A program made the position numbers and the translations under genes. From NCBI GenBank assembly GCA_025829515.1, contig GCA_025829515.1_4865.1: DNA of 64,000 bases; one strand, given 5' to 3'. The notes beneath the pieces are model-generated. The model saw only the letters and a list, made by a program, of their open reading frames with translations, was not told the DNA's origin and did no database searches. Positions within the stretch are counted from its first letter, which is position 1. The number at the start of each line of letters is the position of its first letter. Origin of the DNA: a phage. This document shows positions 1-64,000 of this stretch, piece by piece.

Positions 1-208
1 TTACTTATCTCCATTAACAAATGATAGCAGAAGAACCCTATGTCCAACTACTTGTACTTCGAGGCATATTAACTGCCCCGTCTCGTAAATTAGTTGACAA
101 TAAACCGGCTTTTGTGCGAAAAAAGTGGCTAACCGTGTACAAGCGATTTGGGTTATCGTTACAGTTAGGAGGTTTATTGTCACAATATACAGCTCACACG
201 TAATTAAA

Positions 209-1141
209 TTAGTGCGGTGTGCTAGTGTCGTTGCCCGGACCATGGCCAGTATGCAAGTGAAGACTAAAGGTAATGCCGCCGATAACCGATTCGGTAACTG
301 TGAATGTGCCCTTACCTTCACCCTTGCCGTTATAGAGGAAATCCTTACCTACTTCCAGGTTACCGGTAAATAGATTCGTTGGGCATGTGGTCTTCCAGTC
401 TTCAGTCGTCCATGCCATGTTTTTCGACGCTGTAGAGTTGCGAGTTTCGCACTTCTCGTTAATCGTCTTTGTCTCGAGATTAATAGAACGTTTAGCATAA
501 ATGAAAGCGTCCTCTTTATTAATATTAATCTTCGACCGGCAGGCGTTTTCAAACCCTAAGTCATCCTCTGGGGAGTTAAGGTAGAACTTACGCCCTTCGT
601 CATCTACTAACTGGAAAAACCCATCGCGCGTGTTCAATTGAAATAGATACGCATTTTTCTCACCGTTAGTCATACTGGTACGTAAAGTAACGTGACCATC
701 CATCGGGGAGATATTCAGTACGTAGGCGTTAGAGAGGTCATCGGCCATCTGGTTTACTGGGTCAGCAGACCAGGCGTATACCCCATCTTCCAGTCGCTTA
801 ACGTTACTGTTGTTTAAATCTTCCCAGAAGTACATATCGGTTTCACCGATACGCCAGATTCTTACGTAATCTTCTTTTTTCACATCCGGAGGGTTAACCC
901 GGTTGCTGTTGGACTTCATCCATTTTGCAGTGATGGCATTACCTTGCTTTACAGTAAGGTTGTCAGTACCACTTAAACTGTTGTGTTGCTTCTCTACAGG
1001 TGTCTCTGTTGCATCGACAGCTGTTGGATTAATAAAGTTAACTTCGATAGGGATGACTTTAACTCGAGTGGCACCACGAGGTTTATCTTCCGCGACGATA
1101 CCTATCGAGAAGATGTGCAACCCTGACTTAGATTTATTCAT
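209..1141 (-). CDS. hypothetical protein (310 aa), possibly virion-associated
   Basis: Long ORF on minus strand; strong RBS (GAGGAGGG) upstream of ATG at 1141; no recognisable motif. Confidence 0.55.
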   Translation of the reverse strand: MNKSKSGLHIFSIGIVAEDKPRGATRVKVIPIEVNFINPTAVDATETPVEKQHNSLSGTDNLTVKQGNAITAKWMKSNSNRVNPPDVKKEDYVRIWRIGETDMYFWEDLNNSNVKRLEDGVYAWSADPVNQMADDLSNAYVLNISPMDGHVTLRTSMTNGEKNAYLFQLNTRDGFFQLVDDEGRKFYLNSPEDDLGFENACRSKININKEDAFIYAKRSINLETKTINEKCETRNSTASKNMAWTTEDWKTTCPTNLFTGNLEVGKDFLYNGKGEGKGTFTVTESVIGGITFSLHLHTGHGPGNDTSTPH

Positions 1142-1321
1142 ACCACCCTCCTCTCATACTACACTTTTTTACGTTTCGATCTCATCGTTTGACAATCGAG
1201 GAGTGTACGGGGGTAAGGGGGTTTATGTATTGGATGCGAACATAAACGGAGGTATCCGTAGGATACCGACATCCTTTTTGTAGTTGACCTTGACTTTTAA
1301 CCTAACGAGGAGTGCAGTACC

Positions 1322-1639
1322 ATGTCTTTATTTCAAACCATTAAAAGTGCATTAGAGCGTAATGATGCAGACAGTGCCTTTACTGCGTTGCAGAAAGCCA
1401 GTAACGGGAAGCTAGACAGCGTCTTTGCTAACAATCAAAGAATGCGCTTTTACAAAGTCGGGGAAGTAGACCAGTTCTACGACGAACTGTTTACGGGGGT
1501 AGTGCAAAGCGCGGTATACGCCATGCCGACTGAACAATTAAGTCAGTTTGAAAAAGGGATGCGTTACCAGCGGTTAAGTAACGACTACGCATTACTGAAT
1601 CTGGCTATCGATGACTGCATCGTACTGGTTGTATACTAA
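1322..1639 (+). CDS. hypothetical protein (105 aa)
   Basis: ORF with GAGGAG RBS upstream of ATG. Confidence 0.5.
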   Translation: MSLFQTIKSALERNDADSAFTALQKASNGKLDSVFANNQRMRFYKVGEVDQFYDELFTGVVQSAVYAMPTEQLSQFEKGMRYQRLSNDYALLNLAIDDCIVLVVY

Positions 1640-1645
1640 GTTTTT

Positions 1646-1669
1646 ACAGATAGATGTCATCTTAGTGAG
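1646..1669 (+). promoter_or_regulatory. putative phage promoter motif copy (acagatagatgtcatcttagtgag)
   Basis: Intergenic copy of the conserved motif family cAGAtAGATaTTAtC...GTGAG, upstream of gene 1760. Confidence 0.4.
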
Positions 1670-1759
1670 CATTGTGTATAAACCCACAGTCGCTTAAACA
1701 CCAACTGTTCTTTAGTAACAGTTTTTGGTCACTTTAGTGTACTTTAAAGGAAATACCGA

Positions 1760-2998
1760 ATGTATAACGAATACGAATTAGTTTACCAGACACCGAAAGA
1801 AGCATTCTTTAATGCAGTAATTACTAACTCAATTGTACTGTTGGGAATGCAGTTCAGTGTTCGGAGTATGGCTTACAGCGATGTAACGTGGCAGGATTGT
1901 GCGTACCTGCCACAAAAGCTCTCAACCGTTGTCGAAAAGCGGCTGCTTGACAAAGGGGAAGTAAAGTGCCGTTTAGGCCACCACGTCTCTGACTTAGCGC
2001 CGTGGGTTGAGTTAACCATGACGTTCGAAGGGGATTCGCGGGTAGTTTACCTATCAGGTAATCAAAACATCGGACGCGCCATTGCTGAGGGTAACACAAT
2101 GTGGGTGCACTACATTCTTACTCTGCTGACCGGTAAACCGGTGTTCGAGTTAACACCTGACATGCCGGCACTAAGCGATAGCAATTGGTGGACTGGCGGA
2201 GAGCTGAATACAGGGTTTAATGAGAAATTACAAAACTTTAATTCAGAGCGACTCGATGTTGATGCGGAAGTGTTGGTGCAGCAGTTCCCCGAATTCACTG
2301 CGTACCAAATTACTACCGTATGGAATAGAGCGGTAAGCAAGCGCAGATTCTACACAAAAAATGCACCGCGTGAAGCAGCCAAACCTGTGGAAATTGACGA
2401 AGACACCAAAGAAGCACTGCGTGATCTAGCCACCATAGCCAATGATGGCAATACGATGTTCTGGACATCTGATGAAAACGCTAACCGTTATTTCGGTGAG
2501 ATGTTAGACGCCGATGTTTGGTCAGTAATGCCGATAGCAGAGCCTGGAAACCTTAAAGATTACTATAAGGTCGAAAAGGATGAGGTGGTTAATGAGAAAG
2601 TCGTCGCTCTTCTTGCTGTTTTCCGCGAAGTTATCCAGTCAGAAATACTGTTAAGCATCTATAAACGCAAGACCCCGGCCAGTGAAAATGACACGGCGTG
2701 GGTATTTGACTGTCGACCAACAAATACAACATCGCCCGCGTTCTGGATACAGGTGTCAGGAACGCTGCAGCGCGTGAACAGTTCCGTTGTTTCTCGCCTG
2801 CCGGATTCTGAAATGCGCTCCGTTGCCGAACCTGCTTATTTGATGTCGGCGAAGGCGGTACGGGACGCGTGGGGTACCAGCGAACTGAAACAGTGGCACT
2901 ACGACGCCATCATCAAATGGGGTGTTAACAATGGCTGGAAAGAAGTGACTAAGTACGGCCGTCAACTGTTGTTTGTCGCAGATTTGCGTTTACTGTAA
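1760..2998 (+). CDS. hypothetical protein (412 aa)
   Basis: Long ORF, AAAGGA RBS, followed by intrinsic terminator. Confidence 0.6.
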   Translation: MYNEYELVYQTPKEAFFNAVITNSIVLLGMQFSVRSMAYSDVTWQDCAYLPQKLSTVVEKRLLDKGEVKCRLGHHVSDLAPWVELTMTFEGDSRVVYLSGNQNIGRAIAEGNTMWVHYILTLLTGKPVFELTPDMPALSDSNWWTGGELNTGFNEKLQNFNSERLDVDAEVLVQQFPEFTAYQITTVWNRAVSKRRFYTKNAPREAAKPVEIDEDTKEALRDLATIANDGNTMFWTSDENANRYFGEMLDADVWSVMPIAEPGNLKDYYKVEKDEVVNEKVVALLAVFREVIQSEILLSIYKRKTPASENDTAWVFDCRPTNTTSPAFWIQVSGTLQRVNSSVVSRLPDSEMRSVAEPAYLMSAKAVRDAWGTSELKQWHYDAIIKWGVNNGWKEVTKYGRQLLFVADLRLL

Positions 2999-3008
2999 TC
3001 TCGTCATC

Positions 3009-3037
3009 GGGGGTCTTGTACCCCCTTCTTATTTTTT
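3009..3037 (+). terminator. rho-independent terminator
   Basis: GC hairpin gggggtcttgtaccccc followed by T-run. Confidence 0.6.
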
Positions 3038-3058
3038 AACCGTAAAGAGTATTTAACC

Positions 3059-3640
3059 ATGCCACAACCAATTATTGAACAACATGAAATGAACTACGAA
3101 GAACTGACCCGCCGCTATCGCGTGAAAGCCCCACGGGTAGTAGAAGGTTGCGAGAAATACAAAGAAGCAGACTTCGTGGTATTCCAACGCGAAGGTGTTC
3201 CGATGATGGTGTTCGTAAAACACGTCACCACCGATAACGACGCCCGTCTAGTGATGTTGTATAACGTAATGGCTACCGTACTAGATACCGATATTGGACT
3301 GTTACGTCGTTATAAATCATCCTACGAACAGAAAGCGAAGGTAGTTGCTTTTGACTTACCACGCACGGTACTAGTAGATGGTTCCCGTCCGGCTATTCTT
3401 CGTTTTACGAAAAGCGAAGACGACAGTAACCCAGCGCATATTGTTCAGCCACTAACGCTGTCGCAAGATACGTTACAGCAGAACGGCGGGATGGATTGGC
3501 TAAACGTCATGTTACCGGGCCTAGCTGAAGGTCAGGAATTGCATCTGGTTTGCTACACCCCATCCGTCGAGCACACCTATGCGCGTTACCTTACCGAAGA
3601 ACACGGTTTCCGTAACCACCGCGGTATTTACATTGCGTAA
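3059..3640 (+). CDS. hypothetical protein (193 aa)
   Basis: ORF in tightly packed rightward operon. Confidence 0.55.
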   Translation: MPQPIIEQHEMNYEELTRRYRVKAPRVVEGCEKYKEADFVVFQREGVPMMVFVKHVTTDNDARLVMLYNVMATVLDTDIGLLRRYKSSYEQKAKVVAFDLPRTVLVDGSRPAILRFTKSEDDSNPAHIVQPLTLSQDTLQQNGGMDWLNVMLPGLAEGQELHLVCYTPSVEHTYARYLTEEHGFRNHRGIYIA

Positions 3641-3649
3641 GGTGAATGT

Positions 3650-4213
3650 ATGTTCCGTTTACTAGAAATTCGAAACGATATCTGGCAAGAGCACATCCGC
3701 AACGATCCGGAGTGGGAAGGAGTTGAACGTGATTTACCGGATAACCCCGACCAGCTGCTGGTATTCCTTTATAGCGATAAGGCTAAACAGATCAAGGGGA
3801 TATTTGAACGTAAAACGACAAGCTTGTCGACCTTACTGAGCTGCATTTGCTGCGGCGTCAGTGAGCTTGATCCCAATCTATTCACCAACTATCTTGCGCG
3901 TAAAGTCCGTACACCGCTACTGGAGGTTACACTCCCGCCAGATATTCGTATCAGTAAAACCGTACCGACCGTTTTGCGTTTACAGGATGTGTCTGGTAGT
4001 AGCGACGACGGGGAAACAACGATTACCCTTTCCTCGTCAGAGAGTGAACTCGCAACCGAATCGTTTCTTAGCGAAGTCGAGGCCGGATTAAAGCAGGACG
4101 TAATCGTCTATAATCTCGGCGGTGTGCCCATTGATCCCATTTTACACTTCTTTGAAAGCCAAACCTGCCATCTCGTAGAAAGCTTAACATACCACTTTAA
4201 AGGAGCTTTATGA
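3650..4213 (+). CDS. hypothetical protein (187 aa)
   Basis: ORF, AAGGTGA RBS; stop overlaps next start (ATGA). Confidence 0.55.
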   Translation: MFRLLEIRNDIWQEHIRNDPEWEGVERDLPDNPDQLLVFLYSDKAKQIKGIFERKTTSLSTLLSCICCGVSELDPNLFTNYLARKVRTPLLEVTLPPDIRISKTVPTVLRLQDVSGSSDDGETTITLSSSESELATESFLSEVEAGLKQDVIVYNLGGVPIDPILHFFESQTCHLVESLTYHFKGAL

Positions 4214-4740
4214 TGAAACTCGAAGGCTACGTTGTTACTGATAAACCTTTTGCTGAAGCCAACCTGTCGCGTTCACAGGTTGTTTATAAAGACATCGATG
4301 TGCCTGCCGAAATCGTTAAAGCGAATCCCAGCTGGCTAATCAACCACGTTTCTTTGGAAATCACCAATCCGTTTATCAACGATCCAACCGACCCATTTGT
4401 CGACATGGGTAATTTCCGCGATATTCTTTCCCCACATCAATACCAGACAGTGGCACAGAAGAAAGGGAAGCTGCTCACTGAAACGAATGAGTGGGAGCGT
4501 ATCCAAGAGCGTCATCCTGAAAAGGGTTTGATGGAAATTTATCACCAACACCCTAAAGAGTTTGACAAATTACCTCTGTGGGCATCGGTGGCGTATAACT
4601 GCAGTGGGATATATGACCATCTGTTGCTGAGCGGATACGATGGCGCAATACACGCAGCCGAAGGCCCGCACACGCCGGTAACTGTTTATCACACATTTCA
4701 CCCAGCGCGCATCACTTTCATCGAAACGTTGAGTGTGTAG
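4210..4740 (+). CDS. hypothetical protein (176 aa)
   Basis: ORF, AAAGGAG RBS, followed by terminator. Confidence 0.55.
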   Translation: MMKLEGYVVTDKPFAEANLSRSQVVYKDIDVPAEIVKANPSWLINHVSLEITNPFINDPTDPFVDMGNFRDILSPHQYQTVAQKKGKLLTETNEWERIQERHPEKGLMEIYHQHPKEFDKLPLWASVAYNCSGIYDHLLLSGYDGAIHAAEGPHTPVTVYHTFHPARITFIETLSV

Positions 4741-4747
4741 TTTATCT

Positions 4748-4786
4748 CCAGTAACCACGAGGGTTACTGGAGTCCTCTTATTTTTT
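4748..4786 (+). terminator. rho-independent terminator
   Basis: Hairpin ccagtaaccacgagggttactgg followed by T-run. Confidence 0.6.
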
Positions 4787-4819
4787 ACACTTAACTCAAA
4801 TTAATTTGAGGTGTGGTAT

Positions 4820-5407
4820 ATGACAGAACGTATTTTACGACTGCAAGAGAACAGGTTAGAAGACCTGCACGTAATGCGTAGTCGTGGCTTGTTCCCAGTG
4901 GGGCTTGACGTAAGTGGGTTAATAACTTCTGCGCAGCACGGGGACAAGGTCATTACAATGCATTCACGTGGGAACGAAGTGGTCTCTGCGATTTTCATCG
5001 ATAAGGTTATTCCGGACTCGGAAAGTGGTAAGGCGGCGGGACACATCATTTACGAATACTTTCGCAGCATTCTATACGAGGAAAAGATAAACGTCAAAAC
5101 GTTTATGGAATACGCTAAGCGAAATAACTACATCGATGCGCGGCTGATGGTCACGGAAGGCACTCCAACTATAAACGGTAAAGTCCACCATCGTTTACTT
5201 GGAGCACAGTTGCCGAGACTAGGCGAGATACCAACGACGATAGAGCTGCACCAAAAAACAGATTGGCGACACAAAATCGAAGTGCTTCACAAGCTTTACG
5301 ATTTATCGATCGTTCAAATCAAACTGGTGGACTTTACGCCTGCAAATATGCAAATCGCTAAGCGCGCGTTGGGTTTTCGTATTCTTAACACAACCTTCAC
5401 ATTGTAA
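4820..5407 (+). CDS. hypothetical protein (195 aa)
   Basis: ORF; start moved to ATG 4820 which has GAGGTG RBS (track start 4811 is GTG). Confidence 0.55.
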   Translation: MTERILRLQENRLEDLHVMRSRGLFPVGLDVSGLITSAQHGDKVITMHSRGNEVVSAIFIDKVIPDSESGKAAGHIIYEYFRSILYEEKINVKTFMEYAKRNNYIDARLMVTEGTPTINGKVHHRLLGAQLPRLGEIPTTIELHQKTDWRHKIEVLHKLYDLSIVQIKLVDFTPANMQIAKRALGFRILNTTFTL

Positions 5408-5412
5408 AATAT

Positions 5413-5437
5413 CTCAGATATATATTACCTAGGTGAG
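5413..5437 (+). promoter_or_regulatory. putative phage promoter motif copy (ctcagatatatattacctaggtgag)
   Basis: Contains TATATTAC; near-identical to copy at 62824-62848. Confidence 0.5.
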
Positions 5438-5457
5438 AGTTAAGAGATTAACTCAAT

Positions 5458-5487
5458 GGCTACCTTCGGGTAGCCTATTCTTTTTTA
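5458..5487 (+). terminator. rho-independent terminator-like hairpin
   Basis: ggctaccttcgggtagcc hairpin + T-run; lies downstream of motif copy and upstream of gene 5512. Confidence 0.5.
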
Positions 5488-5511
5488 AACCAATCGACTA
5501 TAGAGCAAAAC

Positions 5512-5913
5512 ATGACTATCAAGAAGTTCTTACAAACAGTAGTAGTTCTGGCCGCATGTGGTATCGCAGCAACTTATGCTTTCGATAAGCCAGACGTGAC
5601 TGAATACACATCAGCTGATTCGGATTATGGCATTGCGCCGAATGAAAAACCGGAACTGATGCGTGAGGTCGAACAGTTACAAATCTACAGACTGACGGAC
5701 GGTAAGAACTGCACAGGGCTGGTTATCGCTGATAAGAAATTGAAAATGTATCAGCGGTTAATCGACATATCGTGCAATCAACCAAAAGTCACCTCGGTCA
5801 GTGTATCGCCACTGGAATTACCGAATTTGGTTGCTGTGAGCTTTTATCACAACGATGTGCTCGTCGGTCGCATCACCCTCAATCGTGGAGATATCAAAAA
5901 TGAAATGCAATAA
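5512..5913 (+). CDS. putative lipoprotein (133 aa)
   Basis: N-terminal signal peptide with lipobox-like LAAC; first of four consecutive signal-peptide ORFs. Confidence 0.5.
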   Translation: MTIKKFLQTVVVLAACGIAATYAFDKPDVTEYTSADSDYGIAPNEKPELMREVEQLQIYRLTDGKNCTGLVIADKKLKMYQRLIDISCNQPKVTSVSVSPLELPNLVAVSFYHNDVLVGRITLNRGDIKNEMQ

Positions 5914-6391
5914 CGTTAATCGCCACTTGGCCAAAGTGGTGCTTTTTACTGTGCTGTTGATGGCAGTTGTTGTTGGGCTACGGATTTCTAAGGCGCACGC
6001 TGACGAATTCAGCGGGTTCCAGGGCAGTATTAACGGCAGCATTCCAGCATATACCCGCACCATCAATCTTAATGATAAGCCGTTCTGGTGCAATGCGCGT
6101 AAGCTGCTTAAGAAACAGTGTCGTGTAGTTGACATATCCTTCAACGGACGTGTCGCTATCGTACACCGTCCGGGCGATAAAGATTGCCCAGGTGGTTGGT
6201 GGGGTGCAGTCGACCGTCACAACGGTGACGCGTTATGGCTTATCCCTAATCGTGATGAACTATCAGTGGAGAAAATTTGCAGCAAAGATTTCAGGGCCGG
6301 TTTTGTACAGCGACCGGATACCAAAACTCTGGCATCCATCGCTATGTACTACGGTATGGAAACCATCAAAACAATCGACTATTCAGAATAA
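5900..6391 (+). CDS. putative secreted protein (163 aa)
   Basis: Start placed at ATG 5900 (GGAG RBS); predicted signal peptide ending AHA; several Cys. Confidence 0.5.
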   Translation: MKCNNVNRHLAKVVLFTVLLMAVVVGLRISKAHADEFSGFQGSINGSIPAYTRTINLNDKPFWCNARKLLKKQCRVVDISFNGRVAIVHRPGDKDCPGGWWGAVDRHNGDALWLIPNRDELSVEKICSKDFRAGFVQRPDTKTLASIAMYYGMETIKTIDYSE

Positions 6392-6413
6392 CTCAAAAAA
6401 TTGAGGTACTATT

Positions 6414-6824
6414 ATGAAACATTTTTTATTACCAGTTTTACTTGCTACTCTGGCCATTAGCTTCTTCGCTCGCGCTGGAAGTATCGAGTTACCAAAAGTT
6501 GTTAACGATCACGAATACGGCGGGCCGTTCTGGTGCCAGAACTCTGACGTACAAGGCGGTAGCTGTCAGATCGTTGCGATGTCCGATAACAACCGTTACC
6601 TGTTAGTGAAAACGATGGGCGGTGTCGCATGTGGCGACCCTGAATACGGGGTTATTAACATGGCAACAGGTCAGGCCGAATCCATGAACTACAATGATAA
6701 CCAAGCCTGTAGCGGTGAAGCCGTTGCTGAGTTTACTCGCGACCCAGGTGATAATGCCCTGACGGTTATCATGTACGACCCTACGATTAAGAAAAACGTA
6801 GGCATCAATAAACTCGACTTTTAA
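6414..6824 (+). CDS. putative secreted Cys-containing protein (136 aa)
   Basis: Signal peptide MKHFLLPVLLATLAISFFARA; GAGG RBS. Confidence 0.5.
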   Translation: MKHFLLPVLLATLAISFFARAGSIELPKVVNDHEYGGPFWCQNSDVQGGSCQIVAMSDNNRYLLVKTMGGVACGDPEYGVINMATGQAESMNYNDNQACSGEAVAEFTRDPGDNALTVIMYDPTIKKNVGINKLDF

Positions 6825-6837
6825 GTAAGGAAACAAC

Positions 6838-7221
6838 ATGCGTGGATTTATGGGTATTATCGCGGCGGTGTTCTTGACCGCTTCTGCTTCAGCTACAACC
6901 AGCGTAGAAGATTTACTGCCAGGCACACCGTATCAGTACAACCCGCCTTCATTCGAAGTCTGTACTGGCGACGATGGCAGATGTGAAGAAGTCAGCCGTC
7001 ACGACGAGTATATCCTGGTCCACGCAAAGGGCGAGGAAACTTGTCCGGCTGGTTACTACTTCTTGTTGAACTCAAAGGCACAAGAGATTGTGCCGGTAGA
7101 GACAATAACGTGCGACCCGACGCTTCGCGCGTCGCTCGCTTACAATACGAAAACCAAACAACGCCTCCTGGTTATTGAACAGCAAGGGGTGGTGCGTGGT
7201 TCAGTAGCGCTCGACCAGTAA
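6838..7221 (+). CDS. putative secreted Cys-containing protein (127 aa)
   Basis: Signal peptide; AAGGA RBS. Confidence 0.5.
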   Translation: MRGFMGIIAAVFLTASASATTSVEDLLPGTPYQYNPPSFEVCTGDDGRCEEVSRHDEYILVHAKGEETCPAGYYFLLNSKAQEIVPVETITCDPTLRASLAYNTKTKQRLLVIEQQGVVRGSVALDQ

Positions 7222-7232
7222 CCGAAAAGTTT

Positions 7233-7255
7233 TCAGACAGATGTTATAACGTGAG
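7233..7255 (+). promoter_or_regulatory. putative phage promoter motif copy (tcagacagatgttataacgtgag)
   Basis: Intergenic copy of conserved motif upstream of gene 7351. Confidence 0.4.
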
Positions 7256-7350
7256 ATGACGACCCATCTCACTTTGGCCCTGCGGTGATTTCCCCAACAC
7301 TTAGCCGCAGGGTCCTTTTTAATCGACTATTACTCGTAAGGATTAAGCAA

Positions 7351-7851
7351 ATGAACATGAACATTCTCGACGATACCCGTTCTTCTTTCTTTACTCAGAT
7401 GAACGTCAATCCCGAACGTACCCGTGCCATTCTTTCCACTGGCTGGAAGTTAAAGCTGTTAGGCGAGTTAACCCTAAACCGCACCGACTGGCCAGAAGAA
7501 GCGACCGTATTGATTAACAGCATTCACAGCGAGTGGCTAGATGCTGCGTTGAATGCCCCACAACTACGTCCGTACTATCGGATGCTTCATGCGGGTTATG
7601 AAGTATACCGCAAAGGTTGGTACGCTGCAGCCACTTATTGCAAAACCCCTGAAGGTCGTGAAGACAACACTGTCGACCACGTATTAGTAAACAATTTCTG
7701 GGGCGACCAAATCGAAGTCTTACAACTTTCCACCGGTGACCGTATTCCGGCCTGTGAGTTATTCGAAACTAACGCACAAATGTACGAACCATATGCAATG
7801 ATTCGTGGCCGTAAGGTCCCAATCATTTCCCTTATGCATATGGGGCTGTAA
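7351..7851 (+). CDS. hypothetical protein (166 aa)
   Basis: Start placed at ATG 7351 with AAGGA RBS; followed by terminator. Confidence 0.5.
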   Translation: MNMNILDDTRSSFFTQMNVNPERTRAILSTGWKLKLLGELTLNRTDWPEEATVLINSIHSEWLDAALNAPQLRPYYRMLHAGYEVYRKGWYAAATYCKTPEGREDNTVDHVLVNNFWGDQIEVLQLSTGDRIPACELFETNAQMYEPYAMIRGRKVPIISLMHMGL

Positions 7852-7859
7852 ATACGAGA

Positions 7860-7889
7860 GGTAGCCTACGGGCTACCTTCTTTTTTTGT
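7860..7889 (+). terminator. rho-independent terminator
   Basis: ggtagcctacgggctacc hairpin + T-run. Confidence 0.6.
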
Positions 7890-7905
7890 TGAAGAAGGAT
7901 TAAAC

Positions 7906-8532
7906 ATGAACGAGATTACCCTGATTCGTTTCATCGACGACATGGTGACGTGTCAGAAAGCGAATCGTCAGGATACCAAACTACGTATCAATCTGATGGA
8001 AGAAGAGGTAGAAGGGTTTCTGGAATACCCGCGATTGGTGAAGTGGTTTAAAGAAGCACTGCCGCGTAGCTGGGAACAGCTCGAAGCGTGGTTTGCTCTA
8101 CCTATTGCAGAACGTAATCCCAATAATACGATCTTCACCGGAACTACTGCATTAGATTTGGCTGGTTCGGTGGAGCAACCTAAACGTTTAGTTTTCTTCT
8201 ACGTCAATGGCGATTCAATAATGGCTGATACAGTTAACTGGATTTCCGATGAGTTAACTGTAAACACCACTTTGGTCGGTAGCGCTGCTGATGCCTGGGT
8301 TGTTGGTCAGCACCAATCGCAACCGTACGAAGAAATCAAAACCGGTTATTTAATCCCGATATATCTCGACGGCGTGGCACCCGGTCGTAGTGCCGAACTG
8401 TTCAAATTCCTGCTTACTGAAACGTTAAAGGTTGTCGATTCTGATGCCGGACGTGCGTGGTACGAATTAACCAAAGAGCGCACCGATAGTTTTTGGGAAT
8501 CACTCGGACACCGTAAGTTTATTCCGCAATAA
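7906..8532 (+). CDS. hypothetical protein (208 aa)
   Basis: ORF with GAAGAAGGA RBS; followed by terminator. Confidence 0.55.
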   Translation: MNEITLIRFIDDMVTCQKANRQDTKLRINLMEEEVEGFLEYPRLVKWFKEALPRSWEQLEAWFALPIAERNPNNTIFTGTTALDLAGSVEQPKRLVFFYVNGDSIMADTVNWISDELTVNTTLVGSAADAWVVGQHQSQPYEEIKTGYLIPIYLDGVAPGRSAELFKFLLTETLKVVDSDAGRAWYELTKERTDSFWESLGHRKFIPQ

Positions 8533-8543
8533 CTCTCCTCTCT

Positions 8544-8575
8544 GGAACCCTTCGGGGTTCCATTTCTTCTTTTTT
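8544..8575 (+). terminator. rho-independent terminator
   Basis: ggaacccttcggggttcc hairpin + T-run. Confidence 0.6.
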
Positions 8576-8628
8576 ACGCATGACCTTTTGGATATGAACG
8601 ACTAATACTTTCTCATTAGAAGGCAAAC

Positions 8629-11139
8629 ATGCTCAAGGTCGAACGTATCATTTTGAAAGGATTTACCGGCATGGGGTTACATGAAATCGAAACGTTTGAT
8701 TTCACCCTTAAGTCAACCGTTACCATCATCCTCGGTGGCAACGGCTGCGGTAAAACAAGCCTCCTATCTGTTTTTCTCCCCTTAGCTCCAGCAAAATCTG
8801 AATTCCGTGAAGGTGGTTCTTACACTAACTACGCGTTAGTCGGGGACGACCGTCTTAAGTTTGAAGTCCTGCGACGTGGGTCTTCTTTGTCTTGTAGTAT
8901 TTTCAATATCACTAAAGGTGTCTCCATCGTAGACTCGGTAAACGCCAAAGTTTACAACTCCATGGTGGAGCAATTAACCGGAATCACCAAAGAAATCAAA
9001 GAGTTAATTAATGGTGAGACCTTATTAACTGACGCCACTACCGAAGTTCGTCGTAAATGGTTTACGTTAATGTCAGAATCTGATCTGACGTACGTTGTTG
9101 GTTGCTATCGACGTTTGCGTAAACTCGCTTCCAGTTTAAGTGGGGCCATTGAGCACACCGGCCGTAAAATCGGTGAGGCAAAAATGCGCGTGGTGGACGA
9201 TGAAGAAGATCGTGCACGTTTGGAAGTTCGTTTGAAAGAACTCGATGCTGAGCTTCAGGAATTAAACCGCACAATTGAAGCGAGACCCGGTTTAGATAAT
9301 GCCGTTTCGGTTGATAGTATCCGGAAACGCATTGCTTCGTTGCAACCGGCTGTAAAACTCATTATGGAACGTTATGGCGTTCTGCCTTCTGACGAACTGA
9401 TTAACGAGTTTCAAAGTCGTGTGGTTGCCTGGCGTGAGCAAGCTGCCTCTGCTGAAACTGAATGCAACATGTACAATAAAGAGTTGTCACAGCTACTGGA
9501 TGAGGAGTCGCGTCAAGCGTATCTGATGCGCAACCATACCGGTCTAAAACAAACAATCGACAGCTTAAAACAGGAACTGGCAACGTTCCAACAGAACTGG
9601 ATGTTCCCGGCTCTGTTTGAAGGTACCCGCATTGATGTGGATAGCATTCAGAACGCGTTAAACGATGCCTGTAACTGGAATTTACCGTTGTCCATGCATC
9701 TGGACCAGTTAAAGACAACAGATCGCCTGGGAGCGTTAGAGAAGCGTTTACAGGGTATGGATTTAACCTCTGCGGGTCTATCTGAAAAGCTGCAACGTTG
9801 TGAGAATGTGCTACACGGTTTATACCACGACCGTCAACACTTCTTAGAAACTGCAGAAGTTGATTGTCCACAGTGTAACCACCGTTTCCGTCCTGGGATT
9901 CGTAAGTCGTTACCTGAAATTGAAAAGGCCATCAACGATAATGAAGGTTGGAAGAAGCAGCTGAAAGACGAAATGGATAGTCTTTTGCGTGACCGCAAAG
10001 AGATTGAAGAGGACGTCCGTAGCTTACGTACGATTCGCGAAATCGTCATGTCGTATTCCAACCATCCTGTTGTCGGTTTGTTTTTCCGTAAACTGCAGGA
10101 GCTGGATATCTTCACCACGGCGCGGGATCGTTATGGTGCCATTGCACGTGCCTTTACCGAAGAGTTAGATTCGGCCATGATGTATCTGCGTCAATCAGCG
10201 AAGCTTGCAACAGCGGAACGGGAATGGCAAGAGGCTGTTGCCGCAGTAGGTAATGTTGATGGTGCGCTGAGCCAGAAAATTGAACATATCCGTTCACAAC
10301 TGGACGGGGCTAACCGTCGACTGATAGAATACCGCAGACAAGCCAATGAGCTGGAACGCGAAACCACCCAACTGCAACAAACCAAAGAAGCAATCGAACG
10401 TTTCCAAAAAGGCTACGAACATCTGGTATCGGAAATGAACATCTCCGTTAACAACGTCGTGGTTCGCGAGTTGTTAAACCGACGCGAAGCGAAGCTCGAT
10501 GCGTACACTTCCGCTCGTGAACGGTTTCGTCAAATGGAAGGGGCTATTGCACGTTTAGCGGAATTGGAAAAAGAGCAAGCTGAGTTGCTCAAAGAACACC
10601 ATCATGCCAGATTGATTATCAATGCCGTCTCACCCGAAAAAGGATTATTGCGTCGTTACTTTTATGCTGCGATTACCCGCATCATGGATTTAATGAATCG
10701 GTATATCGAAATGGTGTGGGCATATCCGATGCAGGTTATTCCATGCGATCTAACCGACGGGGATTTGGATTATACTTTCCCGGTGCGATTAAAAGACCAT
10801 GAAGAACTGGTGCCGGATGTGAAGAAAGGTTCAAAAGCACAGCGTATCATTTTCAACATGATGTTTCGTTTAACGGCGTATAAAGCACTTGGTTTACAAA
10901 ATTATCCTTTGTTATTGGATGAACCATCTGAAGGCATGGATGAAGAACACAAAAACCGATTAGTTAACTTCATTAAATCGTTGGCGTTGTCGGGAGAGTT
11001 TTCTCAATTGCTGGTCGTTTCGCATGAAGCGGAAGTTCATTCTAAACTTAACGAAGCCACCTACTGTGTCGTAGAACCAGAAGGTGTAACGCTTCCACCG
11101 GTGTATAACGAAGGGGTAATAATCAAATATGCATCATAA
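8629..11139 (+). CDS. Rad50/SbcC-like SMC-family ATPase (836 aa)
   Basis: N-terminal Walker A ILGGNGCGKTSLL, long central coiled-coil-like region with CPQC zinc-hook-like motif, C-terminal Walker B LLLDEPSEGMDE. Confidence 0.75.
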   Translation: MLKVERIILKGFTGMGLHEIETFDFTLKSTVTIILGGNGCGKTSLLSVFLPLAPAKSEFREGGSYTNYALVGDDRLKFEVLRRGSSLSCSIFNITKGVSIVDSVNAKVYNSMVEQLTGITKEIKELINGETLLTDATTEVRRKWFTLMSESDLTYVVGCYRRLRKLASSLSGAIEHTGRKIGEAKMRVVDDEEDRARLEVRLKELDAELQELNRTIEARPGLDNAVSVDSIRKRIASLQPAVKLIMERYGVLPSDELINEFQSRVVAWREQAASAETECNMYNKELSQLLDEESRQAYLMRNHTGLKQTIDSLKQELATFQQNWMFPALFEGTRIDVDSIQNALNDACNWNLPLSMHLDQLKTTDRLGALEKRLQGMDLTSAGLSEKLQRCENVLHGLYHDRQHFLETAEVDCPQCNHRFRPGIRKSLPEIEKAINDNEGWKKQLKDEMDSLLRDRKEIEEDVRSLRTIREIVMSYSNHPVVGLFFRKLQELDIFTTARDRYGAIARAFTEELDSAMMYLRQSAKLATAEREWQEAVAAVGNVDGALSQKIEHIRSQLDGANRRLIEYRRQANELERETTQLQQTKEAIERFQKGYEHLVSEMNISVNNVVVRELLNRREAKLDAYTSARERFRQMEGAIARLAELEKEQAELLKEHHHARLIINAVSPEKGLLRRYFYAAITRIMDLMNRYIEMVWAYPMQVIPCDLTDGDLDYTFPVRLKDHEELVPDVKKGSKAQRIIFNMMFRLTAYKALGLQNYPLLLDEPSEGMDEEHKNRLVNFIKSLALSGEFSQLLVVSHEAEVHSKLNEATYCVVEPEGVTLPPVYNEGVIIKYAS

Positions 11140-11320
11140 AGGTTGGCGCTTATGGGCTTGGTGGGGTTTTCAGTTCCTTCAGTTTGTTGTGATGGTACTG
11201 TACCTCTCCTTTTGTGCAACCGTAGTGGTTATCGCTGCGGTCGTTTATTTAGCTGCTGCTCTTAAAGAACGTCTGTTCGACACGCGTTGTGAGTGGCGAG
11301 ATATAGGGGAACGGACATGA
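11129..11320 (+). CDS. small hydrophobic/membrane protein (63 aa)
   Basis: Trp-rich hydrophobic ORF; first of five overlapping small membrane-type ORFs. Confidence 0.35.
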   Translation: MHHKGWRLWAWWGFQFLQFVVMVLYLSFCATVVVIAAVVYLAAALKERLFDTRCEWRDIGERT

Positions 11321-11421
11321 TTGAAGGTATCGTATTAACCGGTATTGCACTGTGGTTGATTCGTGGTGCCTGGGGTTGGATTATCCGCACGAAAGGATGG
11401 GCGTTCCATGGCAACACGTAA
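11317..11421 (+). CDS. small membrane peptide (34 aa)
   Basis: ATGA overlap with preceding ORF; hydrophobic MIEGIVLTGIALWLIRGAWGW. Confidence 0.35.
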   Translation: MIEGIVLTGIALWLIRGAWGWIIRTKGWAFHGNT

Positions 11422-11611
11422 ACCACGTCGCTTAAAATCTTGGGCGGTTGTGATAATGCACACTGTAGTGTTGCTGGGTATTTTCTTGTCTCGTGCCACG
11501 CCTGCCTTTTGGGGCTTAGTTGTTTTGGTGTTCTTAGAAGGGGTTTACTTCGGTAATCTGTGGAGCAAGCCCCCGCGTTTAAGGGACCCGGCTTATGACA
11601 GTCGTGAATAG
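11408..11611 (+). CDS. small membrane protein (67 aa)
   Basis: AAGGA RBS; N-terminal basic stretch then TM segment. Confidence 0.4.
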   Translation: MATRKPRRLKSWAVVIMHTVVLLGIFLSRATPAFWGLVVLVFLEGVYFGNLWSKPPRLRDPAYDSRE

Positions 11612-11726
11612 TGTCAACGCGGCGATGATTGCAACGGGTGCGTATGACGGTGCCACATGGACAGATGTTGGTATCACGCTTATCATTTGCGCAATCGGAG
11701 CGTTTGTAGCAACATGGTTATTTTAG
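11595..11726 (+). CDS. small membrane peptide (43 aa)
   Basis: Overlapping start; hydrophobic ...GITLIICAIGAFVATWLF. Confidence 0.35.
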   Translation: MTVVNSVNAAMIATGAYDGATWTDVGITLIICAIGAFVATWLF

Positions 11727-11821
11727 TGAAATGGGTTGGGTGTATCGTCTGTAGCCTGATACTAGGAGCGGGCGCATACGCCCTAGGCGCAATCCTTGCA
11801 TTGACGCAAGGTTGGTTTTAA
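11726..11821 (+). CDS. small membrane peptide (31 aa, GTG start)
   Basis: GTG overlapping previous stop by 1 nt; hydrophobic CIVCSLILGAGAYALGAILAL. Confidence 0.3.
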   Translation: MKWVGCIVCSLILGAGAYALGAILALTQGWF

Positions 11822-11839
11822 CAGGAGGGTAATTACGAA

Positions 11840-12118
11840 GTGGGAGAAACGTCATGTAACAGTGAAACAGTCTCTGATCCCGTGGTCGTGGGTTCAGGGG
11901 CGGCCGAGCCAACCCGGCGTATCGTTCTTTCGGGCGTGGGGATGGCTATAGGGTCTTCAAAGAACCTTCTAGCAGACATCGCGGAAGTCTGCGGGCCGGA
12001 TGATTTTGCAGTTTCACGTACAGTCGGGGAAGACTGGCGTGGTAATCAGAAGCGCCATGAGCGAATGTGGCGACGGAAGGTTACCTCAGCATCGCAGCGT
12101 TTTCAACGACGTTGTTGA
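11840..12118 (+). CDS. hypothetical protein (92 aa, GTG start)
   Basis: Strong AGGAGGG RBS before GTG; coding status uncertain. Confidence 0.3.
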   Translation: MGETSCNSETVSDPVVVGSGAAEPTRRIVLSGVGMAIGSSKNLLADIAEVCGPDDFAVSRTVGEDWRGNQKRHERMWRRKVTSASQRFQRRC

Positions 12119-12237
12119 TCAAAGACACGGTTCCGATAGAGAACTGGTCTTTACCTGCAGCGGTATACACCGCTAAGCTTTACCGGTAAACTTAAGAAAA
12201 CACAAACGCAATTCTTCGTTACTCGCTTTCATCGCAG

Positions 12238-12753
12238 GTGAAAGCTCACTTAGGAATTCAGCTCATGGCCGAAATTGTCATTCTTTCCTCATCCTCAGAT
12301 TTAACGGAAGCACAAAATAAACAGCTGTTGGGGCTGCATTATAAATTTCTGAACCACCAACGTACCATACTCCATATCGAAAAAGGTGAGATTCCGAACC
12401 TCACTCTGGAGAAACTGTTGGCGGGGAACCGTGCCTGCGTTGCTCTGGAAGGGGGCACCCCTGTTGGTTACTGTTTGTATCGCGTAATCGCTGGGGTTCT
12501 GAAGATTCGTACGATGTTCGTGTCCGAAATGGCACGCCGTCGCAAAACGATGACGCAGATTTTTGATGCGCTTGATGTGAATGAGCAGTTCACCAGTGCG
12601 CATGGGGGAATATACGCTTGCCAGGAAGCTGGTATTGCGTTCTTTACCGCTCGCGGTTTTGACAAGACCGTCTCTACAGACGGACAATGGCTTGAATTTA
12701 AGAAGCAGGTTCCTGCGGAAGCAGATGAACCTTTAAGGACTGCGGTAGCATAG
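12238..12753 (+). CDS. putative GNAT-family acetyltransferase-like protein
   Basis: Weak resemblance to GNAT acetyl-CoA binding region; start uncertain (GTG 12238 or ATG 12265). Confidence 0.35.
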   Translation: MKAHLGIQLMAEIVILSSSSDLTEAQNKQLLGLHYKFLNHQRTILHIEKGEIPNLTLEKLLAGNRACVALEGGTPVGYCLYRVIAGVLKIRTMFVSEMARRRKTMTQIFDALDVNEQFTSAHGGIYACQEAGIAFFTARGFDKTVSTDGQWLEFKKQVPAEADEPLRTAVA

Positions 12754-12823
12754 TCCTGTTTTAGCACTCCTTACGATTATGCCTCACTATGAGTGGGGTA
12801 TTTTTACGCGAGGAGTGCTATTT

Positions 12824-13042
12824 ATGTTTCACCGTCCTGGGTTTTCAGCTTTAAACACCGATGTCTGTTGGGCTGAGTACGAGCGGGTGAAGGAGTTCTT
12901 ACCCGTAAATCCTAAACACATCAACGTGGGTACTATCGGGCGTGTTGCGTTCGATGATACTCCGCTGAGTACGTGTATTAAAGCAGCGCTTGGTACGCTG
13001 CCTGAGCCTCACCACCACGACTGGGAGGCAACTTTACCCTAA
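12824..13042 (+). CDS. hypothetical protein (72 aa)
   Basis: GAGGAG RBS upstream of ATG 12824. Confidence 0.35.
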   Translation: MFHRPGFSALNTDVCWAEYERVKEFLPVNPKHINVGTIGRVAFDDTPLSTCIKAALGTLPEPHHHDWEATLP

Positions 13043-13053
13043 GGAGCATTAAA

Positions 13054-13476
13054 ATGGTTACCGCTATTCGCGAAACAAAATCACTATACGATCATTTATC
13101 AGAAGAAGAAACAGCCTTATTCTACGACCTGTTACCTGAAACCAAAGCAAACGTTCAGTGGTGGTTACGTTTAGCGCTACGTGATAAAGTTGGGGAAACG
13201 CCGGTTAGTATTCTCGCGCACACGTTGGACATGACGCCCATGATTGAAATCGCGATTACCCGCCCTAAATTCTGGCGGCCTGGTATGGTGCGTGAGGCGT
13301 ATCTACTCCAACGCTTAGGTGTTGACCCGGAGAAGTGTTGGCGTAAGATGGACGACCATCGCTACCGTGAAGAAATTACGAATAGCCTCAACACTATGTT
13401 GGCAATGAAACGGCTCGGTATCGAACACGAAGGTTTCGAGTCAGCGGTAAAAGCCTGGGTGAAAAGGAATAGCTAA
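13054..13476 (+). CDS. hypothetical protein (140 aa)
   Basis: AAGGAG RBS; ORF. Confidence 0.55.
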   Translation: MVTAIRETKSLYDHLSEEETALFYDLLPETKANVQWWLRLALRDKVGETPVSILAHTLDMTPMIEIAITRPKFWRPGMVREAYLLQRLGVDPEKCWRKMDDHRYREEITNSLNTMLAMKRLGIEHEGFESAVKAWVKRNS

Positions 13477-13725
13477 ATGCAAAAAACAATCATCGGAATA
13501 ACGGTTGGTTCTTTCTGTGGCTTCCCTACCCCACAAACAGAACCCCAATATTTGGGCGCAGGCAAACCTGACCCGGAAGTCCGTAAGTTGCGCGAAGAAG
13601 CAAAAGCCAGAGTTCTTACTGAGCTGGAATCGTTGCTTCAGTCTCCGGTTATTTCACAATGGGGTATGGCAATAGATGTCACTCGAACTGATCGACGAGG
13701 CCGTTATCTCCCACGACTTGTTTAA
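13477..13725 (+). CDS. hypothetical protein (82 aa)
   Basis: AAGGA RBS; abuts previous stop. Confidence 0.45.
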   Translation: MQKTIIGITVGSFCGFPTPQTEPQYLGAGKPDPEVRKLREEAKARVLTELESLLQSPVISQWGMAIDVTRTDRRGRYLPRLV

Positions 13726-14176
13726 CGCGCCTGAGCGCTTCAAGGTCGTTACAGTTAACTGCGTTGGTGCAATGGGAAGGGGCATTGCCTTGGCGTGCCG
13801 AGAACGCTTCCCATCGCTTTATAATGACTATCGCCAGAAATGCCGTAAAGAGCAAATCGTTATCGGTGAGGTCTATTGTTATCCTGAGGAAGGGGTAATA
13901 CTCCTTCCTACTAAAACCCATTTTCGCTATAAATCGCAGATTTACTATGTCACGTCCGGCATTGATGCGCTGGCGCGACTAGGGGAAGACTTAGAAGGAG
14001 GGATTGCGATACCACCCCTAGGGATGGCTAACGGTTGGTTACGTTACCATGAGCGATTGGAAATCTTTATACACTTACAGAAACGACTACAGCACACGGA
14101 GCAGACTTATCGATTCTATTTACCGGACACCTTGCTGAGGGAAGCAGAGAAAATCATCCCAAATAGTTTCAAATAG
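13676..14176 (+). CDS. macro-domain (ADP-ribose binding/processing) protein (166 aa)
   Basis: VVTVNCVGAMGRGIALAC and GIAIPPLGMANGW resemble macro-domain Gly-rich loop and second conserved loop. Confidence 0.55.
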   Translation: MSLELIDEAVISHDLFNAPERFKVVTVNCVGAMGRGIALACRERFPSLYNDYRQKCRKEQIVIGEVYCYPEEGVILLPTKTHFRYKSQIYYVTSGIDALARLGEDLEGGIAIPPLGMANGWLRYHERLEIFIHLQKRLQHTEQTYRFYLPDTLLREAEKIIPNSFK

Positions 14177-14191
14177 ATATTATCATCAGGG
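14171..14191 (+). promoter_or_regulatory. putative phage promoter motif copy (aaatagatattatcatcaggg)
   Basis: Conserved motif copy upstream of gene 14276. Confidence 0.45.
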
Positions 14192-14275
14192 CACATTACA
14201 AAGGAGCACAATGCCGTCCGCGCCGTCTTCCCGGATTGGGAACGGAAAAGTATAAATCCGTTTGGAGATACATCC

Positions 14276-14998
14276 ATGTTTCGCACCATTTTATTTCTTC
14301 TGGTAGCAATGACTACGTTCAACAGCAACGCTTCTTACCAGACCACCAGTAACAAACACCAAAAAGAATTCGTCCTTATCCAGGACCAGTTCAATGAGAT
14401 TAAACCTCTCATCGTCACCGCATCTCGAAAACAAGGCGTACATGCCGGGATGCTCGCGACCACCATTTATCGTGAATCCCGTTTTAATAAAAACGTGGGT
14501 AAGAATAAATCGAGCAGTGCTAGTAGTGTTGTCCAAATGACGACAGGCACTAAACGCTCCATGATACGTCTGTATGGGAAACAACTTAACATCCCAAAGA
14601 ATGCGGACCTTAATAAACCGAAGTATGCTGTACAGCTTGCTGCCGTTTACATGAAACACATCGAGGATCATCTGACAAAACAACTCAAACGCAAGCCGAG
14701 CACAGCCGAAATCGCTTTAGGCTACCGCTTCGGTGAGGGTGCTGCTGTTGCGATGATTAAAAAGAAATCACCGGTCGGGAAACGCTGGATGGCCAGCTAC
14801 CGAAAAGACGCAGCATTCTACGGTGCGAAAATGACACCACCGAAAGCTGAAACACGTCAGCTTGCTTTTGCGAAGGAAGACCGCGACCAACGCGTCGCTG
14901 AGCTTCAGAAAATCTGGGATACGCTGTACACCAAAATATCACCTGCGGCCGGTACATTACTGGCAAATAACACTATCATGAAAGGAGCATTGCTTTGA
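14276..14998 (+). CDS. secreted lytic transglycosylase-like protein (240 aa)
   Basis: N-terminal signal peptide; TIYRESRFN...SSVVQMTTGT resembles SLT catalytic E-S and GLMQ motifs. Confidence 0.55.
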   Translation: MFRTILFLLVAMTTFNSNASYQTTSNKHQKEFVLIQDQFNEIKPLIVTASRKQGVHAGMLATTIYRESRFNKNVGKNKSSSASSVVQMTTGTKRSMIRLYGKQLNIPKNADLNKPKYAVQLAAVYMKHIEDHLTKQLKRKPSTAEIALGYRFGEGAAVAMIKKKSPVGKRWMASYRKDAAFYGAKMTPPKAETRQLAFAKEDRDQRVAELQKIWDTLYTKISPAAGTLLANNTIMKGALL

Positions 14999-15588
14999 CA
15001 CTCGTAACACGCCCCTGGTATCCAGGTCTTAAAACAGCCGCACAAATCACCGCCAAAGACGTTTACGAACTGATTCGCGCGGGTGCGGAACACGTTCAAA
15101 CCAATCCGAACTACGTTGAGCGTCCTATCGGTGAAGTCGATGGGGAAGCTGTCGAAGCACCTGTCTACGTTGAGTACGGCGAATGGTTCGCAGAGAACCA
15201 CGGTTTCTACGACGCGTTAAACGCGGCGTTTGGTGATGACGAAGACGAAGGTATCGAATTCGACTGGAACGTTAATCTGGCGCTGATGTGGATTTGTGGT
15301 TTACGTCCAGCAATTAACGAAACCGAAGCAGGCTTCGTGCTGACGTGGCGACAGTCGGCGGGTTACGATAAAGAACTCGACTTCAAACAGGCGTATATGG
15401 ATGTGTCGATTGCACTGCAGAAACTGTTCTTCGGCGATCGTGCTTTCTGCCAGCTCAGCTGGTTGACCATCCTGGAAAAACTGGCAACGTGCCACAAACT
15501 GTGGCGAGCAGAAGATGCCCCAGAACATCTTTTCGTGCTCGAATATGCAGTGGTACCGAACCAGCCGTTCTTTGAGGCCGAAGCGTAA
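14995..15588 (+). CDS. hypothetical acidic protein (197 aa, TTG start)
   Basis: AAAGGAG RBS 6 nt upstream of TTG; followed by terminator. Confidence 0.5.
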   Translation: MTLVTRPWYPGLKTAAQITAKDVYELIRAGAEHVQTNPNYVERPIGEVDGEAVEAPVYVEYGEWFAENHGFYDALNAAFGDDEDEGIEFDWNVNLALMWICGLRPAINETEAGFVLTWRQSAGYDKELDFKQAYMDVSIALQKLFFGDRAFCQLSWLTILEKLATCHKLWRAEDAPEHLFVLEYAVVPNQPFFEAEA

Positions 15589-15593
15589 TTAAC

Positions 15594-15626
15594 GGTCAGA
15601 CCTTCGGGTCTGACCACCTTTTATTT
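15594..15626 (+). terminator. rho-independent terminator
   Basis: ggtcagaccttcgggtctgacc hairpin + T-run. Confidence 0.6.
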
Positions 15627-15639
15627 AATTCTTGGGTGT

Positions 15640-15906
15640 GTGTTCGTGAAACGTTTAATAAATTTTCTCTACTGGATGGAGAAACGCTATAGCCACAACA
15701 TTCCGATGATGTATAGTTTGTTATTCTCCACGGTAATGTTGGTAATCGGTGCGATCGTCGCACATCTGATGGAACTCACGTCCCCATGGGCGCAACTCTT
15801 TCTTACCATCTGGATGTTGTTCTCAGGCTACCACATACGTGGTTTCATAACCCGATTCTTTCGCTGGCGGAGTACCTGGCACGTCTTTAATTCCGACCGT
15901 AACTAG
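15640..15906 (+). CDS. small membrane protein, holin-like (88 aa)
   Basis: Two predicted TM segments, basic C-terminus; weak RBS, GTG start. Confidence 0.35.
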   Translation: MFVKRLINFLYWMEKRYSHNIPMMYSLLFSTVMLVIGAIVAHLMELTSPWAQLFLTIWMLFSGYHIRGFITRFFRWRSTWHVFNSDRN

Positions 15907-15966
15907 TTTTTTACAGCAGTAACTAATCATCTGAAAATACCATTGACTTTTATAAGGACTATTAAC

Positions 15967-17100
15967 ATGCAATTTCCAATTTCCGTAATCGAAGATATGG
16001 CTCGTGTAGTACGTGACCGTGCGTATGTGCTTAGCTACGAAGGTATTCGTGCATATTCAGAAGCTCTGATTGCACAACACGTCACTGGCACCGGTGTTAT
16101 CAACCCGGATCTTTACAATGCGCTGGTCGATAACAATGTGGAGGCTTATCTGCCGCTGCCGCACCTGCGTAATAAGTTGTGCCTTTCTTCTCAAACTCTT
16201 CAGTTTGATAACCTGCCGCCACTGAAATATTCGCCAGATGACCGTTGGGGAAGTATGCTGGGCGTAGCTTTCCAAAATTGCCACGCGCCTTATAACTGGT
16301 CTATTCTCGTTGAAGGTGTTGATGGCGTCTGGTATGCCATTGCACATTCTGACGGATTCTTCTTCGAACCAGGTGAGTTGATTAAACCAGTAAGTGCCCC
16401 ACAAGGCCGTGCTAAGGTTGGGCATTGTTACATTGAATTGACTCATGTCCAGTGGACTATCGAAGACTGGCGTGCTGCCTCCGTTATCTTCGGTGACGGT
16501 AAACCACACTCAGTTACTTTCGAGCGTTGTGAAGCAGAGCATGTTGAAGAGACTGACAATGACGAAGTGGGAGATCGTTACGCGCCGCTGGAAGAGTGCC
16601 GTAACATCGCGAACATCGACTGGGTGAAAGTCTTTACGGCCAACCCCGGTTTCCGTGGCCAGACTATCAACCCCGGCGAAGTAACCTGGGAAGGTTTCGT
16701 ACAACTCGCAGATAAACTCGGTTATGACGTGTGGGATTACACCTACAAACGTCCATACCCGAATGCGTCGGAAGATGAAGACCACGATGAAATCATTCTG
16801 GAAAACCTGGCTGATATCGAAAACGTGTTCATCGATGATGAAATCTTCATCACCCTCGGCATTGAGCGTCCGAAATCAACCGCATATCCGGTATCGGTTG
16901 CCAACGTTATTCAGGAACTGGGCAAGATGCAGGAGCAGACCGTCGAAGTGAAAATCGACGAAGAGCAAATGCATATCGCTGCACAGGTACAGAAAACTCT
17001 GAACCTGGATAAGCTGTACGCGGAAATCCGCAAGCAGCCGAAAAAGAAACGTACTGCTGCCACAATCAAAGCAATGATGCGTGAAATTATCGGCAAGTAA
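15967..17100 (+). CDS. hypothetical protein (377 aa)
   Basis: ATG 15967 with AAGGA RBS; followed by bidirectional terminator. Confidence 0.6.
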   Translation: MQFPISVIEDMARVVRDRAYVLSYEGIRAYSEALIAQHVTGTGVINPDLYNALVDNNVEAYLPLPHLRNKLCLSSQTLQFDNLPPLKYSPDDRWGSMLGVAFQNCHAPYNWSILVEGVDGVWYAIAHSDGFFFEPGELIKPVSAPQGRAKVGHCYIELTHVQWTIEDWRAASVIFGDGKPHSVTFERCEAEHVEETDNDEVGDRYAPLEECRNIANIDWVKVFTANPGFRGQTINPGEVTWEGFVQLADKLGYDVWDYTYKRPYPNASEDEDHDEIILENLADIENVFIDDEIFITLGIERPKSTAYPVSVANVIQELGKMQEQTVEVKIDEEQMHIAAQVQKTLNLDKLYAEIRKQPKKKRTAATIKAMMREIIGK

Positions 17101-17106
17101 TGCGAT

Positions 17107-17157
17107 AAAAAATAAAAGCCTACCTACTCCCTTGGGAGTAGGTAGTTCTTTTTTTCT
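17107..17157. terminator. bidirectional intrinsic terminator
   Basis: A-run, hairpin cctacctactcccttgggagtaggtag, T-run; between convergent genes. Confidence 0.65.
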
Positions 17158-17781
17158 TTAATTTGTTAACCCGTTATCTTTCAGGATTTTCAACATCGCA
17201 TCATTCAACGCCTGCAGTTCTTGATTCTGCTTAGTGAGTGTTGCAACTTGTTCTGTCAGAGGAACCTGCTCACGGATTTTGGCTTTACGCACCGCTTCCA
17301 TTTGCAAGTGTTCTTCTTCCGTCACCGTCCCTTCGTAATCCATCGATGTGATGTCCACACGTGCATCGATTCCTAAACCGCGTTCTAAGATGCTTTTCAG
17401 GTCGTTCGTTAGCAGTGTGACATCGACGTATTCGGGTATTAATGCCAGGTCAATAACCACCACATTGCGTCTATAATTTAACCCATTCAGTCCAGGATAC
17501 GTCTCAATGTACGTATCAGGCAACTCGTAGACTTGACCGTCCCTCGACTTTAATGTTACAATCGAGGCTTCGACATTAGCGTCGCTGATATAGTCGTCAC
17601 GAGTTAGGCCGACAGGTTTATAATACTTGTTATAAACGTCAATATTATTACGTTGGAGTTTCGGAAAGTTCTGTACCGCGTCAACACGGTAAATCACTTT
17701 ATCTGGCAACGTATAAGGTGCCTTAACCTTGAACAACCCCTCAAGGTTAACCTGAGGCGTGTTAGGCAACAGTTGTGCCAT
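17158..17781 (-). CDS. hypothetical protein, possibly structural (207 aa)
   Basis: Minus-strand ORF with AAGGAGGG RBS; operon with next gene. Confidence 0.6.
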   Translation of the reverse strand: MAQLLPNTPQVNLEGLFKVKAPYTLPDKVIYRVDAVQNFPKLQRNNIDVYNKYYKPVGLTRDDYISDANVEASIVTLKSRDGQVYELPDTYIETYPGLNGLNYRRNVVVIDLALIPEYVDVTLLTNDLKSILERGLGIDARVDITSMDYEGTVTEEEHLQMEAVRKAKIREQVPLTEQVATLTKQNQELQALNDAMLKILKDNGLTN

Positions 17782-17791
17782 TTAACCCTCC

Positions 17792-19171
17792 TTAGGCTTC
17801 TGGCTCTGCCGCAGGGACATCCCAAACAGCTTTGCGGGCCAAGACACGATACTCCACGTTATCGAATTCGAAGACGTAGAAGTAAACGTTAGGATCGACG
17901 TCGTCTACGAGCTTCACGATATCCAGCGGGGTGGAATGTGGGTGATACTCTTCCGCTGCGATTAACGCCTGGAAGAACAAGTCCAGCCACTCGGTGGTTT
18001 TCTTCGACATTCTCGCAATATCTGCATTGTTAGTGCCGATTAATGCGTAGTCGGGAATCGTATCGTGCAGGGTCGTTTTGCGTGAATCGTTTTCAGGGCC
18101 TGCGATAACTACAGCGTTTAGTGATTTATAGATGGACGGTAAATCCGTTACATCGGTAGTTGGAGTTGAGATTGCTCCACTATTTTTTTCCGTAATGGTT
18201 TGAACAGTCCACTCCCCAAATCGGGAGATTGCTTTGACCCAGAAATCATATGGGAGAATCGGCGAGTATAATGCCGCAACGTCTTCCTCATTTGGAATCC
18301 CACGAATTGACCAACCGGGAACAATTGTGAACTTGGTGGTCGTAAAGATTTCTGGGAACACCTTGACACCCAACGCCACAGTAAAACTGGAGTTTGCCAA
18401 AATGTAATCACGCAACGCTTGTTTAATCCTGCTCGGGTTACGACCCGCGCGTCCGTAGATGATAGCCGACATCGGTATCGGTAAGGTGGAATCAAAGTCT
18501 TCCTGGTCGTGCCAAGTATAGATGTTAGTAATCAGGCTAGTGTACGGATAACCGTCAGCTAATTCGTTAATCTTATTATGGTGATCCGGAAGGTTGAACC
18601 CTTCCATTGCCTTTTCGACTACAGATTTCACAGCCAAGAAAGTATCAACCGGTAATATCGGCATTTGGACTTCAATTTCAAATCCGGTATAGTCCTGATT
18701 GAAATCTTCATCAGCAAACCAGAGAATAATCTGGTTATTCACATCAGATGGGTCTTCGACTTTATCTGCTGTGGTTTCAAGTTTCCAACTGACCCAACGT
18801 GGGAACCAGTTACTGTTAGTCTGAATCATCGCGCCAGACTGAACACCGCTGATGACACTATTAAATTGCCCCAACAGCAAACGCTGGAATTCAACTTCGT
18901 CGTTTCTTAAGTTGCCCAGGATAGACTGTTGGTAGATCCATTGGGAAACAGTAAGAACGTGGTCGCTAAAGACGGCCGGGGTCTTAATAGGCAACTCGTC
19001 ACGTTTAGAAGTAAAAGCAACCAGTTCCACCTGCAGATTTTCTTTAGTAAAATACTGCTTGCTTTTAGCGAACGAATATGACAGCTCAGACAACTCACCT
19101 ACCGGAGCGGTGTTGCCAGGGCCATTATCAATCAGAGCCGCTATTTGAATAAAGCCTTGTAAATCATACAT
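17792..19171 (-). CDS. hypothetical protein, possibly structural (459 aa)
   Basis: Long minus-strand ORF with GGAGAG RBS. Confidence 0.65.
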   Translation of the reverse strand: MYDLQGFIQIAALIDNGPGNTAPVGELSELSYSFAKSKQYFTKENLQVELVAFTSKRDELPIKTPAVFSDHVLTVSQWIYQQSILGNLRNDEVEFQRLLLGQFNSVISGVQSGAMIQTNSNWFPRWVSWKLETTADKVEDPSDVNNQIILWFADEDFNQDYTGFEIEVQMPILPVDTFLAVKSVVEKAMEGFNLPDHHNKINELADGYPYTSLITNIYTWHDQEDFDSTLPIPMSAIIYGRAGRNPSRIKQALRDYILANSSFTVALGVKVFPEIFTTTKFTIVPGWSIRGIPNEEDVAALYSPILPYDFWVKAISRFGEWTVQTITEKNSGAISTPTTDVTDLPSIYKSLNAVVIAGPENDSRKTTLHDTIPDYALIGTNNADIARMSKKTTEWLDLFFQALIAAEEYHPHSTPLDIVKLVDDVDPNVYFYVFEFDNVEYRVLARKAVWDVPAAEPEA

Positions 19172-19189
19172 AATTAAAAACTCTCCGAG

Positions 19190-19705
19190 GTGAGCATGAT
19201 AGCATCAGTTTTCAAACTGCTTCCATTCTTACAGATGCTGTGGGAAGCATTTAAACCGGGCGAGGGGGAGAAAGTAACACGAGCCGGGAAAATAGTGACA
19301 CTAGTGATAGTGGCACTGATCGCGTTCTCTGCATTTGTCTCATATGCCTATATTGTTCAATACCACACACTGGTTAGCGTTCAATCGCGTACTCAGTATC
19401 TGGAGATATCCTATAAGGAGCTAAAAGAGAAGTCCGATCATAGCGAAGTGGAGAACAATAAGTTGTACGATCGTCTCTTCACGTGCCTGGGTTCTCGACC
19501 GCCATATGATGGTACCAAATCTCCAACAGGAACAGGCACTGAGGCCGCGGTTCCGCCTGTAGATCTCAAGCCGGTAACACCGCCGGCACCGTTAAATCCG
19601 TCTAGCCCACCTGCCAAGAAATACCAGGCCGCTTCTCGCCCGGTAGGGTCGCAGGAGGCAAATGATTTCCGACAGGAGATTATCAGTACGCTTAATAATC
19701 CATGA
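19190..19705 (+). CDS. membrane-anchored coiled-coil/Pro-rich protein, i-spanin-like (171 aa)
   Basis: N-terminal TM segment, charged coiled-coil-like region, Pro-rich tail. Confidence 0.4.
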   Translation: MSMIASVFKLLPFLQMLWEAFKPGEGEKVTRAGKIVTLVIVALIAFSAFVSYAYIVQYHTLVSVQSRTQYLEISYKELKEKSDHSEVENNKLYDRLFTCLGSRPPYDGTKSPTGTGTEAAVPPVDLKPVTPPAPLNPSSPPAKKYQAASRPVGSQEANDFRQEIISTLNNP

Positions 19706-19714
19706 GGAGTATAC

Positions 19715-20194
19715 ATGAAGTTATTTTTGGTGGCGATACTGGTGCTATTGTTGACAGGATGCCCTGGAGCCATCCGTCACGTAGACCCAGATTACTCCTC
19801 AACCGGAGATTGGCCTTTTCGTCCTTTAGAACACCCACCAGTTTATGCTGGTGGGAACAGTCCTGAGGTGAAAAAGCTGGCAGGGAAAATGTTTGTTGCG
19901 GATGTGAACGCTTATGCTTATTACGTTTATCTGTACGCTAAGTCGTTGAACAATTACGCAGAAGCTAAGGGGTGGCGCACCCCGATGGCCGCACCGCTTT
20001 GTGAAGAGTTTATTCGCCCCACTCTTCATGATATACCCTCCGGGATATATCTCGACCCTGGTTCTCGTAGCCCTCAAGACATTAGTCGTGATTTGTCACG
20101 ACAGATTAAGTCTCTCATTCGCAGCTATCGCGAAGACAGAGAGTCTTTTAATCATGCCTACGAACGGCACAAAAGTAGTTGCCTTGTGCAATGA
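19715..20194 (+). CDS. putative lipoprotein, o-spanin-like (159 aa)
   Basis: Signal peptide with lipobox LLTGC; GAGGAG RBS; followed by terminator. Confidence 0.45.
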   Translation: MKLFLVAILVLLLTGCPGAIRHVDPDYSSTGDWPFRPLEHPPVYAGGNSPEVKKLAGKMFVADVNAYAYYVYLYAKSLNNYAEAKGWRTPMAAPLCEEFIRPTLHDIPSGIYLDPGSRSPQDISRDLSRQIKSLIRSYREDRESFNHAYERHKSSCLVQ

Positions 20195-20198
20195 AAAC

Positions 20199-20237
20199 TC
20201 CCTCTTACCTTCGGGTAAGAGGGGATTTCCTTTTTTT
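20199..20237 (+). terminator. rho-independent terminator
   Basis: Hairpin tcccctcttaccttcgggtaagagggga + T-run. Confidence 0.6.
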
Positions 20238-20255
20238 ACGTTAATAGTCAATAGT

Positions 20256-20276
20256 GTGATATATAATCTCGTGGAG
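20256..20276 (+). promoter_or_regulatory. putative phage promoter motif copy (gtgatatataatctcgtggag)
   Basis: Divergent copy of motif family upstream of gene 20284. Confidence 0.35.
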
Positions 20277-20283
20277 AGTTGAA

Positions 20284-21003
20284 ATGACATATCCTAAAAT
20301 TCTGCCTGTTTTAACACCAACCGTGGTTGTTGGGACGGACTTAGAAACTCTGGCCTTGCGTCCAGATGCCTACATCTTAACGTTGGCAAACGTGGCATTC
20401 GATGTTCCGACAATGAAAATGATCGGTTCATGTTACCACAAAATCGACCCCAACGATGCAAAAGCAAAAGAAATCTTCTACATCGATCCACAAACGGTCG
20501 GTTATTGGGAAGGTAAAGGCGACCCCGAATACGCACCGAGCGAGAAAGCACGTATTGAAGCGTTTTCTGGGACCACTCCACTGCCAGAAGCACTGTGGGC
20601 GGCCAAAAAATGGTTGGATGATCTGGGCAACGTGAAAATGGTTATCACCATGCGCGGTCCCGATTTCGATGCTCCAATTCTGATGAACGCATTCGCGCAG
20701 TGCGATATCCCGCCGGGCAAGTACCGCAAGTTTTCTATATTGGACTCTGACCGGACTGCAGAACGTATTGCATATGCGTTTGGCCTGGAACCGAACTGGC
20801 ACGCAGAAGCGCACCACTGGACCCGTGGCAAAGAAGCGTACGAGCATAACGCTAACTTTGATGCTGCGAAGGAAGCGTATTCTACGGCACGCATCTATCA
20901 TTTGGCCCTGGTCGCGCGTACGTACGGCTTCGAACGCATGTTAGAAGCCCACCGCGAAATGTGCACAGGTGAATACATTCCACCGCAGTTGCGAGGAGAA
21001 TAA
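20284..21003 (+). CDS. DnaQ-like DEDD 3'-5' exonuclease (239 aa)
   Basis: VVGTDLETLAL (Exo I D-x-E), PDFDAPIL (Exo II), HNANFDAAKEAY (Exo III-like). Confidence 0.6.
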   Translation: MTYPKILPVLTPTVVVGTDLETLALRPDAYILTLANVAFDVPTMKMIGSCYHKIDPNDAKAKEIFYIDPQTVGYWEGKGDPEYAPSEKARIEAFSGTTPLPEALWAAKKWLDDLGNVKMVITMRGPDFDAPILMNAFAQCDIPPGKYRKFSILDSDRTAERIAYAFGLEPNWHAEAHHWTRGKEAYEHNANFDAAKEAYSTARIYHLALVARTYGFERMLEAHREMCTGEYIPPQLRGE

Positions 21004-22517
21004 TGAAAGACGTCGACGTAGCGGTTATTTATACCGATGGTAGTCATACTGAGTCCCCGAAAGGTTCGGGGGCTGGTATTCATGGTTATTTATTCAACAA
21101 CGGAGATTTGGAAGACAGTCAGGCTTATAGCCATCCGGGTGTTTCAGAACGGATTACCACTGTTGGATACAAAAAAGTGCCGCAGGATGTGAAGTGTCCG
21201 GAGTTGCCGGACACCGTTCAATTTGTCGACGCCGTTATTCCCGTTCCGAAAGAGTTCTACTCAGATGTGGGCGAGTTAATCGCCTTCATCACGTTGTTTG
21301 AGAACGCGCCCTTCCGCGCGAAGAACTATATCATCTACGTGGATGCCAGTTACGTTGTAAACACTTTTAACGAGTGGATAGACGGGTGGCATAAACGTGG
21401 TTGGGTTCGTGCTGACGGTACTCCGCTGGCGAACAAAGAACTTATTGTTCGTATCTGGGAAATCAAACAGCAGATGAAAAAAGAAGGACGGGGTGTTAAG
21501 GTTATCAAAATCAAAGGACACTCCGGCCACTACGGTAACGACCGGGCGGACGAATTGGCTAGAAAAGGTTCAGCCATCACAGCGACCAACGACGGCGTTC
21601 CATATCAGCCGTACTGGTCGAAGGATGAGTTGCCTGCATCCGCGGAACCCGAGCCCATCGCCGCTGGGATGAACCTTGCGGCATATCCGCCGGTTTGTAC
21701 GGTTAAATATTGCTATCCGTTGGTGAACGAGGACCATCCTACTGTAAAAGTGAAAGATGAAACTTTCTATTACATGTTTGGTGGCAACCATGCAAAGAAC
21801 AAGGACGACTTGGTGTTTATTGGGAAAATGATTCCTGATGCACACTTTTCCGTAATGTTCACTAAACAACCGTGGGATAACATCTACACGATTGTAAACA
21901 ACCACGCCGCCCTGGCATGGAAAGATACACCGAAGATGCGGCAGTATGATCCAATCGGTGTTGTTAACAATGAGTTCGTTAAACGTAAGAAGTTCGTTGA
22001 CGTGGCAGGTGATGGATTACCGGCAGACAAGATGCATTTCAGTGGAGAAGATTCCAATGTCTGGTTCTTTGAAGACCTGGCCATCTCCAGAATGCTTCGC
22101 CCGCCCTTATTGTCGTACCGTGCGCTGGATATTCGTGACGAACTCGCTACAACGTTGAGAGATGTTCTGCATCAGGAAAAGGGTTATGTCTTAAATGATA
22201 TTACTGACTTGTTGTTCGATGACAAAGGTAAGCCTGTTAAGGAATACTACCGTAGCGTCGATAAGTCAATAACGTTAAAGATTGACTTTCCGATGGGTAA
22301 ACGACCTGTCTCGGTTATTTTGACGCGTGGTATTGATATTCCATCGCGTACGGAAATCAACCGTATTAAAGAACCCGAAGGCCGTTATTACATCGCGGTG
22401 TGTCGTCCTGAAAAATACTACATCCGTTACTTCTTAATCTATATCGGTAAAGAGTATCATGGGTTGTGGTGTGCGTATTACGCAAACCGTCGCATACTGC
22501 GAGAAGAAGAGGTGTAA
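21003..22517 (+). CDS. RNase HI-domain protein with ~300-aa C-terminal extension (504 aa)
   Basis: VIYTDGS, ELIAF, YVDASYV, WHKRGW, KGHSGHYGNDRADELARKG match RNase HI catalytic motifs; TAATG overlap with upstream exonuclease. Confidence 0.85.
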   Translation: MKDVDVAVIYTDGSHTESPKGSGAGIHGYLFNNGDLEDSQAYSHPGVSERITTVGYKKVPQDVKCPELPDTVQFVDAVIPVPKEFYSDVGELIAFITLFENAPFRAKNYIIYVDASYVVNTFNEWIDGWHKRGWVRADGTPLANKELIVRIWEIKQQMKKEGRGVKVIKIKGHSGHYGNDRADELARKGSAITATNDGVPYQPYWSKDELPASAEPEPIAAGMNLAAYPPVCTVKYCYPLVNEDHPTVKVKDETFYYMFGGNHAKNKDDLVFIGKMIPDAHFSVMFTKQPWDNIYTIVNNHAALAWKDTPKMRQYDPIGVVNNEFVKRKKFVDVAGDGLPADKMHFSGEDSNVWFFEDLAISRMLRPPLLSYRALDIRDELATTLRDVLHQEKGYVLNDITDLLFDDKGKPVKEYYRSVDKSITLKIDFPMGKRPVSVILTRGIDIPSRTEINRIKEPEGRYYIAVCRPEKYYIRYFLIYIGKEYHGLWCAYYANRRILREEEV

Positions 22518-22518
22518 C

Positions 22519-23259
22519 ATGTTGCGAGTCGTGAGTGAATCGCTCACGCTCCACACACAAAGTCTGATTAACTGTGTGGAGCAATACGGATGGATGTCGT
22601 GGATGGCAACGAACCGTGAGTTTGGTGCTGCGCCCATGGAAGATTACGACGTGTTGTACAAGTGGGGATTTGAAGCGGCTTGTGATGTTGTGGCAGAGCT
22701 GGTTACCGAAACAATTGCGCGTTACAACGCAAGATGTGATGAACCGATGCCTAAACAAGTCCCGCCGCAAATACCTCCGCTACCGACAATCGATCGTGAG
22801 CATTGTCGAATCTGGACAATGGAAGAGTTGTACGACGAACACGTTAGAATGCTGAAACCGAACGAGCTAATAACCGGTGCGTTGAACTGGTTCTTACATC
22901 GGTTCTGGACAGAGTTGGTCGATGTGGCGGGTGACGAAGATAATTGTTCTCAGGTTATTTGGTACGATCGAGCGATGTTTCATCGCAGTCTTAAAGATCG
23001 TAGTCTCTGCAACCTGTATATTGTTGACCCGTGTGAAGACATTGTAAAGGTAGCAGAAGGTAACTCTTATTCCGACTTGGTGATGCCCGTGGTAGAAAAA
23101 CCGATGGGTATTTTCCTGCAGGGAGACGCTTGGGTTTTAACGGATGATATCTCGGGCTACCTGCTGGACCCGGATGACATTCACTCGGACGAACCTGATA
23201 CCATCGAGTATTTTCACTTTACAGAACAGGCAGCACGCTTCTTGCATCTCTTAAAGTAA
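22519..23259 (+). CDS. hypothetical protein (246 aa)
   Basis: ATG 22519 with GAGGTG RBS immediately after previous stop. Confidence 0.55.
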   Translation: MLRVVSESLTLHTQSLINCVEQYGWMSWMATNREFGAAPMEDYDVLYKWGFEAACDVVAELVTETIARYNARCDEPMPKQVPPQIPPLPTIDREHCRIWTMEELYDEHVRMLKPNELITGALNWFLHRFWTELVDVAGDEDNCSQVIWYDRAMFHRSLKDRSLCNLYIVDPCEDIVKVAEGNSYSDLVMPVVEKPMGIFLQGDAWVLTDDISGYLLDPDDIHSDEPDTIEYFHFTEQAARFLHLLK

Positions 23260-23260
23260 T

Positions 23261-23285
23261 CTGAGATAGATATTATCTACAGGGA
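23261..23285 (+). promoter_or_regulatory. putative phage promoter motif copy (ctgagatagatattatctacaggga)
   Basis: Conserved motif copy upstream of gene 23313. Confidence 0.5.
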
Positions 23286-23312
23286 CGTAACCTTAAGGAG
23301 AATTTATTCACG

Positions 23313-24047
23313 ATGCTTAAAGTCGAAGTGCCAGTGCTTTTAAACCTCACGCCCCAGTTCTTTGAAGCGTTGTTCGAAAAGCATTGGCCCGCGTTCGCGA
23401 AGAACGAACTAAAGGATAACCCACAGTGGTATCCACTGCGCGATGAATTCAAGTACACAGCCATCAACGTCTGTATAGAAGTCTTCACTGCGTGGTTACA
23501 AGAGATGTACGACTGCATCAACACCGAACGGTTGTTCACGCTAGAACATGTAGAGATTAATGTTGTTGACGTCTACGAAGGTTACACCTACGAAGAAGGC
23601 ATTACTGCCACGGGGTTAAGCCAACAAGACGTTGAAGAACAAATCTTTGCGTGGATCGAGTGGTTTACGGAAAAGTTGATGCTGGCTGATTTTGTCACGC
23701 AGGTGGAAGATGTATTCATCCCAATGTACGAGCGGTTAGCTGAGATACGTCGTAACCATCGTCTGCTCGGTTACTGGTATGACACTTATACCACCTCCTC
23801 AACACTGTGGTCTTCCGCTACTGCCGCATTTGGCATAACTGATGGCGATTACGATGTCGTTCATTCCGGCCCTTGGCAGTATGGTTTCGGCACCCTGTGG
23901 CACGAGCTGACCGATGCCATGTGTCTGGACTTTTATCTGTGTGAAGGTAAGTTTTACACGGATAACTGCGTGAGCCAAATTCCGAATGGTGCGATGGTGG
24001 TGATGTGTCGCATCCGTAAAGAAGTCGCTGAGAAACTAAACTACTGA
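23313..24047 (+). CDS. hypothetical protein (244 aa)
   Basis: AAGGAG RBS; ORF. Confidence 0.55.
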   Translation: MLKVEVPVLLNLTPQFFEALFEKHWPAFAKNELKDNPQWYPLRDEFKYTAINVCIEVFTAWLQEMYDCINTERLFTLEHVEINVVDVYEGYTYEEGITATGLSQQDVEEQIFAWIEWFTEKLMLADFVTQVEDVFIPMYERLAEIRRNHRLLGYWYDTYTTSSTLWSSATAAFGITDGDYDVVHSGPWQYGFGTLWHELTDAMCLDFYLCEGKFYTDNCVSQIPNGAMVVMCRIRKEVAEKLNY

Positions 24048-24060
24048 AGGAGTATTTAAA

Positions 24061-24438
24061 ATGACGCAAGACGAATTTGAAACGATGGTAAAACAGTATT
24101 ACAAAGAAGGTGTGATTCTCTATATTGTCGAACCGGGACAAGAAGCCTGGTTAAATAAAGCAACGCTGAGTGTCGCTATTCGTGGAGAAGTGACAGTAGA
24201 GATGCGCAATATGGCACGTCTTATTCGCGATACTGCGATTACTGGCGGTAAACTGGTGTCTCTTGCGCATTTCAGAACACAGGGTCGCGATCAGGTATCG
24301 CTGGATGCTGAAGTTGATGTCGTTGCTACTGTTGGTTTTGATTTAGATGGTCTTCCAGGCTCGAACCTTGTCACGATTAAGAAATGGCGTGGATACGATG
24401 CAATCCCATCGCCAGGGGTGTGGCCGGCAACCAACTAG
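24061..24438 (+). CDS. hypothetical protein (125 aa)
   Basis: AAGGAG RBS. Confidence 0.5.
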   Translation: MTQDEFETMVKQYYKEGVILYIVEPGQEAWLNKATLSVAIRGEVTVEMRNMARLIRDTAITGGKLVSLAHFRTQGRDQVSLDAEVDVVATVGFDLDGLPGSNLVTIKKWRGYDAIPSPGVWPATN

Positions 24439-24449
24439 AGGTGGTCGCT

Positions 24450-24857
24450 ATGTTAAAGGTGTATAGCGAGTCATTGATGGACTTGCAAGAGTATCTAAAG
24501 CATGTGGAAATTAACGGCAACCGTGGAATGATATACTCCATGGTTGTCGAGATTTTAATTAAAATCGTGCTTGTTTCATTCCACGTAGCAGAAAACGGCA
24601 CTGCTGTACCAGGAGATGTTTATAAAGGCGTTATTAAGCATCTTAGCGAGCGCTACAGTTGTTTACGTGAACCGGATATCTTTAATGAGGTGCAGCGTGT
24701 TGTGTTGCTTATCCTCGACAACCGTGAAGACTTGGCGTACAAACTTGCGCATGAATTGGCAGACACGTCACAGCACGGTGGACAACTGAAATATAACGTT
24801 GTGGATCTCGTAGCGTGCAGATACTGGTATACGCAGCCCGAGGTAAGTAACTTTTAA
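24450..24857 (+). CDS. hypothetical protein (135 aa)
   Basis: ATG 24450 with GAGGTGG RBS. Confidence 0.5.
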   Translation: MLKVYSESLMDLQEYLKHVEINGNRGMIYSMVVEILIKIVLVSFHVAENGTAVPGDVYKGVIKHLSERYSCLREPDIFNEVQRVVLLILDNREDLAYKLAHELADTSQHGGQLKYNVVDLVACRYWYTQPEVSNF

Positions 24858-24867
24858 GGAGCATTAG

Positions 24868-25407
24868 ATGCAAATCGTAATTGACTTCGCTCTGTCGGAG
24901 TCGAGACGTCAGCTGGATGAAATTCTGTTAGGATTAAAACGTGACGTGGAATTTGAACTTCACGATGCGTTGGCCGTCCACGAAAATCGTTTGTCTGACG
25001 AAATAGGTTCGGGTGTAGATGTGGCTATCTGTGACACTGGGGATATGGTAAATCAGCTTATTGAACGTATGTTCACGCGGCTGCGTAACATTCTGAACTA
25101 TCCCCATCGTTTTGAACTGGTAGAAGGGACGGACCAAATCACCGACTTATTGAGTGAAGCCTTTGATAAGGTTGGTGAATCTCTGGCGGGGTTACATCAA
25201 GAGAACCTGGGCGAGACATATGTTGCTGTGGTCATTAACGGGCAAACGTCGAACGTTACGGACACGGTAACATGGTCCGATATCGTTGACCAGCCAATCA
25301 TTGACAAAATCACCAAGTTGTATCGTGAAGCAGAAATGAAAGTGCTGGCTATCTGTCGCCGTGAGTTGTTATACCTCGGTGAGAAATACGGGAAACCTAT
25401 TGAATGA
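24868..25407 (+). CDS. hypothetical protein (179 aa)
   Basis: AAGGAG RBS. Confidence 0.55.
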   Translation: MQIVIDFALSESRRQLDEILLGLKRDVEFELHDALAVHENRLSDEIGSGVDVAICDTGDMVNQLIERMFTRLRNILNYPHRFELVEGTDQITDLLSEAFDKVGESLAGLHQENLGETYVAVVINGQTSNVTDTVTWSDIVDQPIIDKITKLYREAEMKVLAICRRELLYLGEKYGKPIE

Positions 25408-25946
25408 AAATATTCATTGATTTACTCGATGACGAATTTCGTGAAATATTTCCAGCGGCGTTGTTCGAGTTTAAACGCAAGTGTGAAGACTATCTGATAC
25501 CGAAGAATATCGATCGTCAGCACCTCGCTGGGCTTATCTCTGCAGCGTATGTCAATATCGCGGTAAATGAAGTTCATCAACTCGCGCAACGTATTGCGTG
25601 TTTCGAATACAACGACGAAGACATTGAAGACGGTTTCCTGCAGTCTAAGATGGGTCGCTTCTCACTCGAACTCAAGACCGATGAAGTTATTGATAAGGTC
25701 GGTAAAGCGTTTGATGAAATGAAAGACATCGAAATGATGATTAAGATGTCTGGACCGGAAGCAGGCCCATTGAAAGAAGCGTGGGAACATCTCAACCGCG
25801 ACGAGTATAAAGAGATGTACATGGGTGAGTTCACCACCATGCTACGTCACCTCGAAGCACAGGTCTGGGAGCATATCGTTTCACGTCTGAAAGAAATACT
25901 GATTGTGGTCGAGCCAATGCAGCCTCTTGCTATCAGTAAATTCTAA
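25404..25946 (+). CDS. hypothetical protein (180 aa)
   Basis: ATGA overlap with previous gene; followed by bidirectional terminator. Confidence 0.55.
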   Translation: MKIFIDLLDDEFREIFPAALFEFKRKCEDYLIPKNIDRQHLAGLISAAYVNIAVNEVHQLAQRIACFEYNDEDIEDGFLQSKMGRFSLELKTDEVIDKVGKAFDEMKDIEMMIKMSGPEAGPLKEAWEHLNRDEYKEMYMGEFTTMLRHLEAQVWEHIVSRLKEILIVVEPMQPLAISKF

Positions 25947-25956
25947 ATCGGTCCGA

Positions 25957-26018
25957 AATAAAATAAAGCCTACCCACTCCCGTAAGGGGAGTGGGTACTG
26001 CTTACTTTTTATTTTTTG
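25957..26018. terminator. bidirectional intrinsic terminator
   Basis: A-run, hairpin cctacccactcccgtaaggggagtgggtag, T-run; near-identical stem sequence to terminator at 17107. Confidence 0.65.
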
Positions 26019-26764
26019 TTTGCTTTCAGGGTCTTGAGGCGATCACCGGTTACGTTCAGGCATTCTGTCAGTTCATTAATCTGTTTCATAAACAGTCCGA
26101 ACAGCTCAACCCAGTCAGCACCCATGTCAGCCATTTTCACTAACTCTGCCGCCACATTAGGATGGACTTGTGAATTAGAGATAATGTCTACAGAGACGTT
26201 GATGCTTTCAACTGTACGGTCAATACCTTTCTGGAGTTTCTTAGTCACTTCCAGGTTCAGCGCTTTGGCACGATTAAACGCAACGTCAATCTCACCTGCA
26301 CTGTGGTAGGTCTTTTCAATCGCACGCTGGTCGATCACGTTGTTGGTATACGACTTCGCCAGTTTCTCAACCAGATCTTTTGGATTGATATTTTTCAGCG
26401 GGTAGTTCAGGTCTTTGAACTTAAACCCAATCGGCAGAGTTAACATGCCCAGGTCATGGGTCATCGCACCGAAACGTTTATCGATGGGTGTTAAAACCCC
26501 TTCCTGAATCTTCTGGAGCACAGCCCATACAGATTCCAACCGTTCTATGTGGTCCATCACATACGTGTTGAAGCCCGGAGGTACGGGTACAAGCATTCCG
26601 GTAAAGTTTAAAAACTTCTCTTGCTGCATCCACTTGGACACATCAGACATGTCGTCATAGGTGGTCAGCGCGAGTTCCTGTTGAGAGCCGCTAAAGGCTT
26701 TAGGCAGAATCGTGGATGCTTTGGCAACAAAGCCCGACAACGCTGCAAGTGGATTAACATTCAT
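26009..26764 (-). CDS. hypothetical protein (251 aa)
   Basis: Minus-strand ORF with GAGGTTGA RBS. Confidence 0.6.
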   Translation of the reverse strand: MNVNPLAALSGFVAKASTILPKAFSGSQQELALTTYDDMSDVSKWMQQEKFLNFTGMLVPVPPGFNTYVMDHIERLESVWAVLQKIQEGVLTPIDKRFGAMTHDLGMLTLPIGFKFKDLNYPLKNINPKDLVEKLAKSYTNNVIDQRAIEKTYHSAGEIDVAFNRAKALNLEVTKKLQKGIDRTVESINVSVDIISNSQVHPNVAAELVKMADMGADWVELFGLFMKQINELTECLNVTGDRLKTLKANKK

Positions 26765-26862
26765 TCTATCAACCTCGAATATATAAGGGATTGGGCTACA
26801 TAGTAAGTCTTTTACGTATCACCCAAACCTTATGTACGAGAACTGCATAAAGGTAACATCTG

Positions 26863-27162
26863 ATGAGAATCAAATTACTGACTCGCGCTTTAACCTCTCG
26901 TATCGAACCTGAGATTTACACCACCCCGACGAAGAAGAATACCGATGGTAGTCCGATCGTGGTTGGTAAAATCCTGAACGTGACCACTCGTGCTGATGGT
27001 CAGCGCGTTCTGGAAATCGAAATCGACGAACGTAACCGTAACCGCTTCAAGGGCATTTCTAATATCAACCCTAAAGATGACAGTCAAGTCACCGAGTGGG
27101 CAGAAATGCATTTCGAAGTTTGGCATAAACGTCGTCTGTTACTCCCACTGAAAAAACGCTAA
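26863..27162 (+). CDS. hypothetical protein (99 aa)
   Basis: ORF immediately upstream of recombinase gene. Confidence 0.5.
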   Translation: MRIKLLTRALTSRIEPEIYTTPTKKNTDGSPIVVGKILNVTTRADGQRVLEIEIDERNRNRFKGISNINPKDDSQVTEWAEMHFEVWHKRRLLLPLKKR

Positions 27163-27177
27163 TTGACGGAGCGCTAA

Positions 27178-28671
27178 ATGGCAGGTCCAGCTAAACAAGT
27201 CATGGGTGAAGTGATTCGCCCTCGTTTTAACGTATATACCATCATGGACCACGCTCTCGGTAACTACGAGCGCGGGGAAGATGGCTTGTACTACCTCAAC
27301 GGTGGTTTTGCCCACATCATGGGCTTCGCAGGTCGTGGGAACACTTTTAAGTCTACCTTATTAGACTTCTGCATTTTCATGATTCTGCAACGTTATAATG
27401 CAGCCTGGGGATCGAAATACGATACCGAAGTTACGGCAGCATTAAGTCGTCTGGAAACAGGGTACATTTCCGCAGCGAAAGCAAACGGATTAGAAGTATC
27501 ACCAACGGGCGGCGTGCTGGACCTGATCCACGAAGGTCGTTACAACATGGTTGGCTCGGATATCATGGCAGGTGAAGAATATTACTCTGCCTATATCCGT
27601 GACGAAGTCGAAAAACGTTTCAAAGAGTATATGGCTGGTAAGGCACGCGAAACACCATTCCCTGACCCAATCCGTCGCTCTGCGAAAAAGATTCTCGACC
27701 CGTGGTTGTACTCGATTGACTCCCTGTCCGAATGGCACACTTCTTCCCTGGAAGAGAAACATGCCAAATCAGAAGTCGGTGATTCTGAACAGAACATCCT
27801 GAACGCCCACGATGCCCTGCAGAAATCGAATATGATGAGCCGTTGGCCGTCTGCGTTTGCGCGTGGTGGTTTCTATATGGGCTTCGTTGCTCAGTTGGCC
27901 GACGATGCGGGTAAAGCAATGGCGGCAGGTGGCCGTGGTGGACCGAAGGCGAACGGTAAACTGTTGGACGATGCAGGCGATGATCTGAAGTTTGCGGGTA
28001 TCCCGCGCCGTCAGTTGTCGTTCTTAACTAACTCCCTGCTGGTTGCAACCAAGTCTGGTGAGTTGAAGCAGGATCAGACTTACAACGCGAAGACCGGTGT
28101 AAACGAAGAGAAATACCCGACTGCGCGTTCGAAAGCAATGAATGCTTCGGTGAACGACCTGAAAGAAATTGTTTTCACGCAGTACCGTGCGAAGGGTGGT
28201 CACACAGGCGTTAAGTTCAAAATGGTCTTCTCGCAGGAGATGGGTCTGCTTTATCACCTCTCTCTGTGGCATTACCTGAGCGACACACTGAAAGATGAAT
28301 GGGGCTACAAACGTAGTGGTGCTAACTATACCCTCGATTTGCTACCTGGTACATCTTTCATGCGTACCACGATTCGCGACATGTGTGACAGCAACCCGCG
28401 TTTGCGCCGGGCGTTGGAAATCACCGCCGCACTAGCGTACATGCAGAATAACTACCACCGACTGGAAATGAAGTACCATCTCTCACCGGCGGAGCTTTAT
28501 AAAGTTATCGACGAAAAGTGGGACTGGAATGAAATTCTGGACAATACAGTGGAATACTGGATGTTCAAGGATCAGGAAGTCAAAGGTGGTAAGCGTTGCT
28601 TAACAGCAATGTCATTACTGGCGATGGCCGTGGATGGTCTGGAACCTAAGTTCTTGACTAAGAAGAAATAA
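27178..28671 (+). CDS. UvsX/RecA-family recombinase-like protein (497 aa)
   Basis: GFAGRGNTFKSTLLDF resembles T4 UvsX Walker A LAGPSKSFKSNFGL; LYSIDSLSEW resembles UvsX VFIDSLGNLA. Confidence 0.65.
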   Translation: MAGPAKQVMGEVIRPRFNVYTIMDHALGNYERGEDGLYYLNGGFAHIMGFAGRGNTFKSTLLDFCIFMILQRYNAAWGSKYDTEVTAALSRLETGYISAAKANGLEVSPTGGVLDLIHEGRYNMVGSDIMAGEEYYSAYIRDEVEKRFKEYMAGKARETPFPDPIRRSAKKILDPWLYSIDSLSEWHTSSLEEKHAKSEVGDSEQNILNAHDALQKSNMMSRWPSAFARGGFYMGFVAQLADDAGKAMAAGGRGGPKANGKLLDDAGDDLKFAGIPRRQLSFLTNSLLVATKSGELKQDQTYNAKTGVNEEKYPTARSKAMNASVNDLKEIVFTQYRAKGGHTGVKFKMVFSQEMGLLYHLSLWHYLSDTLKDEWGYKRSGANYTLDLLPGTSFMRTTIRDMCDSNPRLRRALEITAALAYMQNNYHRLEMKYHLSPAELYKVIDEKWDWNEILDNTVEYWMFKDQEVKGGKRCLTAMSLLAMAVDGLEPKFLTKKK

Positions 28672-28673
28672 GC

Positions 28674-28702
28674 ATGGGCGGGGCAACCCGCCTGTTTTTT
28701 CC
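28674..28702 (+). terminator. rho-independent terminator
   Basis: gggcggggcaacccgcc hairpin + T-run. Confidence 0.55.
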
Positions 28703-28716
28703 CCTGAGGATTAGCG

Positions 28717-28992
28717 ATGCGTTATCAGAAAGATATTGTAGAGCGTCTGTGTCTGGGTCTCGCTGGTATTAGCCAGGAACTTAGCACCGCGTTCCATAAC
28801 GAGTTCTCAGCACCGCGACATGCACTGTCTGAATTTAGTCATCAGGTAAATGCCCATTACGGCAACCTGATTAATGATAAACCGAAGGTTGATGCGGTCG
28901 GTGTGCCTGAACACAATGAAGATATCCCGTACTGGATTGAAGACCTGGAACGTGTGGTTCTTCCAGTGCTCCGTGAGAGGATGAAAAAATGA
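28717..28992 (+). CDS. hypothetical protein (91 aa)
   Basis: GAGG RBS. Confidence 0.5.
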   Translation: MRYQKDIVERLCLGLAGISQELSTAFHNEFSAPRHALSEFSHQVNAHYGNLINDKPKVDAVGVPEHNEDIPYWIEDLERVVLPVLRERMKK

Positions 28993-29657
28993 GATTAGAC
29001 CCGGCACGGCGAAAAAAAGCAGAAGCTTATGCTTTACAGTTACTGAACTTAGTTGACCCGACCGGGATTAACGCGGAAGCTGCCAAGCGCGCTTTCTCAC
29101 GAATGTCTGACGAAGAGTTCAATCGTCTGCGCGAAGGGTTGCCTGTTTACAACCCAACTGGTGGCAAGGTCAAAATTGACCATATGCGCAATATTAAAAT
29201 TTGCGAAGCGATGGGACTGAACTTGTGTCAGCGCCTGTGGCTCACGGAACCGAAAACCGGTATCCTACAGCGTACCCGTTACCCCCATTTAGTCTTCCGG
29301 CTACCTGCACGTCGCCAGACGCAGATGCAAGAGAAGAAAATGGCGGTGGCGAAGAACGATAAAGTCCGCGATAAACTCTCGGGTCAGGTAGTAGGGCCTT
29401 CCAAAGCTTCGGGTGTTTCGTTTCCAGAAGCGTACATCATGTACTCGGATGGACACGACTCAACGCTCCAGGAGTTCCTGTGGGCGCGTGGTGGTAACGA
29501 TACGTTACAACGTGCGTTCTATCAATCGCTACGGCAAACCGGTAAAGGTCGCATCAACCTGGAAGGGGCTGAGCGTACCAGTTCAAAAGCGCCGCGTACA
29601 TGGTCTTCGTACTTTAAAGCAATGCACATCGGTAACAACTTAGGACGCCCGGAATGA
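28989..29657 (+). CDS. hypothetical protein (222 aa)
   Basis: ATGA overlap. Confidence 0.55.
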   Translation: MRLDPARRKKAEAYALQLLNLVDPTGINAEAAKRAFSRMSDEEFNRLREGLPVYNPTGGKVKIDHMRNIKICEAMGLNLCQRLWLTEPKTGILQRTRYPHLVFRLPARRQTQMQEKKMAVAKNDKVRDKLSGQVVGPSKASGVSFPEAYIMYSDGHDSTLQEFLWARGGNDTLQRAFYQSLRQTGKGRINLEGAERTSSKAPRTWSSYFKAMHIGNNLGRPE

Positions 29658-30382
29658 GATTAGGACGCCGTTTCTTAGTCGATATCGACACAATCTTCGA
29701 TACACGAATTGGTTGGGCGAAAGTGCTGCAGCCTGATGTATTAGAGAAGCTTGATTTAGAAGTGTATCGGATGCGGTTCACAGATGCGTGGGCCGAAGTG
29801 GTAGGAATTCAGGACTGGAATAAAAAGTTCGCGGAGCGTGATAAACGCGCGTTGCAGAACGCGCAGCCAACAGAAATGTTGCTTACGCTAAAGAACGAAG
29901 TACAGGCAATGTTAATGACGATACAGATGCACGCTCCTATTGAGCGACCTGTCTTAACGTTTAACCTGTGGCCATACGCTGATCTCGATGATGAAGAACG
30001 TCATGCGTTTTTGGAAGAACTGCGTTACTACTATAACGAAGTGCAAGTAGACGTCGTTGTTATTCCTCACAGCGATCTTACACCAGGACGACTTGCTTCT
30101 GCATGGGACGGTTGGATAATGTACGATTGGTATCCGTGGATAGAACAACACGCGAACCATTTCCAGAAACCGATTCCGGATTTCACCATTACCCGACCGA
30201 GTATGCTGACCAGCGAATTAACGGAAGAAGCCATCGCGCAAATAAAAAGAGATAAGGTGAACCCCTTTAAGGAGTCCACCCGTTTTCTTGCTCAATACGT
30301 CGGTACTGACGTAAAGGACACTGCGCTGTTTAGTCTTCGTCGTCATCAGCAGGACGACGACTCGCAAACGCAGACGCCATGA
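29654..30382 (+). CDS. hypothetical protein (242 aa)
   Basis: ATGA overlap. Confidence 0.55.
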   Translation: MRLGRRFLVDIDTIFDTRIGWAKVLQPDVLEKLDLEVYRMRFTDAWAEVVGIQDWNKKFAERDKRALQNAQPTEMLLTLKNEVQAMLMTIQMHAPIERPVLTFNLWPYADLDDEERHAFLEELRYYYNEVQVDVVVIPHSDLTPGRLASAWDGWIMYDWYPWIEQHANHFQKPIPDFTITRPSMLTSELTEEAIAQIKRDKVNPFKESTRFLAQYVGTDVKDTALFSLRRHQQDDDSQTQTP

Positions 30383-30800
30383 TCTGGTCAACGTCAATCT
30401 TTTCGCCTACTGGTGCCAACTCACCTTCTTTCGGAGGCCGTACTGCGGCAATCTGTGGGACGGTGGGTTGGTATCCATTATTTAAATCTTCTTCATCGTC
30501 GTGACGTTTGATACCAACGCCAGCACGGGTCATTAAGAAGCCGTTTAAACTGTTGGCCAAATCTTGAGTCGCCTCAGCGCCTTTCTCAGCAGCTTTAATT
30601 TTCCGCTTCGTCATGACCTGTTTGTCGATGCCGTTGATTAGGCGTTCGATTCGGTCGACGGCTTTTAAGTCTTTGTGTACTTCACCGTCGTTCACCATAT
30701 CTGTGACGAGCTTAACGCGTAGCTGTTGTGTTTGGCGGAGAAGCGAATCTTCGTTGTCCACATCTCCGTCGAACGCTTGGTATTTCACTTCTTCGCTCAT
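30330..30800 (-). CDS. hypothetical acidic protein (156 aa)
   Basis: Minus-strand ORF, convergent with upstream gene, divergent from 30877. Confidence 0.5.
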   Translation of the reverse strand: MSEEVKYQAFDGDVDNEDSLLRQTQQLRVKLVTDMVNDGEVHKDLKAVDRIERLINGIDKQVMTKRKIKAAEKGAEATQDLANSLNGFLMTRAGVGIKRHDDEEDLNNGYQPTVPQIAAVRPPKEGELAPVGEKIDVDQIMASAFASRRPADDDED

Positions 30801-30824
30801 GGGATAACCTCATCTCAAAAAGAA

Positions 30825-30849
30825 CTCAGACAGATATTATCTATCCGAG
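30825..30849 (+). promoter_or_regulatory. putative phage promoter motif copy (ctcagacagatattatctatccgag)
   Basis: Conserved motif copy in divergent intergenic region, oriented toward gene 30877. Confidence 0.5.
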
Positions 30850-30876
30850 ACAACATCTCATAATAGGATAACACCT

Positions 30877-31407
30877 ATGCTTTTTAAATGGCTTTCAACA
30901 CTCCTGCGTCGTAAGGCTGTAGAAGCTCGCAGACGCTCTTTGGAGGCTGAGTTTCATAAGAATACCCATAACACCCTGCACAGAGTGATGGTGGGCTTAG
31001 AACTCATTACAGAGCCTCTGGAATATAATGGGAAAGAATACCTTCCTTTTTCATTGCGTGGACAACTCGAATTACGTATTCGAGATTTTGACACGTTGGT
31101 GGAGCGATTGGAATTCTTCATTTCTGAGTATAACCGTGTATCCAGTAGCAACATTCCCAATCAACGTTGGTTAGAGTTGCCTGAGGCAATCGATAGAAAA
31201 GGAGAGAGTTCAGAACCACGATGGCTTGATCATTATTTCGGTGCATCCGATCCTGAAGTCGCGCGCGATAAACTGCGCACAGTCTTCGCTATGTTAGAAC
31301 TGTATCAGCGTGCATTTGATAAACAAACACCCGAACAGGATACGCTGTTTAATCAAACCGCACATATCTTCCGCGAGTTAGAAGTGATAGTGGAACACTA
31401 TCTCTAA
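30877..31407 (+). CDS. hypothetical protein (176 aa)
   Basis: ORF downstream of promoter motif. Confidence 0.55.
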   Translation: MLFKWLSTLLRRKAVEARRRSLEAEFHKNTHNTLHRVMVGLELITEPLEYNGKEYLPFSLRGQLELRIRDFDTLVERLEFFISEYNRVSSSNIPNQRWLELPEAIDRKGESSEPRWLDHYFGASDPEVARDKLRTVFAMLELYQRAFDKQTPEQDTLFNQTAHIFRELEVIVEHYL

Positions 31408-31440
31408 CTTTTAATCTATTCCCTTGTAACAAGGTGATGT

Positions 31441-32319
31441 ATGGATGATGAGAAAAAGCCGCCGCTGAATAGCACACGCGAGCAAATTTGGCACGGTACG
31501 CCACCGGCGTCAGATTCCAGCTACCCGTTAAGGAAAGCTTATTGGAATCTGGTTAAGTTGATGGGTATTAGCGACGGGATATGGAAAGACCTTATCCGTC
31601 AACATGTCAACGACCCGGAGTATCTGAAACAGTTTCGTGACAGCAAACTGACCACGATGACCGACCGCGTTAACCGGCTGAACACCTCACTTACGGGTGG
31701 TTCGGTACGTAACCTGACAGTCGATTTTACGTGGAAACGTTTCATCGAGGGATTAGTTATCCTGGAGATGCAAACGCTAACAGTCACCCTGCTGACTAAG
31801 CGGGGAAGCTTTGACACGAAGTGTTTTGTATTCGACAGTACGTTTGTGCGTGAGGACTTCATTAAGAACTTACGTAATGAGAACAGGAAGAAACGTAAAG
31901 AGCGTTTCGAGCATCCTGCATCTTACGACGTTAACGAGTATGTCGCGAACATCGACCACACTATCGAACATGTGATGAAGCACATTCTCCTGCGTTTAAT
32001 CTACAAAGTTATTCGTGGGTATAAAATCGATGGTGATAAACTGGAACGGTGGACGACGAACTACGTCAACAACCCTAAGTTGTGCCCAGGCACATCATCC
32101 AAACGTGGGGACAGACGAAACAACATGAAACAGGCGATGCGTCACACCGAGGCAATCACCTGGCGTTGGTTTCTAATAATCTTACAAGCGCTGGACGTAC
32201 GTGAGTTCGAAATCACTTTCAAAGTTCGTCATCGTAGTGGTAGAGAATATGAGGTCAGCGACGACGTTCCGTTAGCGACGTATAGATTCTGGAGTTCCAA
32301 TGAAACTGAACAACCTTGA
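31441..32319 (+). CDS. hypothetical protein (292 aa)
   Basis: AAGGTGA RBS. Confidence 0.55.
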   Translation: MDDEKKPPLNSTREQIWHGTPPASDSSYPLRKAYWNLVKLMGISDGIWKDLIRQHVNDPEYLKQFRDSKLTTMTDRVNRLNTSLTGGSVRNLTVDFTWKRFIEGLVILEMQTLTVTLLTKRGSFDTKCFVFDSTFVREDFIKNLRNENRKKRKERFEHPASYDVNEYVANIDHTIEHVMKHILLRLIYKVIRGYKIDGDKLERWTTNYVNNPKLCPGTSSKRGDRRNNMKQAMRHTEAITWRWFLIILQALDVREFEITFKVRHRSGREYEVSDDVPLATYRFWSSNETEQP

Positions 32320-33574
32320 TGGGATTACCAACCAGATAAGCAGCACAACGGGCGCAATAGAGAACAAAGTTAACGATGTTCAAAACCGTGTCCAGTCAAC
32401 GATTGGTAATGCCGAGCGCGGTATTGAAAGTGCTCAAAATTTGTACAATAACGTAACCGCCAAAGCAGGGGAAACTTTCGACAAGATCTCCAACATTGGC
32501 AACACGATAAGTGAAAAATTTGGTAACGTGTTCGGGGGTGGCGACCAAGTCACGGTAGGTGGTAAAAAGGCAGCAGGTTCAGCGGCTTCCGGAGTATCGC
32601 CGCCTCAACGAGTGCCTACTTTTGCTTCCAACACGAAAGAAGCGCTGCCAGTTATCGATCCACAGAAGCGCGATGTGTCCGAACCCTTTCAGAAGGTAAA
32701 CCAGGAAGGGAAAACTGCACTGAGCTATCTCTCACCGGGTGGCGCAGGTAGTCTGTTAAGTAAGGGATGGGATACACTGACTGATCTTCGCGATAGCGCT
32801 TTAAGCGCGGTCGGGACAGATTATGCGTCAGTGAAAGCTCGCCTGGAGTCCACGATGAACATCGCGGGACAGCTTGCCAAACTGCCTGGTGAGGTACAGC
32901 GTGAAATCGGTAACTACGTCGATATGGCCAATAGCGCCAAGTGGCAAGTCACCGCACTGATTGATGATGTTACGCACACGTTTGATAGCTTTAAGGACCT
33001 GGACGACTTCTTGTCTATCGACGGGATCATTGATAGCTTTACGGGCGGGAGTGGGAATTTCTCCTCGCTGGATATCAACACCTCGTCTGCGTTGATATAC
33101 GGTATGTCCACAAAGCTCAATCAATACGGTCTGCCGAATCGCATCGATCCGATGATTCAGGCTATCACCGATCCTATTGCACAACAAGCGTTGTACGGCG
33201 AACTGATGATACAGGCTGCAGCTGCTGGCAATCTCAATTCTGTTGAGTATTACTTGCCTAAACTACAGCCAGGTCAAGGTGCTGAGATTGCAGATACTGT
33301 TATTCAGAATCTTCTGATGAACCTTAACGTTGAGCCGGGTGTGGGTTACAGCACCTACGGTCAGCGACTGTTGACGTTGTTTAATGCGCTTAATCCAAAC
33401 TGGGATATCTCTAAAACGAATCCTGGAATGGTTGAGCTTAAGCTTTACACGTACGCCAACAGTAATGCGATTCAAGCACTCCTGACCACCGAGAAACGTC
33501 CGTACGTTATCGCCGGTGGTAGTGTCCAATATCAGTCTGCCAGTACGCTGGTGCAGAGCTATTTCGCCTTGTAA
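32300..33574 (+). CDS. hypothetical protein (424 aa)
   Basis: GGAG RBS; long ORF. Confidence 0.6.
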   Translation: MKLNNLDGITNQISSTTGAIENKVNDVQNRVQSTIGNAERGIESAQNLYNNVTAKAGETFDKISNIGNTISEKFGNVFGGGDQVTVGGKKAAGSAASGVSPPQRVPTFASNTKEALPVIDPQKRDVSEPFQKVNQEGKTALSYLSPGGAGSLLSKGWDTLTDLRDSALSAVGTDYASVKARLESTMNIAGQLAKLPGEVQREIGNYVDMANSAKWQVTALIDDVTHTFDSFKDLDDFLSIDGIIDSFTGGSGNFSSLDINTSSALIYGMSTKLNQYGLPNRIDPMIQAITDPIAQQALYGELMIQAAAAGNLNSVEYYLPKLQPGQGAEIADTVIQNLLMNLNVEPGVGYSTYGQRLLTLFNALNPNWDISKTNPGMVELKLYTYANSNAIQALLTTEKRPYVIAGGSVQYQSASTLVQSYFAL

Positions 33575-33583
33575 GGTACCTCT

Positions 33584-34435
33584 ATGTCGAAAGATGAAGG
33601 TAAGTTTTTGCGTAGTGCGTTGGAACGTCTACGTGTCGATGGTGCATCGGTGGATGCTTTGGCGGCCGCTTTTGGGTTTACGTTGCCCGCCTCGGTAGAA
33701 GCCACATATCCTGTTTTACGTCCCATCCTACCACCAGAAGAAAAGGAAGCCTTTGTACGCTATTTACTGCGTATGGGTTACCAGAGTACCTTGGTGGATA
33801 TCACGCCGTCTACAGACGGTCTGAATCACTTCAACATCTATTCGCAGGGGCGAACTGAGATAGGTCGGATGGCGAGTAACTTCTATGCTCGCCCTGGTGA
33901 GTATTTTGTTACCCCCCACGGACCTTTCCGGACGCTCGAAGGTTATTATCATTACCTGCGTATTCTGGATTACTTAATGCGTGAAATTGATAACCGCACT
34001 TTGGTGATGGAATTTGATATCATGCGACAGGCAGTGAACACCTGGCCTGATATTGAGAAGTTGCGTGCACTAGATGGCACCGACTGTATCCGGTTAGGTC
34101 GTAATCTGAAAGCGGAAATCTACGGAGGAACCAGCTATAAGCCCGGTTCATTTACCCCGGTTACAGAAAGCCGTTTTATCCATGCGCTGGTAAATAAGCT
34201 CTTTATACTGTCGGTCGACGGGACTTCGTTAGGTAATGTGTTTGCGGAGATTCTGCGGGCACGTATCCCGCTTAAGCATTATTACATGATGCAAGGGCGT
34301 AAGATATTCCCGGCACACTGGGACTGGCTACCGAATCTGATTGAGATGATAGCTGAACATATCGATCCTGAGGACAGTACGTTTGATCGAACCGAACTTT
34401 TGAAGAAACTAGGAATCGATGATGGGACTATTTGA
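33584..34435 (+). CDS. hypothetical protein (283 aa)
   Basis: ORF. Confidence 0.55.
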   Translation: MSKDEGKFLRSALERLRVDGASVDALAAAFGFTLPASVEATYPVLRPILPPEEKEAFVRYLLRMGYQSTLVDITPSTDGLNHFNIYSQGRTEIGRMASNFYARPGEYFVTPHGPFRTLEGYYHYLRILDYLMREIDNRTLVMEFDIMRQAVNTWPDIEKLRALDGTDCIRLGRNLKAEIYGGTSYKPGSFTPVTESRFIHALVNKLFILSVDGTSLGNVFAEILRARIPLKHYYMMQGRKIFPAHWDWLPNLIEMIAEHIDPEDSTFDRTELLKKLGIDDGTI

Positions 34436-35081
34436 TATTCTCAAAAACTTAGACGAGCAGCAGGAAAAAGAAGTCATTACTGTTGCGCGTGAGTCCATCT
34501 CTACGGAGAAGGAACGTGAGTATTGCATGTGGGTTAAACCCACTGAAGAAGGTTGGCAATGGCTGTTTGGTCAGACAGGTGAAACGTTCCTGGATGTCAT
34601 CATGCCGGTCGTTAACGGCAAACGTCGTGTGCGGTTGTCCACCGATAAAACCGCAGTCTTAACGTTAAAACGACAAGCATCTGATGGTCGTATCGAAGAG
34701 AACTCGGATATCGGGTTTGCTTCGGGTCTGACCTTCTACGAAGATGGCAATCTTGCACATCTCGTGCGTCGTATCAAACTCGAGCCAGGCGAGCTGGCAG
34801 AGCAAGGTGCGAAGCATTGGGATATCGACTTGTTCTTTAAACTGGCAGGTCACCCAGTTATCGAATCGCAGGCAGGTTTCGAAGACCTTGTCAACGAACT
34901 GCGCGACTCCACTACATTCGGTGAGTGGGTAAAAGTCGAACTGGAAGTTGAGCGATTTGAGCTGACGTCTATCAAGGACGTATTGCCGTTTGCAGTAGAA
35001 GACGCTATTCCAGGCAATCCTTCTAACCCAGATGACCAAGAAGTCATTCGGGACTACTGGGATAATGAAACCCGCATCTAA
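34419..35081 (+). CDS. hypothetical protein (220 aa)
   Basis: ORF followed by terminator. Confidence 0.55.
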   Translation: MMGLFDILKNLDEQQEKEVITVARESISTEKEREYCMWVKPTEEGWQWLFGQTGETFLDVIMPVVNGKRRVRLSTDKTAVLTLKRQASDGRIEENSDIGFASGLTFYEDGNLAHLVRRIKLEPGELAEQGAKHWDIDLFFKLAGHPVIESQAGFEDLVNELRDSTTFGEWVKVELEVERFELTSIKDVLPFAVEDAIPGNPSNPDDQEVIRDYWDNETRI

Positions 35082-35087
35082 GTCGTG

Positions 35088-35122
35088 CCCTCTCCTTCGG
35101 GAGAGGGTATCTTTATTTTTTA
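35088..35122 (+). terminator. rho-independent terminator
   Basis: ccctctccttcgggagaggg hairpin + T-run. Confidence 0.6.
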
Positions 35123-35139
35123 TCTTAAGGAGTATGTAA

Positions 35140-35502
35140 ATGCAAATCGGCTTCTTCTTTAATCGTCACGGAATCGTGTTTGTTTGTGGTGTTCCGGATA
35201 GTGACGGGAGACGTGTACGCACGCTGGAACTCGACGAAACATCTATGGTCGAGTGGAAAGAGAAACTTGCTCCCTTCGCAGAAGGTAAGTTTCAACTATT
35301 GCGACTCTACACGCAAGCTGCGTCGCCACGCGTTGCTTTCTCCCGACATGGAGACGGCGAAGACACCACACATCTGGTTATCTTCAGTGGGCAGCCTGGT
35401 CGTGTATTGTGCGAATTATTGATGGGATTCAACCCGCCTAGCAAGCCCAGGATGAATACGTACAATGTGCATGACAGTAGTCAAATTCTTATTCTTCGAT
35501 AA
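35140..35502 (+). CDS. hypothetical protein (120 aa)
   Basis: AAGGAG RBS. Confidence 0.5.
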   Translation: MQIGFFFNRHGIVFVCGVPDSDGRRVRTLELDETSMVEWKEKLAPFAEGKFQLLRLYTQAASPRVAFSRHGDGEDTTHLVIFSGQPGRVLCELLMGFNPPSKPRMNTYNVHDSSQILILR

Positions 35503-35552
35503 TTTACGGCCGCGGCTGTACGTATGTGAATCACCCACAAGGAGTATATATC

Positions 35553-35849
35553 ATGCAGACCAACGATCCCGTTAACGATTACATCGACCAATGCATCGAT
35601 GCTGCAATCGTTTTAAAGAAACATTTTCCTGAGCAGAAAGAGCGTAATTTCTGGATGCCGTTTAAAACGCTGTACCCGAAACGTCAGCGTATCACCGAAA
35701 AGATGTGCAACGACATCATCTCTGTTCTATCGGCCCGAAAAATCGATTACAAAAGACCTGAAATTGCCGATGGTTTTATTATTACCATAAACCTAGTAAA
35801 AAACGCGTTAACCGTAAAACAGGCAACTAGTGCGCTGAAAGAGGATTAA
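35553..35849 (+). CDS. hypothetical protein (98 aa)
   Basis: ATG 35553 with AAGGAG RBS. Confidence 0.5.
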   Translation: MQTNDPVNDYIDQCIDAAIVLKKHFPEQKERNFWMPFKTLYPKRQRITEKMCNDIISVLSARKIDYKRPEIADGFIITINLVKNALTVKQATSALKED

Positions 35850-35855
35850 ACAACA

Positions 35856-36281
35856 ATGAACAATATAGCATTTACGAAAGACGTTGGCTTACTTCTGAAC
35901 AACACCATCATCGCTGGCACTAATAACGCTAACTGGGAAGCGTTAGCACAGCGTCTCAAAGACAAACCGGTGAAAATCGTGGTGACGAGCGAGTTACCGT
36001 TAAACGGCACAATGGCAAACTGTGGTCCAATGTTTGCGGCGTTTAACATCGACTACGATTGCGGCTCCGCTTTCTTACAAAACGCCGCGTTACGTAGCCG
36101 TCTGTACAGCTGGCGTTTGCTGGGTCCGGTAAGTAAGGCCGCTGGCCAGATGGTTAACCAGGGCACACCGATGTCGGGTGTAGAAGACCAGACTATCGCC
36201 GTTGTCGTTTCTCGTGCAAGCGGCCAGCTTAACTTTGCAATCTGCTACGCGTATCAGGAGGAGGAGGAAGCCTGTGTTTAG
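35856..36281 (+). CDS. hypothetical protein (141 aa)
   Basis: ORF. Confidence 0.5.
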   Translation: MNNIAFTKDVGLLLNNTIIAGTNNANWEALAQRLKDKPVKIVVTSELPLNGTMANCGPMFAAFNIDYDCGSAFLQNAALRSRLYSWRLLGPVSKAAGQMVNQGTPMSGVEDQTIAVVVSRASGQLNFAICYAYQEEEEACV

Positions 36282-37143
36282 TATCGTTCAGCAAGTTCAA
36301 GCGGTCGAAGAGTGGTTTCGCAAGACGGATATCTACCAACAGAAAGCGACTGAGCGTCAGTTGGTAAAGTATTACGTCACACTCGGCAGGATCTCGGCAG
36401 GTGTCGATGAACTGGATAACTTAAAGGTGGCTGCCGGTATCGGTGAATCGATTTGGACATTTGCCGCGCTGCTACACCTCGGTCCACATTCTAACCTCGG
36501 TGATATTGTCGTTCCGTTGAGTGATGCGGTGTCTCTTCGTACTACAACTGGCACGAAAGAAGGACAACTGCAGCAGCTCATGTTAATTGCAGTCGAGACC
36601 GTTAGTGTTGTTTTGCGTGAACCAGAACCTGACCCTAAGAGTTATAGCGCGCTGCTTCGTAAGTTGATGAGACAGTATCAATTGTTGGCGTGTCGTTGCG
36701 GGCTGGAGTTTGACCGTGTTGTTTTTAATGGCCATCGTAAGCTCGTTAAGACGCCTGAAACGACAAGCACGCTCGGCGAACTGCTCAAAGCATCGTTGCC
36801 GTTATCCGACGACGATTTGGCGAAACAAACCTATCAGGCGGTGTACAAAACCAACGAGTCAGTCCACGACATTATTGTAAATTGCCTTTTGGCCACATCG
36901 AATGATTTACAAACCGAACATAACGGTGAAGTCGCCATGCCGCAGCTATTGCTGCGGATGGAGGACATTATGAACGAAAAGCTGCAAGAGCTTCTCAAGG
37001 CGCACTTTGAACCGTGGATAGTAAGAAAACAAATGTTGTTCAATCGTAACCCTCGCGTTGATGTTAAGTTCGATGGTAACGCTGTAAACATTTGTGCGAA
37101 CGACGATTTAAGAGACATTTTGAATTTATTGAAAGGAAAATAA
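36274..37143 (+). CDS. hypothetical protein (289 aa, GTG start)
   Basis: Very strong AGGAGGAGGAGG RBS before GTG 36274. Confidence 0.55.
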
Positions 37144-37145
37144 TT

Positions 37146-38183
37146 GTGAAACAGTATCTTGAGATGATGCAGAACATTCTGGACGAGGGTCATGTTAAGG
37201 GCGATCGTACTGGGACAGGGACGCTCTCCGTCTTTGGTCGCCAAATGCGTTTTGATTTGCGCAAAGGTTTCCCGTTAGTCACGACTAAAAAACTCCACCT
37301 GCGTTCTATTATTCACGAACTGCTGTGGTTCCTTAGTGGCGATACCAACACCAAATATCTGGAAGATAACGGGGTCACAATCTGGCGTGAGTGGCAAGAT
37401 GAGAACGGTGACCTAGGTGAAATCTATGGTGCGCAATGGAGACGTTGGAAAGATGTGAAACTGGTGCCTAAGAAAAATGCAGCTTTACTCGAGAAACTGC
37501 AAGATGCAGGATACGTGGATTATGGCGACGCGGACGACGGTTCACAAATGTTCGATGCGCGTGTACTTCTGAAACTACACGACCAAATCTCTAAGGTGAT
37601 TGACCAACTGCGTAACGATCCTGACAGTCGCCGTATTATTGTCAGCGCATGGAATGTGGGTGAGTTGGATCAAATGGCGTTAGCGCCGTGTCATGCGTTC
37701 TTTCAGTTCTACACTCGTGAGCTGTCTATCGACGAGCGTCTTGATTGGTTTGAAAAGAACCTTCCAGATCAATTTAACGATTCCCGCTTTAGTAATGAAG
37801 CTGTTGCAGACGACGCAGTGTTCCACGTTGAGATGGACGCACTTGAAATACCTCGCCGCATTCTTTCATGTCAGCTCTATCAACGCAGTGCGGATTTTTT
37901 CCTCGGCGTGCCGTTCAACATCGCGTCTTACGCATTACTCGTGCACATGGTTGCCCAGCAGGTTAACATGGTGCCGGGCGATTTCATTTGGACGGGCGGT
38001 GACACACATCTCTACTCTAATCATCTGGAGCAGGCCAAGCTGCAGCTGACGCGTGAGCCGTTACCTTTACCGAAACTGATCATCAAGCGTAAACCGGAAT
38101 CTATCTTCGATTATAAATTCGAAGATTTTGAGATCGTTGGGTATCAGTCTCATGAAAAAATATCTGCGCCTGTCGCTATCTAA
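37146..38183 (+). CDS. thyA: thymidylate synthase (ThyA family) with two in-frame insertions
   Basis: Near-identity over long stretches to E. coli ThyA as recalled ([89 protein letters not shown]); GTG start. Confidence 0.95.
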
Positions 38184-38195
38184 TTAGGAGCGTTT

Positions 38196-38732
38196 ATGGT
38201 TGACAACATCGTTCCCTTCAAGCCTAAAGCGGTGGTTGCTACGGACGAACCGCCGTTTATTCCTGTCAATGGACAGAAGATCATCGAGTTTCCAGACGAA
38301 CATCGTGGACAACTGCACGTTCCACAACCGGACGGGACGATGAAAGCTATCGGTTTCCCGATAGCTGAACAAGAATGGTGGACGCTTCTGGCCATCCAGA
38401 TGATGTCGCGTGGTCTGGGTGTGTCTACGGAACCTGTCGTTCGCATTAATACCGACCCGTATATCCACGAACAAGGCAGTTGGATGGAACGACGTCGGAC
38501 AATGGAGATGCAGATTAGCAAAGAAACGCTTTTGCAAATCGCAGAATCCACACCTTTCATCCTGACCTCATCTTTTAACGGGGATATGGATGAAGACCTC
38601 TACATGCACCTTTCAGGCTTAGCAGCTGAGCACCGTATTGCAGAAGAAGAGCCTATCTATACCGAAGCGATGATTATCCATCCGACCGGCTTAGAAGGTA
38701 ATACCTTTAAACTGATTTGGGTGGAGCTATGA
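38196..38732 (+). CDS. hypothetical protein (178 aa)
   Basis: AGGAG RBS. Confidence 0.55.
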   Translation: MVDNIVPFKPKAVVATDEPPFIPVNGQKIIEFPDEHRGQLHVPQPDGTMKAIGFPIAEQEWWTLLAIQMMSRGLGVSTEPVVRINTDPYIHEQGSWMERRRTMEMQISKETLLQIAESTPFILTSSFNGDMDEDLYMHLSGLAAEHRIAEEEPIYTEAMIIHPTGLEGNTFKLIWVEL

Positions 38733-38980
38733 CTGACCGACTCAGTAAAACAATTCGACTACCACAACAGCGTAATGTTCGCAAAGGCGATGTTTTCACG
38801 GCGGAAAAATGGGTTGCATTAAAGGCCCTGTTCCCTGACGAAACCGATTCGCATGTCGTCCAAATGGCATTGAAAGAGTTTGCAAAGAACGCTCCTGAAA
38901 TGCTGCTGCGTAAGAAAGAAGAAGAACTGAATATGCTCCGTAACAGCGTAGACGTTCTCTTTAAAACAATGGAGAAATAA
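38729..38980 (+). CDS. hypothetical protein (83 aa)
   Basis: ATGA overlap with previous gene. Confidence 0.45.
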   Translation: MTDRLSKTIRLPQQRNVRKGDVFTAEKWVALKALFPDETDSHVVQMALKEFAKNAPEMLLRKKEEELNMLRNSVDVLFKTMEK

Positions 38981-38981
38981 G

Positions 38982-39749
38982 ATGATGAAGCTCTTTGCGT
39001 TCTCCGATGAATTCTACACGGTGGAATTCGACGACTACGAATACGGGTTATTAGGGGCCGTCGACATGGAAGACGCTAAACGGCAGCTTCCTACTAGCGA
39101 AATAGAAATCATTGAGATTGGGGAAACCAATCTTAGTGGGATTTTGATGCTGGGGCGGCGACCACGACCTGCGGAACCTGAGCAGGAAAGAGAGCAAGCG
39201 CAAGCGATTTGTCTGGTTTATGAGCCGATAGACCCTGCAGCGATAGCGAAGGTGGTCGATACACTACGGCCACAGATTGGCGTCGCGATTGAAAATTATC
39301 GCTGGGCTCGTTTCTCAGGCGACACGCCGATATTTTCGAATAAGCACTGGTTGCTGTGTATCAACAACGACACGATAATGGTACCGTTAACAGGGGAGAA
39401 GAATTTTGAAGATAACTTCGTCCCTGGCGAAGAGTCTGTTATCTTCGAGTATACCCATGTCATCGGAAAGCCGAGCTTCTACCAAGTTCTGATTGATGTC
39501 TTGACTCACGTCGGTCGAACCATCGAATACCACTACTGGGCACGCCAGGCGCGTTCTAAATGGTTCTCGTTGACGTACGTCGAAGGTTGGGAACGTGTTG
39601 TTGAAAAGATTGACGGGCGCTATGAGCAGATTTGGTTCCTGAACCCGGCATTCCGTGAAGAATTACCCGCATGGGTAAAAGAAGAGGCGAGCAAGCTGAC
39701 GGTTGGCTTTACTAAGCAGGGTGCGCCGTATATGGTTAACTACAAATAA
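38982..39749 (+). CDS. hypothetical protein (255 aa)
   Basis: GGAG RBS. Confidence 0.55.
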   Translation: MMKLFAFSDEFYTVEFDDYEYGLLGAVDMEDAKRQLPTSEIEIIEIGETNLSGILMLGRRPRPAEPEQEREQAQAICLVYEPIDPAAIAKVVDTLRPQIGVAIENYRWARFSGDTPIFSNKHWLLCINNDTIMVPLTGEKNFEDNFVPGEESVIFEYTHVIGKPSFYQVLIDVLTHVGRTIEYHYWARQARSKWFSLTYVEGWERVVEKIDGRYEQIWFLNPAFREELPAWVKEEASKLTVGFTKQGAPYMVNYK

Positions 39750-39760
39750 GGTGAAAACAG

Positions 39761-40240
39761 ATGTCTATAACTCGGATCGATTATCGTGCCGTAGTAAAAG
39801 AACTGTCCAAAGGTCTTATCGAACTGGACTCCGATGAAGCCCGCAGCTGTGGCTTCCTGCCACACATTGCACTGAGTGAGTTCCGTACCATCCGTTACGG
39901 TGCCGGTCGTCAGAAGGGCGTTACAACACACACCGTTGATATGTCAGCAAAGTTCCACGGCAGCGTTCTGTATCTGGTCCACAATGAATCGTTACGAAAC
40001 GAAGTAGTGGAGAAGTTCCATGAAAAGGCCGCCGGGAACGGTTGGTTGACCGTACACTGTAACTACTTGCCTGAGGGTTGGAAACGCGCGACGGGTGCTG
40101 GTATATCCGGCTACGAGAAATTCGGCTTGGTTATTGTCGACGAAGCGGGTTTCTTCTTCAACAAGTTCAGTTACGATAAAATCTATCGCAGTCTGGTCGA
40201 CGTAGTAACGCCAGACGTTGTGATACACCTGATTAATTAA
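39761..40240 (+). CDS. hypothetical protein with Walker B-like motif (159 aa)
   Basis: LVIVDEAGFF resembles Walker B/DEAD box; no canonical Walker A. Confidence 0.45.
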   Translation: MSITRIDYRAVVKELSKGLIELDSDEARSCGFLPHIALSEFRTIRYGAGRQKGVTTHTVDMSAKFHGSVLYLVHNESLRNEVVEKFHEKAAGNGWLTVHCNYLPEGWKRATGAGISGYEKFGLVIVDEAGFFFNKFSYDKIYRSLVDVVTPDVVIHLIN

Positions 40241-40252
40241 GTAGAGGAAAAT

Positions 40253-40441
40253 ATGGCTGGAGAACTCGGTCGTGGGCAAGCCACAACGTTCATGTATCGT
40301 GATGGGTTAGGTGCGGATGTAAACATGTCTCCGGATGACGAGATGGTTATCCCTGGACTTGACCCGGACGCAGGTGTGGAAGGTGGCGTTGACCCGTCGA
40401 AAGACGACGACAACTGCACTGGTGGTGCGTGCAAGATTTAA
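40253..40441 (+). CDS. hypothetical acidic protein (62 aa)
   Basis: GAGG RBS; followed by terminator. Confidence 0.4.
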   Translation: MAGELGRGQATTFMYRDGLGADVNMSPDDEMVIPGLDPDAGVEGGVDPSKDDDNCTGGACKI

Positions 40442-40450
40442 AATACGTAT

Positions 40451-40487
40451 TAGGGTGTCCATATGGACACCCTACTTATTTTTTTTG
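40451..40487 (+). terminator. rho-independent terminator
   Basis: tagggtgtccatatggacacccta hairpin + T-run. Confidence 0.65.
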
Positions 40488-40504
40488 TTTAAGGAGCTAT
40501 CAAA

Positions 40505-41461
40505 ATGGGCGAACGTTTCATTATCCAGATTCCGTATAACGTTATTGTTGAACCTAACCAGTACCTGGCACAGATTAATGAGCTTCTGGCTGGATTCTGC
40601 CAACGTCAGTTTGTTAAACCGTGGTCCTTTGAGAAACTGTACACCCTGTGCGTGAACAGTGAAACCGGTCACACTTACGTCGAAGGTAAAGTCTTCACAG
40701 GCGACCAGCGTTTGGAAATAAATGATTTCGAAATGCCGTGGACGTTGGAAGGTGTCGAGTATCGTGGTACGGTTGATCGCCCGCGTTACGTACCTTTGTA
40801 CACCATCCCACAATGTATTACTAACGTTATGGGTTGGTCTAAAGCGCGTGGTATTCTGGATAACGGCGTCTGGTATAGCCAAGCCACCAAACTCTACGAA
40901 GAAGACGGTGAAGCAGCAACCGGCATCAGCAAAACCAAAGAACGTCTTATCATGGACGGCCTAGGCGATGCAATGGTGGTACTGGTTAACGTCAACGCCT
41001 TGGTAGGTATGCCATCCAAGTTGGTTTCTGTCATGCTGTCCCGTGGGCGCGCACGTCTCGAAAAGAACGTTCCATTTGGCGATGCCCATCGCTTGTTCCA
41101 CAAAATGCGATTGGCCTTCACGTTGATGCACGATATTGTCTATCAAGGGGCCGATCGTCGTAACCAGCACCAGGGGACTTATCGTTTTACCGAGAGTGAC
41201 GACGATCTGATTATCGAATACGAAGAGCAGATGACCGTGGCACTCTATTACATGGAAGCACTGGCGCGAGCGTACAACATTACCCTGGAACAGTGCTTCT
41301 CACTGGCTTGGGATGAAATCAAAGACCGTAAGGGTTTCCTGAACGCGGACGGTATCTTCGTTAAAGAAGCAGACATGTCCGCTGCTGAAATCGAAGTAAA
41401 CGGTTCCCTTACTGTAAAAGATGAGGCGCTTACCGATGGCGAAGAAACTGTTCACGGTTGA
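40505..41461 (+). CDS. hypothetical protein (318 aa)
   Basis: AAGGAG RBS. Confidence 0.6.
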   Translation: MGERFIIQIPYNVIVEPNQYLAQINELLAGFCQRQFVKPWSFEKLYTLCVNSETGHTYVEGKVFTGDQRLEINDFEMPWTLEGVEYRGTVDRPRYVPLYTIPQCITNVMGWSKARGILDNGVWYSQATKLYEEDGEAATGISKTKERLIMDGLGDAMVVLVNVNALVGMPSKLVSVMLSRGRARLEKNVPFGDAHRLFHKMRLAFTLMHDIVYQGADRRNQHQGTYRFTESDDDLIIEYEEQMTVALYYMEALARAYNITLEQCFSLAWDEIKDRKGFLNADGIFVKEADMSAAEIEVNGSLTVKDEALTDGEETVHG

Positions 41462-41858
41462 TTACGATGAATACGTTGATCGTTTACTGGTCAACAATAT
41501 CGTCTGGGAAGACCACGGTCTAATGCCATGGCATCTGAAACTCCTAGCGGAGCGTTCAGAACAATGCGGTGGTTTGGAGTTCGTACTCACCGACACACCA
41601 ATTCCGGTACCTCACATTGCGCCGGTAGAAAATCTGTACTTCTTCGATGCTAATGTGAAGTTATTACAGCAGGTACTCTATACGCATGACTGGCGTGGTG
41701 GTTGTCAGTTCCCAGAGAACGTTCTAAAGCTCTCTGAGCGCTTCGGCACCGACATTGCATACTGTCAAACGTTCCCAAAAGACTTGGGACGAAACAGCGT
41801 GGTACTGTGGTATTACCCTCCGGTAAAAGACATCGTGAAAGTGATTATCGAACGCTAA
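41436..41858 (+). CDS. hypothetical protein (140 aa)
   Basis: Overlaps end of previous gene; start uncertain. Confidence 0.45.
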   Translation: MAKKLFTVDYDEYVDRLLVNNIVWEDHGLMPWHLKLLAERSEQCGGLEFVLTDTPIPVPHIAPVENLYFFDANVKLLQQVLYTHDWRGGCQFPENVLKLSERFGTDIAYCQTFPKDLGRNSVVLWYYPPVKDIVKVIIER

Positions 41859-41912
41859 AAATAAAAGCAAACGAGTACCCCGTTAGGGGTACTCGCGTTA
41901 CTTATTTTTTTT
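41857..41912. terminator. bidirectional intrinsic terminator
   Basis: A-run, hairpin gagtaccccgttaggggtactc, T-run; between convergent operons. Confidence 0.65.
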
Positions 41913-41913
41913 G

Positions 41914-42465
41914 TTACGCTTGAGTCATGTCGGAGATGTCATAAACCAGACCGTTCAACTCAGTAACGGTGATCAGTTTACTGATATCGACACCATCGCT
42001 CGGAACTTCGGTCAAATAAACTTCAACCGTACCCGTCCACGCCAGTGACTTTCCATTGAAACGCAAATTGTGTTTCGTGGAAGACGTCATTGACTCCGTC
42101 GCATAAATCTCGCTCGCATCAATCAACCAATTGTACTTGGCCTGTAACAACGGAACGAGGTCGGCGGCTGTATTGGCGCTACTACCGTCCACAGACAGCA
42201 CCACGTTTTCAAACAGGTGGGCTACGTCCAGTCGACGGTAAGTAAGACCCATCTTACCAAACGTACCTTTCTCAACGATACCAGAAACATCGAGACTGGT
42301 GTTCAGTCTGGTGTACTGTTCTGGGTCAGGATCGGCTGCGGTGATGTGCGACGGGTTACCGAACGACAATTTATCGATGGTCACGCCCTTACCAGTCAGT
42401 CCGGGATTCTGGGACACGATAAGATCGTAAACCAACTCTTTTGCGGTCTTTCCAAATAAACTCAT
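41914..42465 (-). CDS. hypothetical protein (183 aa), last gene of leftward giant-protein operon
   Basis: Minus-strand ORF directly downstream of 753-aa gene. Confidence 0.55.
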   Translation of the reverse strand: MSLFGKTAKELVYDLIVSQNPGLTGKGVTIDKLSFGNPSHITAADPDPEQYTRLNTSLDVSGIVEKGTFGKMGLTYRRLDVAHLFENVVLSVDGSSANTAADLVPLLQAKYNWLIDASEIYATESMTSSTKHNLRFNGKSLAWTGTVEVYLTEVPSDGVDISKLITVTELNGLVYDISDMTQA

Positions 42466-42487
42466 AATGCGCTACCTCTGTGGTGTA

Positions 42488-44749
42488 CTATCGCGCTTGT
42501 GGTAGGAAAATGTTCGCGATTTGTCGTGCCGGTATGATATCTAACGCGGCGTTGACGATGCTGCCCTGTGACCAGGCACTTGCCCAGTTCTGCGCCCAGA
42601 TAGACGCGTTGATTTTAGCCTGCGCGATACCGTTGGTACGCTCGTAAAGCGTGGCAGCACCCAACACAGACATAAATTCACTGAACTTGTTATCATCATC
42701 AAACACACCAATATCAGTTACAATCGGCATGTACATAACACGCGACAGGTCACGAATAGTTACCTGTATATCACACGACAACGGCAGACCGTCAGCACGC
42801 CACCCTAACCCACCTGTACCAAACTGGAGACTCAAGTTAGTTACCATGGCATTACGCATGGAATAACGACCACGAGAATAACACTCCAGATAGAACGGGT
42901 GCGTAAACGATTGTTTACCGGTTGCTAACGGGCAAACTGCCGCTAACCAGAACGACAACGGGACAATCAGATCCTGGAACACATCTAAGTCGTTACCCGA
43001 CCAACAGCGAAGGGGAATGCTTAGCGAGATATCGTCACCTGAGGTGTCTGAGGAGTCCCACACTTCTGGGAAGTCAATCACTGACGAGTTGTACAGCGAC
43101 ATAATCCCTGATAAATGCAAGAAATCGAGTGCGCCTGTAAAGGCGGACTTCAACCCAGTAATGAGACCATCGACTGCGTCGAAACCAGTCTTACCACCAG
43201 AGAGGTTTACTTCCAAAGAACGTGCTTTCTGTGTGGCGGAGTTAACCGTGCCAGAGATTTCAGGTTCTTTGGTGGTGTTGGAGAACGAACGCCCTACGGT
43301 ATCACGTCCATCAACACGCCAAGTAATCCACTGCGAACCATTGCGTATCTCCGAAGCGATGTTCGAAGTTAACCCATCCATAGCGCCTTCTAAAATATCG
43401 ATATAGTCTTTGAAGACGCTACCGACAGATTCTTTCTGGCCTTGGTCCATCCAGTTTTCAATCTTCCCAATGTCGAGATTATTCTCATCCATTGAGTTTG
43501 CTTCGGTCTGACTTTTAGCAACTTGAGCCTGGTTCTTTTCAACCTGTGCCATACGCTCGGCAAGCTCTTTACGTTGCGCATCACCTTCGTTTTCGAAGTT
43601 TTCAGCTTTACCTCCTTGTGACTGAGCATCCTGAATGCTTCCGTTCATCCCTGCTACCAGTTCGTCTTCTTTGTTATCGACGTTTTCAAAACCGGCATCG
43701 TACCCTTTACCGGCTTTGGCTACGTATTCAAGGTTACGTAAAGAAACCTCGTACTGCGCAGCTTTCTCCAAATGGGTTGTTGAGTACGTCGCTTCCAGAT
43801 AGAAGTTTCGCAAACGTCGAGCCATGTCCTCTTCGTTACTCGACTCTTTACGAATTTTATCGATGGTTTTCGCCTGGTAGTTGGCTAATGTTTGGTAGCG
43901 GTTAATCATTCGATAGATATCGAACTCACCATCAGCTGTCCAGATTTCTGGCAGCATGGAGTACCACTCTTTGCGGTCGCCGTTGTACTTATTAGCAGTA
44001 CCGCCTTTCTCAGACCCATCTACAGCATTAGCAAGCTGGAAAGTCCCTAACACACCCGTTGGTACCAATCGGCGATAAACTAACTGGGTGTTGACCATAT
44101 TCTGCACAGCGCGCAGATACAAGTGCATTGTCGGTTTCACGTAGTAGTAGCGAGAAGTCTGCTTGTTCAGCACCATCTTCAACATACGTGGTGTAATTAG
44201 AATAACCGCAAAGGCAACCGTACCTACTGCGGCCCATATTGCTGCGGCGGCAACATACGTCCCCATCGCACGTAACATACCTGGGTAGTCACCTGTGCGC
44301 GCCAAATACGCTAGGTTGGAATCGTACATATTCGCGAAGAATGCAGCTACCCCGATATATCGAGGTTTACCGAAACGACAATGAAGATAAAAACTGTTTT
44401 GGTTAATAGCTTCGTAATAGAAAGTCCCTAAACGATAGGAACCACGTTGGTCTTGACCTTTAACGTACTTTGAGTACGAGCCACGACCTGCATCAGGTTG
44501 TGCAAAAGCACCTGTTGAACTCGGATCAGCAAACATCGTAAACTGCGGCGGCGCATTTAACGCTTGCGAACCACCCATCGTGGTATCTTCAAACGAGAGC
44601 ATCGCGTTAGAGTAACGACGCAAACCCAGGAAGCGCTCATCGCGCTGTGCGGTTGTACCGCCAAACAGGCCGGTTACCCATCCTGAATCTTTTAGTTGTC
44701 TTGCTTCCACGTAAAACCTCTCTGTAAGATGATTAGGGGGTGTTGCCAC
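42488..44749 (-). CDS. large hypothetical virion-type protein (753 aa)
   Basis: Long ORF starting 9 nt after giant-gene stop; hydrophobic segment and coiled-coil-like region; no specific motif. Confidence 0.6.
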   Translation of the reverse strand: MATPPNHLTERFYVEARQLKDSGWVTGLFGGTTAQRDERFLGLRRYSNAMLSFEDTTMGGSQALNAPPQFTMFADPSSTGAFAQPDAGRGSYSKYVKGQDQRGSYRLGTFYYEAINQNSFYLHCRFGKPRYIGVAAFFANMYDSNLAYLARTGDYPGMLRAMGTYVAAAAIWAAVGTVAFAVILITPRMLKMVLNKQTSRYYYVKPTMHLYLRAVQNMVNTQLVYRRLVPTGVLGTFQLANAVDGSEKGGTANKYNGDRKEWYSMLPEIWTADGEFDIYRMINRYQTLANYQAKTIDKIRKESSNEEDMARRLRNFYLEATYSTTHLEKAAQYEVSLRNLEYVAKAGKGYDAGFENVDNKEDELVAGMNGSIQDAQSQGGKAENFENEGDAQRKELAERMAQVEKNQAQVAKSQTEANSMDENNLDIGKIENWMDQGQKESVGSVFKDYIDILEGAMDGLTSNIASEIRNGSQWITWRVDGRDTVGRSFSNTTKEPEISGTVNSATQKARSLEVNLSGGKTGFDAVDGLITGLKSAFTGALDFLHLSGIMSLYNSSVIDFPEVWDSSDTSGDDISLSIPLRCWSGNDLDVFQDLIVPLSFWLAAVCPLATGKQSFTHPFYLECYSRGRYSMRNAMVTNLSLQFGTGGLGWRADGLPLSCDIQVTIRDLSRVMYMPIVTDIGVFDDDNKFSEFMSVLGAATLYERTNGIAQAKINASIWAQNWASAWSQGSIVNAALDIIPARQIANIFLPQAR

Positions 44750-44758
44750 CCCCTACGA

Positions 44759-47700
44759 TTAGCTTGCTTTCCGACTTACGTTTAACGACGGTGTCGGTTG
44801 GGTTATTTCCTGCCTACGTGCAGCTGAGCCAGGAGGAGGCACATTTGCCGCTTGCTGGATACTACCACCCCGTGTGTCGTTTGCCGCTCTTGGATTTGAT
44901 TTCAAAATATCACGAATCTCTTTCAAGTAATCGCGAGACTGAATCAGTACCTTGAGCTGCTGAACATCTATCGGGTCACCATTCAGCGTTGGCGTCGATG
45001 CTGTAGCATCAGAAGTTGGAGCGGCAACTGGACGAGCTGCTGCGTTAACCTGCGCTTCCGCGCCTGCTTTCACTTTAGCAACATCCGTCGCAGACAATCC
45101 TTCTGCTGCAGCTTGCGACGCTACGGTTTCGGCCGTTGTTGAGGCATCGGATGTTCCGGTACCGCCTGTGGTTGGTGTAGGTGCTGCTGGTCCTACATTA
45201 CCTGCGGCGGTAGCCATTGCATCTTGTGCCGCCATGGCCCCTTTCTGCGTCAATACGTCATCACGACGATTAGCATTATCTGCTGGCAGGTTATCTGCCG
45301 GTGACAGACTCGGGTCATTAGCGGCCGGTGCACCCATTGCTGCTGCCGGGTTGGTTGGTGAATTAGGCGACAAGCCTGCAACCATATCCTTCGTCTTGCT
45401 CGGATCGGCAGCGACTTCGTTGGCGGAAATTGCACCCATGCGGCGGTTCAGTTCCTGAATAACCCCATCTACGCTACGTATACGACCGTTGCTGTAGAAG
45501 ACGTTGGCATTCCCTCTCAGTATTGCGGATGTAATCCCAGGAGCACTCGATGCCGCCATATTCGGATTACGCTTCCATGCTTCCAGGAATTTCTTACCGC
45601 CGCCTGCACCCAGGAAGTGGTACAGATAAGCCACGGCTGGAGGTGGTGCTTTACCACCCAGGTCACGTTGTGCTTTTTGGATGTTGTCACGAATGAACTG
45701 TACACCCAAAATAGCATTCGCCCACGGGTCCATCTGGTTAACACGCGGAATACCGAACTTCCGCGAATACCCCTTCATCATCCCGTCCCACGTACCGTTA
45801 ACAAACTGGAACAACCCAGACGCCGAAGCATACGGGTTTTTAGCGGTGTAGTTAAAACCAGACTCCGCTTTTGCCATTGCTAACGCCACAGCAGGTGGCA
45901 CGCCCATCATGTTCGCTGCATCGGTAATCAATGCTTTGATATTCGGAACGTTCAACGCACCCTTTCTACCCAACATTTCTATCGGGTATTTTTCAGCCAG
46001 TGACTTATAATCACCGTCTTTCACATCACTCAGGTTAATCGAAGACGAACCAGTGGTCATTGCAGCGTAGTTCCGCACACCGCCAACCGCATCGACGACT
46101 TGACCCAAGTTACCCGGCACACCACCACTCGTACCCGATGGAATGTAGCCTGAGGCGCGAGCACCGTCAGATGACAAAGAATCTCCCGAACTGATGTTCG
46201 AGTCTTCTTCATCTTCACCGGTAACTTCCAGAGAACTGCGGTTCTTGTTACGATCCTTCCAGCGTGCACGCTTGCCATTATTTTTAATGGCTTTAATCAT
46301 GTTACGCACGGCAAGGTCAGCTTCTTTTGACAACAGCTTCAGCGTTTCCAGCTCGGCTTTGATAGACGATGGGTTCGTGTTAGCATCGCCCCCTAATGGG
46401 TTGATATTCACTTCCCACACCGACTGTCTTATACCGCCTTTCAAGCTATAAGCTGTTGACATCATCAAACTGATTTCGTACAGGTAACCGCCGGTCAGTT
46501 TCAAGTTCAGCGGATCGGCTGTTGGCAGGTAGCGTTTCACCCCAACCAAATACGTCATGAATACCGGTAAGAAGCGGTCAAAGAACCACCGTTTCAAACG
46601 ATCTTCTTTCGGTGTGCCGATAGCGTCTGGAACCATCGAAGCGATGGCTTTCTTCCAGTCACCTTTATAACTTGCGGTTTTCACGTCGATGTCTTTGATG
46701 ACGTTCTTCTCGAATACCGTAATCAACGTGCGTGTGGCGTTGTCGATGGTGGTAAAACCATAAGTCTTCCAACGTACCGACTCCATCGCATTCATGTCTT
46801 TCTGGTCGAGCACCGCGTTCCAGTCTACCTGAATCTGAACCTGCTCTGTTCCGTCTTCCCAACCTTCTACCTTCGCCAGATTTTTATTACGTTCGTTATC
46901 CAACTGTCCAAGTTTGTTGATAGCTTCATCAACACCCGCGGACTTAATCCCCTCCACGGCCGGTGCCATTCCGTACTTACGTGCTTTCTTATCGTCCATT
47001 CTGAACTTGATTGCACGCTCGACTTCATTCTGCACTTCCATAACCTCTTCACCGCTCAAAAACTCCTTCGGTGTAAAGGTTACAACGTCCCAGGCTTTCG
47101 AGAAGAAGCCTTGGTTGACTTTGCGTGGGTCTGTTAACGAAGAGAACGCTTTTGCATCCTTAGTCATCTTCATTTTGTTGAAGAGTGTCTGCATGTCCTC
47201 TTTCGATACTTTCTTAGCATCGCCGACGTCAGCCAACTGGATACTATTCGGCATTGATTTCAGTGCCGTAATCCAGCGGAGATAAATCGGAATAAAGCGC
47301 TGAAGCATAAACGCTTGGAAGGCCAACATCTCGCCTTTTTCCTCAACGTTAATACCGAACCCTTCAGCTAACTTCTGAACGTCTTTTCCACCTAGCCCAC
47401 GGAGACTGGCTTGGCCATCTTCCGCGTAAGACACATACTCACGCAATGCGTCTTCTAAGTAACGCGCCTTCGCCCCGTCATCCGACGACCACTTATCGTA
47501 ATCACGGAAACCGTACTGAGCTAAACGCATCTTATCCAGGTACTGGGTATAGGTAGTCGTTGCGATCTTGTACGCGGCGTAACCTGCCGCGGCGATCGCA
47601 CCACCGATAAGAATTGCCGGCCAGCCCACTGCTGTCACGACGGCAGATGCCGCAGTTGCCACAGCGGACACCGCGGGTGCCGCCAAACGGGTTACTGCGA

Positions 47701-50700
47701 ACTTACCAACATTCCACGCAGCCTTACCTAAAAGACCTACGGGTTTTAACACACCCCATTTCGTGATAGAACCGAGTATATTACCCACAGTTCCCAAGAT
47801 ACTGACGATGGGACCGATGATAGGTAAGCCTTTCACCACATCCCACAGACCGCCAGATTTCCCTTTGGAGCCCTGCGCTTTCTCTTTCTTCTCCTTACGT
47901 TTCTCACGCCAACGTTTGAAGAAGTTAAAGTAGTCGCGTTTTTCATCACCTTCAGGTGGCTTGTTACGTTTACCGAACTTCGCAAACATGGTACGGATGA
48001 TGCCATCGTCACCGCCTGCGCGGGATACTGATTCGCGCATGGTGTTAAACCACGACATCTCTTGCAAGCCAATCATTCGGTCCAAGCGTTCAAACAATCT
48101 TGCACCTGCAGATTTGGCAGCGTTCTTCCCTTTGTTGATAACCCGACCTGCTGCATCGCGCGCGGTCTCAAGGTCGTCCTTCGCGTCACCGTAGACTTTA
48201 CGGCCAGAAAGACCACCTTTCGCGTTCAGATGACTGCGATAGAATTCAGCGACATCATCATCGCGTCCTGCCAATCGACGTTCAACTTCGTAGCGTGTGG
48301 CAATGTCGTGTCGTGCTCCACGATATCCGTCGAGCATATCCCCAGCCCGGCCTCGGAAACCACTGAACCAACCACGCAGGCGGTCGCGTCCACGACCAAA
48401 GAACGCTTTTGTTCTTGACCAACGTCCACCAAAACGTTCAGACAACGACGATTTCGCACGATCATACGCCCCGCGTACTGCACGACCGATCGTACTACCG
48501 CCACCCCCGACACCCTTCTCCATTTCCTCTGTCCAACTTTCGTCTTCCGGATCTCCCGGTAAACGTTGATTCAACAGTTTATAGATACGGATAAGAATGT
48601 GGTTGGTTTTCTTGCCGGTTGATGAGAAGATACTGAAACCGCCACCCCCACCATCTTTACGACCTTTCCACCAACGCGTTAGTGGGTTGTCGGTAATCAT
48701 GTCTTTCAGACGATCGACACCACGTTTCGCAAAACCGAGCACTTTACCCGGTAAGCTCGTTACGCGGTTGAACGCTTTCTGGAGACGTGTCTTTTCTTCG
48801 CCTTCCGGAATCTCGTTCAGCCAGTCCTTAATCTTACCAACGATGCTGCCCGCTTTCGGTGACAGGAAATCCAGGAACCTTTTCGGTAGCTTAGCCACCT
48901 TATTAAAGCCTAAGCCGATCTTACTGGCCAGACCTTGGGTCAGCGCTTGGATTTTCCCACCTTTATAGTAGCGGAGTTTACCGGCAGCGGCTAAGTCAGC
49001 GGCCGCTAGTACCAGGTTACCTGCGGAGTCAACAATATCACTCCCCAGTTTGATATCGTCCAGCGTTTTCAACTGAACCATTTTACCATCAATGACCTGA
49101 TAGTATTCCCCAGCTTCCAGACGTGCACCTTGTAGAACAACGTTACCGTGGTCATCGTAAACATCGCGGATACCCAGTAGTCCTTTACCGAAGGAACTTA
49201 CCGCTTCAAAACCACCACGGACACTACCACTGATAAGGCCACGCATCCGGGTTAAGAAACCAGGACCTTCGCCACCTCCCATGCCTGCGACTTTACCGCG
49301 TGCCCAACCACCGAACTGGTTCAGTTTATTCCAGGCACCCTTAACACCACGTTTCGCAAAGCCGCCGATTCCTGCTGCGGTGTCGAACAACACACCGCCC
49401 CAACGACGAATAAGCCCATCCTCACCGATGATAATACGACGGCGTCTACCGCCACCGCTACCACCGCCAGGGCGAGGCGGACCCATTTCTTCATCACCAG
49501 AACCAGCACCCCCTGCTAACGAAGCCAGGAGAACCCCTTCTTCGTCCATACTTCTGACGTGTTCCAGAATTTTCTGGAGGGTGTCACTGTTGTTGTTACC
49601 CCGAATCGCTTCGATGATACCGTCAAAGTTATTCCGTGGTGCTTCTTCGCCACGGTTACGTTGACTCAACAATTCAACAAAGTTAGTCGAAGTTTCACCG
49701 TAGAGAACTGCGGCTAGCTGCCGAGGCGACATTCCGCGGCCTTTACCACCGCCACGTAAAGCCGGCGGCAACGACGTGTCATCGGCACCACCACTTGCCC
49801 CTTGGTTCATTCGGCGCAGATAGTCGCCTAACGCCGAACCATTTTGCAGCTTACGTTGAATCTCCTGGTCACGAGTCAATGCACGCCCGCTGCGTGTCTT
49901 ACCCATTGCCAAGTCATTAAACAAGGTATAGGGATCGGACAGGTCTTTATCCACGCCGAAGGTGTCACTCTTCGCGTCGTAGTTAAAGATACCCGCATCA
50001 CGCAACGCTCGCTCGCCGTAAATATTCACCGCCTCGTCGATAATTGCCTGACGTTGGGTGATAGATGACTGCACTGTGGAGATTTTGCGAGCCAGTTCGT
50101 TACTTAATTCGTTGCTACCACCAGTAAGACTGTCTGAATGCCCCTGTAACGCTTCCTTAATGCGTTCTGCGGCGTTTCCTGGCATATACCGATGAAGATG
50201 CATCGGGTCTTTCAGAATCGCTTCTACGTCGAATGCGCGGCCCTGCGAGGCACGTGACTCGATATAGTCGGCAAGATGCTGTCGATCCTTCTGCGAGAGC
50301 GTTTTGCCACGGTCAACAAAATCCACAGTGCTGTTAATGGAATTTTGGAGACGCAGGCGCTGCTCATCGTTTGCAACCGCTTTGCGTACACGGTTACCGA
50401 CCACTTTGCGGTCCACGAAACCACGACTGGTGATGTCGTATTCCAGATCGGCATGTTCGCCATAGCCACGACGAACAGATTTGTTAATCTCTGCCAGCCA
50501 GGCAGGAATAACTTCAACCAGGCTAAGATACGCTTTACGGTCAAACTTCGCCGAGCGACTTAACGTTTCGCCATTACGCTCATCAAGGAAGGCTTTCTCA
50601 CGGTTTAACGGTTGGACAATACCGAGTTCATTCAGTACCCGGAACAAATCCGCCAACGGTCCTTGCGTTTCGCCTGCGATAGCTGAGTTCGAGATAGAGG

Positions 50701-51880
50701 AAAGATTACCAAAGGTGAACGCGCCCTTCTGCAGGCGTTTCATGACCTCTGGATTTTTCTCCATCTCCTCACGAGTCCATTTCTGGAGTTTCTCGATTTG
50801 TGGGCCGAGTAGTTTCTTCGCAAGGAATCCGCTACCCCATGCAGTTGCTTTATCGCGAGCATTTGTTTTGCGACGTTCGGCAGTCAACGAAGAGCTGTCG
50901 CTCATGCCGAAACCGTCTTCAACACCCATGCCGAGAACAGACTCTAACAAACCACGACCTTCGCCAAATATACCAGAAATTTTCTTCTTGGTATTTTCGC
51001 GAATCATGTCCATAAACCCGTCAGCATAACGCAATGGGTTCATCCATTCCGCAGCCTGGCGTTTAACGTTTGCCCAACGGACTTCTGAGAAATCTTCCTT
51101 CGCGTAGTCTGGCAGCGCCGTGTTCTTCACGATGGCTTCTAAAGCAGGCGTGTTACGATCGAACTCCGACTGCTTCATCTTCACGATGTCTTGAATGGCG
51201 AACAGGGTACGGTATTGCAATTCGAGTTTCTTACGCTCGATGTTTAAGAATACCCCACGGCTTAACCCGGTTAGCAGGTTAATGTCTTTCGCCATCCCAA
51301 TCATGGTTTGGTGCATTGCATCCGCGCGCATCTCTTTGATGCTGTCGCGGAGCTTATCCTCTACCATGCGGTCCTGCAGCTGACGTTGTTCGTCGGCGTC
51401 CTTTGGCACGCCTGAGAAAACGTCGCCCAGTTCACGATCCATCAACGCCTGATTAGGATCGTAATTTTGGTAATCCAACTGGTCAGATTTTGACCACTTG
51501 TCGAAGCGCTTAGTAACTGCATCCGGCAAGTATTTCTTCATCGTCGGACCGAGTTGGCGTGCTTGCATCTTCAGCGTGCGCTCGGTCTTCTCAAGCTCCC
51601 CTTTCGTATGGGCGTAAATGTCCTTTGCTGCAGCTGCCGCTGACTGATAGCCCTCGTATGCATCAGCTGCCGGCTTAGGCATCCCCTTGAGGATAACTTG
51701 GTCACGTTTCCCTTCTGGCCAGATAGTTGACAACGCCGACTTCCTGGCAACATTCAGGGTACTGAGTATCGGGCTTCGTTTTTTCTCGTCTTTGGGACGG
51801 GGTGGTTCACCGAAATCATCCCAGTCGTCGAGTCTATCTAAATCGATATCATCGAAACCGTCTTTGCCTCTTTTTGCCAT
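44759..51880 (-). CDS. giant virion-associated protein with internal lytic transglycosylase (SLT) domain (2373 aa)
   Basis: Uninterrupted 7.1-kb ORF; SLT motifs AESGFN...SGLFQF...YLYHFLGAGG at residues ~2005-2130; Gly-rich stretches; Ala/Thr-rich low-complexity C-terminus. Confidence 0.85.
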   Translation of the reverse strand: MAKRGKDGFDDIDLDRLDDWDDFGEPPRPKDEKKRSPILSTLNVARKSALSTIWPEGKRDQVILKGMPKPAADAYEGYQSAAAAAKDIYAHTKGELEKTERTLKMQARQLGPTMKKYLPDAVTKRFDKWSKSDQLDYQNYDPNQALMDRELGDVFSGVPKDADEQRQLQDRMVEDKLRDSIKEMRADAMHQTMIGMAKDINLLTGLSRGVFLNIERKKLELQYRTLFAIQDIVKMKQSEFDRNTPALEAIVKNTALPDYAKEDFSEVRWANVKRQAAEWMNPLRYADGFMDMIRENTKKKISGIFGEGRGLLESVLGMGVEDGFGMSDSSSLTAERRKTNARDKATAWGSGFLAKKLLGPQIEKLQKWTREEMEKNPEVMKRLQKGAFTFGNLSSISNSAIAGETQGPLADLFRVLNELGIVQPLNREKAFLDERNGETLSRSAKFDRKAYLSLVEVIPAWLAEINKSVRRGYGEHADLEYDITSRGFVDRKVVGNRVRKAVANDEQRLRLQNSINSTVDFVDRGKTLSQKDRQHLADYIESRASQGRAFDVEAILKDPMHLHRYMPGNAAERIKEALQGHSDSLTGGSNELSNELARKISTVQSSITQRQAIIDEAVNIYGERALRDAGIFNYDAKSDTFGVDKDLSDPYTLFNDLAMGKTRSGRALTRDQEIQRKLQNGSALGDYLRRMNQGASGGADDTSLPPALRGGGKGRGMSPRQLAAVLYGETSTNFVELLSQRNRGEEAPRNNFDGIIEAIRGNNNSDTLQKILEHVRSMDEEGVLLASLAGGAGSGDEEMGPPRPGGGSGGGRRRRIIIGEDGLIRRWGGVLFDTAAGIGGFAKRGVKGAWNKLNQFGGWARGKVAGMGGGEGPGFLTRMRGLISGSVRGGFEAVSSFGKGLLGIRDVYDDHGNVVLQGARLEAGEYYQVIDGKMVQLKTLDDIKLGSDIVDSAGNLVLAAADLAAAGKLRYYKGGKIQALTQGLASKIGLGFNKVAKLPKRFLDFLSPKAGSIVGKIKDWLNEIPEGEEKTRLQKAFNRVTSLPGKVLGFAKRGVDRLKDMITDNPLTRWWKGRKDGGGGGFSIFSSTGKKTNHILIRIYKLLNQRLPGDPEDESWTEEMEKGVGGGGSTIGRAVRGAYDRAKSSLSERFGGRWSRTKAFFGRGRDRLRGWFSGFRGRAGDMLDGYRGARHDIATRYEVERRLAGRDDDVAEFYRSHLNAKGGLSGRKVYGDAKDDLETARDAAGRVINKGKNAAKSAGARLFERLDRMIGLQEMSWFNTMRESVSRAGGDDGIIRTMFAKFGKRNKPPEGDEKRDYFNFFKRWREKRKEKKEKAQGSKGKSGGLWDVVKGLPIIGPIVSILGTVGNILGSITKWGVLKPVGLLGKAAWNVGKFAVTRLAAPAVSAVATAASAVVTAVGWPAILIGGAIAAAGYAAYKIATTTYTQYLDKMRLAQYGFRDYDKWSSDDGAKARYLEDALREYVSYAEDGQASLRGLGGKDVQKLAEGFGINVEEKGEMLAFQAFMLQRFIPIYLRWITALKSMPNSIQLADVGDAKKVSKEDMQTLFNKMKMTKDAKAFSSLTDPRKVNQGFFSKAWDVVTFTPKEFLSGEEVMEVQNEVERAIKFRMDDKKARKYGMAPAVEGIKSAGVDEAINKLGQLDNERNKNLAKVEGWEDGTEQVQIQVDWNAVLDQKDMNAMESVRWKTYGFTTIDNATRTLITVFEKNVIKDIDVKTASYKGDWKKAIASMVPDAIGTPKEDRLKRWFFDRFLPVFMTYLVGVKRYLPTADPLNLKLTGGYLYEISLMMSTAYSLKGGIRQSVWEVNINPLGGDANTNPSSIKAELETLKLLSKEADLAVRNMIKAIKNNGKRARWKDRNKNRSSLEVTGEDEEDSNISSGDSLSSDGARASGYIPSGTSGGVPGNLGQVVDAVGGVRNYAAMTTGSSSINLSDVKDGDYKSLAEKYPIEMLGRKGALNVPNIKALITDAANMMGVPPAVALAMAKAESGFNYTAKNPYASASGLFQFVNGTWDGMMKGYSRKFGIPRVNQMDPWANAILGVQFIRDNIQKAQRDLGGKAPPPAVAYLYHFLGAGGGKKFLEAWKRNPNMAASSAPGITSAILRGNANVFYSNGRIRSVDGVIQELNRRMGAISANEVAADPSKTKDMVAGLSPNSPTNPAAAMGAPAANDPSLSPADNLPADNANRRDDVLTQKGAMAAQDAMATAAGNVGPAAPTPTTGGTGTSDASTTAETVASQAAAEGLSATDVAKVKAGAEAQVNAAARPVAAPTSDATASTPTLNGDPIDVQQLKVLIQSRDYLKEIRDILKSNPRAANDTRGGSIQQAANVPPPGSAARRQEITQPTPSLNVSRKAS
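45460..45900 (-). other. SLT (lytic transglycosylase) domain within giant protein
   Basis: Catalytic Glu of AESGFN encoded at 45863-45865 (minus strand); GLFQ and AYxxG-like motifs downstream. Confidence 0.7.
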
Positions 51881-51910
51881 AATGTTTCTTCCAATTCAGG
51901 AGCCTAAAAA

Positions 51911-53524
51911 GTGAGAAAGCTTAACTGGGTAGATTTTTATCTACTGAACGTTAATAAGTCCCTGGTGTCGCATTTAAAACCAGTTACAACAACAGACACC
52001 TTTCAGGGACTGACGAAAAACTTTCACCCTGAAGGACTGTATTCAACCGAAATTTTTGGCCTCACAGGGAGCGAAGCACGAGACTCAACGTTCTCGTACA
52101 TTGATATCAAACTGGATATCATTTCGCCGACCGTTTGTTTGGCATTGTTCCAGCTGAAACAGCTGTACGAAGAAATCTGTTCCGGGAAGCGATTCGCTAT
52201 CTGGAATGAGAAAGAAAAAGATTTCGAGCCGGCTCTGCCCAGTGATAAAGGTGCAGACACCGGCTTCAACTTCTTCCTACGCTACTACGAACAACTGACA
52301 CCGGGACGCAACGAATCGATGCGTCGCGACGAGACAGTCGATTTCTTCAATAAGTTCCGTCCGGTCAGTCTCAGCCGCTATGTGCTGGTTCTGCCTGCGG
52401 GATTACGTGATTTGGTCATTCGTCAGGATGGCCGCGACCAAGAAGAAGAGATTGGCGGACTCTACCGCCGTCTGATTTCTCTGGCACGTGCAATCCCCGA
52501 CCGCAGTACGCGAACGGAACTGACTGACCCGGTTCGCTGGAAGCTCCAACAAACCTTTAATGATATCTGGATGTACTTCTTCAACATCCAAGACGGTAAA
52601 GGTGGTTTTGCACGTCGTAAAGTGACGTCACGTAAGTTAATGAACGGTACGCGTAACGTACTGTCTTCATTCTCAACCGGTTCCAAGGTCATGGGTCGCG
52701 AAGATGCGATTCGTCCAACGGATACCCGTATCGGTTTGTACCAAACCCTGAAGGCATTACTGCCTGTGGCTCAATACCACATCCGCGAACGTTACCTCAG
52801 TAACATCCGGGCAGGGGACGGCAACTTATACGGCGTTAACACCAAAACACTCAAGCGTGAGTTCCTGGAAGTCTCCGGGCGGGTGTATGACCTTTTCACT
52901 ACCGACGATGGCATCGAAACACTCATCAACAGAATGGAAGCGCGCGAGCTTCGACATAAACCGCTGATGATTGATCCGGACCATTACGTGGCATTAATCT
53001 ACCAGGACAAACGCAGCTTCAAAATCTTCTACGATATTGAAGACCTGCCGGAAGGACGTGACCGTAAGCTTGTCCGCGGACTGAGCTTAGCGGAACTCCT
53101 CTATTTGTCAGGTTACGATATTTGGAATGACTACTTCTCGTTCATCACGCGTTATCCGGTTACGGGACGCGGTTCGACTTACTCCTCGACCATAAGATTG
53201 GAGACCACCACCTCTTCCCTCTATTTGCATGAACTGGAAGACGATTGGGTCACGTTAAAAGAGAAGGGAGCAATTAGCTTCCCTGACCGTACCGTGAAAA
53301 CCTTTGTGGAATCCATGGCACCACATCCATCCCGATTAGGTGGGTTGGGTGGTGACTACGATGGCGACACCGGCTCAGCAAACAGCCCGATGTCAACCGA
53401 AGCGCTCGAGGAAAATCGGAAGTGGGTCAGTTCGAAAAACTACTGGTTTGCAACAGACGGCAGTTTCAAAATCAATCCGGTTAACAACGTGATTAAAAGA
53501 ACGACTGCTGCGCTGTTGAAATGA
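51911..53524 (+). CDS. multisubunit RNA polymerase beta'-like subunit, N-terminal fragment (537 aa)
   Basis: NFHPEGLYSTEIFG, VLPAGLRDLVIRQDGRD...GGLYRRLISLARAI, GKGGFARRKV and DYDGD parallel E. coli RpoC FKPERDGLFCARIFGP, VLPPDLRPLVPLDGGR...DLYRRVINRNNRL, GKQGRFRQNLLGKRV and NADFDGD (from memory). Confidence 0.8.
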   Translation: MRKLNWVDFYLLNVNKSLVSHLKPVTTTDTFQGLTKNFHPEGLYSTEIFGLTGSEARDSTFSYIDIKLDIISPTVCLALFQLKQLYEEICSGKRFAIWNEKEKDFEPALPSDKGADTGFNFFLRYYEQLTPGRNESMRRDETVDFFNKFRPVSLSRYVLVLPAGLRDLVIRQDGRDQEEEIGGLYRRLISLARAIPDRSTRTELTDPVRWKLQQTFNDIWMYFFNIQDGKGGFARRKVTSRKLMNGTRNVLSSFSTGSKVMGREDAIRPTDTRIGLYQTLKALLPVAQYHIRERYLSNIRAGDGNLYGVNTKTLKREFLEVSGRVYDLFTTDDGIETLINRMEARELRHKPLMIDPDHYVALIYQDKRSFKIFYDIEDLPEGRDRKLVRGLSLAELLYLSGYDIWNDYFSFITRYPVTGRGSTYSSTIRLETTTSSLYLHELEDDWVTLKEKGAISFPDRTVKTFVESMAPHPSRLGGLGGDYDGDTGSANSPMSTEALEENRKWVSSKNYWFATDGSFKINPVNNVIKRTTAALLK

Positions 53525-53542
53525 TACCCATAAGGCACATGT

Positions 53543-56500
53543 ATGATTTTTCTGAAACAGTTTAACCAGCGCTTTACCGTGCGCAAGACCGATGAGTTCG
53601 GTCGTCCGCGTATTATCCCGCTGGAGAAGCTCCAGCTCCCACGTGGTTCTATCTACCACACCATCGATTTAGACCAGGTGGTTTTAGCGCCACCGTTAAC
53701 TACACCGTGTTTTGGCCAGCTGGAAAAACCGGCGATGATTCGCCACCACTTCCAGCTGCCTGAAGACGGCATTATTGGCCATCCGCGTAAGAAACCGGTT
53801 GTTGGTCAAGAGCGCCAAATCTTCCAGTACCATCGTAACAACCGTCGTATTCGTCGCATGATTGAAGACGGCGTGGTACGTTCCGATCCGAAAGTGCTGC
53901 TCATCGAAAACTACACCCCGATGCTGCCGCATTATTTCTACCCTGATACTCTGATGTCCTGGTACGAACGTCTGCACAACATTCAGCTGCTGATAACTAA
54001 CCAGATGAAAACTGACTCACGTGAGTACATGCGTCAGAACTACTACATCATCGAACTGGGTAACGTACTGCCTTCTTTCGATCGTTTTAAAATGACGTAT
54101 AACGATCGTGTTAAAACCAAACTGGAGCGCTTTAAAGACTTTAACCTGCTGTGGTTACTGGAGTTGTTCGGTTGGGTGTACGGAGATCAGCAAGCAACAC
54201 TGTTTGACGGTATGGACATGAACCAGCTGTCACGTGTGAACTTTATCTTCACACACAACGGTGGTTTTACATCCATGAACATGGGTGTAATTGAAAGAAT
54301 GCGTAAGTCTGCCGGTGGTCGTTTGACTGACGTGCAGATGGGCAGAATGTTCTACCGTACACTGACTACGGTGATGACCACACCGCCGTCTACCGACTAC
54401 GAAGATGACGAGTTCGTTACACCGGAAGGGGATGAACGCGTACATCTGGGAGAGGACGACGATGCTGTTGAAACCGTTGCCAGTAAACCGGAAGAAAGCC
54501 TCGATATCGTCGACGATGAAGCAACACAAAGCGACAACGTTGACGATACACTGAACGATCATGAGTTCGATGAGAAAGAAGATCTGGTCATCGAAGCGCC
54601 GAAAGAAGATGTCAAACCAACCACCATCGTCGTAGAACGCACCATCCCACACGATGCTGTGATTAAACAGGAAGTTGAGCGCCTGGCAGAAGCGGGCCGC
54701 GTCACCGCCAAAGCGTATCAGTTCCTGAACGAATCTTCTAAACGTTTCGTAAACTTACCCAACCCGTACAATCCTAAAGAGACGTACGGCGAAGGTCTGA
54801 CCATCGATCCGAAGAAACTCGAAGTTAAAGCCGAGCCTAAGAAGATTGAACGCTTAGTTACGGATGAAGCCTGGGCGGAAAATACCACCGACCAAATCAT
54901 TCGTCAGTACAACCAGGAAATCTTCCCGAAAGATATTCTGGGGGCAGTAGCGTCATCCCAACGTCTTGGTTTAGCGATTCACAATCACACTGTTGAGAAA
55001 GAGATTTCCGTTACCGGGAATATCGAACACCACACGTTGCGTATTCAGCCGATTGGCGGAGAACCAACCACGGTACGTTTCTCAATTCCTGCATTAACCG
55101 AAGACGGTACTTGGGTTGCAAATGGTGTGGAATATACAATGCGTCGTCAGCGTGTTGATCTTCCTATCCGTAAAGTGTCCCACGATACTGTAGCGTTAAC
55201 CACTGCCTACGGGAAGAACTTTGTCCGTCGCAGTGATAAAGTCGTCAATGATTACGGACGTTGGCTCACTAACGCGATTATTACTCGCGCGGTCGATCCA
55301 AAGAACACCGAAATCACTGATGCAAAACTGGCGAATGTGTTCGATCCGCTGTCTAAACTGCCGCGCCAATATACCGAAGTGGCGCGTCGTGTAGCAGCGT
55401 TCAACGCAATTGGGTACCAATGGAGCTTTGACATTAAACAGAAAGCGGCATTCTTTAACGAAGGGCAACTGGCAGACGCGGACCGTGTCGAGCTGGTACC
55501 TGTGGCGAAGAAACCGCGGAGCCATGTCATCGTCGGTATGGATAAAAACTCCCAGCTTTATCGAGTGGATAAGGATAAGACCGAACCACTGGGTACACTC
55601 GCCGAGGTCTTTGGCGTGGACACCTCTAAGGCTCCACGTGAAATGACCGAACTGTCACTGATGGGCAAATCAATCTCGCTGGGCTTTGTGTTTGCGTACT
55701 ATCTCGGATTAACCGGGATGTTGAAACACTTTGGTATCAGTTACGAGGTTCTCTCTGTCGGACAACGTATCGATAAAGGTCAGTTCGACTCCATTATTCG
55801 TCTCCAGGATGCGAAAATTGCAATTGTCTGCGAGAACGATCAACAGAGGATGATTGTCAACGGCTTAGACCGTTACATTAAACACTTTACCACGTATACC
55901 GAGTCGGAAGTTGACCGGGAAGACATTTATCTGAACCTGTTACGCGATGCAGATGGGCTAACACCACGCTACATCAAAGAGCTGAAACTGATGCGGACCG
56001 CATTTGTTGACGACATGCACGCGCGTATCCTCAGGAAAATGGGCGAGCCGGAAACCTTTATCGGCTTACTGGAGCGTTCTAACGAACTGCTGCAGACGGA
56101 CCACACGTTACCGGAAATTAACGGTGACGAAATGATGTTCATCGGGAACCAACGTATTTCGTATCACATCTACACCGCGATGGTGCGGGCGATGCGTAAC
56201 TACAACAACGCGCCTAACTCGAATCGTAAGTTTGAGTTGACGCAGGACATGGTGTGGGGTGCAATTAACTCCGACCCGTCTGTTCTGCTGGCACCTGGCG
56301 CAAACCCGGTACAGAACATCAAAGAAAAGGATGTCGTTACCATGGGCGGTACAGGCGGTCGTAACCGCAAAACCATGGTATACAGTACCCGTGAATTCCA
56401 ACCGAGCGACCTGGGGATTGTCTCCGGTAACACGGTCGATAACGGCGACGTAGGTATCACCGCCTTTGCAACAAACAATCCGCGTTACGACACCGTGGAC

Positions 56501-57745
56501 GGCACGACCTTTAAAAAGGACCTCGATAAACTGAAGCCAGGTGAGGCACTGTCATTTATTGATGGCTTAGTGCCGGATACCCTGATGGACGATGCTAAGC
56601 GTCAGAACTTCGTTGGGATTCAATTCGGTTCTGCGACCAGTTGTGTTGGCGCAACCACCACACCGTATCGTACCGAGCAAGAAAAGTTCGTGGCACACCG
56701 TACTTCTGTGAAGCACGCACGCGTAATCGATAAACCTGGCAAGATTGTGGAGGTTCTTAACGACCACGTTAAAATCAAATACGACGGAGAGGAAGAAGCT
56801 TTCCCACTGGGCCGTTGGTTCGGTCCGCACGAAGGGACTTACTACCCACACACCCTGGTAACGAAATGGAAGCGCGGAGATAAACTCCCTGCCGGTGCCG
56901 TTATCACGTACAACGAACAACACTTTGAACCAGACATCTACGATCCAACGCAGGTCAGCTTTAAAAACGGGATACTGGCAACTGTCGCTTTGATTGAAGG
57001 GGAAGAAGTAATTGAGGACTCCAACGCCATTAGTGAGCGGTTCGCTGCTAAGGCTGAAGCCGATGTTACCAAACTCAAAGAAGTCACAATGACGTTTACC
57101 CAGAACCTGTTGGAGATGGTAAAAGAAGGGGACCACGTAGACGTGGATTCAATTCTATGCACCTTCACCGACAACCTGACCGGCGATATGAGCGGGTTCA
57201 GTAAAGAAGCAGCGGAAACGCTGCGTGAGTTAAGCTCCTTTGCACCACGCTCTGGTGTTCGTGGGTTTATCGACAAAATCGAAGTGGTTTACCACGGCGA
57301 GGTGGAAGATATGACCCCGTCTTTGGCGGAGATGGTTCGTAAATACGACCGTATACGTCGGAAGACTGCGCTGGCTCTCAAACGTGACGAGCCGAAGGAC
57401 GGTCGAGTCAACGGTGATTTTCGTGTTGAGGGGGTGCCGTTAGCGTACAATAGCCTGTGTGTCCGATTCTACATCACACACCGGGTAGAGATGGCAGCAG
57501 CGGATAAGATGGTTATTGCTAACCAGCTGAAAACGACGGTTCAGGAAGTGATGTATGGAACCAACAAAACGGAAGACGGGCAGGAACTCGACATTATCTT
57601 TGGTCGTGATTCCGTCGACGCACGTATCGTAGGTTCTATCATGCGCATCGGAACCACCAACGCTGTCGGGTATCGTGGTGGGGAGAATATCGGACGCATC
57701 TTAGATGGTGAAGACGTCCCAGCCTTGCCGGCTAAAATCAACTAA
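53543..57745 (+). CDS. multisubunit RNA polymerase beta-like subunit (1400 aa), lacking extreme C-terminal beta region
   Basis: GTWVANGVEYT, REFQPSDLGIVSGNTVDNGDVGITAF, ADKMVIANQLKTTV and EDGQELDIIFGRDSVDARIVGSIM parallel RpoB [46 protein letters not shown] and [25 protein letters not shown] (from memory). Confidence 0.7.
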   Translation: MIFLKQFNQRFTVRKTDEFGRPRIIPLEKLQLPRGSIYHTIDLDQVVLAPPLTTPCFGQLEKPAMIRHHFQLPEDGIIGHPRKKPVVGQERQIFQYHRNNRRIRRMIEDGVVRSDPKVLLIENYTPMLPHYFYPDTLMSWYERLHNIQLLITNQMKTDSREYMRQNYYIIELGNVLPSFDRFKMTYNDRVKTKLERFKDFNLLWLLELFGWVYGDQQATLFDGMDMNQLSRVNFIFTHNGGFTSMNMGVIERMRKSAGGRLTDVQMGRMFYRTLTTVMTTPPSTDYEDDEFVTPEGDERVHLGEDDDAVETVASKPEESLDIVDDEATQSDNVDDTLNDHEFDEKEDLVIEAPKEDVKPTTIVVERTIPHDAVIKQEVERLAEAGRVTAKAYQFLNESSKRFVNLPNPYNPKETYGEGLTIDPKKLEVKAEPKKIERLVTDEAWAENTTDQIIRQYNQEIFPKDILGAVASSQRLGLAIHNHTVEKEISVTGNIEHHTLRIQPIGGEPTTVRFSIPALTEDGTWVANGVEYTMRRQRVDLPIRKVSHDTVALTTAYGKNFVRRSDKVVNDYGRWLTNAIITRAVDPKNTEITDAKLANVFDPLSKLPRQYTEVARRVAAFNAIGYQWSFDIKQKAAFFNEGQLADADRVELVPVAKKPRSHVIVGMDKNSQLYRVDKDKTEPLGTLAEVFGVDTSKAPREMTELSLMGKSISLGFVFAYYLGLTGMLKHFGISYEVLSVGQRIDKGQFDSIIRLQDAKIAIVCENDQQRMIVNGLDRYIKHFTTYTESEVDREDIYLNLLRDADGLTPRYIKELKLMRTAFVDDMHARILRKMGEPETFIGLLERSNELLQTDHTLPEINGDEMMFIGNQRISYHIYTAMVRAMRNYNNAPNSNRKFELTQDMVWGAINSDPSVLLAPGANPVQNIKEKDVVTMGGTGGRNRKTMVYSTREFQPSDLGIVSGNTVDNGDVGITAFATNNPRYDTVDGTTFKKDLDKLKPGEALSFIDGLVPDTLMDDAKRQNFVGIQFGSATSCVGATTTPYRTEQEKFVAHRTSVKHARVIDKPGKIVEVLNDHVKIKYDGEEEAFPLGRWFGPHEGTYYPHTLVTKWKRGDKLPAGAVITYNEQHFEPDIYDPTQVSFKNGILATVALIEGEEVIEDSNAISERFAAKAEADVTKLKEVTMTFTQNLLEMVKEGDHVDVDSILCTFTDNLTGDMSGFSKEAAETLRELSSFAPRSGVRGFIDKIEVVYHGEVEDMTPSLAEMVRKYDRIRRKTALALKRDEPKDGRVNGDFRVEGVPLAYNSLCVRFYITHRVEMAAADKMVIANQLKTTVQEVMYGTNKTEDGQELDIIFGRDSVDARIVGSIMRIGTTNAVGYRGGENIGRILDGEDVPALPAKIN

Positions 57746-57792
57746 TGTAGGGCGGGTCGCTCCCGCCCGGTAAATAAACTCCGGAGTTAATA

Positions 57793-58086
57793 ATGGGAAT
57801 TTTAGATACGCTCAAGCAGCAGCATGGGATTCCGGTGGGCCGTAATAGCACGAATCCGGAAACGGAAGGTTATTCCCCACAGCAACGCATGAACTTTGTT
57901 GTTCTGGGCAATGCGGTTGAATTGGCCACCGAAATTATTCACGGACTGCTGAAGGGCAGCAATGGCCTGTCTGACCGCATGGGCGATCAGCGTTTGCTGA
58001 AACGAGACATCGCTGATATGGTGGGTGCGCGTATTACTGGTCGCATCCAGGATTCTATCAGCACCAAAAACGGGGGTCAGGCATGA
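57793..58086 (+). CDS. hypothetical protein (97 aa)
   Basis: GGAG RBS. Confidence 0.5.
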   Translation: MGILDTLKQQHGIPVGRNSTNPETEGYSPQQRMNFVVLGNAVELATEIIHGLLKGSNGLSDRMGDQRLLKRDIADMVGARITGRIQDSISTKNGGQA

Positions 58087-59558
58087 TCAACTTATATTCA
58101 CTTAATGCTGTCACCAACGCAATGAAACTGGCGAAACAACACCAGGTTCGTTTGGAAGCTGACGTTGACAGTCCTGTTGGTCTACTGACAAAAGCGACTA
58201 CGCAGCAGAGCGTTTTCGATACGCAGATAACCGACGAAGAGTTCTTCCAGTCTCTGCCGGATATCACTGCACTGAAAACGCCGCAGGCCGGTACAGGCGA
58301 AGCGTCTGTAATCGCGGACACGGCAGCGGGTCCAGAAACGCTGAACGTCGAAGACCACGAACCGACACTGTTCGAACTGAAGCGTATGGCTATCCAGCGT
58401 TGTCAGGGTATGCTTGACTTTGCCCGTAACGTTATTCAGCCGTTTGTTCAACTGGTTATCCAAAACAACCAGGGTATTGAAAACCAGGCAGTTAGCGAAG
58501 AATGGGCACTTGTGCCTGCAGGTATGGACCCGGCGCTGAACTCCCCGGTGGTACAGGCATTAATTGATTCGGTAGAAAACCCGCTGGGCAATGGTACTAC
58601 GCACCCTGCAGTTAAAGCCAACGTCCCTGCTGATATCGAACTGCCAGAAACCGGCAGCAAAGCATACGACGATCTGGTTAAAGAACTGTTGAATGCGCTG
58701 GGTTGGAACATCAACGAAGCCGTTCGCAACATGCTCGAAGGGAACATGCTCTCTCCGGTAAGCGACCAGGCACCACACAACCTGAAACGCAACATTCTGT
58801 TTATGCTGCTTTCTGGCTACTACCTGGAAATGCCGTGGAAAGACTCTGGTCTGAATAGCGGGCAGTGGAAAGCACAGATGCTGCCATTGCATTACAGCTA
58901 TATCGGTTGGGTTTACGCCTACACCCAGAACATCGTTACCCGCATCAAGACCGGTAACATTGTCTTCGGATACGACAACGTTGAGAAGAAAGTGTATATC
59001 TGTCAGGAAGTGATGGACGACTATCTGGAAAAAGGCGGTAGCGTTGAAGCGTTACTGGGCGCTATTTACCAGCTGGACGAAGGTGACACCAATGTCTCCA
59101 CGCGTGTAGCTTCACTGTTGGAAAAACAGAAAGACTACATCGCTGCCTGGGGCCACCGTTCTGCGATTCAGCGTGCTAAGCTCGACAGCAATTGGGTAAC
59201 ACGCAATCGCCAGTCACTGAAACAAGCGTTTAACGTGGCCATCGATGCAACCGATCCTGAACTGTTCTGGCGTGGACAGGACGGTCAGGTAGCAACGCCG
59301 GAGTTCGTTAAGAAATCAACGGCAAGCTTCATCGATTCGTTCTTCACAACCGACACCACAGACATCACTGAGTTCGTTATCAAAGTCTCCGCGACTGAGG
59401 TCTTCGGCGAATACGAACTGTCCAAGCTGATGCTGGATATTCATCGTGGCATGATTGCTAACCGTCAACCTGACGAGGTGGCAACCGACTGGATGATTAA
59501 CTACGTCCTGGATTGGATTTGTGGCGGTGTGGTTATTTCTGTACCGAGCAAAGTTTAA
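58083..59558 (+). CDS. hypothetical protein (491 aa)
   Basis: ATGA overlap; long ORF. Confidence 0.6.
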   Translation: MINLYSLNAVTNAMKLAKQHQVRLEADVDSPVGLLTKATTQQSVFDTQITDEEFFQSLPDITALKTPQAGTGEASVIADTAAGPETLNVEDHEPTLFELKRMAIQRCQGMLDFARNVIQPFVQLVIQNNQGIENQAVSEEWALVPAGMDPALNSPVVQALIDSVENPLGNGTTHPAVKANVPADIELPETGSKAYDDLVKELLNALGWNINEAVRNMLEGNMLSPVSDQAPHNLKRNILFMLLSGYYLEMPWKDSGLNSGQWKAQMLPLHYSYIGWVYAYTQNIVTRIKTGNIVFGYDNVEKKVYICQEVMDDYLEKGGSVEALLGAIYQLDEGDTNVSTRVASLLEKQKDYIAAWGHRSAIQRAKLDSNWVTRNRQSLKQAFNVAIDATDPELFWRGQDGQVATPEFVKKSTASFIDSFFTTDTTDITEFVIKVSATEVFGEYELSKLMLDIHRGMIANRQPDEVATDWMINYVLDWICGGVVISVPSKV

Positions 59559-59567
59559 TAAAGAGAG

Positions 59568-60296
59568 GTGGTCGTGAGCGCCATTGAAACAGCACGTCGT
59601 GACGCGACGAAAATTCATGCAGATTTAGTGGACCAAGGCACGGCCACCATCACCAAAGGGGGATGTTATATTTACATCCCTGTTGGCTTCGTGGCTAAAG
59701 AGCTGGCGGTAATTTCTTCGCAAGTCGAAATCGTCGGCATTTTCGCTATCTCCACTGACCGCAAAACCTACGGGGTATCGAACGTCACGACGTTCATTGA
59801 AATTACCCCGTCGGCGTTTGAGGAAATTGATGTTCAGGGCGTGCCGTATTACGAGTTCCGTTTTGACCCCGGCACGGTGGTGTTCCCCAACCGAATGCTG
59901 CAAGTGCTCTCCTCGCCAGTCTACAACATCGCTTCGTACATCTACGACTTCGGAAACCGGCCTTTCTGGTACACCGCAGTAGATGACGCTGAGCTATTGT
60001 CTGACACTAAGACGTGGAACGGCTTTACGGTCTTTAACGACCAGATCACCGCTGACTGTTATGCTGCCCACACACAGCGTAAGGTTGGCGACCCGCGGAC
60101 GTATTTCCGCTACACCCTGAAAAAAGACAGCGATTTGATGAATCGGGTGCGGTTTATTCCGCTGCGTTCAGGTTCATTGAACAAAACTTCCCGGTTGGCC
60201 AAGATTGCAGATGTGGAACTGAAACAGGGTATCCGTTCTGCACTCCAGGTCGATCCGGTACGTGCAGAGCCACTCGAGGATTTGTATATGAGGTAA
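59568..60296 (+). CDS. hypothetical protein (242 aa)
   Basis: AGAGAGG RBS; GTG start at 59568 or 59574. Confidence 0.55.
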   Translation: MVVSAIETARRDATKIHADLVDQGTATITKGGCYIYIPVGFVAKELAVISSQVEIVGIFAISTDRKTYGVSNVTTFIEITPSAFEEIDVQGVPYYEFRFDPGTVVFPNRMLQVLSSPVYNIASYIYDFGNRPFWYTAVDDAELLSDTKTWNGFTVFNDQITADCYAAHTQRKVGDPRTYFRYTLKKDSDLMNRVRFIPLRSGSLNKTSRLAKIADVELKQGIRSALQVDPVRAEPLEDLYMR

Positions 60297-60358
60297 CTGA
60301 GGTAGGGTTATTGTACGTCCCCAATAACCCGCTTCGGTAATAACAACTGGGGAAACCA

Positions 60359-61162
60359 ATGGAAAACTTGTCACTACGTTATAACTGCGTGGCACTCGCT
60401 GGGGTCAATAAAGGGGCAACGCTAAAGAAAGATGCGGACGGGTATTACTACGTCCTGTTAGGTGCACTGAATATTTTCAACTCTGAGAATATTTACTACG
60501 CCTATAACGAGTCAAAACATGTCTTCGAGCGCTCTAACGTTTTCATGCGTAAAGTTTTAGCGGGGAATCTCTTCGGTGAAGAAGACCATCCGCAATACGA
60601 ACAAGGCATGAGCGAAGCCCAGTGGATCGAACGTAACGAATGGATCGAAACGCGTAACGTGTGTATGCACATTCGCGAAGTAGAAGTGAAGCCGACCGAC
60701 CAGATGTGTAACGGTCTGCCGGTGATGGAAATTTGGGGTTGGATTAAACCTAACCGTGAACGTGGTCCGCTTCTGGCGGAAGCACTAGAGAACCCACATC
60801 AGAACGTGTGTTTCTCACTGCGTGCTATCGTTCGCGAAGGTCGTCTGGGTACGACTATCGTACGCCGTATCGATAAACTGGTCACCTTTGACTGGGTTAT
60901 TGAAGATGGCCTGCAAATCTGTAACAAATACTCTGCGATTCAACGCGGTAGTAAAGTGGCACAGGAATCTACTCGCACTTACGTCGACCGCCCTATCAGT
61001 CGTCAAGTGTTGGAAGACATTCTGTACAATCCGACAACGACCAGCGCTGTTGCCACTGAGTCCCGTCGTGGTGCTCTCCAGCAACTCGCGCAGGAATACC
61101 TGCAGCTGGCTCCGAAAGTGTCCAATCTGCGGGTAATGGGCATGGGTGTAAGGAGCTGGTAA
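60359..61162 (+). CDS. hypothetical protein (267 aa)
   Basis: ORF. Confidence 0.55.
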   Translation: MENLSLRYNCVALAGVNKGATLKKDADGYYYVLLGALNIFNSENIYYAYNESKHVFERSNVFMRKVLAGNLFGEEDHPQYEQGMSEAQWIERNEWIETRNVCMHIREVEVKPTDQMCNGLPVMEIWGWIKPNRERGPLLAEALENPHQNVCFSLRAIVREGRLGTTIVRRIDKLVTFDWVIEDGLQICNKYSAIQRGSKVAQESTRTYVDRPISRQVLEDILYNPTTTSAVATESRRGALQQLAQEYLQLAPKVSNLRVMGMGVRSW

Positions 61163-61165
61163 AAA

Positions 61166-61795
61166 ATGGCAGAACATGTCGACCCGTCATTAGAGCGGTG
61201 GTGTGAACGCCAGATGCCGCACGTCGCCAAAAAGTTGACGCTACGTAAACTGACTGAACAGCCGCTGCATTTAAGCAAGTGTAAGATACCGACGTTTTCG
61301 CCGCGTATCCCACTTTCGTGCGCGCCAGATGAAGACAAGACCGTACCCCGGATTTGCTGCTCGGTAGATTTAGAGCGAGCGATTAAGGGTGCACGTCACA
61401 ACTTCTCTGCAATCGAAATACCCACACGATTGTATCTTTACGGTTTTGATGAACGTGATGTAGCGCAGCCTTCGGTCAACCTGACGCAGGAACCGAATCG
61501 GGCGGGTGAAGTATGGATTGTACCGCACCGCATGTCGAACTGGGATATCAAACCGATTTACCTGGGCGAGATGCGGTTGTCAGAACTTCGCAACGGCGGC
61601 CACGTTTTTGTCTATCACTTAAGTTTCGGACAAGATGTGCGCCTGTCTACCAGTCAACTGCTGAAAGCCGGCGAATTTTATCGACTGATTATCAGCGTCA
61701 ACTGGGAGCGCAGTGAAGTTAAGGTCTCGGAGGCGGTCGCCACCGCGCGTACTGCTTTTGATAACGCACTGAACGAATACGTCGTTACACCGTAG
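61166..61795 (+). CDS. hypothetical protein (209 aa)
   Basis: AAGGAG RBS. Confidence 0.55.
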   Translation: MAEHVDPSLERWCERQMPHVAKKLTLRKLTEQPLHLSKCKIPTFSPRIPLSCAPDEDKTVPRICCSVDLERAIKGARHNFSAIEIPTRLYLYGFDERDVAQPSVNLTQEPNRAGEVWIVPHRMSNWDIKPIYLGEMRLSELRNGGHVFVYHLSFGQDVRLSTSQLLKAGEFYRLIISVNWERSEVKVSEAVATARTAFDNALNEYVVTP

Positions 61796-61850
61796 TGCCT
61801 AGTTCGTGGTCTGCAAATCACAACTAAAAACCACTACAGTAGGGGGACGC

Positions 61851-62150
61851 ATGAAGGTCGTTAACATCGCAATACCTCCGACCCTTCGTTGTTTGACGCC
61901 GGAAGAACTGAAAGCGTTAGCGATCTACGCCATCCAAGGAAAGGCTGGTAAGGAAGTGCTTGCCGAAATCTTATCGGAACGTTTTGATACAAAACGCAAG
62001 GTTAATAACATTATCTCCGGAATCGCGTCGCTAGATATCATGGCACTCTATTGCGACATTAAAGAGGCTGGAGTGACAATCGACTATCGCCGTACTTACT
62101 TTCTACTCACTGAGCCATATCGTTCGAATATGGCAATAAAGCAGATGTAA
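61851..62150 (+). CDS. hypothetical protein (99 aa)
   Basis: ATG 61851 with AGGGGGA RBS. Confidence 0.5.
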   Translation: MKVVNIAIPPTLRCLTPEELKALAIYAIQGKAGKEVLAEILSERFDTKRKVNNIISGIASLDIMALYCDIKEAGVTIDYRRTYFLLTEPYRSNMAIKQM

Positions 62151-62203
62151 TTTTTTACATGACGTTGGTTTCATGTGTTGGGGAACAAAATAAGGACAAG
62201 AAA

Positions 62204-62752
62204 ATGTTTTATCTGGATAGCGATGGCGTTTTTGCACGCTGGCGTAAATACGTTTTATCCACACATTTTCCCGGAATGACGATTAAAGAGTTTAACGCAT
62301 TACCTGAACTCCGCCGTCGTAGTTTGGTTCGTTCGATGTATCAGAACGATCCTGACCTGTTTTACAAACTCGAACCAATTGAGGGTGTAGAGCGAATCCT
62401 GGAAACGGTAGATAGACTTTGCGACAGTTGGGCAATACTCACCTCTGGGTCAGAAGATCACTACGACCACCAATTGGTTGTGGATTCAAAACAACGGTGG
62501 TTCATGAAACACTTTGGGGTACCAGCTGACAAAGTCATCGTCACCGAAAGTTCAGGGCAGAAGAAAGCTTACGCCTCGCGAGGTAATTTGCTTGTCGACG
62601 ATTATGGTCGTAACTGTCGAGAATGGATTTTGCAAGGTGGCGCGGCAATATGGTCGCGAACTGAAGAACCGAACATTGATGGCATTTGCCTCCAGTGTGA
62701 AGCGTTCTACAATGACCCGATTAGTCACTCGGGGACACTACTGCAAGTCTAA
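62204..62752 (+). CDS. HAD-like 5'(3')-deoxyribonucleotidase-family protein (182 aa)
   Basis: N-terminal YLDSDGVFARW resembles HAD/NT5C motif I (DxDGV); AAGGA RBS. Confidence 0.45.
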   Translation: MFYLDSDGVFARWRKYVLSTHFPGMTIKEFNALPELRRRSLVRSMYQNDPDLFYKLEPIEGVERILETVDRLCDSWAILTSGSEDHYDHQLVVDSKQRWFMKHFGVPADKVIVTESSGQKKAYASRGNLLVDDYGRNCREWILQGGAAIWSRTEEPNIDGICLQCEAFYNDPISHSGTLLQV

Positions 62753-62761
62753 ACTCCACTA

Positions 62762-62798
62762 GGCTCATCCTATCTTCGGATACGGGTGAGCCTTTTTA
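62762..62798 (+). terminator. rho-independent terminator
   Basis: ggctcatcctatcttcggatacgggtgagcc hairpin + T-run. Confidence 0.6.
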
Positions 62799-62823
62799 AT
62801 TTATTAATTGCATTCAAAAAGAA

Positions 62824-62848
62824 CTGAGATATATATTACTTAGGTGAG
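62824..62848 (+). promoter_or_regulatory. putative phage promoter motif copy (ctgagatatatattacttaggtgag)
   Basis: Contains TATATTAC; 23/25 identical to copy at 5413-5437; upstream of gene 62899. Confidence 0.5.
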
Positions 62849-62898
62849 CGTTACACGTTAACGCTTTAATCGACTATTACCCAGAAGGAGTATTTACA

Positions 62899-63297
62899 AT
62901 GACTAACCAACTACGCCAAGACCCGTTTGTTGCCATGATGCTTTGTGCTAAAGCCGAGAGCAACGAAGCTGATTTAATTCGTCTGTTGACTGATGACGAA
63001 TACCTTATCTCCGAGCGCGATAAACGTTTAAAAGAACTCTACAAGCCAGAAACCGGTGAATCGCTCGGCAATCAAGACGCCTGGAAGTTTCTTATTCTCG
63101 TTGCTGATGAAGAGTGGCGAGCAAAAAATCCCATCGTCTGTGATATTACAGACCTACCGTACAAATACGGCGGACTCATCACTAGCGACCTGCATCTTAA
63201 ACCGTTCTTTGTTGGTAAAGCAATGCAAGAACTGCAAGATGTTCTTGTTACAGCAACGAACACTTTGAGACGTTTGCGCGCTGAGCAGCTAATCTGA
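62899..63297 (+). CDS. hypothetical protein (132 aa)
   Basis: AAGGAG RBS. Confidence 0.5.
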   Translation: MTNQLRQDPFVAMMLCAKAESNEADLIRLLTDDEYLISERDKRLKELYKPETGESLGNQDAWKFLILVADEEWRAKNPIVCDITDLPYKYGGLITSDLHLKPFFVGKAMQELQDVLVTATNTLRRLRAEQLI

Positions 63298-63351
63298 TCT
63301 CTCAAAAATCACGAATCGTACAAATCCTTTGACTGTGTAGGAAGGAATAAA

Positions 63352-63741
63352 ATGAAAATCGCAGAGGGGTTAGTAGATGCGTGCAGAGACCCATTCACGC
63401 TATGGGTTCTTTGTGGCTTACGCCGAGACGATCGTTTCGGTGAGTTTGTTCGAAATCCGGATGCTTTACTAAGCTTCGTAGAAAGCGAGGAGAAGCGTTT
63501 AGAGGAGATTAAAGAGGAAAGTAGTACCCTTACACCAGATATGGTGGTTTATAGCCGTATGACGTCACACAGGTGGCGTACGACCCATCGGCTGAAGGGA
63601 ACCTCAATGAAGGAATTGATTGAAGGGTTATCAAAGGCGCTTTCGTCTGATAACATTATCTGGCCGGTGGTGTATACCAACGAAGACCATTCTGATAACG
63701 TGAAGGTTACACTGACACGTTGTTATCACACATTCTCGTAG
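63352..63741 (+). CDS. hypothetical protein (129 aa)
   Basis: GGAAGGA RBS. Confidence 0.5.
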   Translation: MKIAEGLVDACRDPFTLWVLCGLRRDDRFGEFVRNPDALLSFVESEEKRLEEIKEESSTLTPDMVVYSRMTSHRWRTTHRLKGTSMKELIEGLSKALSSDNIIWPVVYTNEDHSDNVKVTLTRCYHTFS

Positions 63742-63775
63742 TAGTTAATCGACCATTATCGTAAGGAATATTTAC

Positions 63776-64000
63776 ATGCAGGGCACTGAACTCAACAAAC
63801 TTTGGGAAAAACTGGTTCGTCAATTCCGCGACTTCTATCGTTATACCGATAGTGCGCATCGCATGGATCACATCAACTCAGTTAAATCAAATGCGATTCG
63901 TATCGCGTATATGCTTGGGCAAACCGAACACCTGAAGCTGATACTGATTGCGGTAGCAGCTCACGATATCTTCTCTACCAAAGAAGACCGTGCGTCGCAC
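63776..64000 (+). CDS. HD-domain phosphohydrolase-like protein (partial, continues beyond window)
   Basis: AAGGA RBS; SAHRMDH ... VAAHDIF fits H...HD metal-binding motifs; truncated at window end. Confidence 0.4.
   Translation, partial: MQGTELNKLWEKLVRQFRDFYRYTDSAHRMDHINSVKSNAIRIAYMLGQTEHLKLILIAVAAHDIFSTKEDRASH

Follow-up and report, generated by a model that had tools for sequence, protein, structure and literature searches.

Seven co-oriented intergenic motifs of an SPN3US-like Salmonella phage as probable early promoters of the virion RNA polymerase

An AT-rich sequence recurs ahead of rightward genes in the 64,000-nt stretch of phage DNA analyzed here (contig GCA_025829515.1_4865.1; "the window" denotes this whole stretch), and raises the question of which RNA polymerase reads it, and when. 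The window belongs to a jumbo phage of the SPN3US group and is 97-98.5% identical to phages of this group, including SPN3US itself; its source is an SPN3US-like giant Salmonella phage of the Chimalliviridae type. SPN3US is a genetic model for the giant nucleus-forming phages of enterobacteria. By PHROG matches, four of the five subunit genes of the virion RNA polymerase (vRNAP) are present in the window: two homologs of SPN3US gp240 and gp241 (51911..57745, +; phrog_2986 and phrog_3148, "RNA polymerase beta subunit"), a homolog of gp244, the proposed C-terminal beta' piece (59568..60296, +; phrog_2926; PMC5105663), and a homolog of gp218, the beta C-terminal piece (28989..29657, +; phrog_3233; PMC5105663). 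All four proteins are head-associated in SPN3US, where the virion location of gp240 and gp241 was established by mass spectrometry (PMC5105663). Seven copies of the recurrent sequence are very probably early promoters read by this multisubunit enzyme.

The earlier note listed eight intergenic copies, and all eight sequences sit where it placed them. Seven prove to be true members of the motif, with cores starting at 1652, 5420, 7239, 14175, 23268, 30832 and 62831, each on the + strand with a + gene 30-97 nt downstream. With a 20-nt matrix, which was trained on the same sites it scores, these copies reach 19.8-29.5 bits, and beyond them nothing on the + strand of the window attains 8 bits. Only two matches are found on the - strand: one at 30842, produced by reading the near-palindromic 30832 copy in reverse, and a 15-bit coding match at 40184. 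Matches of at least 12 bits number 9, compared with a mean of 0.37 and a maximum of 3 in 200 Markov-1 simulated windows. The remaining listed copy, at 20256..20280 (+), was rejected: it scores 1.9 bits, is not conserved in the Erwinia and Cronobacter relatives (i.e., outside Seoulvirus) and ends about 8 nt from a ribosome-binding site.

The first putative early promoter (1633..1669, +; positions -34 to +3) carries the core AGATGTCAT at 1652 and scores 24.2 bits; from its predicted start, G 1667, a 93-nt leader opening with a bulged stem-loop would extend to the ATG at 1760, and its ortholog in Erwinia phage Asesino lies at L011:4914. The second (5401..5437, +; core at 5420; 28.4 bits), of the TATATTAC type, has its predicted start at G 5435 and a 77-nt leader to the ATG at 5512; it too has an Asesino ortholog (L011:8037), with a different downstream gene. 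The third putative promoter, the weakest (7220..7256, +; core AGATGTTAT at 7239; 19.8 bits), precedes an ATG at 7351 and shows a G spacing that is off by one, the predicted start being 7253 +/- 1; Asesino holds no ortholog of at least 10 bits. The fourth candidate (14156..14192, +; core at 14175; 26.4 bits; predicted start G 14190) overlaps the last codons of the preceding ORF, lies upstream of an SLT transglycosylase gene (14276; SLT domain found) and has a counterpart at the equivalent place in SPAsTU, Asesino and Caitlin. The same three phages retain the fifth (23249..23285, +; core at 23268; 29.5 bits; predicted start G 23283, 30-nt leader to the ATG at 23313), as weakly does CR5, while the flanks diverge. 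The sixth putative promoter (30813..30849, +; core at 30832) would start RNA at G 30847 and give a 30-nt leader before the ATG at 30877. It lies between divergent genes and is almost a perfect palindrome over 25 nt, with 10 of 12 symmetric pairs (SPN3US 191606); it scores 27.5 bits on the + strand and 23.0 bits in the reverse reading, and is kept in SPAsTU, Asesino, Caitlin and, weakly (18.3 bits), CR5. Immediately preceded by the terminator of the upstream operon, the seventh candidate (62812..62848, +; core at 62831; 23.6 bits) is again of the TATATTAC type, with a predicted start at G 62846 and a 53-nt leader to the ATG at 62899; its Asesino ortholog (L012:5944) has a different 5' stem that still pairs. 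As the earlier note observed, the second and seventh copies (listed at 5413 and 62824) are identical at 23 of 25 positions and both contain TATATTAC.

The full element is longer than that note described: the motif is the core of an element of about 37 nt, in which an A.TA.TTA block occupies about -13 to -8. The SPN3US genome contains 24 copies of at least 19.8 bits, all on the + strand. A-13, T-12, T-10 and A-8 are invariant among them and T-9 occurs in 23 (ATATTAT or ATATTAC). Further blocks lie upstream, TTTCAGA at -23 to -17, AA at -29/-28 and TC at -32/-31, with A-29 present in 24/24 copies. Seven nucleotides after TTAT/TTAC, 23 of the 24 copies have a G, the predicted +1, which is not part of the matrix; the strongest conservation includes CAGATAG at -20 to -14 and this G+1. 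ATATATTA, AGATAGAT, ATATTATC and GATATTAT are among the most intergenic-enriched strand-specific 8-mers in SPN3US, so the motif emerges independently of the earlier list.

The comparison of coding with intergenic sequence and of the two strands, proposed in that note, does not refute the motif. Intergenic DNA makes up 6.4% of the SPN3US genome and holds 22 of the 24 copies, one of the others lying at a stop codon and one being intragenic; 23 copies are found 41-150 nt before a + start codon, and the intragenic copy 276 nt before the next one. Every - strand match that reaches 19 bits is a palindromic + copy read in reverse. Since the + strand carries 231 of the 264 genes of SPN3US (co-orientation by chance, about 0.04), co-orientation alone is only modest evidence. 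All 13 SPN3US copies of the first 100 kb are retained in Asesino, and Erwinia and Cronobacter phages keep their copies at corresponding positions. Among IMG/VR contigs, 14 (13 of 107-246 kb, and one 7-kb fragment) carry an exact TATATTAC-type 22-mer, 38 times in all, most of them with multiple copies and each with its copies co-oriented.

Such an A/T-rich element might be read by the host enzyme, as a sigma70 promoter of the -10-only or UP-element-assisted kind, with TATTAT or TATATT as the -10 and the upstream A-tract acting as a UP-like sequence. TATTAT does agree with TATAAT at five of six positions, the distance to the conserved G fits a sigma70 start, and the upstream region is rich in A/T. 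However, as the earlier note had said, these do not look like standard sigma70 promoters: no + strand -35/-10 pair is called at any copy, a -35 at 16-18 nt is absent from all seven, and a TG extension is lacking as well. The window shows no excess of sigma70-like matches either (25, 21 and 14 found, compared with 27, 27 and 18 expected from shuffles), T-7 is missing from the TATATTAC type when read in the TATTAC register, and conservation peaks where sigma70 does not read, in CAGATAG and at G+1. The architecture moreover recurs in Salmonella, Erwinia, Cronobacter and Pseudomonas phages and in Bacillus phage AR9 (PMC5312081), tracking the phage polymerase and not the host, and early transcription of phiKZ and AR9 is independent of the host polymerase (PMC7598289). 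The host reading is therefore highly unlikely.

Recognition by a phage polymerase finds its closest parallel in phiKZ, whose early promoters have been mapped (PMC8244752). The TATATTAC-type early consensus that the earlier note mentioned for this phage is indeed seen on its DNA: within the first 50 kb there are 7 instances of TATATTAC, each of them on the + strand ahead of a + gene and followed by N6 and then G, and the window copies have the same TATATTAC-N6-G geometry. On the promoter of phiKZ gp54, for which a mapped primary start site with the early promoter motif has been reported (PMC8244752), the SPN3US-derived 37-nt matrix scores 33.6 bits, compared with a null maximum of 19.3. Conservation around -10, -20 and -30 has been described for such early promoters (PMC11512511). 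Shared with phiKZ and 201phi2-1 are the TATATTAC (or ATATTAT) block, whose last base is at -7, the N6 between it and a G that is the predicted start in SPN3US, a T-rich block near -22 and an A-rich block near -29, as well as an intergenic, co-oriented placement ahead of small hypothetical and non-virion polymerase genes (PMC8244752, PMC11512511). By contrast, the SPN3US-type motif comprises two sub-types, CAGATAGATATTATCT and CAGATATATATTACYTAGGTGAG, its core is partly dyad-symmetric, its strongly conserved CAGATAG (-20 to -14) stands in place of the TTAAACAG or TGAGATT of phiKZ, and start sites in the SPN3US lineage are predictions from sequence. The early consensus of AR9, AAATATATATTAT-N6-G+1, has mapped start sites and is read by a virion-packaged multisubunit polymerase (PMC5312081); its ATATATTAT block and the 6 nt between this block and a G, which in SPN3US is the predicted start, have an identical form, although AR9 is a distant relative with uracil DNA, no phage nucleus and another upstream part. 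One mismatch can inactivate such a promoter in AR9 (PMC5312081), and the deviant copies at 1652 (C at -9) and 7239 (altered downstream part and G spacing) may be weak or silent. According to a review, every RNAP-encoding jumbo phage has motifs of this kind ahead of early operons (PMC7598289).

The genes behind the copies point to the same enzyme. In SPN3US each of the four non-virion polymerase (nvRNAP) genes (gp23, gp34/35, gp77; assignment of both polymerases from PMC5105663) comes first or second after a copy. The five vRNAP genes never stand directly behind one, and the genes that come first after a copy include none annotated as a virion protein. In the window, likewise, no copy lies upstream of the polymerase genes at 51911..57745, the matrix scan giving zero matches between 30832 and 62831. 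Counted against an early role is the 14175 copy, which heads the SLT transglycosylase gene, with no obvious early function. Alternatively, the copies could be middle or late promoters of nvRNAP, or be used by both phage polymerases: AR9 has genes with both early and late promoters (PMC5312081), 201phi2-1 has middle promoters at some nvRNAP genes (PMC11512511), and the predicted "early" timing rests on sequence. This is very improbable, as known nvRNAP promoters are short or weak (TATG in phiKZ, AACA-N6-TA/G in AR9), with an AT-rich/TACT element at about -22 to -24 in phiKZ middle promoters (PMC7598289, PMC8244752), and their bioinformatic detection is impossible, whereas the present motif corresponds base by base to the early class, which is long and strongly conserved. 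In addition, the motif precedes the nvRNAP genes themselves and must therefore first be read by a different enzyme, and annotated virion-protein genes have no preceding copy.

The dyad symmetry of the core (AGATA-T-TATCT) raises the further question of whether the sites are hairpin promoters of the N4 style, or operators to which a dimeric DNA-binding protein of the phage or the host attaches. The copies average 6.8 of 12 symmetric pairs around T-10, compared with 3.0 at random positions, and the 30832 near-palindrome spans 25 nt. When the right arms are permuted among copies, however, the symmetry stays the same (6.79 vs. 6.79), which means that the arms do not co-vary within a copy and that only the consensus is symmetric; the inner symmetry is missing from the TATATTAC type and from phiKZ promoters, the flanks are asymmetric, reverse readings have A at the invariant T-10, and all copies point to a downstream gene. 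An operator or hairpin promoter is thus extremely unlikely.

The proposal that the copies are early promoters for the phage's virion RNAP, made in the earlier note, is supported by every sequence-based test available. The words "early" and "read by vRNAP" are drawn from homology and gene logic, as the literature searched yielded no mapped transcripts, start sites or timing for phages of the SPN3US group. The vRNAP, packaged in the head, would enter the cell with the DNA and recognize the seven copies, reading the 37-nt element possibly together with a co-injected factor, and RNA would start at the conserved G 7 nt after TTAT/TTAC. Each copy would head an operon of small non-structural genes, while copies elsewhere in the genome would head the nvRNAP operons, and nvRNAP would then take over middle and late transcription. 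This promoter class is already known from phiKZ and AR9, so that current understanding is unchanged, and the motif has probably been noted bioinformatically for the SPN3US group. At the sequence level, the copies nevertheless mark out where the early transcription units of an SPN3US-type phage are likely to lie. The -10 block, TTT at -22, AA at -29 and G start, predicted in the SPN3US group, are common to Pseudomonas phiKZ and to Salmonella and Erwinia phages, and this common architecture helps to define what a poorly characterized virion polymerase recognizes. Consensus and predicted starts can guide transcript mapping, early-gene annotation and the design of orthogonal expression parts.

The predicted transcripts have structured leaders. 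In SPN3US 9 of the 24 open, at +1 to +3, with a perfect hairpin of 6 bp or more, compared with 2.6% of random positions (p about 6e-9), which is counted as support for the predicted start sites; the 5' stem sequences differ between paralogs and between orthologs, and the stem-loop probably protects the 5' end. In the leader of the second copy (5437..5487, +), a 7-bp stem-loop at +3 to +20 is followed by a terminator hairpin, GGCTACC-TTCG-GGTAGCC (5458-5475), and a T-run, confirming the hairpin that the earlier note had placed downstream of this copy; the minimum free energy is -20 kcal/mol (z = -3.2), and the hairpin is listed by a terminator scan. The gene upstream ends at 5407 and has no terminator of its own. 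The leader of the third copy (7252..7322, +) contains a 5' stem-loop, then an 11-bp hairpin (7276-7314) and TCCTTTTT, with a minimum free energy of -32.1 kcal/mol (z = -4.1). A promoter-proximal terminator follows two window copies, 5420 and 7239. Lying between start site and gene, these hairpins likely end transcripts of the upstream operon, and they may also attenuate transcripts of their own promoter or yield short RNAs; the earlier suggestion of a structured leader or attenuation at 5413 is reasonable in view of the leader folding.

The TATATTAC-type copies form repeats of about 90 nt (promoter, variable stem-loop, conserved box and ribosome-binding site), which resemble the composite promoter/stem-loop repeats (PeSLs) flanking variable early genes in T4-like phages (PMC2839356, PMC4122927). 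PeSL promoters, however, are sigma70 promoters. Tentatively, these copies might be regulatory cassettes, each combining a vRNAP promoter, a +1 stem-loop, a (T)AATCGACTAT(TA) box as an undescribed cis-element and a ribosome-binding site; those at 5420 and 7239 might give short early RNAs of about 50-70 nt, or be attenuators relieved by a phage antiterminator, and module shuffling might follow as with T4-like PeSLs. The box could enhance translation, serve as a second promoter or be the site at which a factor binds or processes RNA. A AATCGACTAT box is seen ahead of some ribosome-binding sites, and in TATATTAC-type copies the (T)AATCGACTAT(TA) form lies about 19-30 nt (mostly 27-30) before the start codon.

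Each of the eight sequences listed in an earlier note as candidate promoters for the phage polymerase is found in the window at its position (1646, 5413, 7233, 14171, 20256, 23261, 30825 and 62824). Alignment on AGATATTAT, a 9-mer, or on variants of it shows that seven have a long block in common, and these copies are named here by the start of the core (1652, 5420, 7239, 14175, 23268, 30832 and 62831). A 20-nt matrix, built from the seven and refined on the phage SPN3US, scores them at 19.8-29.5 bits, and the + strand of the window holds no further site above 8 bits. On the - strand the matches are limited to the palindromic 30832 copy read in reverse and an intragenic site of 15 bits; nine matches of at least 12 bits were observed, against a mean of 0.37 in simulated windows. 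The copies at 5413 and 62824 (here 5420 and 62831) are indeed identical at 23 of 25 positions. The claim of a shared motif stands for these seven and falls for the sequence at 20256, which scores 1.9 bits, is not conserved in the Erwinia and Cronobacter phages and ends ~8 nt from a ribosome-binding site. The stretch 20256-20280 is kept within Seoulvirus only and includes a perfect TATAAT ~15 nt 5' of the ribosome-binding site of the exonuclease gene (20284).

G+C makes up 48% of the window, which is 97-98.5% identical to the SPN3US-group Salmonella jumbo phages (Seoulvirus) over the regions searched (its first 20 kb plus an internal segment of 7.5 kb). Its counterpart is located at ~160.3 to 224.3 kb in SPN3US, whose whole genome, with 264 annotated genes, served as the reference. 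Strand-specific 8-mers were counted in the intergenic DNA of SPN3US, independently of the list in the earlier note, and the enriched words fall into three classes: terminator tails and CTTCGG hairpins, ribosome-binding sites, and words of the motif (ATATATTA, AGATAGAT, ATATTATC and GATATTAT), whose reverse complements are nearly absent from the same DNA (each occurs 0 to 1 times there). Scanned with the matrix, SPN3US yields 24 copies, every one of them on the + strand: 22 are intergenic (the intergenic share of the genome is 6.4%), one lies across a stop codon and one is intragenic. In 23 cases a + strand start codon follows 41-150 nt downstream, the intragenic copy being 276 nt 5' of the next one. 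The test proposed earlier, namely whether the motif is equally frequent in coding DNA and on both strands, therefore comes out in favour of the motif.

The 24 SPN3US copies define an element extending from about -34 to +3, numbered from a conserved G placed 7 nt downstream of TTAT/TTAC. Its upstream part consists of A-34, T-32 and C-31, followed by A-29 (24/24 copies), A-28 and an A-rich stretch; the middle part reads T-23, T-22, T-21, C-20, A-19, G-18, A-17, T-16 and A-15; the core comprises G/T-14, A-13, T-12, A/G-11, T-10, T-9, A-8, T/C-7, C/T-6 and T-5; and G-2, T-1, G+1 (23/24 copies) and A+2 surround the predicted start. Both G+1 and the -29 block are outside the 20-nt matrix, and their conservation is therefore independent support. 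Two sub-types can be distinguished, CAGATAGATATTATCT and the near-invariant CAGATATATATTACYTAGGTGAG, the latter represented in the window by the 5420 and 62831 copies. The possibility that the copies are host sigma70 promoters is rejected: a consensus scan finds no -35 hexamer at sigma70 spacing, as the earlier note had observed, sigma70-like matches do not exceed shuffle expectation, the conservation pattern of the element does not suit such promoters, and the motif is distributed across phages of different hosts.

The account of phiKZ early promoters given in the earlier note proved right. The first 50 kb of phiKZ, the part used for comparison, holds seven occurrences of TATATTAC; each is on the + strand, precedes a + strand gene and has a G after a spacer of six bases. 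A 37-nt matrix derived from SPN3US only gives 33.6 bits to the phiKZ gp54 promoter and 26.5 bits to a second phiKZ site, with a null maximum of 19.3 bits; the primary start site of gp54 has been mapped and is associated with the early motif (PMC8244752). The early consensus of AR9, for which starts have also been mapped, is AAATATATATTAT-N6-G+1 (PMC5312081), and the early promoters of 201phi2-1 and phiKZ show conservation at -10, -20 and -30 (PMC11512511). According to a review, every jumbo phage that encodes an RNAP has such a motif in a place that can be identified, 5' of its early operons (PMC7598289). Given this likeness to phiKZ, AR9 and 201phi2-1, the window copies display, at the level of sequence, every feature of the early promoter class of the virion RNA polymerase (vRNAP), the multisubunit enzyme that is packaged and injected; the physiological marks of this class are early timing and resistance to rifampicin. 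The element is of a kind already known and has probably been noted before for the SPN3US group; a literature search with the exact consensus strings returned unrelated primer sequences only. The sole aspect that may be new is the cassette structure around the TATATTAC-type copies.

The first gene behind any SPN3US copy is never an annotated virion protein, and nearly always encodes a small hypothetical protein. Each of the four genes of the second, non-virion polymerase (nvRNAP; gp23, gp34, gp35 and gp77) occupies first or second place behind a copy, whereas none of the five vRNAP genes has one in front, including those in the window (28989-29657, 51911-57745 and 59568-60296). Three sources identify the nvRNAP genes: PMC5105663; Pfam RNA-polymerase-domain matches of gp23, gp34 and gp35, which are weak (gp34 alone passes the curated cut-off); and a match to phiKZ gp55. 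This arrangement is the logic expected of a cascade, in which the injected enzyme would read the motif promoters and the second enzyme would then be made. A reading of the copies as promoters of nvRNAP itself conflicts with the place of that enzyme's own genes behind the motif, and also with the weak motifs known for it. The gene behind SPN3US copies 15618/15711 was considered as a nuclear-shell protein (compare phiKZ gp54), and homology searches gave this no support: BLASTP, tblastn, Pfam and PDB sequence searches returned nothing significant, and confirmed homology nearby is limited to the neighbouring nvRNAP beta'.

Conservation was followed in the syntenic regions of more distant relatives, namely SPAsTU, the Erwinia phages Asesino and Caitlin and the Cronobacter phage CR5. 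SPAsTU, Asesino and Caitlin all retain the 14175, 23268 and 30832 copies at the orthologous sites between genes, while the intergenic sequence around them diverges; CR5 has weaker counterparts of the 23268 and 30832 copies, and Asesino also retains those at 1652, 5420 and 62831. In the first 100 kb of SPN3US, 13/13 copies have an Asesino counterpart, the intragenic copy included. That copy, outside the window, is at 25230 in SPN3US and in the same place in Asesino (25976), which suggests a real internal promoter. An exact 22-mer of the TATATTAC type is confined to 14 IMG/VR contigs (thirteen of 107-246 kb and one 7-kb fragment), most of which have several copies; within any one contig the copies all point the same way. 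Gene context, conservation and the likeness to phiKZ and AR9 thus support the earlier proposal that these are putative early promoters read by a phage RNAP.

The core shows partial dyad symmetry, as would a hairpin promoter or a dimeric operator. Arm permutation shows that the arms do not co-vary, the symmetry being a property of the consensus only, which argues against both. The copy at 30825-30849, which lies between divergent genes, is a near-palindrome of 25 nt, and its reverse reading (23 bits) would start 27 nt 5' of the minus-strand gene 30330-30800. Strong reverse scores are found in SPN3US for 3/6 copies in divergent regions vs 1/18 elsewhere. Bidirectional use is counted against by the A that reverse readings of the palindromic copies have at the invariant T-10, and by their fall below threshold in Asesino and Caitlin.

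Of the 24 predicted SPN3US transcripts, 9 open with a perfect 6-9 bp hairpin at +1 to +3 (counted by script), vs 2.6% of random positions; a MAFFT alignment places the leader stems out of register. Stem-loops in the window begin at the predicted start or within 2 bases of it at 5437-5454, 7252-7271, 62846-62866, 1667-1695 and 30847-30859. The stem sequences vary among paralogs and orthologs and retain their pairing: the stem at 62846 is GAGCGTTA/TAACGCTT in the window and GAGATTA/TAATCTT in the Asesino ortholog, and another is GATAGA/TCTATC in SPN3US and GAGAGA/TCTCTC in Asesino. Such variation agrees with a predicted transcript start at the conserved G. Decay can depend on the 5' end, and a leader stem-loop is also compatible with a 5' protective role.

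At the 5420 and 7239 copies, 13-18 nt separate the promoter from the end of an upstream gene without its own terminator, and the leader of the downstream gene contains a strong hairpin with a T-run (5458-5487 and 7276-7322). The terminator-like hairpin at 5458-5475 is downstream, not upstream, of the 5413 copy, as described earlier. These terminators probably serve the upstream operon and may attenuate transcripts of their own promoter; their place inside the leaders predicts short RNAs of ~50 and ~70 nt, or attenuation. In 201phi2-1, starts immediately followed by termination sites are reported to yield 5'UTR-derived small RNAs (PMC11512511). An Rfam search of the window returned no known RNA family. 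The SLT transglycosylase gene has an 86-nt leader (14190-14275) that is unusually conserved in SPAsTU, Asesino and Caitlin: it includes long invariant blocks, and mean column identity is 77%. This leader has no significant fold (z = 0.03), and the SPN3US RefSeq record annotates a 43-codon minus-strand ORF at this site.

A conserved box, (T)AATCGACTAT(TA), is located ~19-30 nt (mostly 27-30) 5' of start codons and ~10 nt before the ribosome-binding site, at 5492-5501, 7321-7330, 62868-62877 and 63747-63756 in the window. SPN3US has 10 intergenic + strand boxes, nine of them 18-83 nt (mostly 38-47) downstream of an early-promoter core and one, at window 63747, without an upstream copy; the box is also present in Asesino. 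Intrinsic-terminator-like hairpins are ~2 times as frequent in window 1-40000 as expected from shuffles (for example at 3009, 4746, 7858, 8543, 15594, 17120, 20199, 28674 and 35085), and many have a CTTCGG loop. All 15 + strand occurrences of CCTTCGGG in SPN3US are intergenic. The hairpin at 17120-17145, between convergent genes, reads as a terminator on both strands.

Follow-up and report, generated by a model that had tools for sequence, protein, structure and literature searches.

The gene at positions 8,629 to 11,139 encodes a Rad50/SbcC-type ATPase; profile, PDB-sequence and fold searches all placed Rad50/SbcC closest. Judged by sequence comparison, its product very probably forms, together with a nuclease of the gp27 type, a phage-encoded DNA-end-processing complex of the Mre11-Rad50 (SbcCD) type, in which it is the SbcC/Rad50 subunit. 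The window (the whole analysed stretch of 64,000 nucleotides) was assigned to Seoulvirus, the SPN3US-like Salmonella jumbo phages. Feature coordinates are listed in Table 1.

Table 1. Coordinates of the ATPase gene, its domains and motifs, and the overlapping downstream reading frame.
Feature	Residues	Nucleotides	Strand	Basis or remark
SbcC/Rad50-type ABC ATPase gene		8629..11139	+	ATG start, TAA stop; 836 aa, 95.7 kDa; orthologue of SPN3US gp186 and phiKZ ORF165
N-terminal head half	1-137	8629..9039	+	Pfam matches at residues 4-130, phmmer, beta-rich in AlphaFold2 model
Walker A, GGNGCGKT	36-43	8734-8757	+	motif
Outgoing coiled-coil arm (predicted)	138-407	9040..9849	+	AlphaFold2 and heptad test; helical with short breaks
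Hook turn	408-427	9850..9909	+	non-helical between the arms in AlphaFold2 model
CPQC within DCPQCNHRF	413-416	9865-9876	+	protein midpoint at residue 418
Returning coiled-coil arm (predicted)	428-667	9910..10629	+	AlphaFold2 and heptad test
C-terminal head half	668-836	10630..11136	+	phmmer to 3qkt, invariant residues
Variant signature motif S-K-A-Q	735-738	10831-10842	+	aligned to Rad50 signature
Walker B, LLLDE	761-765	10909-10923	+	motif; LLLDEP is 761-766, nt 10909-10926
D-loop, PSEGMD		10924-10941	+	motif
H-loop, S-H	798-799	11020-11025	+	invariant in alignment
63-codon ORF with one hydrophobic segment		11129..11320	+	orthologue of SPN3US gp187; start overlaps ATPase gene end by 11 nt

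Identity and relatives of the ATPase gene

A GAAGG ribosome-binding site is located 7-8 nt 5' of the ATG codon. The gene shared 97-99% DNA identity with 34 Seoulvirus-type genomes. On the protein level, the product was 100% identical to that of SPLA1a and differed from SPN3US gp186 in 3 amino acids. The SPN3US protein is thus effectively identical, with the same size and the same neighbours including the overlapping gp187. The phage of the window is a separate isolate without SPN3US gene 193, and no substantial difference was found.

In PHROGs, phrog_77 ('SbcC-like subunit') matched residues 1-835 (E = 1.5e-96, 326 bits). Rad50 heads were the top matches of a PDB sequence search for N lobe and C lobe alike. 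Using phmmer, residues 3-50 were aligned to P. furiosus Rad50, and residues 736-805 to its structure 3qkt (E = 7.9e-5) with KAQR opposite GGER. ABC transporters aside, the best NCBIfam matches were one SMC-related model and three Rad50 models. Curated cutoffs were not reached, which is ascribed to divergence: Pfam SMC_N, AAA_15 and AAA_23 all stayed below theirs (SMC_N with 28.9 bits vs a cutoff of 40), and the NCBIfam Rad50 equivalog models gave 40-59 bits vs cutoffs of 700-1087, which are tuned to close orthologues and constitute no family-level criterion. As the nuclease gp27 (see below) also missed its Pfam cutoff, family membership of both proteins was judged from more sensitive profiles and from fold. 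With the AlphaFold2 model as query, the top Foldseek match in the PDB was full-length C. thermophilum Rad50 in the MRN complex (7zr1; E = 4e-20, approximately 900 columns aligned). Smc5/6, condensin and MukB were also found (E 1e-13 to 1e-17). The Rad50/SbcC-like identity given in the preliminary description was therefore supported alike by phrog_77, PDB-sequence and NCBIfam searches, the AlphaFold2 model and Foldseek.

In OQ383623 and MT679221, the ATPase is mislabelled 'nuclease SbcCD subunit D', although it represents subunit C. In some records, the homologue is annotated as 'SMC domain-containing protein'.

Head halves, predicted coiled-coil arms and zinc-hook motif

As modelled, two helical arms of antiparallel type interrupt the bipartite ABC head of the ATPase and meet at a conserved CPxC hook. 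Conservation was assessed in an alignment of 24 ATPase homologues with identities down to 29%. Invariant were G36, N38, G39, G41 and K42 in the N-terminal Walker A motif, D764 and E765 in the C-terminal Walker B motif, S798 and H799 of the H-loop, and both hook cysteines, C413 and C416, which marks the motifs as no mere chance matches. Of the signature motif, S735, A737 and Q738 were invariant. The two head halves characteristic of Rad50/SbcC proteins are hence present, with an S-K-A-Q variant in place of S-G-G-Q/E. N128-G129-E130 (nt 9010-9018) was taken as the Q-loop position by analogy to Rad50 sequences, and N128 presumably replaces the Rad50 Q-loop glutamine.

The AlphaFold2 model (mean pLDDT 82.6) displayed a head-arm-hook-arm-head topology. 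Only its secondary structure was used, and packing of the arms against each other is a prediction. Helices comprised residues 138-188, 192-217, 228-247, 255-318, 337-360 and 367-407 in the outgoing arm, and 428-476, 482-491, 499-538 and 547-667 in the returning arm. For the heptad test, period-3.5 power in the conserved-hydrophobicity profile was compared with 1000 shuffles. The N-arm (residues 138-407) scored z = 7.3 and the C-arm (428-667) z = 9.1, values reached by 0/1000 shuffles in either case. The two head lobes gave z = 1.4 and 0.6, and the periodicity is thus confined to the arms. A score of a/d occupancy was uncalibrated and uninformative and was replaced by this power test. Together with the Foldseek match to 7zr1, helices and periodicity point to a long coiled coil between the head halves, as in Rad50/SbcC.

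CPQC is located inside the sole non-helical turn between the arms, at the place of an SMC hinge. The family motif of the hook was EV-x-C-P-x-C-x3-F-[RK]-P-G, with P414 in at least 90% of the 24 homologues. Walker A, heptad-rich middle, Rad50-like DCPQCNHRF and LLLDEP had all been noticed in the preliminary description and were recovered here, and the coiled-coil prediction proposed there placed the arms in the middle region.

The protein resembles archaeal and eukaryotic Rad50 (P. furiosus; C. thermophilum 7zr1) in its bipartite ABC head, predicted long antiparallel coiled coil, C-P-x-C apex and Mre11-family partner. It differs in sequence (only about 14% of residues identical when aligned by fold), in its signature (S-K-A-Q vs S-G-G-E), in the partner gene, which is not adjacent, and in that the phage has no Nbs1-type third subunit.

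Neighbouring genes and the distant nuclease partner

Within the window, no gene for a nuclease partner was detected. The upstream ORFs 7285-7851 and 7906-8532 had no Pfam match at E <= 0.1 and hit only PHROGs of unknown function; the ORFs downstream of the ATPase gene are small and hydrophobic. With SPN3US gp27 as tblastn query against all six frames of the window, the best match had E = 0.66. Scanning window ORFs of at least 150 aa for GNH[DE] and for a five-motif Mre11 pattern, which does detect gp27, yielded nothing. These results bear out the statement that no phosphoesterase flanks the gene. Two annotated nucleases were considered as partners and rejected: the 'exonuclease' at 20284-21003, about 9 kb downstream, has an Rv2179c-like 3'-5' exoribonuclease fold, and the 'ribonuclease' at 21003-22517 is an RNase H-domain protein; neither is a phosphoesterase. 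Seven further large ORFs in the vicinity, all of unknown function, gave no significant Pfam match, with marginal ones below cutoff only, and no RNA genes were revealed when the window was scanned for tRNAs and against Rfam.

The partner was located in SPN3US, where SbcD has been assigned to gp27 (PMC5105663), and of the alternatives in the preliminary description, a nuclease encoded elsewhere is thus the correct one. On the SPN3US record (240,413 bp), gp27 occupies 21,020-22,168 and the SbcC gene 168,900-171,410, a spacing of about 146.7 kb in one direction and about 90 kb in the other. gp27 matched phrog_100 (SbcD-like) with E = 8.5e-64. Pfam Metallophos remained below its cutoff (E = 0.032; 15.1 vs 21.5 bits) and single-sequence phmmer against the PDB gave no match, for which reasons a family profile was needed. 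With this profile, 15/15 PDB matches were Mre11/SbcD, the best being 3qg5_C (T. maritima Mre11 of the Mre11-Rad50 complex; E = 2.3e-13, 17-378 on 2-367). All five phosphoesterase motifs are present in gp27 (D22-I-H24, G57-D-L-F-D61, G97-T-P-S-H101-D102, H180 and G211-H-D-H214) and across 33 homologues each was either invariant or conserved in at least 90%. Motif III is a G-T-P-S-H-D variant of G-N-H-D/E with S100 opposite the canonical Asn. By profile and motifs, gp27 is a genuine Mre11/SbcD-family phosphoesterase.

ATPase and nuclease have nearly the same distribution across phiKZ-type/Chimalliviridae-type jumbo phages (298 and 290 phage records, respectively, with near-identical genus counts). 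In the proposed synteny comparison, the genes were separated by about 90-170 kb (linear coordinates) in 13/13 records found for both proteins among the matches listed. The genes are not adjacent because gene order is scattered, as is typical of phiKZ-type phages; their separation does not indicate that the partner is absent or has been replaced.

The 63-codon ORF is a neighbour of the ATPase gene by position. It was 33% identical to gp208 of Erwinia phage Asesino, and the overlap arrangement is common to both. [quoted passage not shown]

Proposed function of the complex and alternative explanations

By analogy to Rad50/SbcC, T4 gp46/gp47 and E. coli SbcCD, the ATPase would act as a dimer of two protomers joined via ATP-sandwiching heads and via a Zn2+ ion common to the four hook cysteines. 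The ATPase dimer would bind a gp27 nuclease dimer, and the resulting complex would clamp DNA ends or hairpins and license ATP-dependent resection, which would in turn feed recombination-dependent replication and genome-end processing. Both E. coli SbcCD and T4 gp46/gp47 are such ATPase-plus-nuclease pairs for DNA ends or hairpins, and phrog_77 and phrog_100 apply to both; T4 is known to depend on its two genes for recombination-dependent replication (also cited in PMC5105663). With 836 aa, the phage ATPase ranges between T4 gp46 (63.6 kDa) and E. coli SbcC (1048 aa; sizes from PMC5105663), and plain BLASTP showed no similarity of gp186 to T4 gp46 (PMC5105663). Gene order differs, as the E. coli (sbcDC operon) and T4 (46-46.1-46.2-47) genes are clustered, whereas those of SPN3US are approximately 147 kb apart.

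Alternatively, the ATPase could work without Mre11/SbcD, for instance as a DNA-tethering or condensing SMC-like protein, with gp27 as an unrelated phosphoesterase. Such a role would fit the separation of the two genes, which may occupy different transcription units, the 'SMC domain-containing protein' annotation, and the appearance of Smc5/6, condensin and MukB among the fold matches. It is nevertheless very unlikely: the apex is a CPxC hook and no SMC hinge domain, Rad50 was top in sequence and fold searches, and the two proteins are almost identical in phyletic distribution. Moreover, the gp27 family aligned to Mre11 over its full length, including the C-terminal region past the nuclease core, and matched Mre11/SbcD only. 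Since gp27 is a genuine Mre11/SbcD, the earlier proposal that the ATPase acts alone is unnecessary. An SMC-like ATPase of a phage-borne defence or counter-defence system (Lamassu LmuB-, Wadjet JetC- or DndD-like) has hardly any likelihood. PADLOC did match LmuB (E = 1.4e-20, 72 bits), JetC and DndD, and Lamassu and Wadjet structures were among the fold matches; the PADLOC matches are expected because Rad50/SMC ancestry is shared, and the 72 bits of LmuB compare with 326 bits over the full length for the phage SbcC family. Neither neighbour matched any PADLOC model, no LmuA/LmuC or JetABD partner adjoins the gene, and the gene is essential for phage growth (SPN3US) and part of the family's conserved gene set.

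The preliminary description also considered that the ATPase acts with the downstream membrane peptides. Coupling to these small proteins (gp187-gp189 equivalents) as a membrane anchor is highly improbable. Translational coupling would fit the 11-nt overlap between the end of the ATPase gene and the beginning of the 63-codon ORF, both the arrangement and homologous small hydrophobic ORFs recur in Asesino (ATPase 62% identical), and an analogy to T4 gp46/47 and gp47.1, once suggested as membrane-anchored, has been raised (PMC5105663). However, in Cronobacter phage CR5, whose ATPase is 43% identical, and in a phiKZ-type phage, the region following the ATPase gene contained no sequence homologues of the small ORFs; in the phiKZ-type phage, a gene on the opposite strand with a non-hydrophobic product comes next. 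Among Seoulviruses, divergence is far quicker in the small ORFs (78-97% amino acid identity) than in the ATPase (>99%), and the small ORFs had no match in any library searched. Conserved in close relatives only, the peptides lend this proposal no support beyond their position.

An SbcC/Rad50 subunit working with a gp27-type nuclease agrees with earlier reports. gp186 was reported in 2016 as an essential SbcC subunit using an amber mutant (Thomas et al. 2016, J Virol 90:10284; PMC5105663). In the same study, its split ABC domain was described, the essentiality of gp27 was inferred but not demonstrated, and the SPN3US SbcC and SbcD genes were called "drastically separated". phiKZ orf165 had no Tn insertions (PMC12676376), knock-down of phiKZ 165 by ASO caused a phenotype (PMC12571901), and practically all jumbo phages have SbcC and SbcD (PMC7824862). 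The system is therefore the ordinary, already known split SbcCD/Mre11-Rad50, with nothing new in gene, essentiality, partner or separation. Additions of the present analysis are the invariance of the hook cysteines and the independent profile- and structure-based confirmation of gp27 as an Mre11-family nuclease despite the missed Pfam threshold.

The S-K-A-Q and G-T-P-S-H-D variants are real, conserved sequence features, and with variants in signature motif and motif III, catalytic details may differ from those of the model enzymes. It is unlikely that the phiKZ-type/Chimalliviridae Mre11-Rad50 would represent a mechanistically distinct variant defined by S-K-A-Q and G-T-P-S-H-D (Ser for the metal-ligand Asn), which in the SPN3US/Erwinia-phage lineage would perhaps be coupled to overlapping small membrane proteins that position it, e.g. 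at a membrane-associated infection stage. For phiKZ-type genomes, the finding means that a partner gene which is not adjacent says nothing about the partner being absent.

Features of the ATPase gene product

The Rad50/SbcC-like ATPase gene is preceded by a GAAGG ribosome-binding site 7-8 nt 5' of its start. Walker A, hook and Walker B motifs, as quoted in the preliminary description, were all found in the product (see table). For conservation analysis, 24 homologues with identity down to 29% were aligned. Invariant were the Walker A residues, D764/E765, S798/H799 and S735/A737/Q738 and, around the hook, both cysteines, F420, P422 and G423.

Coordinates of the ATPase gene, its motifs, neighbouring genes and SPN3US counterparts
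Feature	Position	Strand	Remarks
ATPase gene	8629-11139	+	ATG start, TAA stop; 836 aa; calculated mass 95.7 kDa
Walker A, GGNGCGKT	ATPase residues 36-43
Hook, CPQC	ATPase residues 413-416		protein midpoint, residue 418
Walker B, LLLDEP	ATPase residues 761-766
Small ORF	5855/5897-6391	+	first of three consecutive weak paralogues
Small ORF	6414-6824	+	second paralogue
Small ORF	6838-7221	+	third paralogue
Small hydrophobic ORF	11129-11320	+	63 aa; after ATPase gene
Small hydrophobic ORF	11408-11611	+	67 aa; after ATPase gene
Small hydrophobic ORF	11595-11726	+	43 aa; after ATPase gene; overlaps next ORF
Small hydrophobic ORF	11657-11821	+	54 aa; after ATPase gene
GNAT acetyltransferase	12238-12753	+	downstream of ATPase gene
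Macro-domain (ADP-ribose-binding/Appr-1-p processing) protein	13676-14176	+	downstream of ATPase gene
SLT-type transglycosylase	14276-14998	+	downstream of ATPase gene
Rv2179c-like 3'-5' exoribonuclease-fold protein	20284-21003	+	Pfam E = 1.2e-8
RNase H-domain protein	21003-22517	+	504 aa; E = 8e-22; directly after exoribonuclease-fold gene
SPN3US_0186	168,900-171,410 of JN641803		same length as window ATPase gene
gp27 (SPN3US)	21,020-22,168 of JN641803		382 aa

In PHROGs, the full-length ATPase (residues 1-835) was assigned to phrog_77, "SbcC-like subunit of palindrome specific endonuclease" (E = 1.5e-96). Pfam gave sub-threshold N-terminal P-loop/SMC_N matches only. ABC transporters aside, the closest NCBIfam models were three for Rad50 and one for an archaeal SMC-related protein, and each scored far under its equivalog cutoff. 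The nearest PDB sequences were Rad50 heads (P. furiosus 3qkt, C. thermophilum 5da9), with alignments in the N-lobe (residues 1-105) as well as the C-lobe (736-805).

An AlphaFold2 model built from the 24-homologue alignment (mean pLDDT 82.6) showed a beta-rich N-lobe, helices with short breaks (138-407), a non-helical turn (408-427) containing CPQC, helices 428-667 and an alpha/beta C-lobe. With Foldseek, the top PDB match was the full-length chain of C. thermophilum Rad50 from the Mre11-Rad50-Nbs1 complex (7zr1_D, E = 4e-20), followed by Smc5/6, condensin, MukB, Lamassu and Wadjet ATPases. Coiled coil was assessed from the conserved-hydrophobicity profile, by comparing its power at period 3.5 with that of 1000 shuffles. 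The two arms (138-407 and 428-667) reached z = 7.3 and 9.1, equalled in 0/1000 shuffles, and the head lobes 1.4 and 0.6; the coiled coil expected for the middle of the protein is thus supported.

Genomic context in Seoulvirus phages

At the DNA level the ATPase gene shares 97-99% identity with its counterparts in 34 Salmonella, Escherichia and Proteus jumbo phages of the genus Seoulvirus (about 240 kb, type phage SPN3US), and three residues separate its product from SPN3US gp186. By the match to SPN3US_0186, the window corresponds approximately to SPN3US 160.3-224.3 kb. SPN3US_0187 (63 codons) overlaps the end of SPN3US_0186 by 11 nt, an arrangement identical in the window; its product gp187 has a predicted transmembrane domain (63 aa, PMC5105663). 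Records OQ383623.1 and MT679221.1 label the ATPase "nuclease SbcCD subunit D", the wrong subunit name; others use "Chromosome partition protein Smc" or "hypothetical protein".

As the preliminary description stated, no nuclease partner adjoins the ATPase gene. The upstream ORFs 7285-7851 and 7906-8532 had no Pfam match and fall into PHROGs without assigned function, the ORFs downstream are small and hydrophobic, and sequence resembling gp27, the SPN3US SbcD-like nuclease, was found nowhere in the 64-kb window. Two candidates 9 kb downstream were rejected as partner: the "exonuclease" is the Rv2179c-like protein and the "ribonuclease" the RNase H-domain protein. The RNase HI-domain protein phiKZ 155 gave a strong ASO knock-down phenotype (PMC12571901).

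The small downstream ORFs are 78-97% identical among Seoulviruses, diverging more quickly than the ATPase. Of the overlapping pair, it is frame 11657-11821 that is conserved and not the one annotated as gp189 in SPN3US; which ORFs are called within 11129-11821 differs between records. The 2-kb bin 10001-12000, covering the ATPase 3' end and the small-ORF region, has a GC skew of 0.144, compared with about 0.0-0.06 in adjoining bins. Further downstream, the GNAT, macro-domain and SLT genes lie close together in an order shared with Erwinia phage Asesino. SPN3US gene 193 (172 aa, function unknown; 9302-9820 in the compared SPN3US sequence L007) is missing at 13002-13041, where about 550 bp are absent between flanks aligning at 99%; it is present in MET_P1_082_240 and not in SPLA5c, and is therefore a presence/absence polymorphism within the genus. 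The three paralogues upstream of the ATPase gene (27% mutual identity; E = 1.5e-8 and 3e-5, tiny database) each have a signal-peptide-like hydrophobic N-terminus, which that of ORF 5512-5913 resembles, and several cysteines; they may be a secreted or periplasmic family.

The distant nuclease and alternative readings

In SPN3US genetics (2016, PMC5105663), gp186 is the SbcC subunit, essential by amber mutant, and gp27 the SbcD subunit. Pfam Metallophos matched gp27 under cutoff (E = 0.032) and single-sequence phmmer found no PDB match. PHROGs assigned gp27 to phrog_100, "SbcD-like subunit" (E = 8.5e-64), and its only three NCBIfam matches were SbcD and two Mre11 models. A gp27-family profile (33 homologues) gave 15 PDB matches, all Mre11 or SbcD, with T. 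maritima Mre11 of the Mre11-Rad50 complex best (3qg5_C, E = 2.3e-13, residues 17-378 vs 2-367). Five phosphoesterase motifs are kept: D22-x-H24, G57-D-x2-D61, G97-T-P-S-H101-D102, H180 and G211-H-x-H214. Motif III carries a two-residue insertion and Ser at the canonical Asn position, a deviation that probably explains the weak Pfam score. A partner encoded elsewhere, one of three options offered previously, is thereby borne out.

For distribution analysis, both proteins were searched by tblastn against 50,697 phage records, and ATPase was found in 298 and nuclease in 290. Counts per genus were nearly equal: Pseudomonas 81 each, Erwinia 62, Serratia 21, Aeromonas 19, Klebsiella 16, Ralstonia 13, Vibrio 22 and 23, Salmonella 33 and 24 (ATPase and nuclease). 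The Salmonella difference is probably due to corrupted SPFM sequences, several records there having poorly aligning predicted proteins. In SPFM1, 5, 6, 7, 9, 12, 15 and 20 (P0038-P0045, P0078/P0081/P0083), the SbcC-like and SbcD-like proteins ranked high by HMMER; BLASTP covered just 4-25% of the query, which suggests frameshifted or otherwise corrupted assemblies. Among the matches listed in both searches, the genes were adjacent in none of 13 records. Linear distances were ~146 kb in SPFM17, JN03 and SPLA3 and ~90 kb in the permuted record SPFM3 (records ~240 kb), ~112 kb in phiKZ-type SL2 and ANB1 (~279 kb), ~132 kb in PhiPA3 (309 kb), ~106 kb in Noxifer (278 kb), ~94 kb in Aphrodite1 (238 kb), ~90 kb in pEt-SU (277 kb), ~168 kb in AH06 (275 kb), ~171 kb in LAh10 (260 kb) and ~119 kb in SPLA10 (210 kb). 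In comparative genomics of jumbo phages, SbcC and SbcD are called "practically universally conserved" (PMC7824862), and among soft-core gene families the D subunit ranks first (PMC11448039).

That the ATPase works alone as an SMC-like protein is unlikely, since its apex is a hook and not a hinge, Rad50 is its best match and the nuclease distribution follows its own. Coupling to the downstream membrane ORFs is suggested by position only: in Asesino, three homologues (33%, 45% and 35% identity) follow the ATPase (62% identical) in the same order, whereas sequence comparison with Cronobacter phage CR5 and with one phiKZ-type phage found none. Membership in a defence system, to which the best PADLOC match (LmuB, 72 bits) would point, is extremely improbable, because the phage SbcC family scores 326 bits, partner genes are absent nearby and the gene is essential.

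Proposed function of the gp186-gp27 pair

The ATPase without adjacent nuclease is confirmed, and in its essentials the finding had been described before. Three minor points may not have been spelled out in the literature consulted: the CPxC hook is invariant, the ATPase signature is the variant S-K-A-Q and nuclease motif III the variant G-T-P-S-H-D. When phiKZ 165, the phiKZ orthologue, was knocked down by antisense, the phenotype was mild (PMC12571901). By analogy with Rad50-Mre11, SbcCD and T4 gp46/47, gp186 heads would dimerise, driven by ATP, hooks would dimerise through Zn, and a gp27 dimer would bind at the coiled-coil base. Such a complex would clamp and resect DNA ends or hairpins, leading to recombination-dependent replication.

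Follow-up and report, generated by a model that had tools for sequence, protein, structure and literature searches.

Comparative sequence evidence for five overlapping small-membrane-protein genes behind the SbcC-like gene of an SPN3US-like jumbo phage

Five back-to-back, mutually overlapping open reading frames (o1 to o5, positions 11129-11821, + strand) follow the SbcC-like gene in the window, the 64,000-nucleotide stretch of phage DNA analyzed here. As judged from comparison with related phages, these ORFs are genuine genes for small membrane proteins. The window derives from an SPN3US-like, nucleus-forming jumbo phage of Salmonella (Seoulvirus), with 93-98% DNA identity to Seoulvirus records covering most of the query. 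The first-pass annotation had described ORFs of 63, 34, 67, 43 and 31 codons, joined by ATGA, ATGG..TAA and TAGTG junctions, in a run starting in the last codons of the SbcC-like gene, and all of these features are present. The array and its direct neighbors are the following.

8629..11139, + strand: SbcC/Rad50-like ATPase gene, orthologue of SPN3US gp186 (phrog_77 E=1.5e-96, weak SMC_N/AAA matches)
11129..11320, + strand: ORF1 (o1), 63 aa, SPN3US gp187 (phrog_16515 E=2.6e-29)
11317..11421, + strand: ORF2 (o2), 34 aa, without SPN3US annotation (phrog_13448 E=1.1e-8)
11408..11611, + strand: ORF3 (o3), 67 aa, SPN3US gp188 (phrog_18173 E=1.4e-36)
11595..11726, + strand: ORF4 (o4), 43 aa, SPN3US gp189 (phrog_29196 E=1.8e-29)
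11714..11821, + strand: ORF5 (o5), 35 aa from ATG 11714, without SPN3US annotation
11840..12118, + strand: o6, a soluble protein of 92 aa whose C-terminal tail is strongly basic (phrog_15402 E=1e-12)

The strongest evidence for coding comes from the pattern of substitutions. Across the ORFs, dN/dS was 0.09-0.36 in comparisons with phages only ~67-69% identical in DNA, where dS is saturated. The pooled pN/pS was 0.35-0.37 in frame versus 1.0-1.5 in shifted frames, with similar contrasts for o5 (0.38-0.51 versus 0.75-1.44) and for o6 (0.37-0.50 versus 1.2-1.8). Compared with SPN3US, the array has 47 substitutions, distributed 12/3/32 by codon position. The indels in the array alignment, of 6, 3 and 6 nt, are in frame, and an additional one of 1 nt lies at a gene junction. 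The conservation check proposed along with the initial description thus came out in favor of the genes: synonymous drift in the relatives respects the frames, purifying selection is frame-specific, and indels keep the frame. Furthermore, the array is syntenic across four genera.

Single ORFs of 31-43 codons are common by chance, and the array could in principle be a set of chance ORFs, a non-coding spacer or an RNA element. We regard this as extremely improbable. The frame-specific selection at saturated dS, the third-position bias, the in-frame indels and the four-genus synteny all argue against it, as does the tiling itself. On the + strand, ORFs of 30 or more codons cover 100% of the 693 nt, compared with a mean of 62% in shuffled sequences, only 0.4% of which reach at least 95%. 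Hydrophobic ORFs cover 94% of the 693 nt, against a shuffle mean of 17%. The low pN/pS is mirrored in the antisense frame that shares the wobble positions, but the antisense frames contain stops. A hairpin followed by a U-run at the end of o5 would fit a non-coding element, and was considered as an attenuator. In four of eight phages, however, its stability does not exceed that of synonymous recodings of the same stretch (fraction of recodings at least as stable 0.30-0.42, and 0.012-0.15 in the other four), and we take the hairpin to follow for the most part from the peptide sequence.

The genes are tightly packed. ORF1 begins 11 nt inside the end of the SbcC-like gene (stop codon at 11137-11139), which places the latter at the head of the coupled unit, and overlaps of 4-17 nt, such as the ATGA between ORF1 and o2, hold o1-o5 together behind it. 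Each of the five has a weak-to-moderate Shine-Dalgarno sequence of its own (for o1, an SD-like GAAGGGG at -8.0 kcal/mol), and o6 has a strong one (AGGAGGG, -10.8 kcal/mol). The overlaps between the array genes are kept in Parshik and SPAsTU. From the sequence, this SD-preceded overlapping architecture is the one expected for translational coupling, and it is conserved across genera. After terminating on SbcC, and then on each ORF in turn, ribosomes would re-initiate on the ORF that follows, and therefore the microproteins would be made together, when SbcC is made. Overlapping genes are ubiquitous in phages, and overlap is no proof of a common function. The idea of a translationally coupled set of small membrane proteins is thus borne out for the coding genes and for the conserved coupling architecture, but not for the function attached to it.

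One start site needed revision. The 31-codon o5 starts at GTG 11726, but ATG 11714, giving 35 codons, is the more likely start because its anti-SD duplex is stronger (-6.4 versus -2.2 kcal/mol), all homologues have the longer N-terminus and the Lh1B annotation uses the longer form.

All five peptides are hydrophobic and Trp-rich (4.5-11.8% of residues; KD maxima 1.7-2.7), with one or two hydrophobic helices each, Trp-rich interfaces and small-xxx-small motifs. The initial description of one such helix per peptide holds in these respects, except for o3, which AlphaFold2 models as a two-helix hairpin (residues 12-28 and 32-53, mean pLDDT 76). Besides its two TM segments, o3 has a polybasic N-terminus and a conserved tail, PPLLRDPAYDxRE (dN/dS 0.18). 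The Trp-rich N-terminus of o1 is followed by a hydrophobic stretch ~38 residues long, which basic residues flank at either end, and by a charged C-terminal tail (dN/dS 0.28-0.29). The AlphaFold2 model of o1 is a single long helix (residues 4-62, pLDDT 87), although it could be a hairpin instead. In o2, an N-terminal hydrophobic segment precedes an interfacial tail rich in Trp, Arg and Lys (RGAWGWIIRTKGWAF). Of all five peptides, o2 shows the strongest conservation, with 82% amino acid identity and dN/dS 0.09-0.10 to both SPAsTU and pEa_SNUABM_29. The o4 peptide has no basic residues and ends in a C-terminal TM segment with a WLF end (dN/dS 0.10 versus SPAsTU). The single-pass o5 has a nearly invariant C-terminus, ALTQGWF. 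We also considered o4 as a duplicate of o5, or other paralogy among the five ORFs, but no similarity was detectable.

A core set of o1, o2, o3 and o5, followed by o6, has a common order in Seoulvirus, Erskinevirus, Machinavirus and Wellingtonvirus, and was found at related loci (L007-L012, L022, L024, L029, L034). Both o1 and o2 have orthologues in all four genera, and o6 closes the array in every genus of the cross-genus alignment. SPAsTU has all five ORFs intact at 68.7% nucleotide identity (66.8% by global alignment instead of BLAST), while Erwinia phage pEa_SNUABM_29 has four of the five, o3 being the missing one. The array is also subject to turnover: o4 was gained and seen only in the three Seoulvirus lineages examined, o3 was lost, and CR5/EarlPhillipIV have another TM set. 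A 128-aa HExxH insert in Wellingtonvirus and CR5 neighbors gave no clue to function.

An exhaustive HMMER search with o3 in 1.84e9 representative proteins returned only three matches, two fragmentary SPFM-phage proteins and a 70-aa protein (P0011) with 47% identity. In a search of 5.8 billion proteins, o3 and o1 as single queries found only near-identical relatives, and the five peptides joined into one query had no match. A degenerate DNA pattern for ALTQGWF plus stop recovered from IMG/VR only syntenic loci of the same phage group, apart from one chance match. Full-length PHROG profile matches place o1-o4 in families 16515, 13448, 18173 and 29196, all of them of unknown function, and o5 had no significant PHROG match (best E=0.016). 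None of the five matched Pfam, NCBIfam or PADLOC.

By sequence identity (90-95%), ORF1, ORF3 and ORF4 are SPN3US_0187-0189 (gp187-189) and not new. A 63-aa, TMHMM-positive gp187 downstream of SbcC was already described in 2016 by Thomas et al., who raised it as a possible SbcCD partner in the membrane (PMC5105663). The expectation that such micro-ORFs are usually missed by annotation applies in part. Most of the five are on record as hypothetical proteins in related phages. SPN3US has three of the five annotated and lacks ORF2 and ORF5, and SEGD1 and Lh1B have four each, but SPAsTU has all five (MLDJOKPK_00249-00253).

The function first suggested for the array was holin/antiholin-like, or else superinfection exclusion or immunity, and the genomic surroundings bear on both. 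The relevant features are the following.

8543..8562, + strand: intrinsic terminator with a UUCG tetraloop, lying just ahead of SbcC and bounding the block on its 5' side
14276..14998, + strand: SLT-domain endolysin, orthologue of SPN3US_0198 (Pfam SLT E=2.2e-6, phrog_4067 E=6e-58)
15594..15615, + strand: the strong intrinsic terminator that comes next on this strand and bounds the block on its 3' side
15640..15906, + strand: two-TM protein of 88 aa whose C-tail is basic, encoded immediately behind the endolysin block

The block delimited by the two terminators includes SbcC, the micro-ORFs, o6, a GNAT, a macro-domain gene and the endolysin. No early-promoter-like motif was found directly upstream of SbcC; the nearest one is at 7235, with two terminators in between. 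A sigma-70 promoter scan was uninformative, with 10 sites versus 10.6 expected.

One or more microproteins could act in lysis timing, as a pinholin or antiholin. By depolarizing the membrane, they would set off the SLT endolysin, which is exported through Sec, and o6 would be a cytoplasmic regulator comparable to T4 RIII or phiKZ gp143. The endolysin, annotated as putative endolysin, has a Sec-type signal peptide (N-terminus MFRTILFLLVAMTTFNSNA, then SY), and would therefore need a trigger rather than a large hole. It shares one terminator-bounded + strand block with the array. The layout of o1 and o3, TM helices with a charged hydrophilic C-terminal tail, is that of holins, but this layout is generic and non-specific. 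In its AlphaFold2 model, o3 also has the size and topology of class II holins. Class II holins and pinholins, such as S68 of phage 21, and two-component holins resemble it with 60-70 aa, two TM segments and a charged C-terminus, and here, too, a secreted endolysin is encoded in the same genome region. The array differs from them in not being adjacent to the endolysin and in lacking a dual-start motif and a family match; moreover, o3 was lost in one lineage and is thus dispensable in pEa_SNUABM_29.

The lysis cassette of phiKZ (gp141/141.1/142/143/144) offers a second comparison, from the same family (Chimalliviridae) and with an SLT-type endolysin in both phages (PMC12894885). Its i-spanin, o-spanin, class IIIB holin and regulator are not detectable in the window: tblastn with gp141, gp141.1, gp142 and gp143 gave nothing below E=0.4, and the 69 records of gp143 homologues are from Pseudomonas phages only. 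The SLT domain was the sole match to the cassette, and the best SLT match is part of a virion-type protein of 2373 aa rather than of an endolysin. A region at 31-35 kb with a weak RuvC-like match contains no lysis genes. The phiKZ-type holin and lysis regulator thus have no homologue in this group, which makes a lysis role for the array possible. Unlike the array microproteins, the holin of phiKZ includes a large domain in the cytoplasm (PMC12894885). Spanin features were not seen in the alignments either (no conserved Cys or lipobox, no periplasmic domain beyond a few residues). The sole lipobox-like string is WVGC in the o5 of the window, and it is not conserved.

On balance, a role in lysis timing appears rather unlikely. 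None of o1-o5 matched a holin family at E<=1 in Pfam, NCBIfam or annotated PHROGs. Between the array and the endolysin lie 2.5 kb with six ORFs of 82-171 aa, none of them a lysis gene (they include the basic o6, the GNAT, an EF-Tu-like fragment and the macro domain). Being coupled to SbcC, it would be synthesized with the replication and recombination genes, not with the late genes. In contrast, the 88-aa two-TM protein at 15640-15906 is in a cassette-like position, has a 41% identical orthologue at the same position in SPAsTU, and has two TM ORFs as counterparts at this place in a Wellingtonvirus-like contig. It is the better-placed holin candidate, and a holin/antiholin function for the array is not favored.

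The attachment to SbcC raises another possibility, that gp187 (o1), and perhaps others, anchors the SbcC/SbcD nuclease to the inner membrane. In nucleus-forming phages (Chimalliviridae), replication and recombination are thought to be enclosed in a protein shell, at a distance from the membrane, which argues against such a tether. The SbcC stop is overlapped or abutted by the o1 start in every genus examined, and gp186 is essential in SPN3US, as shown with an amber mutant (PMC5105663). The analogy with T4 gp47.1 and gp46/47 was raised by Thomas et al. 2016 (PMC5105663). T4 47.1, the gene of a 46-aa predicted membrane protein, overlaps the SbcCD subunit gene 47 by 4 nt, much as ORF1 overlaps SbcC by 11 nt. 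However, 47.1 lies upstream of an Mre11-like gene, the micro-ORFs lie downstream of a Rad50-like gene, the anchoring role of gp47.1 is itself a proposal, and o1-o5 have no similarity to it. Furthermore, no TM gene immediately follows the orthologous SbcC gene in the phiKZ-like KEN19, Goslar, Ea35-70 or PS119XW, five different microproteins exceed what a tether needs, and SbcD (gp27) is encoded far from the array. We consider a tether improbable.

Some action on the envelope is probable for the array, and Imm-like superinfection exclusion is marginally favored over lysis timing or SbcCD tethering. By analogy with T4 Imm, the array may condition the host inner membrane during infection so that DNA of secondary phages is kept out, or some other membrane-borne host process is blocked, instead of forming a lysis hole; we put this forward tentatively, as a possibility well short of probable. 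Imm, which confers superinfection immunity, is an inner membrane protein of 83 aa with two TM segments and a short charged C-tail, and o3 is of the same size class and layout. The imm gene lies among DNA-replication and DNA-metabolism genes, not lysis genes, and the array is likewise attached to SbcC and not to the endolysin. The gain of o4, the loss of o3 and the different TM set of CR5/EarlPhillipIV amount to a turnover typical of host- or competitor-facing genes. Imm is a single gene, whereas the array has five. No sequence similarity was found between o1-o5 and T4 Imm, Sp or any characterized exclusion protein; the best blastp matches of Imm (o2, E=0.031 over 15 residues; o3, E=1.8) are not significant for short hydrophobic stretches.

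Made together, the microproteins might take up adjacent positions in the inner membrane and assemble into a hetero-oligomer, and the cytoplasmic tails conserved in o1 (its charged helix) and o3 (PPLLRDPAYDxRE) might dock a soluble partner, possibly o6. Both steps are conjecture. A bolder, and doubtful, variant is that o1-o2-o3-o5 and o6 form an unrecognized multi-subunit membrane machine restricted to enterobacterial nucleus-forming jumbo phages, with the translational coupling to the essential SbcC gene fixing the stoichiometry. Such a machine would be, for example, a new multi-component exclusion system, or a holin/antiholin complex replacing the phiKZ-type class IIIB holin and regulator.

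Another type of membrane-level host takeover or anti-defense role is a serious contender, if still short of an even chance. Small TM binders could inhibit, for example, a host transporter, protease, cell-division protein or membrane-bound defense effector. The neighboring GNAT acetyltransferase, EF-Tu G-motif fragment and macro domain look like host-manipulation or anti-defense genes, the families are clade-restricted with fast turnover, and PHROGs assigns no function to the majority of small phage membrane proteins. Nothing specific supports this role, however, and neither PADLOC nor NCBIfam gave a match.

The micro-ORF array is not a new kind of system. It does show cleanly that comparative genomics alone can validate genes of 34-35 codons. 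Among enterobacterial nucleus-forming jumbo phages, SPN3US serves as the genetic model, and two of the five genes are absent from its reference annotation. As a five-microprotein cassette maintained by selection, the array provides cheap and concrete candidates for lysis timing, superinfection exclusion and SbcCD localization.

A SbcC/Rad50-like gene in the window is followed by five small membrane-protein ORFs (ORF1 to ORF5, together the array) and by a soluble companion gene, ORF6, as follows:

8629-11139, + strand, SbcC/Rad50-like gene, 836 aa
11129-11320, + strand, ORF1, 63 aa
11317-11421, + strand, ORF2, 34 aa, ATGA overlap
11408-11611, + strand, ORF3, 67 aa
11595-11726, + strand, ORF4, 43 aa
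GTG 11726 to 11821, + strand, ORF5 as read in the first-pass annotation, 31 aa
11840-12118, + strand, ORF6, 92 aa, soluble, strong Shine-Dalgarno (SD) motif (-10.8 kcal/mol), conserved and very basic C-terminus (EDWRGNQKRHERMWR.KVTSAS.RFQRRC)

The lengths and junctions claimed in that annotation for the five ORFs at 11129-11821 are present in the sequence, and the array does start within the end of the SbcC gene, 11 nt ahead of its stop codon. This layout is unlike shuffled sequence, because the region is completely (100%) covered by + strand ORFs of 30 codons or more (shuffle mean 62%; 95% is reached by 0.4% of shuffles) and hydrophobic ORFs cover 94% of it, compared to a shuffle mean of 17%. 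The flanking genes all have the same orientation, within a run of 23 + strand genes (1322-17100).

The five ORFs were already known, as the region is 95-98% identical to annotated SPN3US-like jumbo phages of Salmonella and E. coli (genus Seoulvirus, nucleus-forming Chimalliviridae). The SPN3US annotation contains ORF1, ORF3 and ORF4 (SPN3US_0187-0189, gp187-189), that of SEGD1 additionally ORF2, that of Lh1B additionally ORF5, with its start at the ATG that corresponds to 11714, and that of SPAsTU the complete set (5/5). ORF1 to ORF4 match four PHROG families of unknown function. Most of the array is therefore found in databases as hypothetical proteins, and one member in the literature: gp187, a 63-aa TMHMM-positive protein, was likened to T4 gp47.1, which has been proposed to anchor gp46/47 to the membrane, in the same study that showed gp186, the SbcC protein, to be essential (Thomas et al. 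2016, PMC5105663). For the SPN3US reference, the missing ORF2 and ORF5 amount to a small annotation fix. In several SPFM assemblies (LR535903-LR535917) the region breaks into 11-13 alignment fragments, resulting in truncated "hypothetical proteins", and Lh1B (OK428535) has some ambiguous bases and, at the ORF3 C-terminus, what appears to be a frameshift; both look like sequence-quality problems rather than biology.

Two diverged lineages within Seoulvirus, SPAsTU/STsAS (about 67-69% nucleotide identity) and Erwinia phage pEa_SNUABM_29, allowed drift to be followed against the reading frames, and in both the proposed frames are respected. The ORFs are intact in SPAsTU (5/5) and, apart from a deleted ORF3, in pEa_SNUABM_29 (4/5). 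With dS near saturation (0.9-1.8), dN/dS was 0.28-0.29 for ORF1, 0.09-0.10 for ORF2, 0.18 for ORF3, 0.10 for ORF4 against SPAsTU (dS being saturated against pEa_SNUABM_29) and 0.23-0.36 for ORF5, next to 0.05-0.12 for the flanking SbcC and GNAT acetyltransferase genes. In the same nucleotide alignments, pooled pN/pS was 0.35-0.37 in the proposed frames and 1.0-1.5 in the two shifted frames. As it should, the same signal shows up in the antisense frame that shares the wobble positions, but this frame is interrupted by stop codons. Relative to SPAsTU there are indels of 6, 3 and 6 nt and a 1-nt one at the ORF1/ORF2 junction, which alters only the overlap length, and the 47 substitutions relative to SPN3US fall 12/3/32 on the three codon positions. 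From these substitution patterns we conclude that all five ORFs are protein-coding, with the weakest, though still positive, support for ORF5; that they are not genes is very improbable. The same approach supports ORF6 (pN/pS 0.37-0.50 in frame, 1.2-1.8 shifted), and SPN3US_0190 (41 codons, 12067-12189) is thus probably a mis-annotation, a wrong-frame call over ORF6.

Tracing the SbcC gene into other genera revealed the array there as well, with its order kept. ORF1-ORF2-ORF3-ORF5-ORF6 follow each other in Erskinevirus (Asesino and the related contigs L007 and L008), Machinavirus (Parshik, pSal-SNUABM-04, pEa_SNUABM_8) and Wellingtonvirus (Kwan, L029, L034), where ORF3 is longer. The Wellingtonvirus array also holds an extra 46-aa TM ORF after ORF2, and one further insert:

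L012 3505-3891, L029 642-1028, L034 (reverse complement) 5071-5457, between ORF1 and ORF2, 128-aa soluble ORF with HExxH (HEAVH), phrog_1365 of unknown function

Among the genera surveyed, ORF4 is restricted to Seoulvirus, and in Derbicusvirus (CR5, EarlPhillipIV) other small TM ORFs occupy the slot. ORF6 lies downstream in all five genera possessing an array. The best conserved features are W.WI(I/L)+.KGWAF in ORF2, the ORF3 tail PPLLRDPAYDxRE and the ORF5 C-terminus ALTQGWF. Outside this phage group the searches brought up nothing. ORF3, run exhaustively by HMMER against 1.84 billion representative proteins, gave three matches, two SPFM-phage fragments and one unattributed 70-aa protein (47% identity); the ALTQGWF-stop DNA pattern retrieved from IMG/VR only the syntenic loci of the group and one chance match.

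The proteins differ in their anatomy. In ORF1, about 38 hydrophobic residues separate a Trp-rich N-terminus from a charged tail; AlphaFold2 predicts a single long helix (pLDDT 87), but a hairpin with both ends inside is equally plausible, given the basic residues on both flanks. ORF2 combines a short N-terminal hydrophobic segment with an interfacial Trp/Arg/Lys tail, and ORF4 has zero basic residues and a C-terminal TM segment. ORF5 is single-pass. One hydrophobic helix each, as first proposed, is not right for ORF3, whose polybasic N-terminus and conserved tail frame a predicted two-helix hairpin (H12-28/H32-53, pLDDT 76, AlphaFold2). The start of ORF5 seems better placed at ATG 11714 than at GTG 11726, because the anti-SD duplex is stronger (-6.4 versus -2.2 kcal/mol) and homologues have longer N-termini. 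ORF1 to ORF4 have SD-like motifs within the preceding gene (-5.2 to -8.0 kcal/mol), and the overlaps of 1-23 nt between neighbours are retained in SPAsTU and, save for a 5-nt gap before ORF5, in Parshik. Such an architecture is expected of translational coupling, which we infer for the array. A hairpin followed by UUUU (11794-11811, +) sits at the very end of ORF5 and is found again in other genera, with one apparently compensatory pair. For the most part it results from how ALTQGWF is encoded, since synonymous recoding gave equal stability in four of the eight phages (0.30-0.42; lower in the other four, 0.012-0.15).

Elsewhere in the window, the following features were noted:

7858-7879, 8543-8562, 15594-15615, + strand, strong intrinsic terminators that delimit transcription blocks, each with a tetraloop (UUCG or ACGG) and a long U-tract
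12779-13042 (likely start ATG 12826), + strand, EF-Tu G1-like mini-ORF (HINVGTIGRV) between the GNAT acetyltransferase and macro-domain genes
14276-14998, + strand, SLT-domain putative endolysin with Sec-type signal peptide (MFRTILFLLVAMTTFNSNA|SY)
15640-15906, + strand, 88-aa protein with two TM helices and basic C-tail, just past the endolysin block and terminator
1648, 5416, 7235, 23264, 30828, 62827, + strand, AT-rich motif AGAyAkATrTyAy behind an A-rich run, intergenic in all six cases

The UUCG-loop terminators at 8543-8562 and 15594-15615 enclose a + strand block of, in this order, SbcC, array, ORF6, GNAT acetyltransferase, mini-ORF, macro-domain protein, endolysin and a 197-aa protein; between 7 and 16 kb, 24 terminator-like sites were counted (9.1 expected). 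AGAyAkATrTyAy (six copies, 0.07 expected in shuffles) resembles phiKZ early promoters and may mark the early-promoter class here. Its copy nearest to SbcC (7235) lies two terminators upstream, a weak indication that neither SbcC nor the array is likely to belong to the early genes. In Parshik, pSal-SNUABM-04 and pEa_SNUABM_8 the mini-ORF carries the annotation "putative elongation factor Tu/GTPase"; with <110 aa it is far too short for a GTPase. SPN3US_0193 (519 nt; SPN3US 173301-173819) is apparently absent from the window at about 13042-13054, the coordinate offset to SPN3US shifts by 511 nt between array and endolysin, and SPAsTU has a 543-nt gene at this position.

A role of the array in lysis timing, as holin/antiholin, would fit the secreted endolysin, for which a trigger that depolarises the membrane is sufficient. 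Nothing here corresponds to the lysis cassette recently defined in phiKZ (i-spanin, o-spanin, class IIIB holin gp142, regulator gp143, endolysin gp144; PMC12894885), gp143 relatives are confined to Pseudomonas phages, and gp144 itself matches the SLT domain (45431-45913) of a 2373-aa virion-type protein (44759-51880, -) better than the endolysin. However, six ORFs (82-171 aa) lie in the 2.5 kb between array and endolysin, ORF3 is dispensable in one lineage, and the conserved 88-aa protein directly follows the endolysin block. The latter is 41% identical to a SPAsTU orthologue in the same place, matches zero PHROG families, and corresponds in position to two TM ORFs (105 and 88 aa) in the Wellingtonvirus-like contig L028; it is a plausible holin candidate for this phage group. 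We thus consider a lysis function of the array unlikely.

Still less probable is a membrane tether for SbcCD. The array invariably overlaps or abuts the SbcC stop, and T4 sets a precedent with its 47.1/47 gene overlap. Yet an orthologous SbcC occurs without a TM gene directly behind it in phiKZ-like, Goslar, Agricanvirus and PS119XW phages, five proteins exceed what a tether requires, and in nucleus-forming phages DNA transactions would be expected within the protein shell.

Pfam, NCBIfam and PADLOC gave no family matches for the five proteins, and no paralogy was detected among them. Imm-like exclusion or envelope conditioning is one candidate role: ORF3 matches Imm in size and topology, T4 imm is embedded among replication genes, the array is apparently coupled to a replication/recombination gene, and the make-up of the array changes from lineage to lineage. 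None of the five showed similarity to T4 Imm or gp47.1. Our preferred reading is that the five proteins, co-translated, would form a complex of inner-membrane microproteins and probably act on the envelope while infection proceeds. Of the roles considered, another membrane-level role in host takeover ranks slightly above Imm-like exclusion or conditioning, both held with low confidence. The genes are genuine and conserved and not a new kind of system, and the array gives SPN3US genetics a useful set of candidates.
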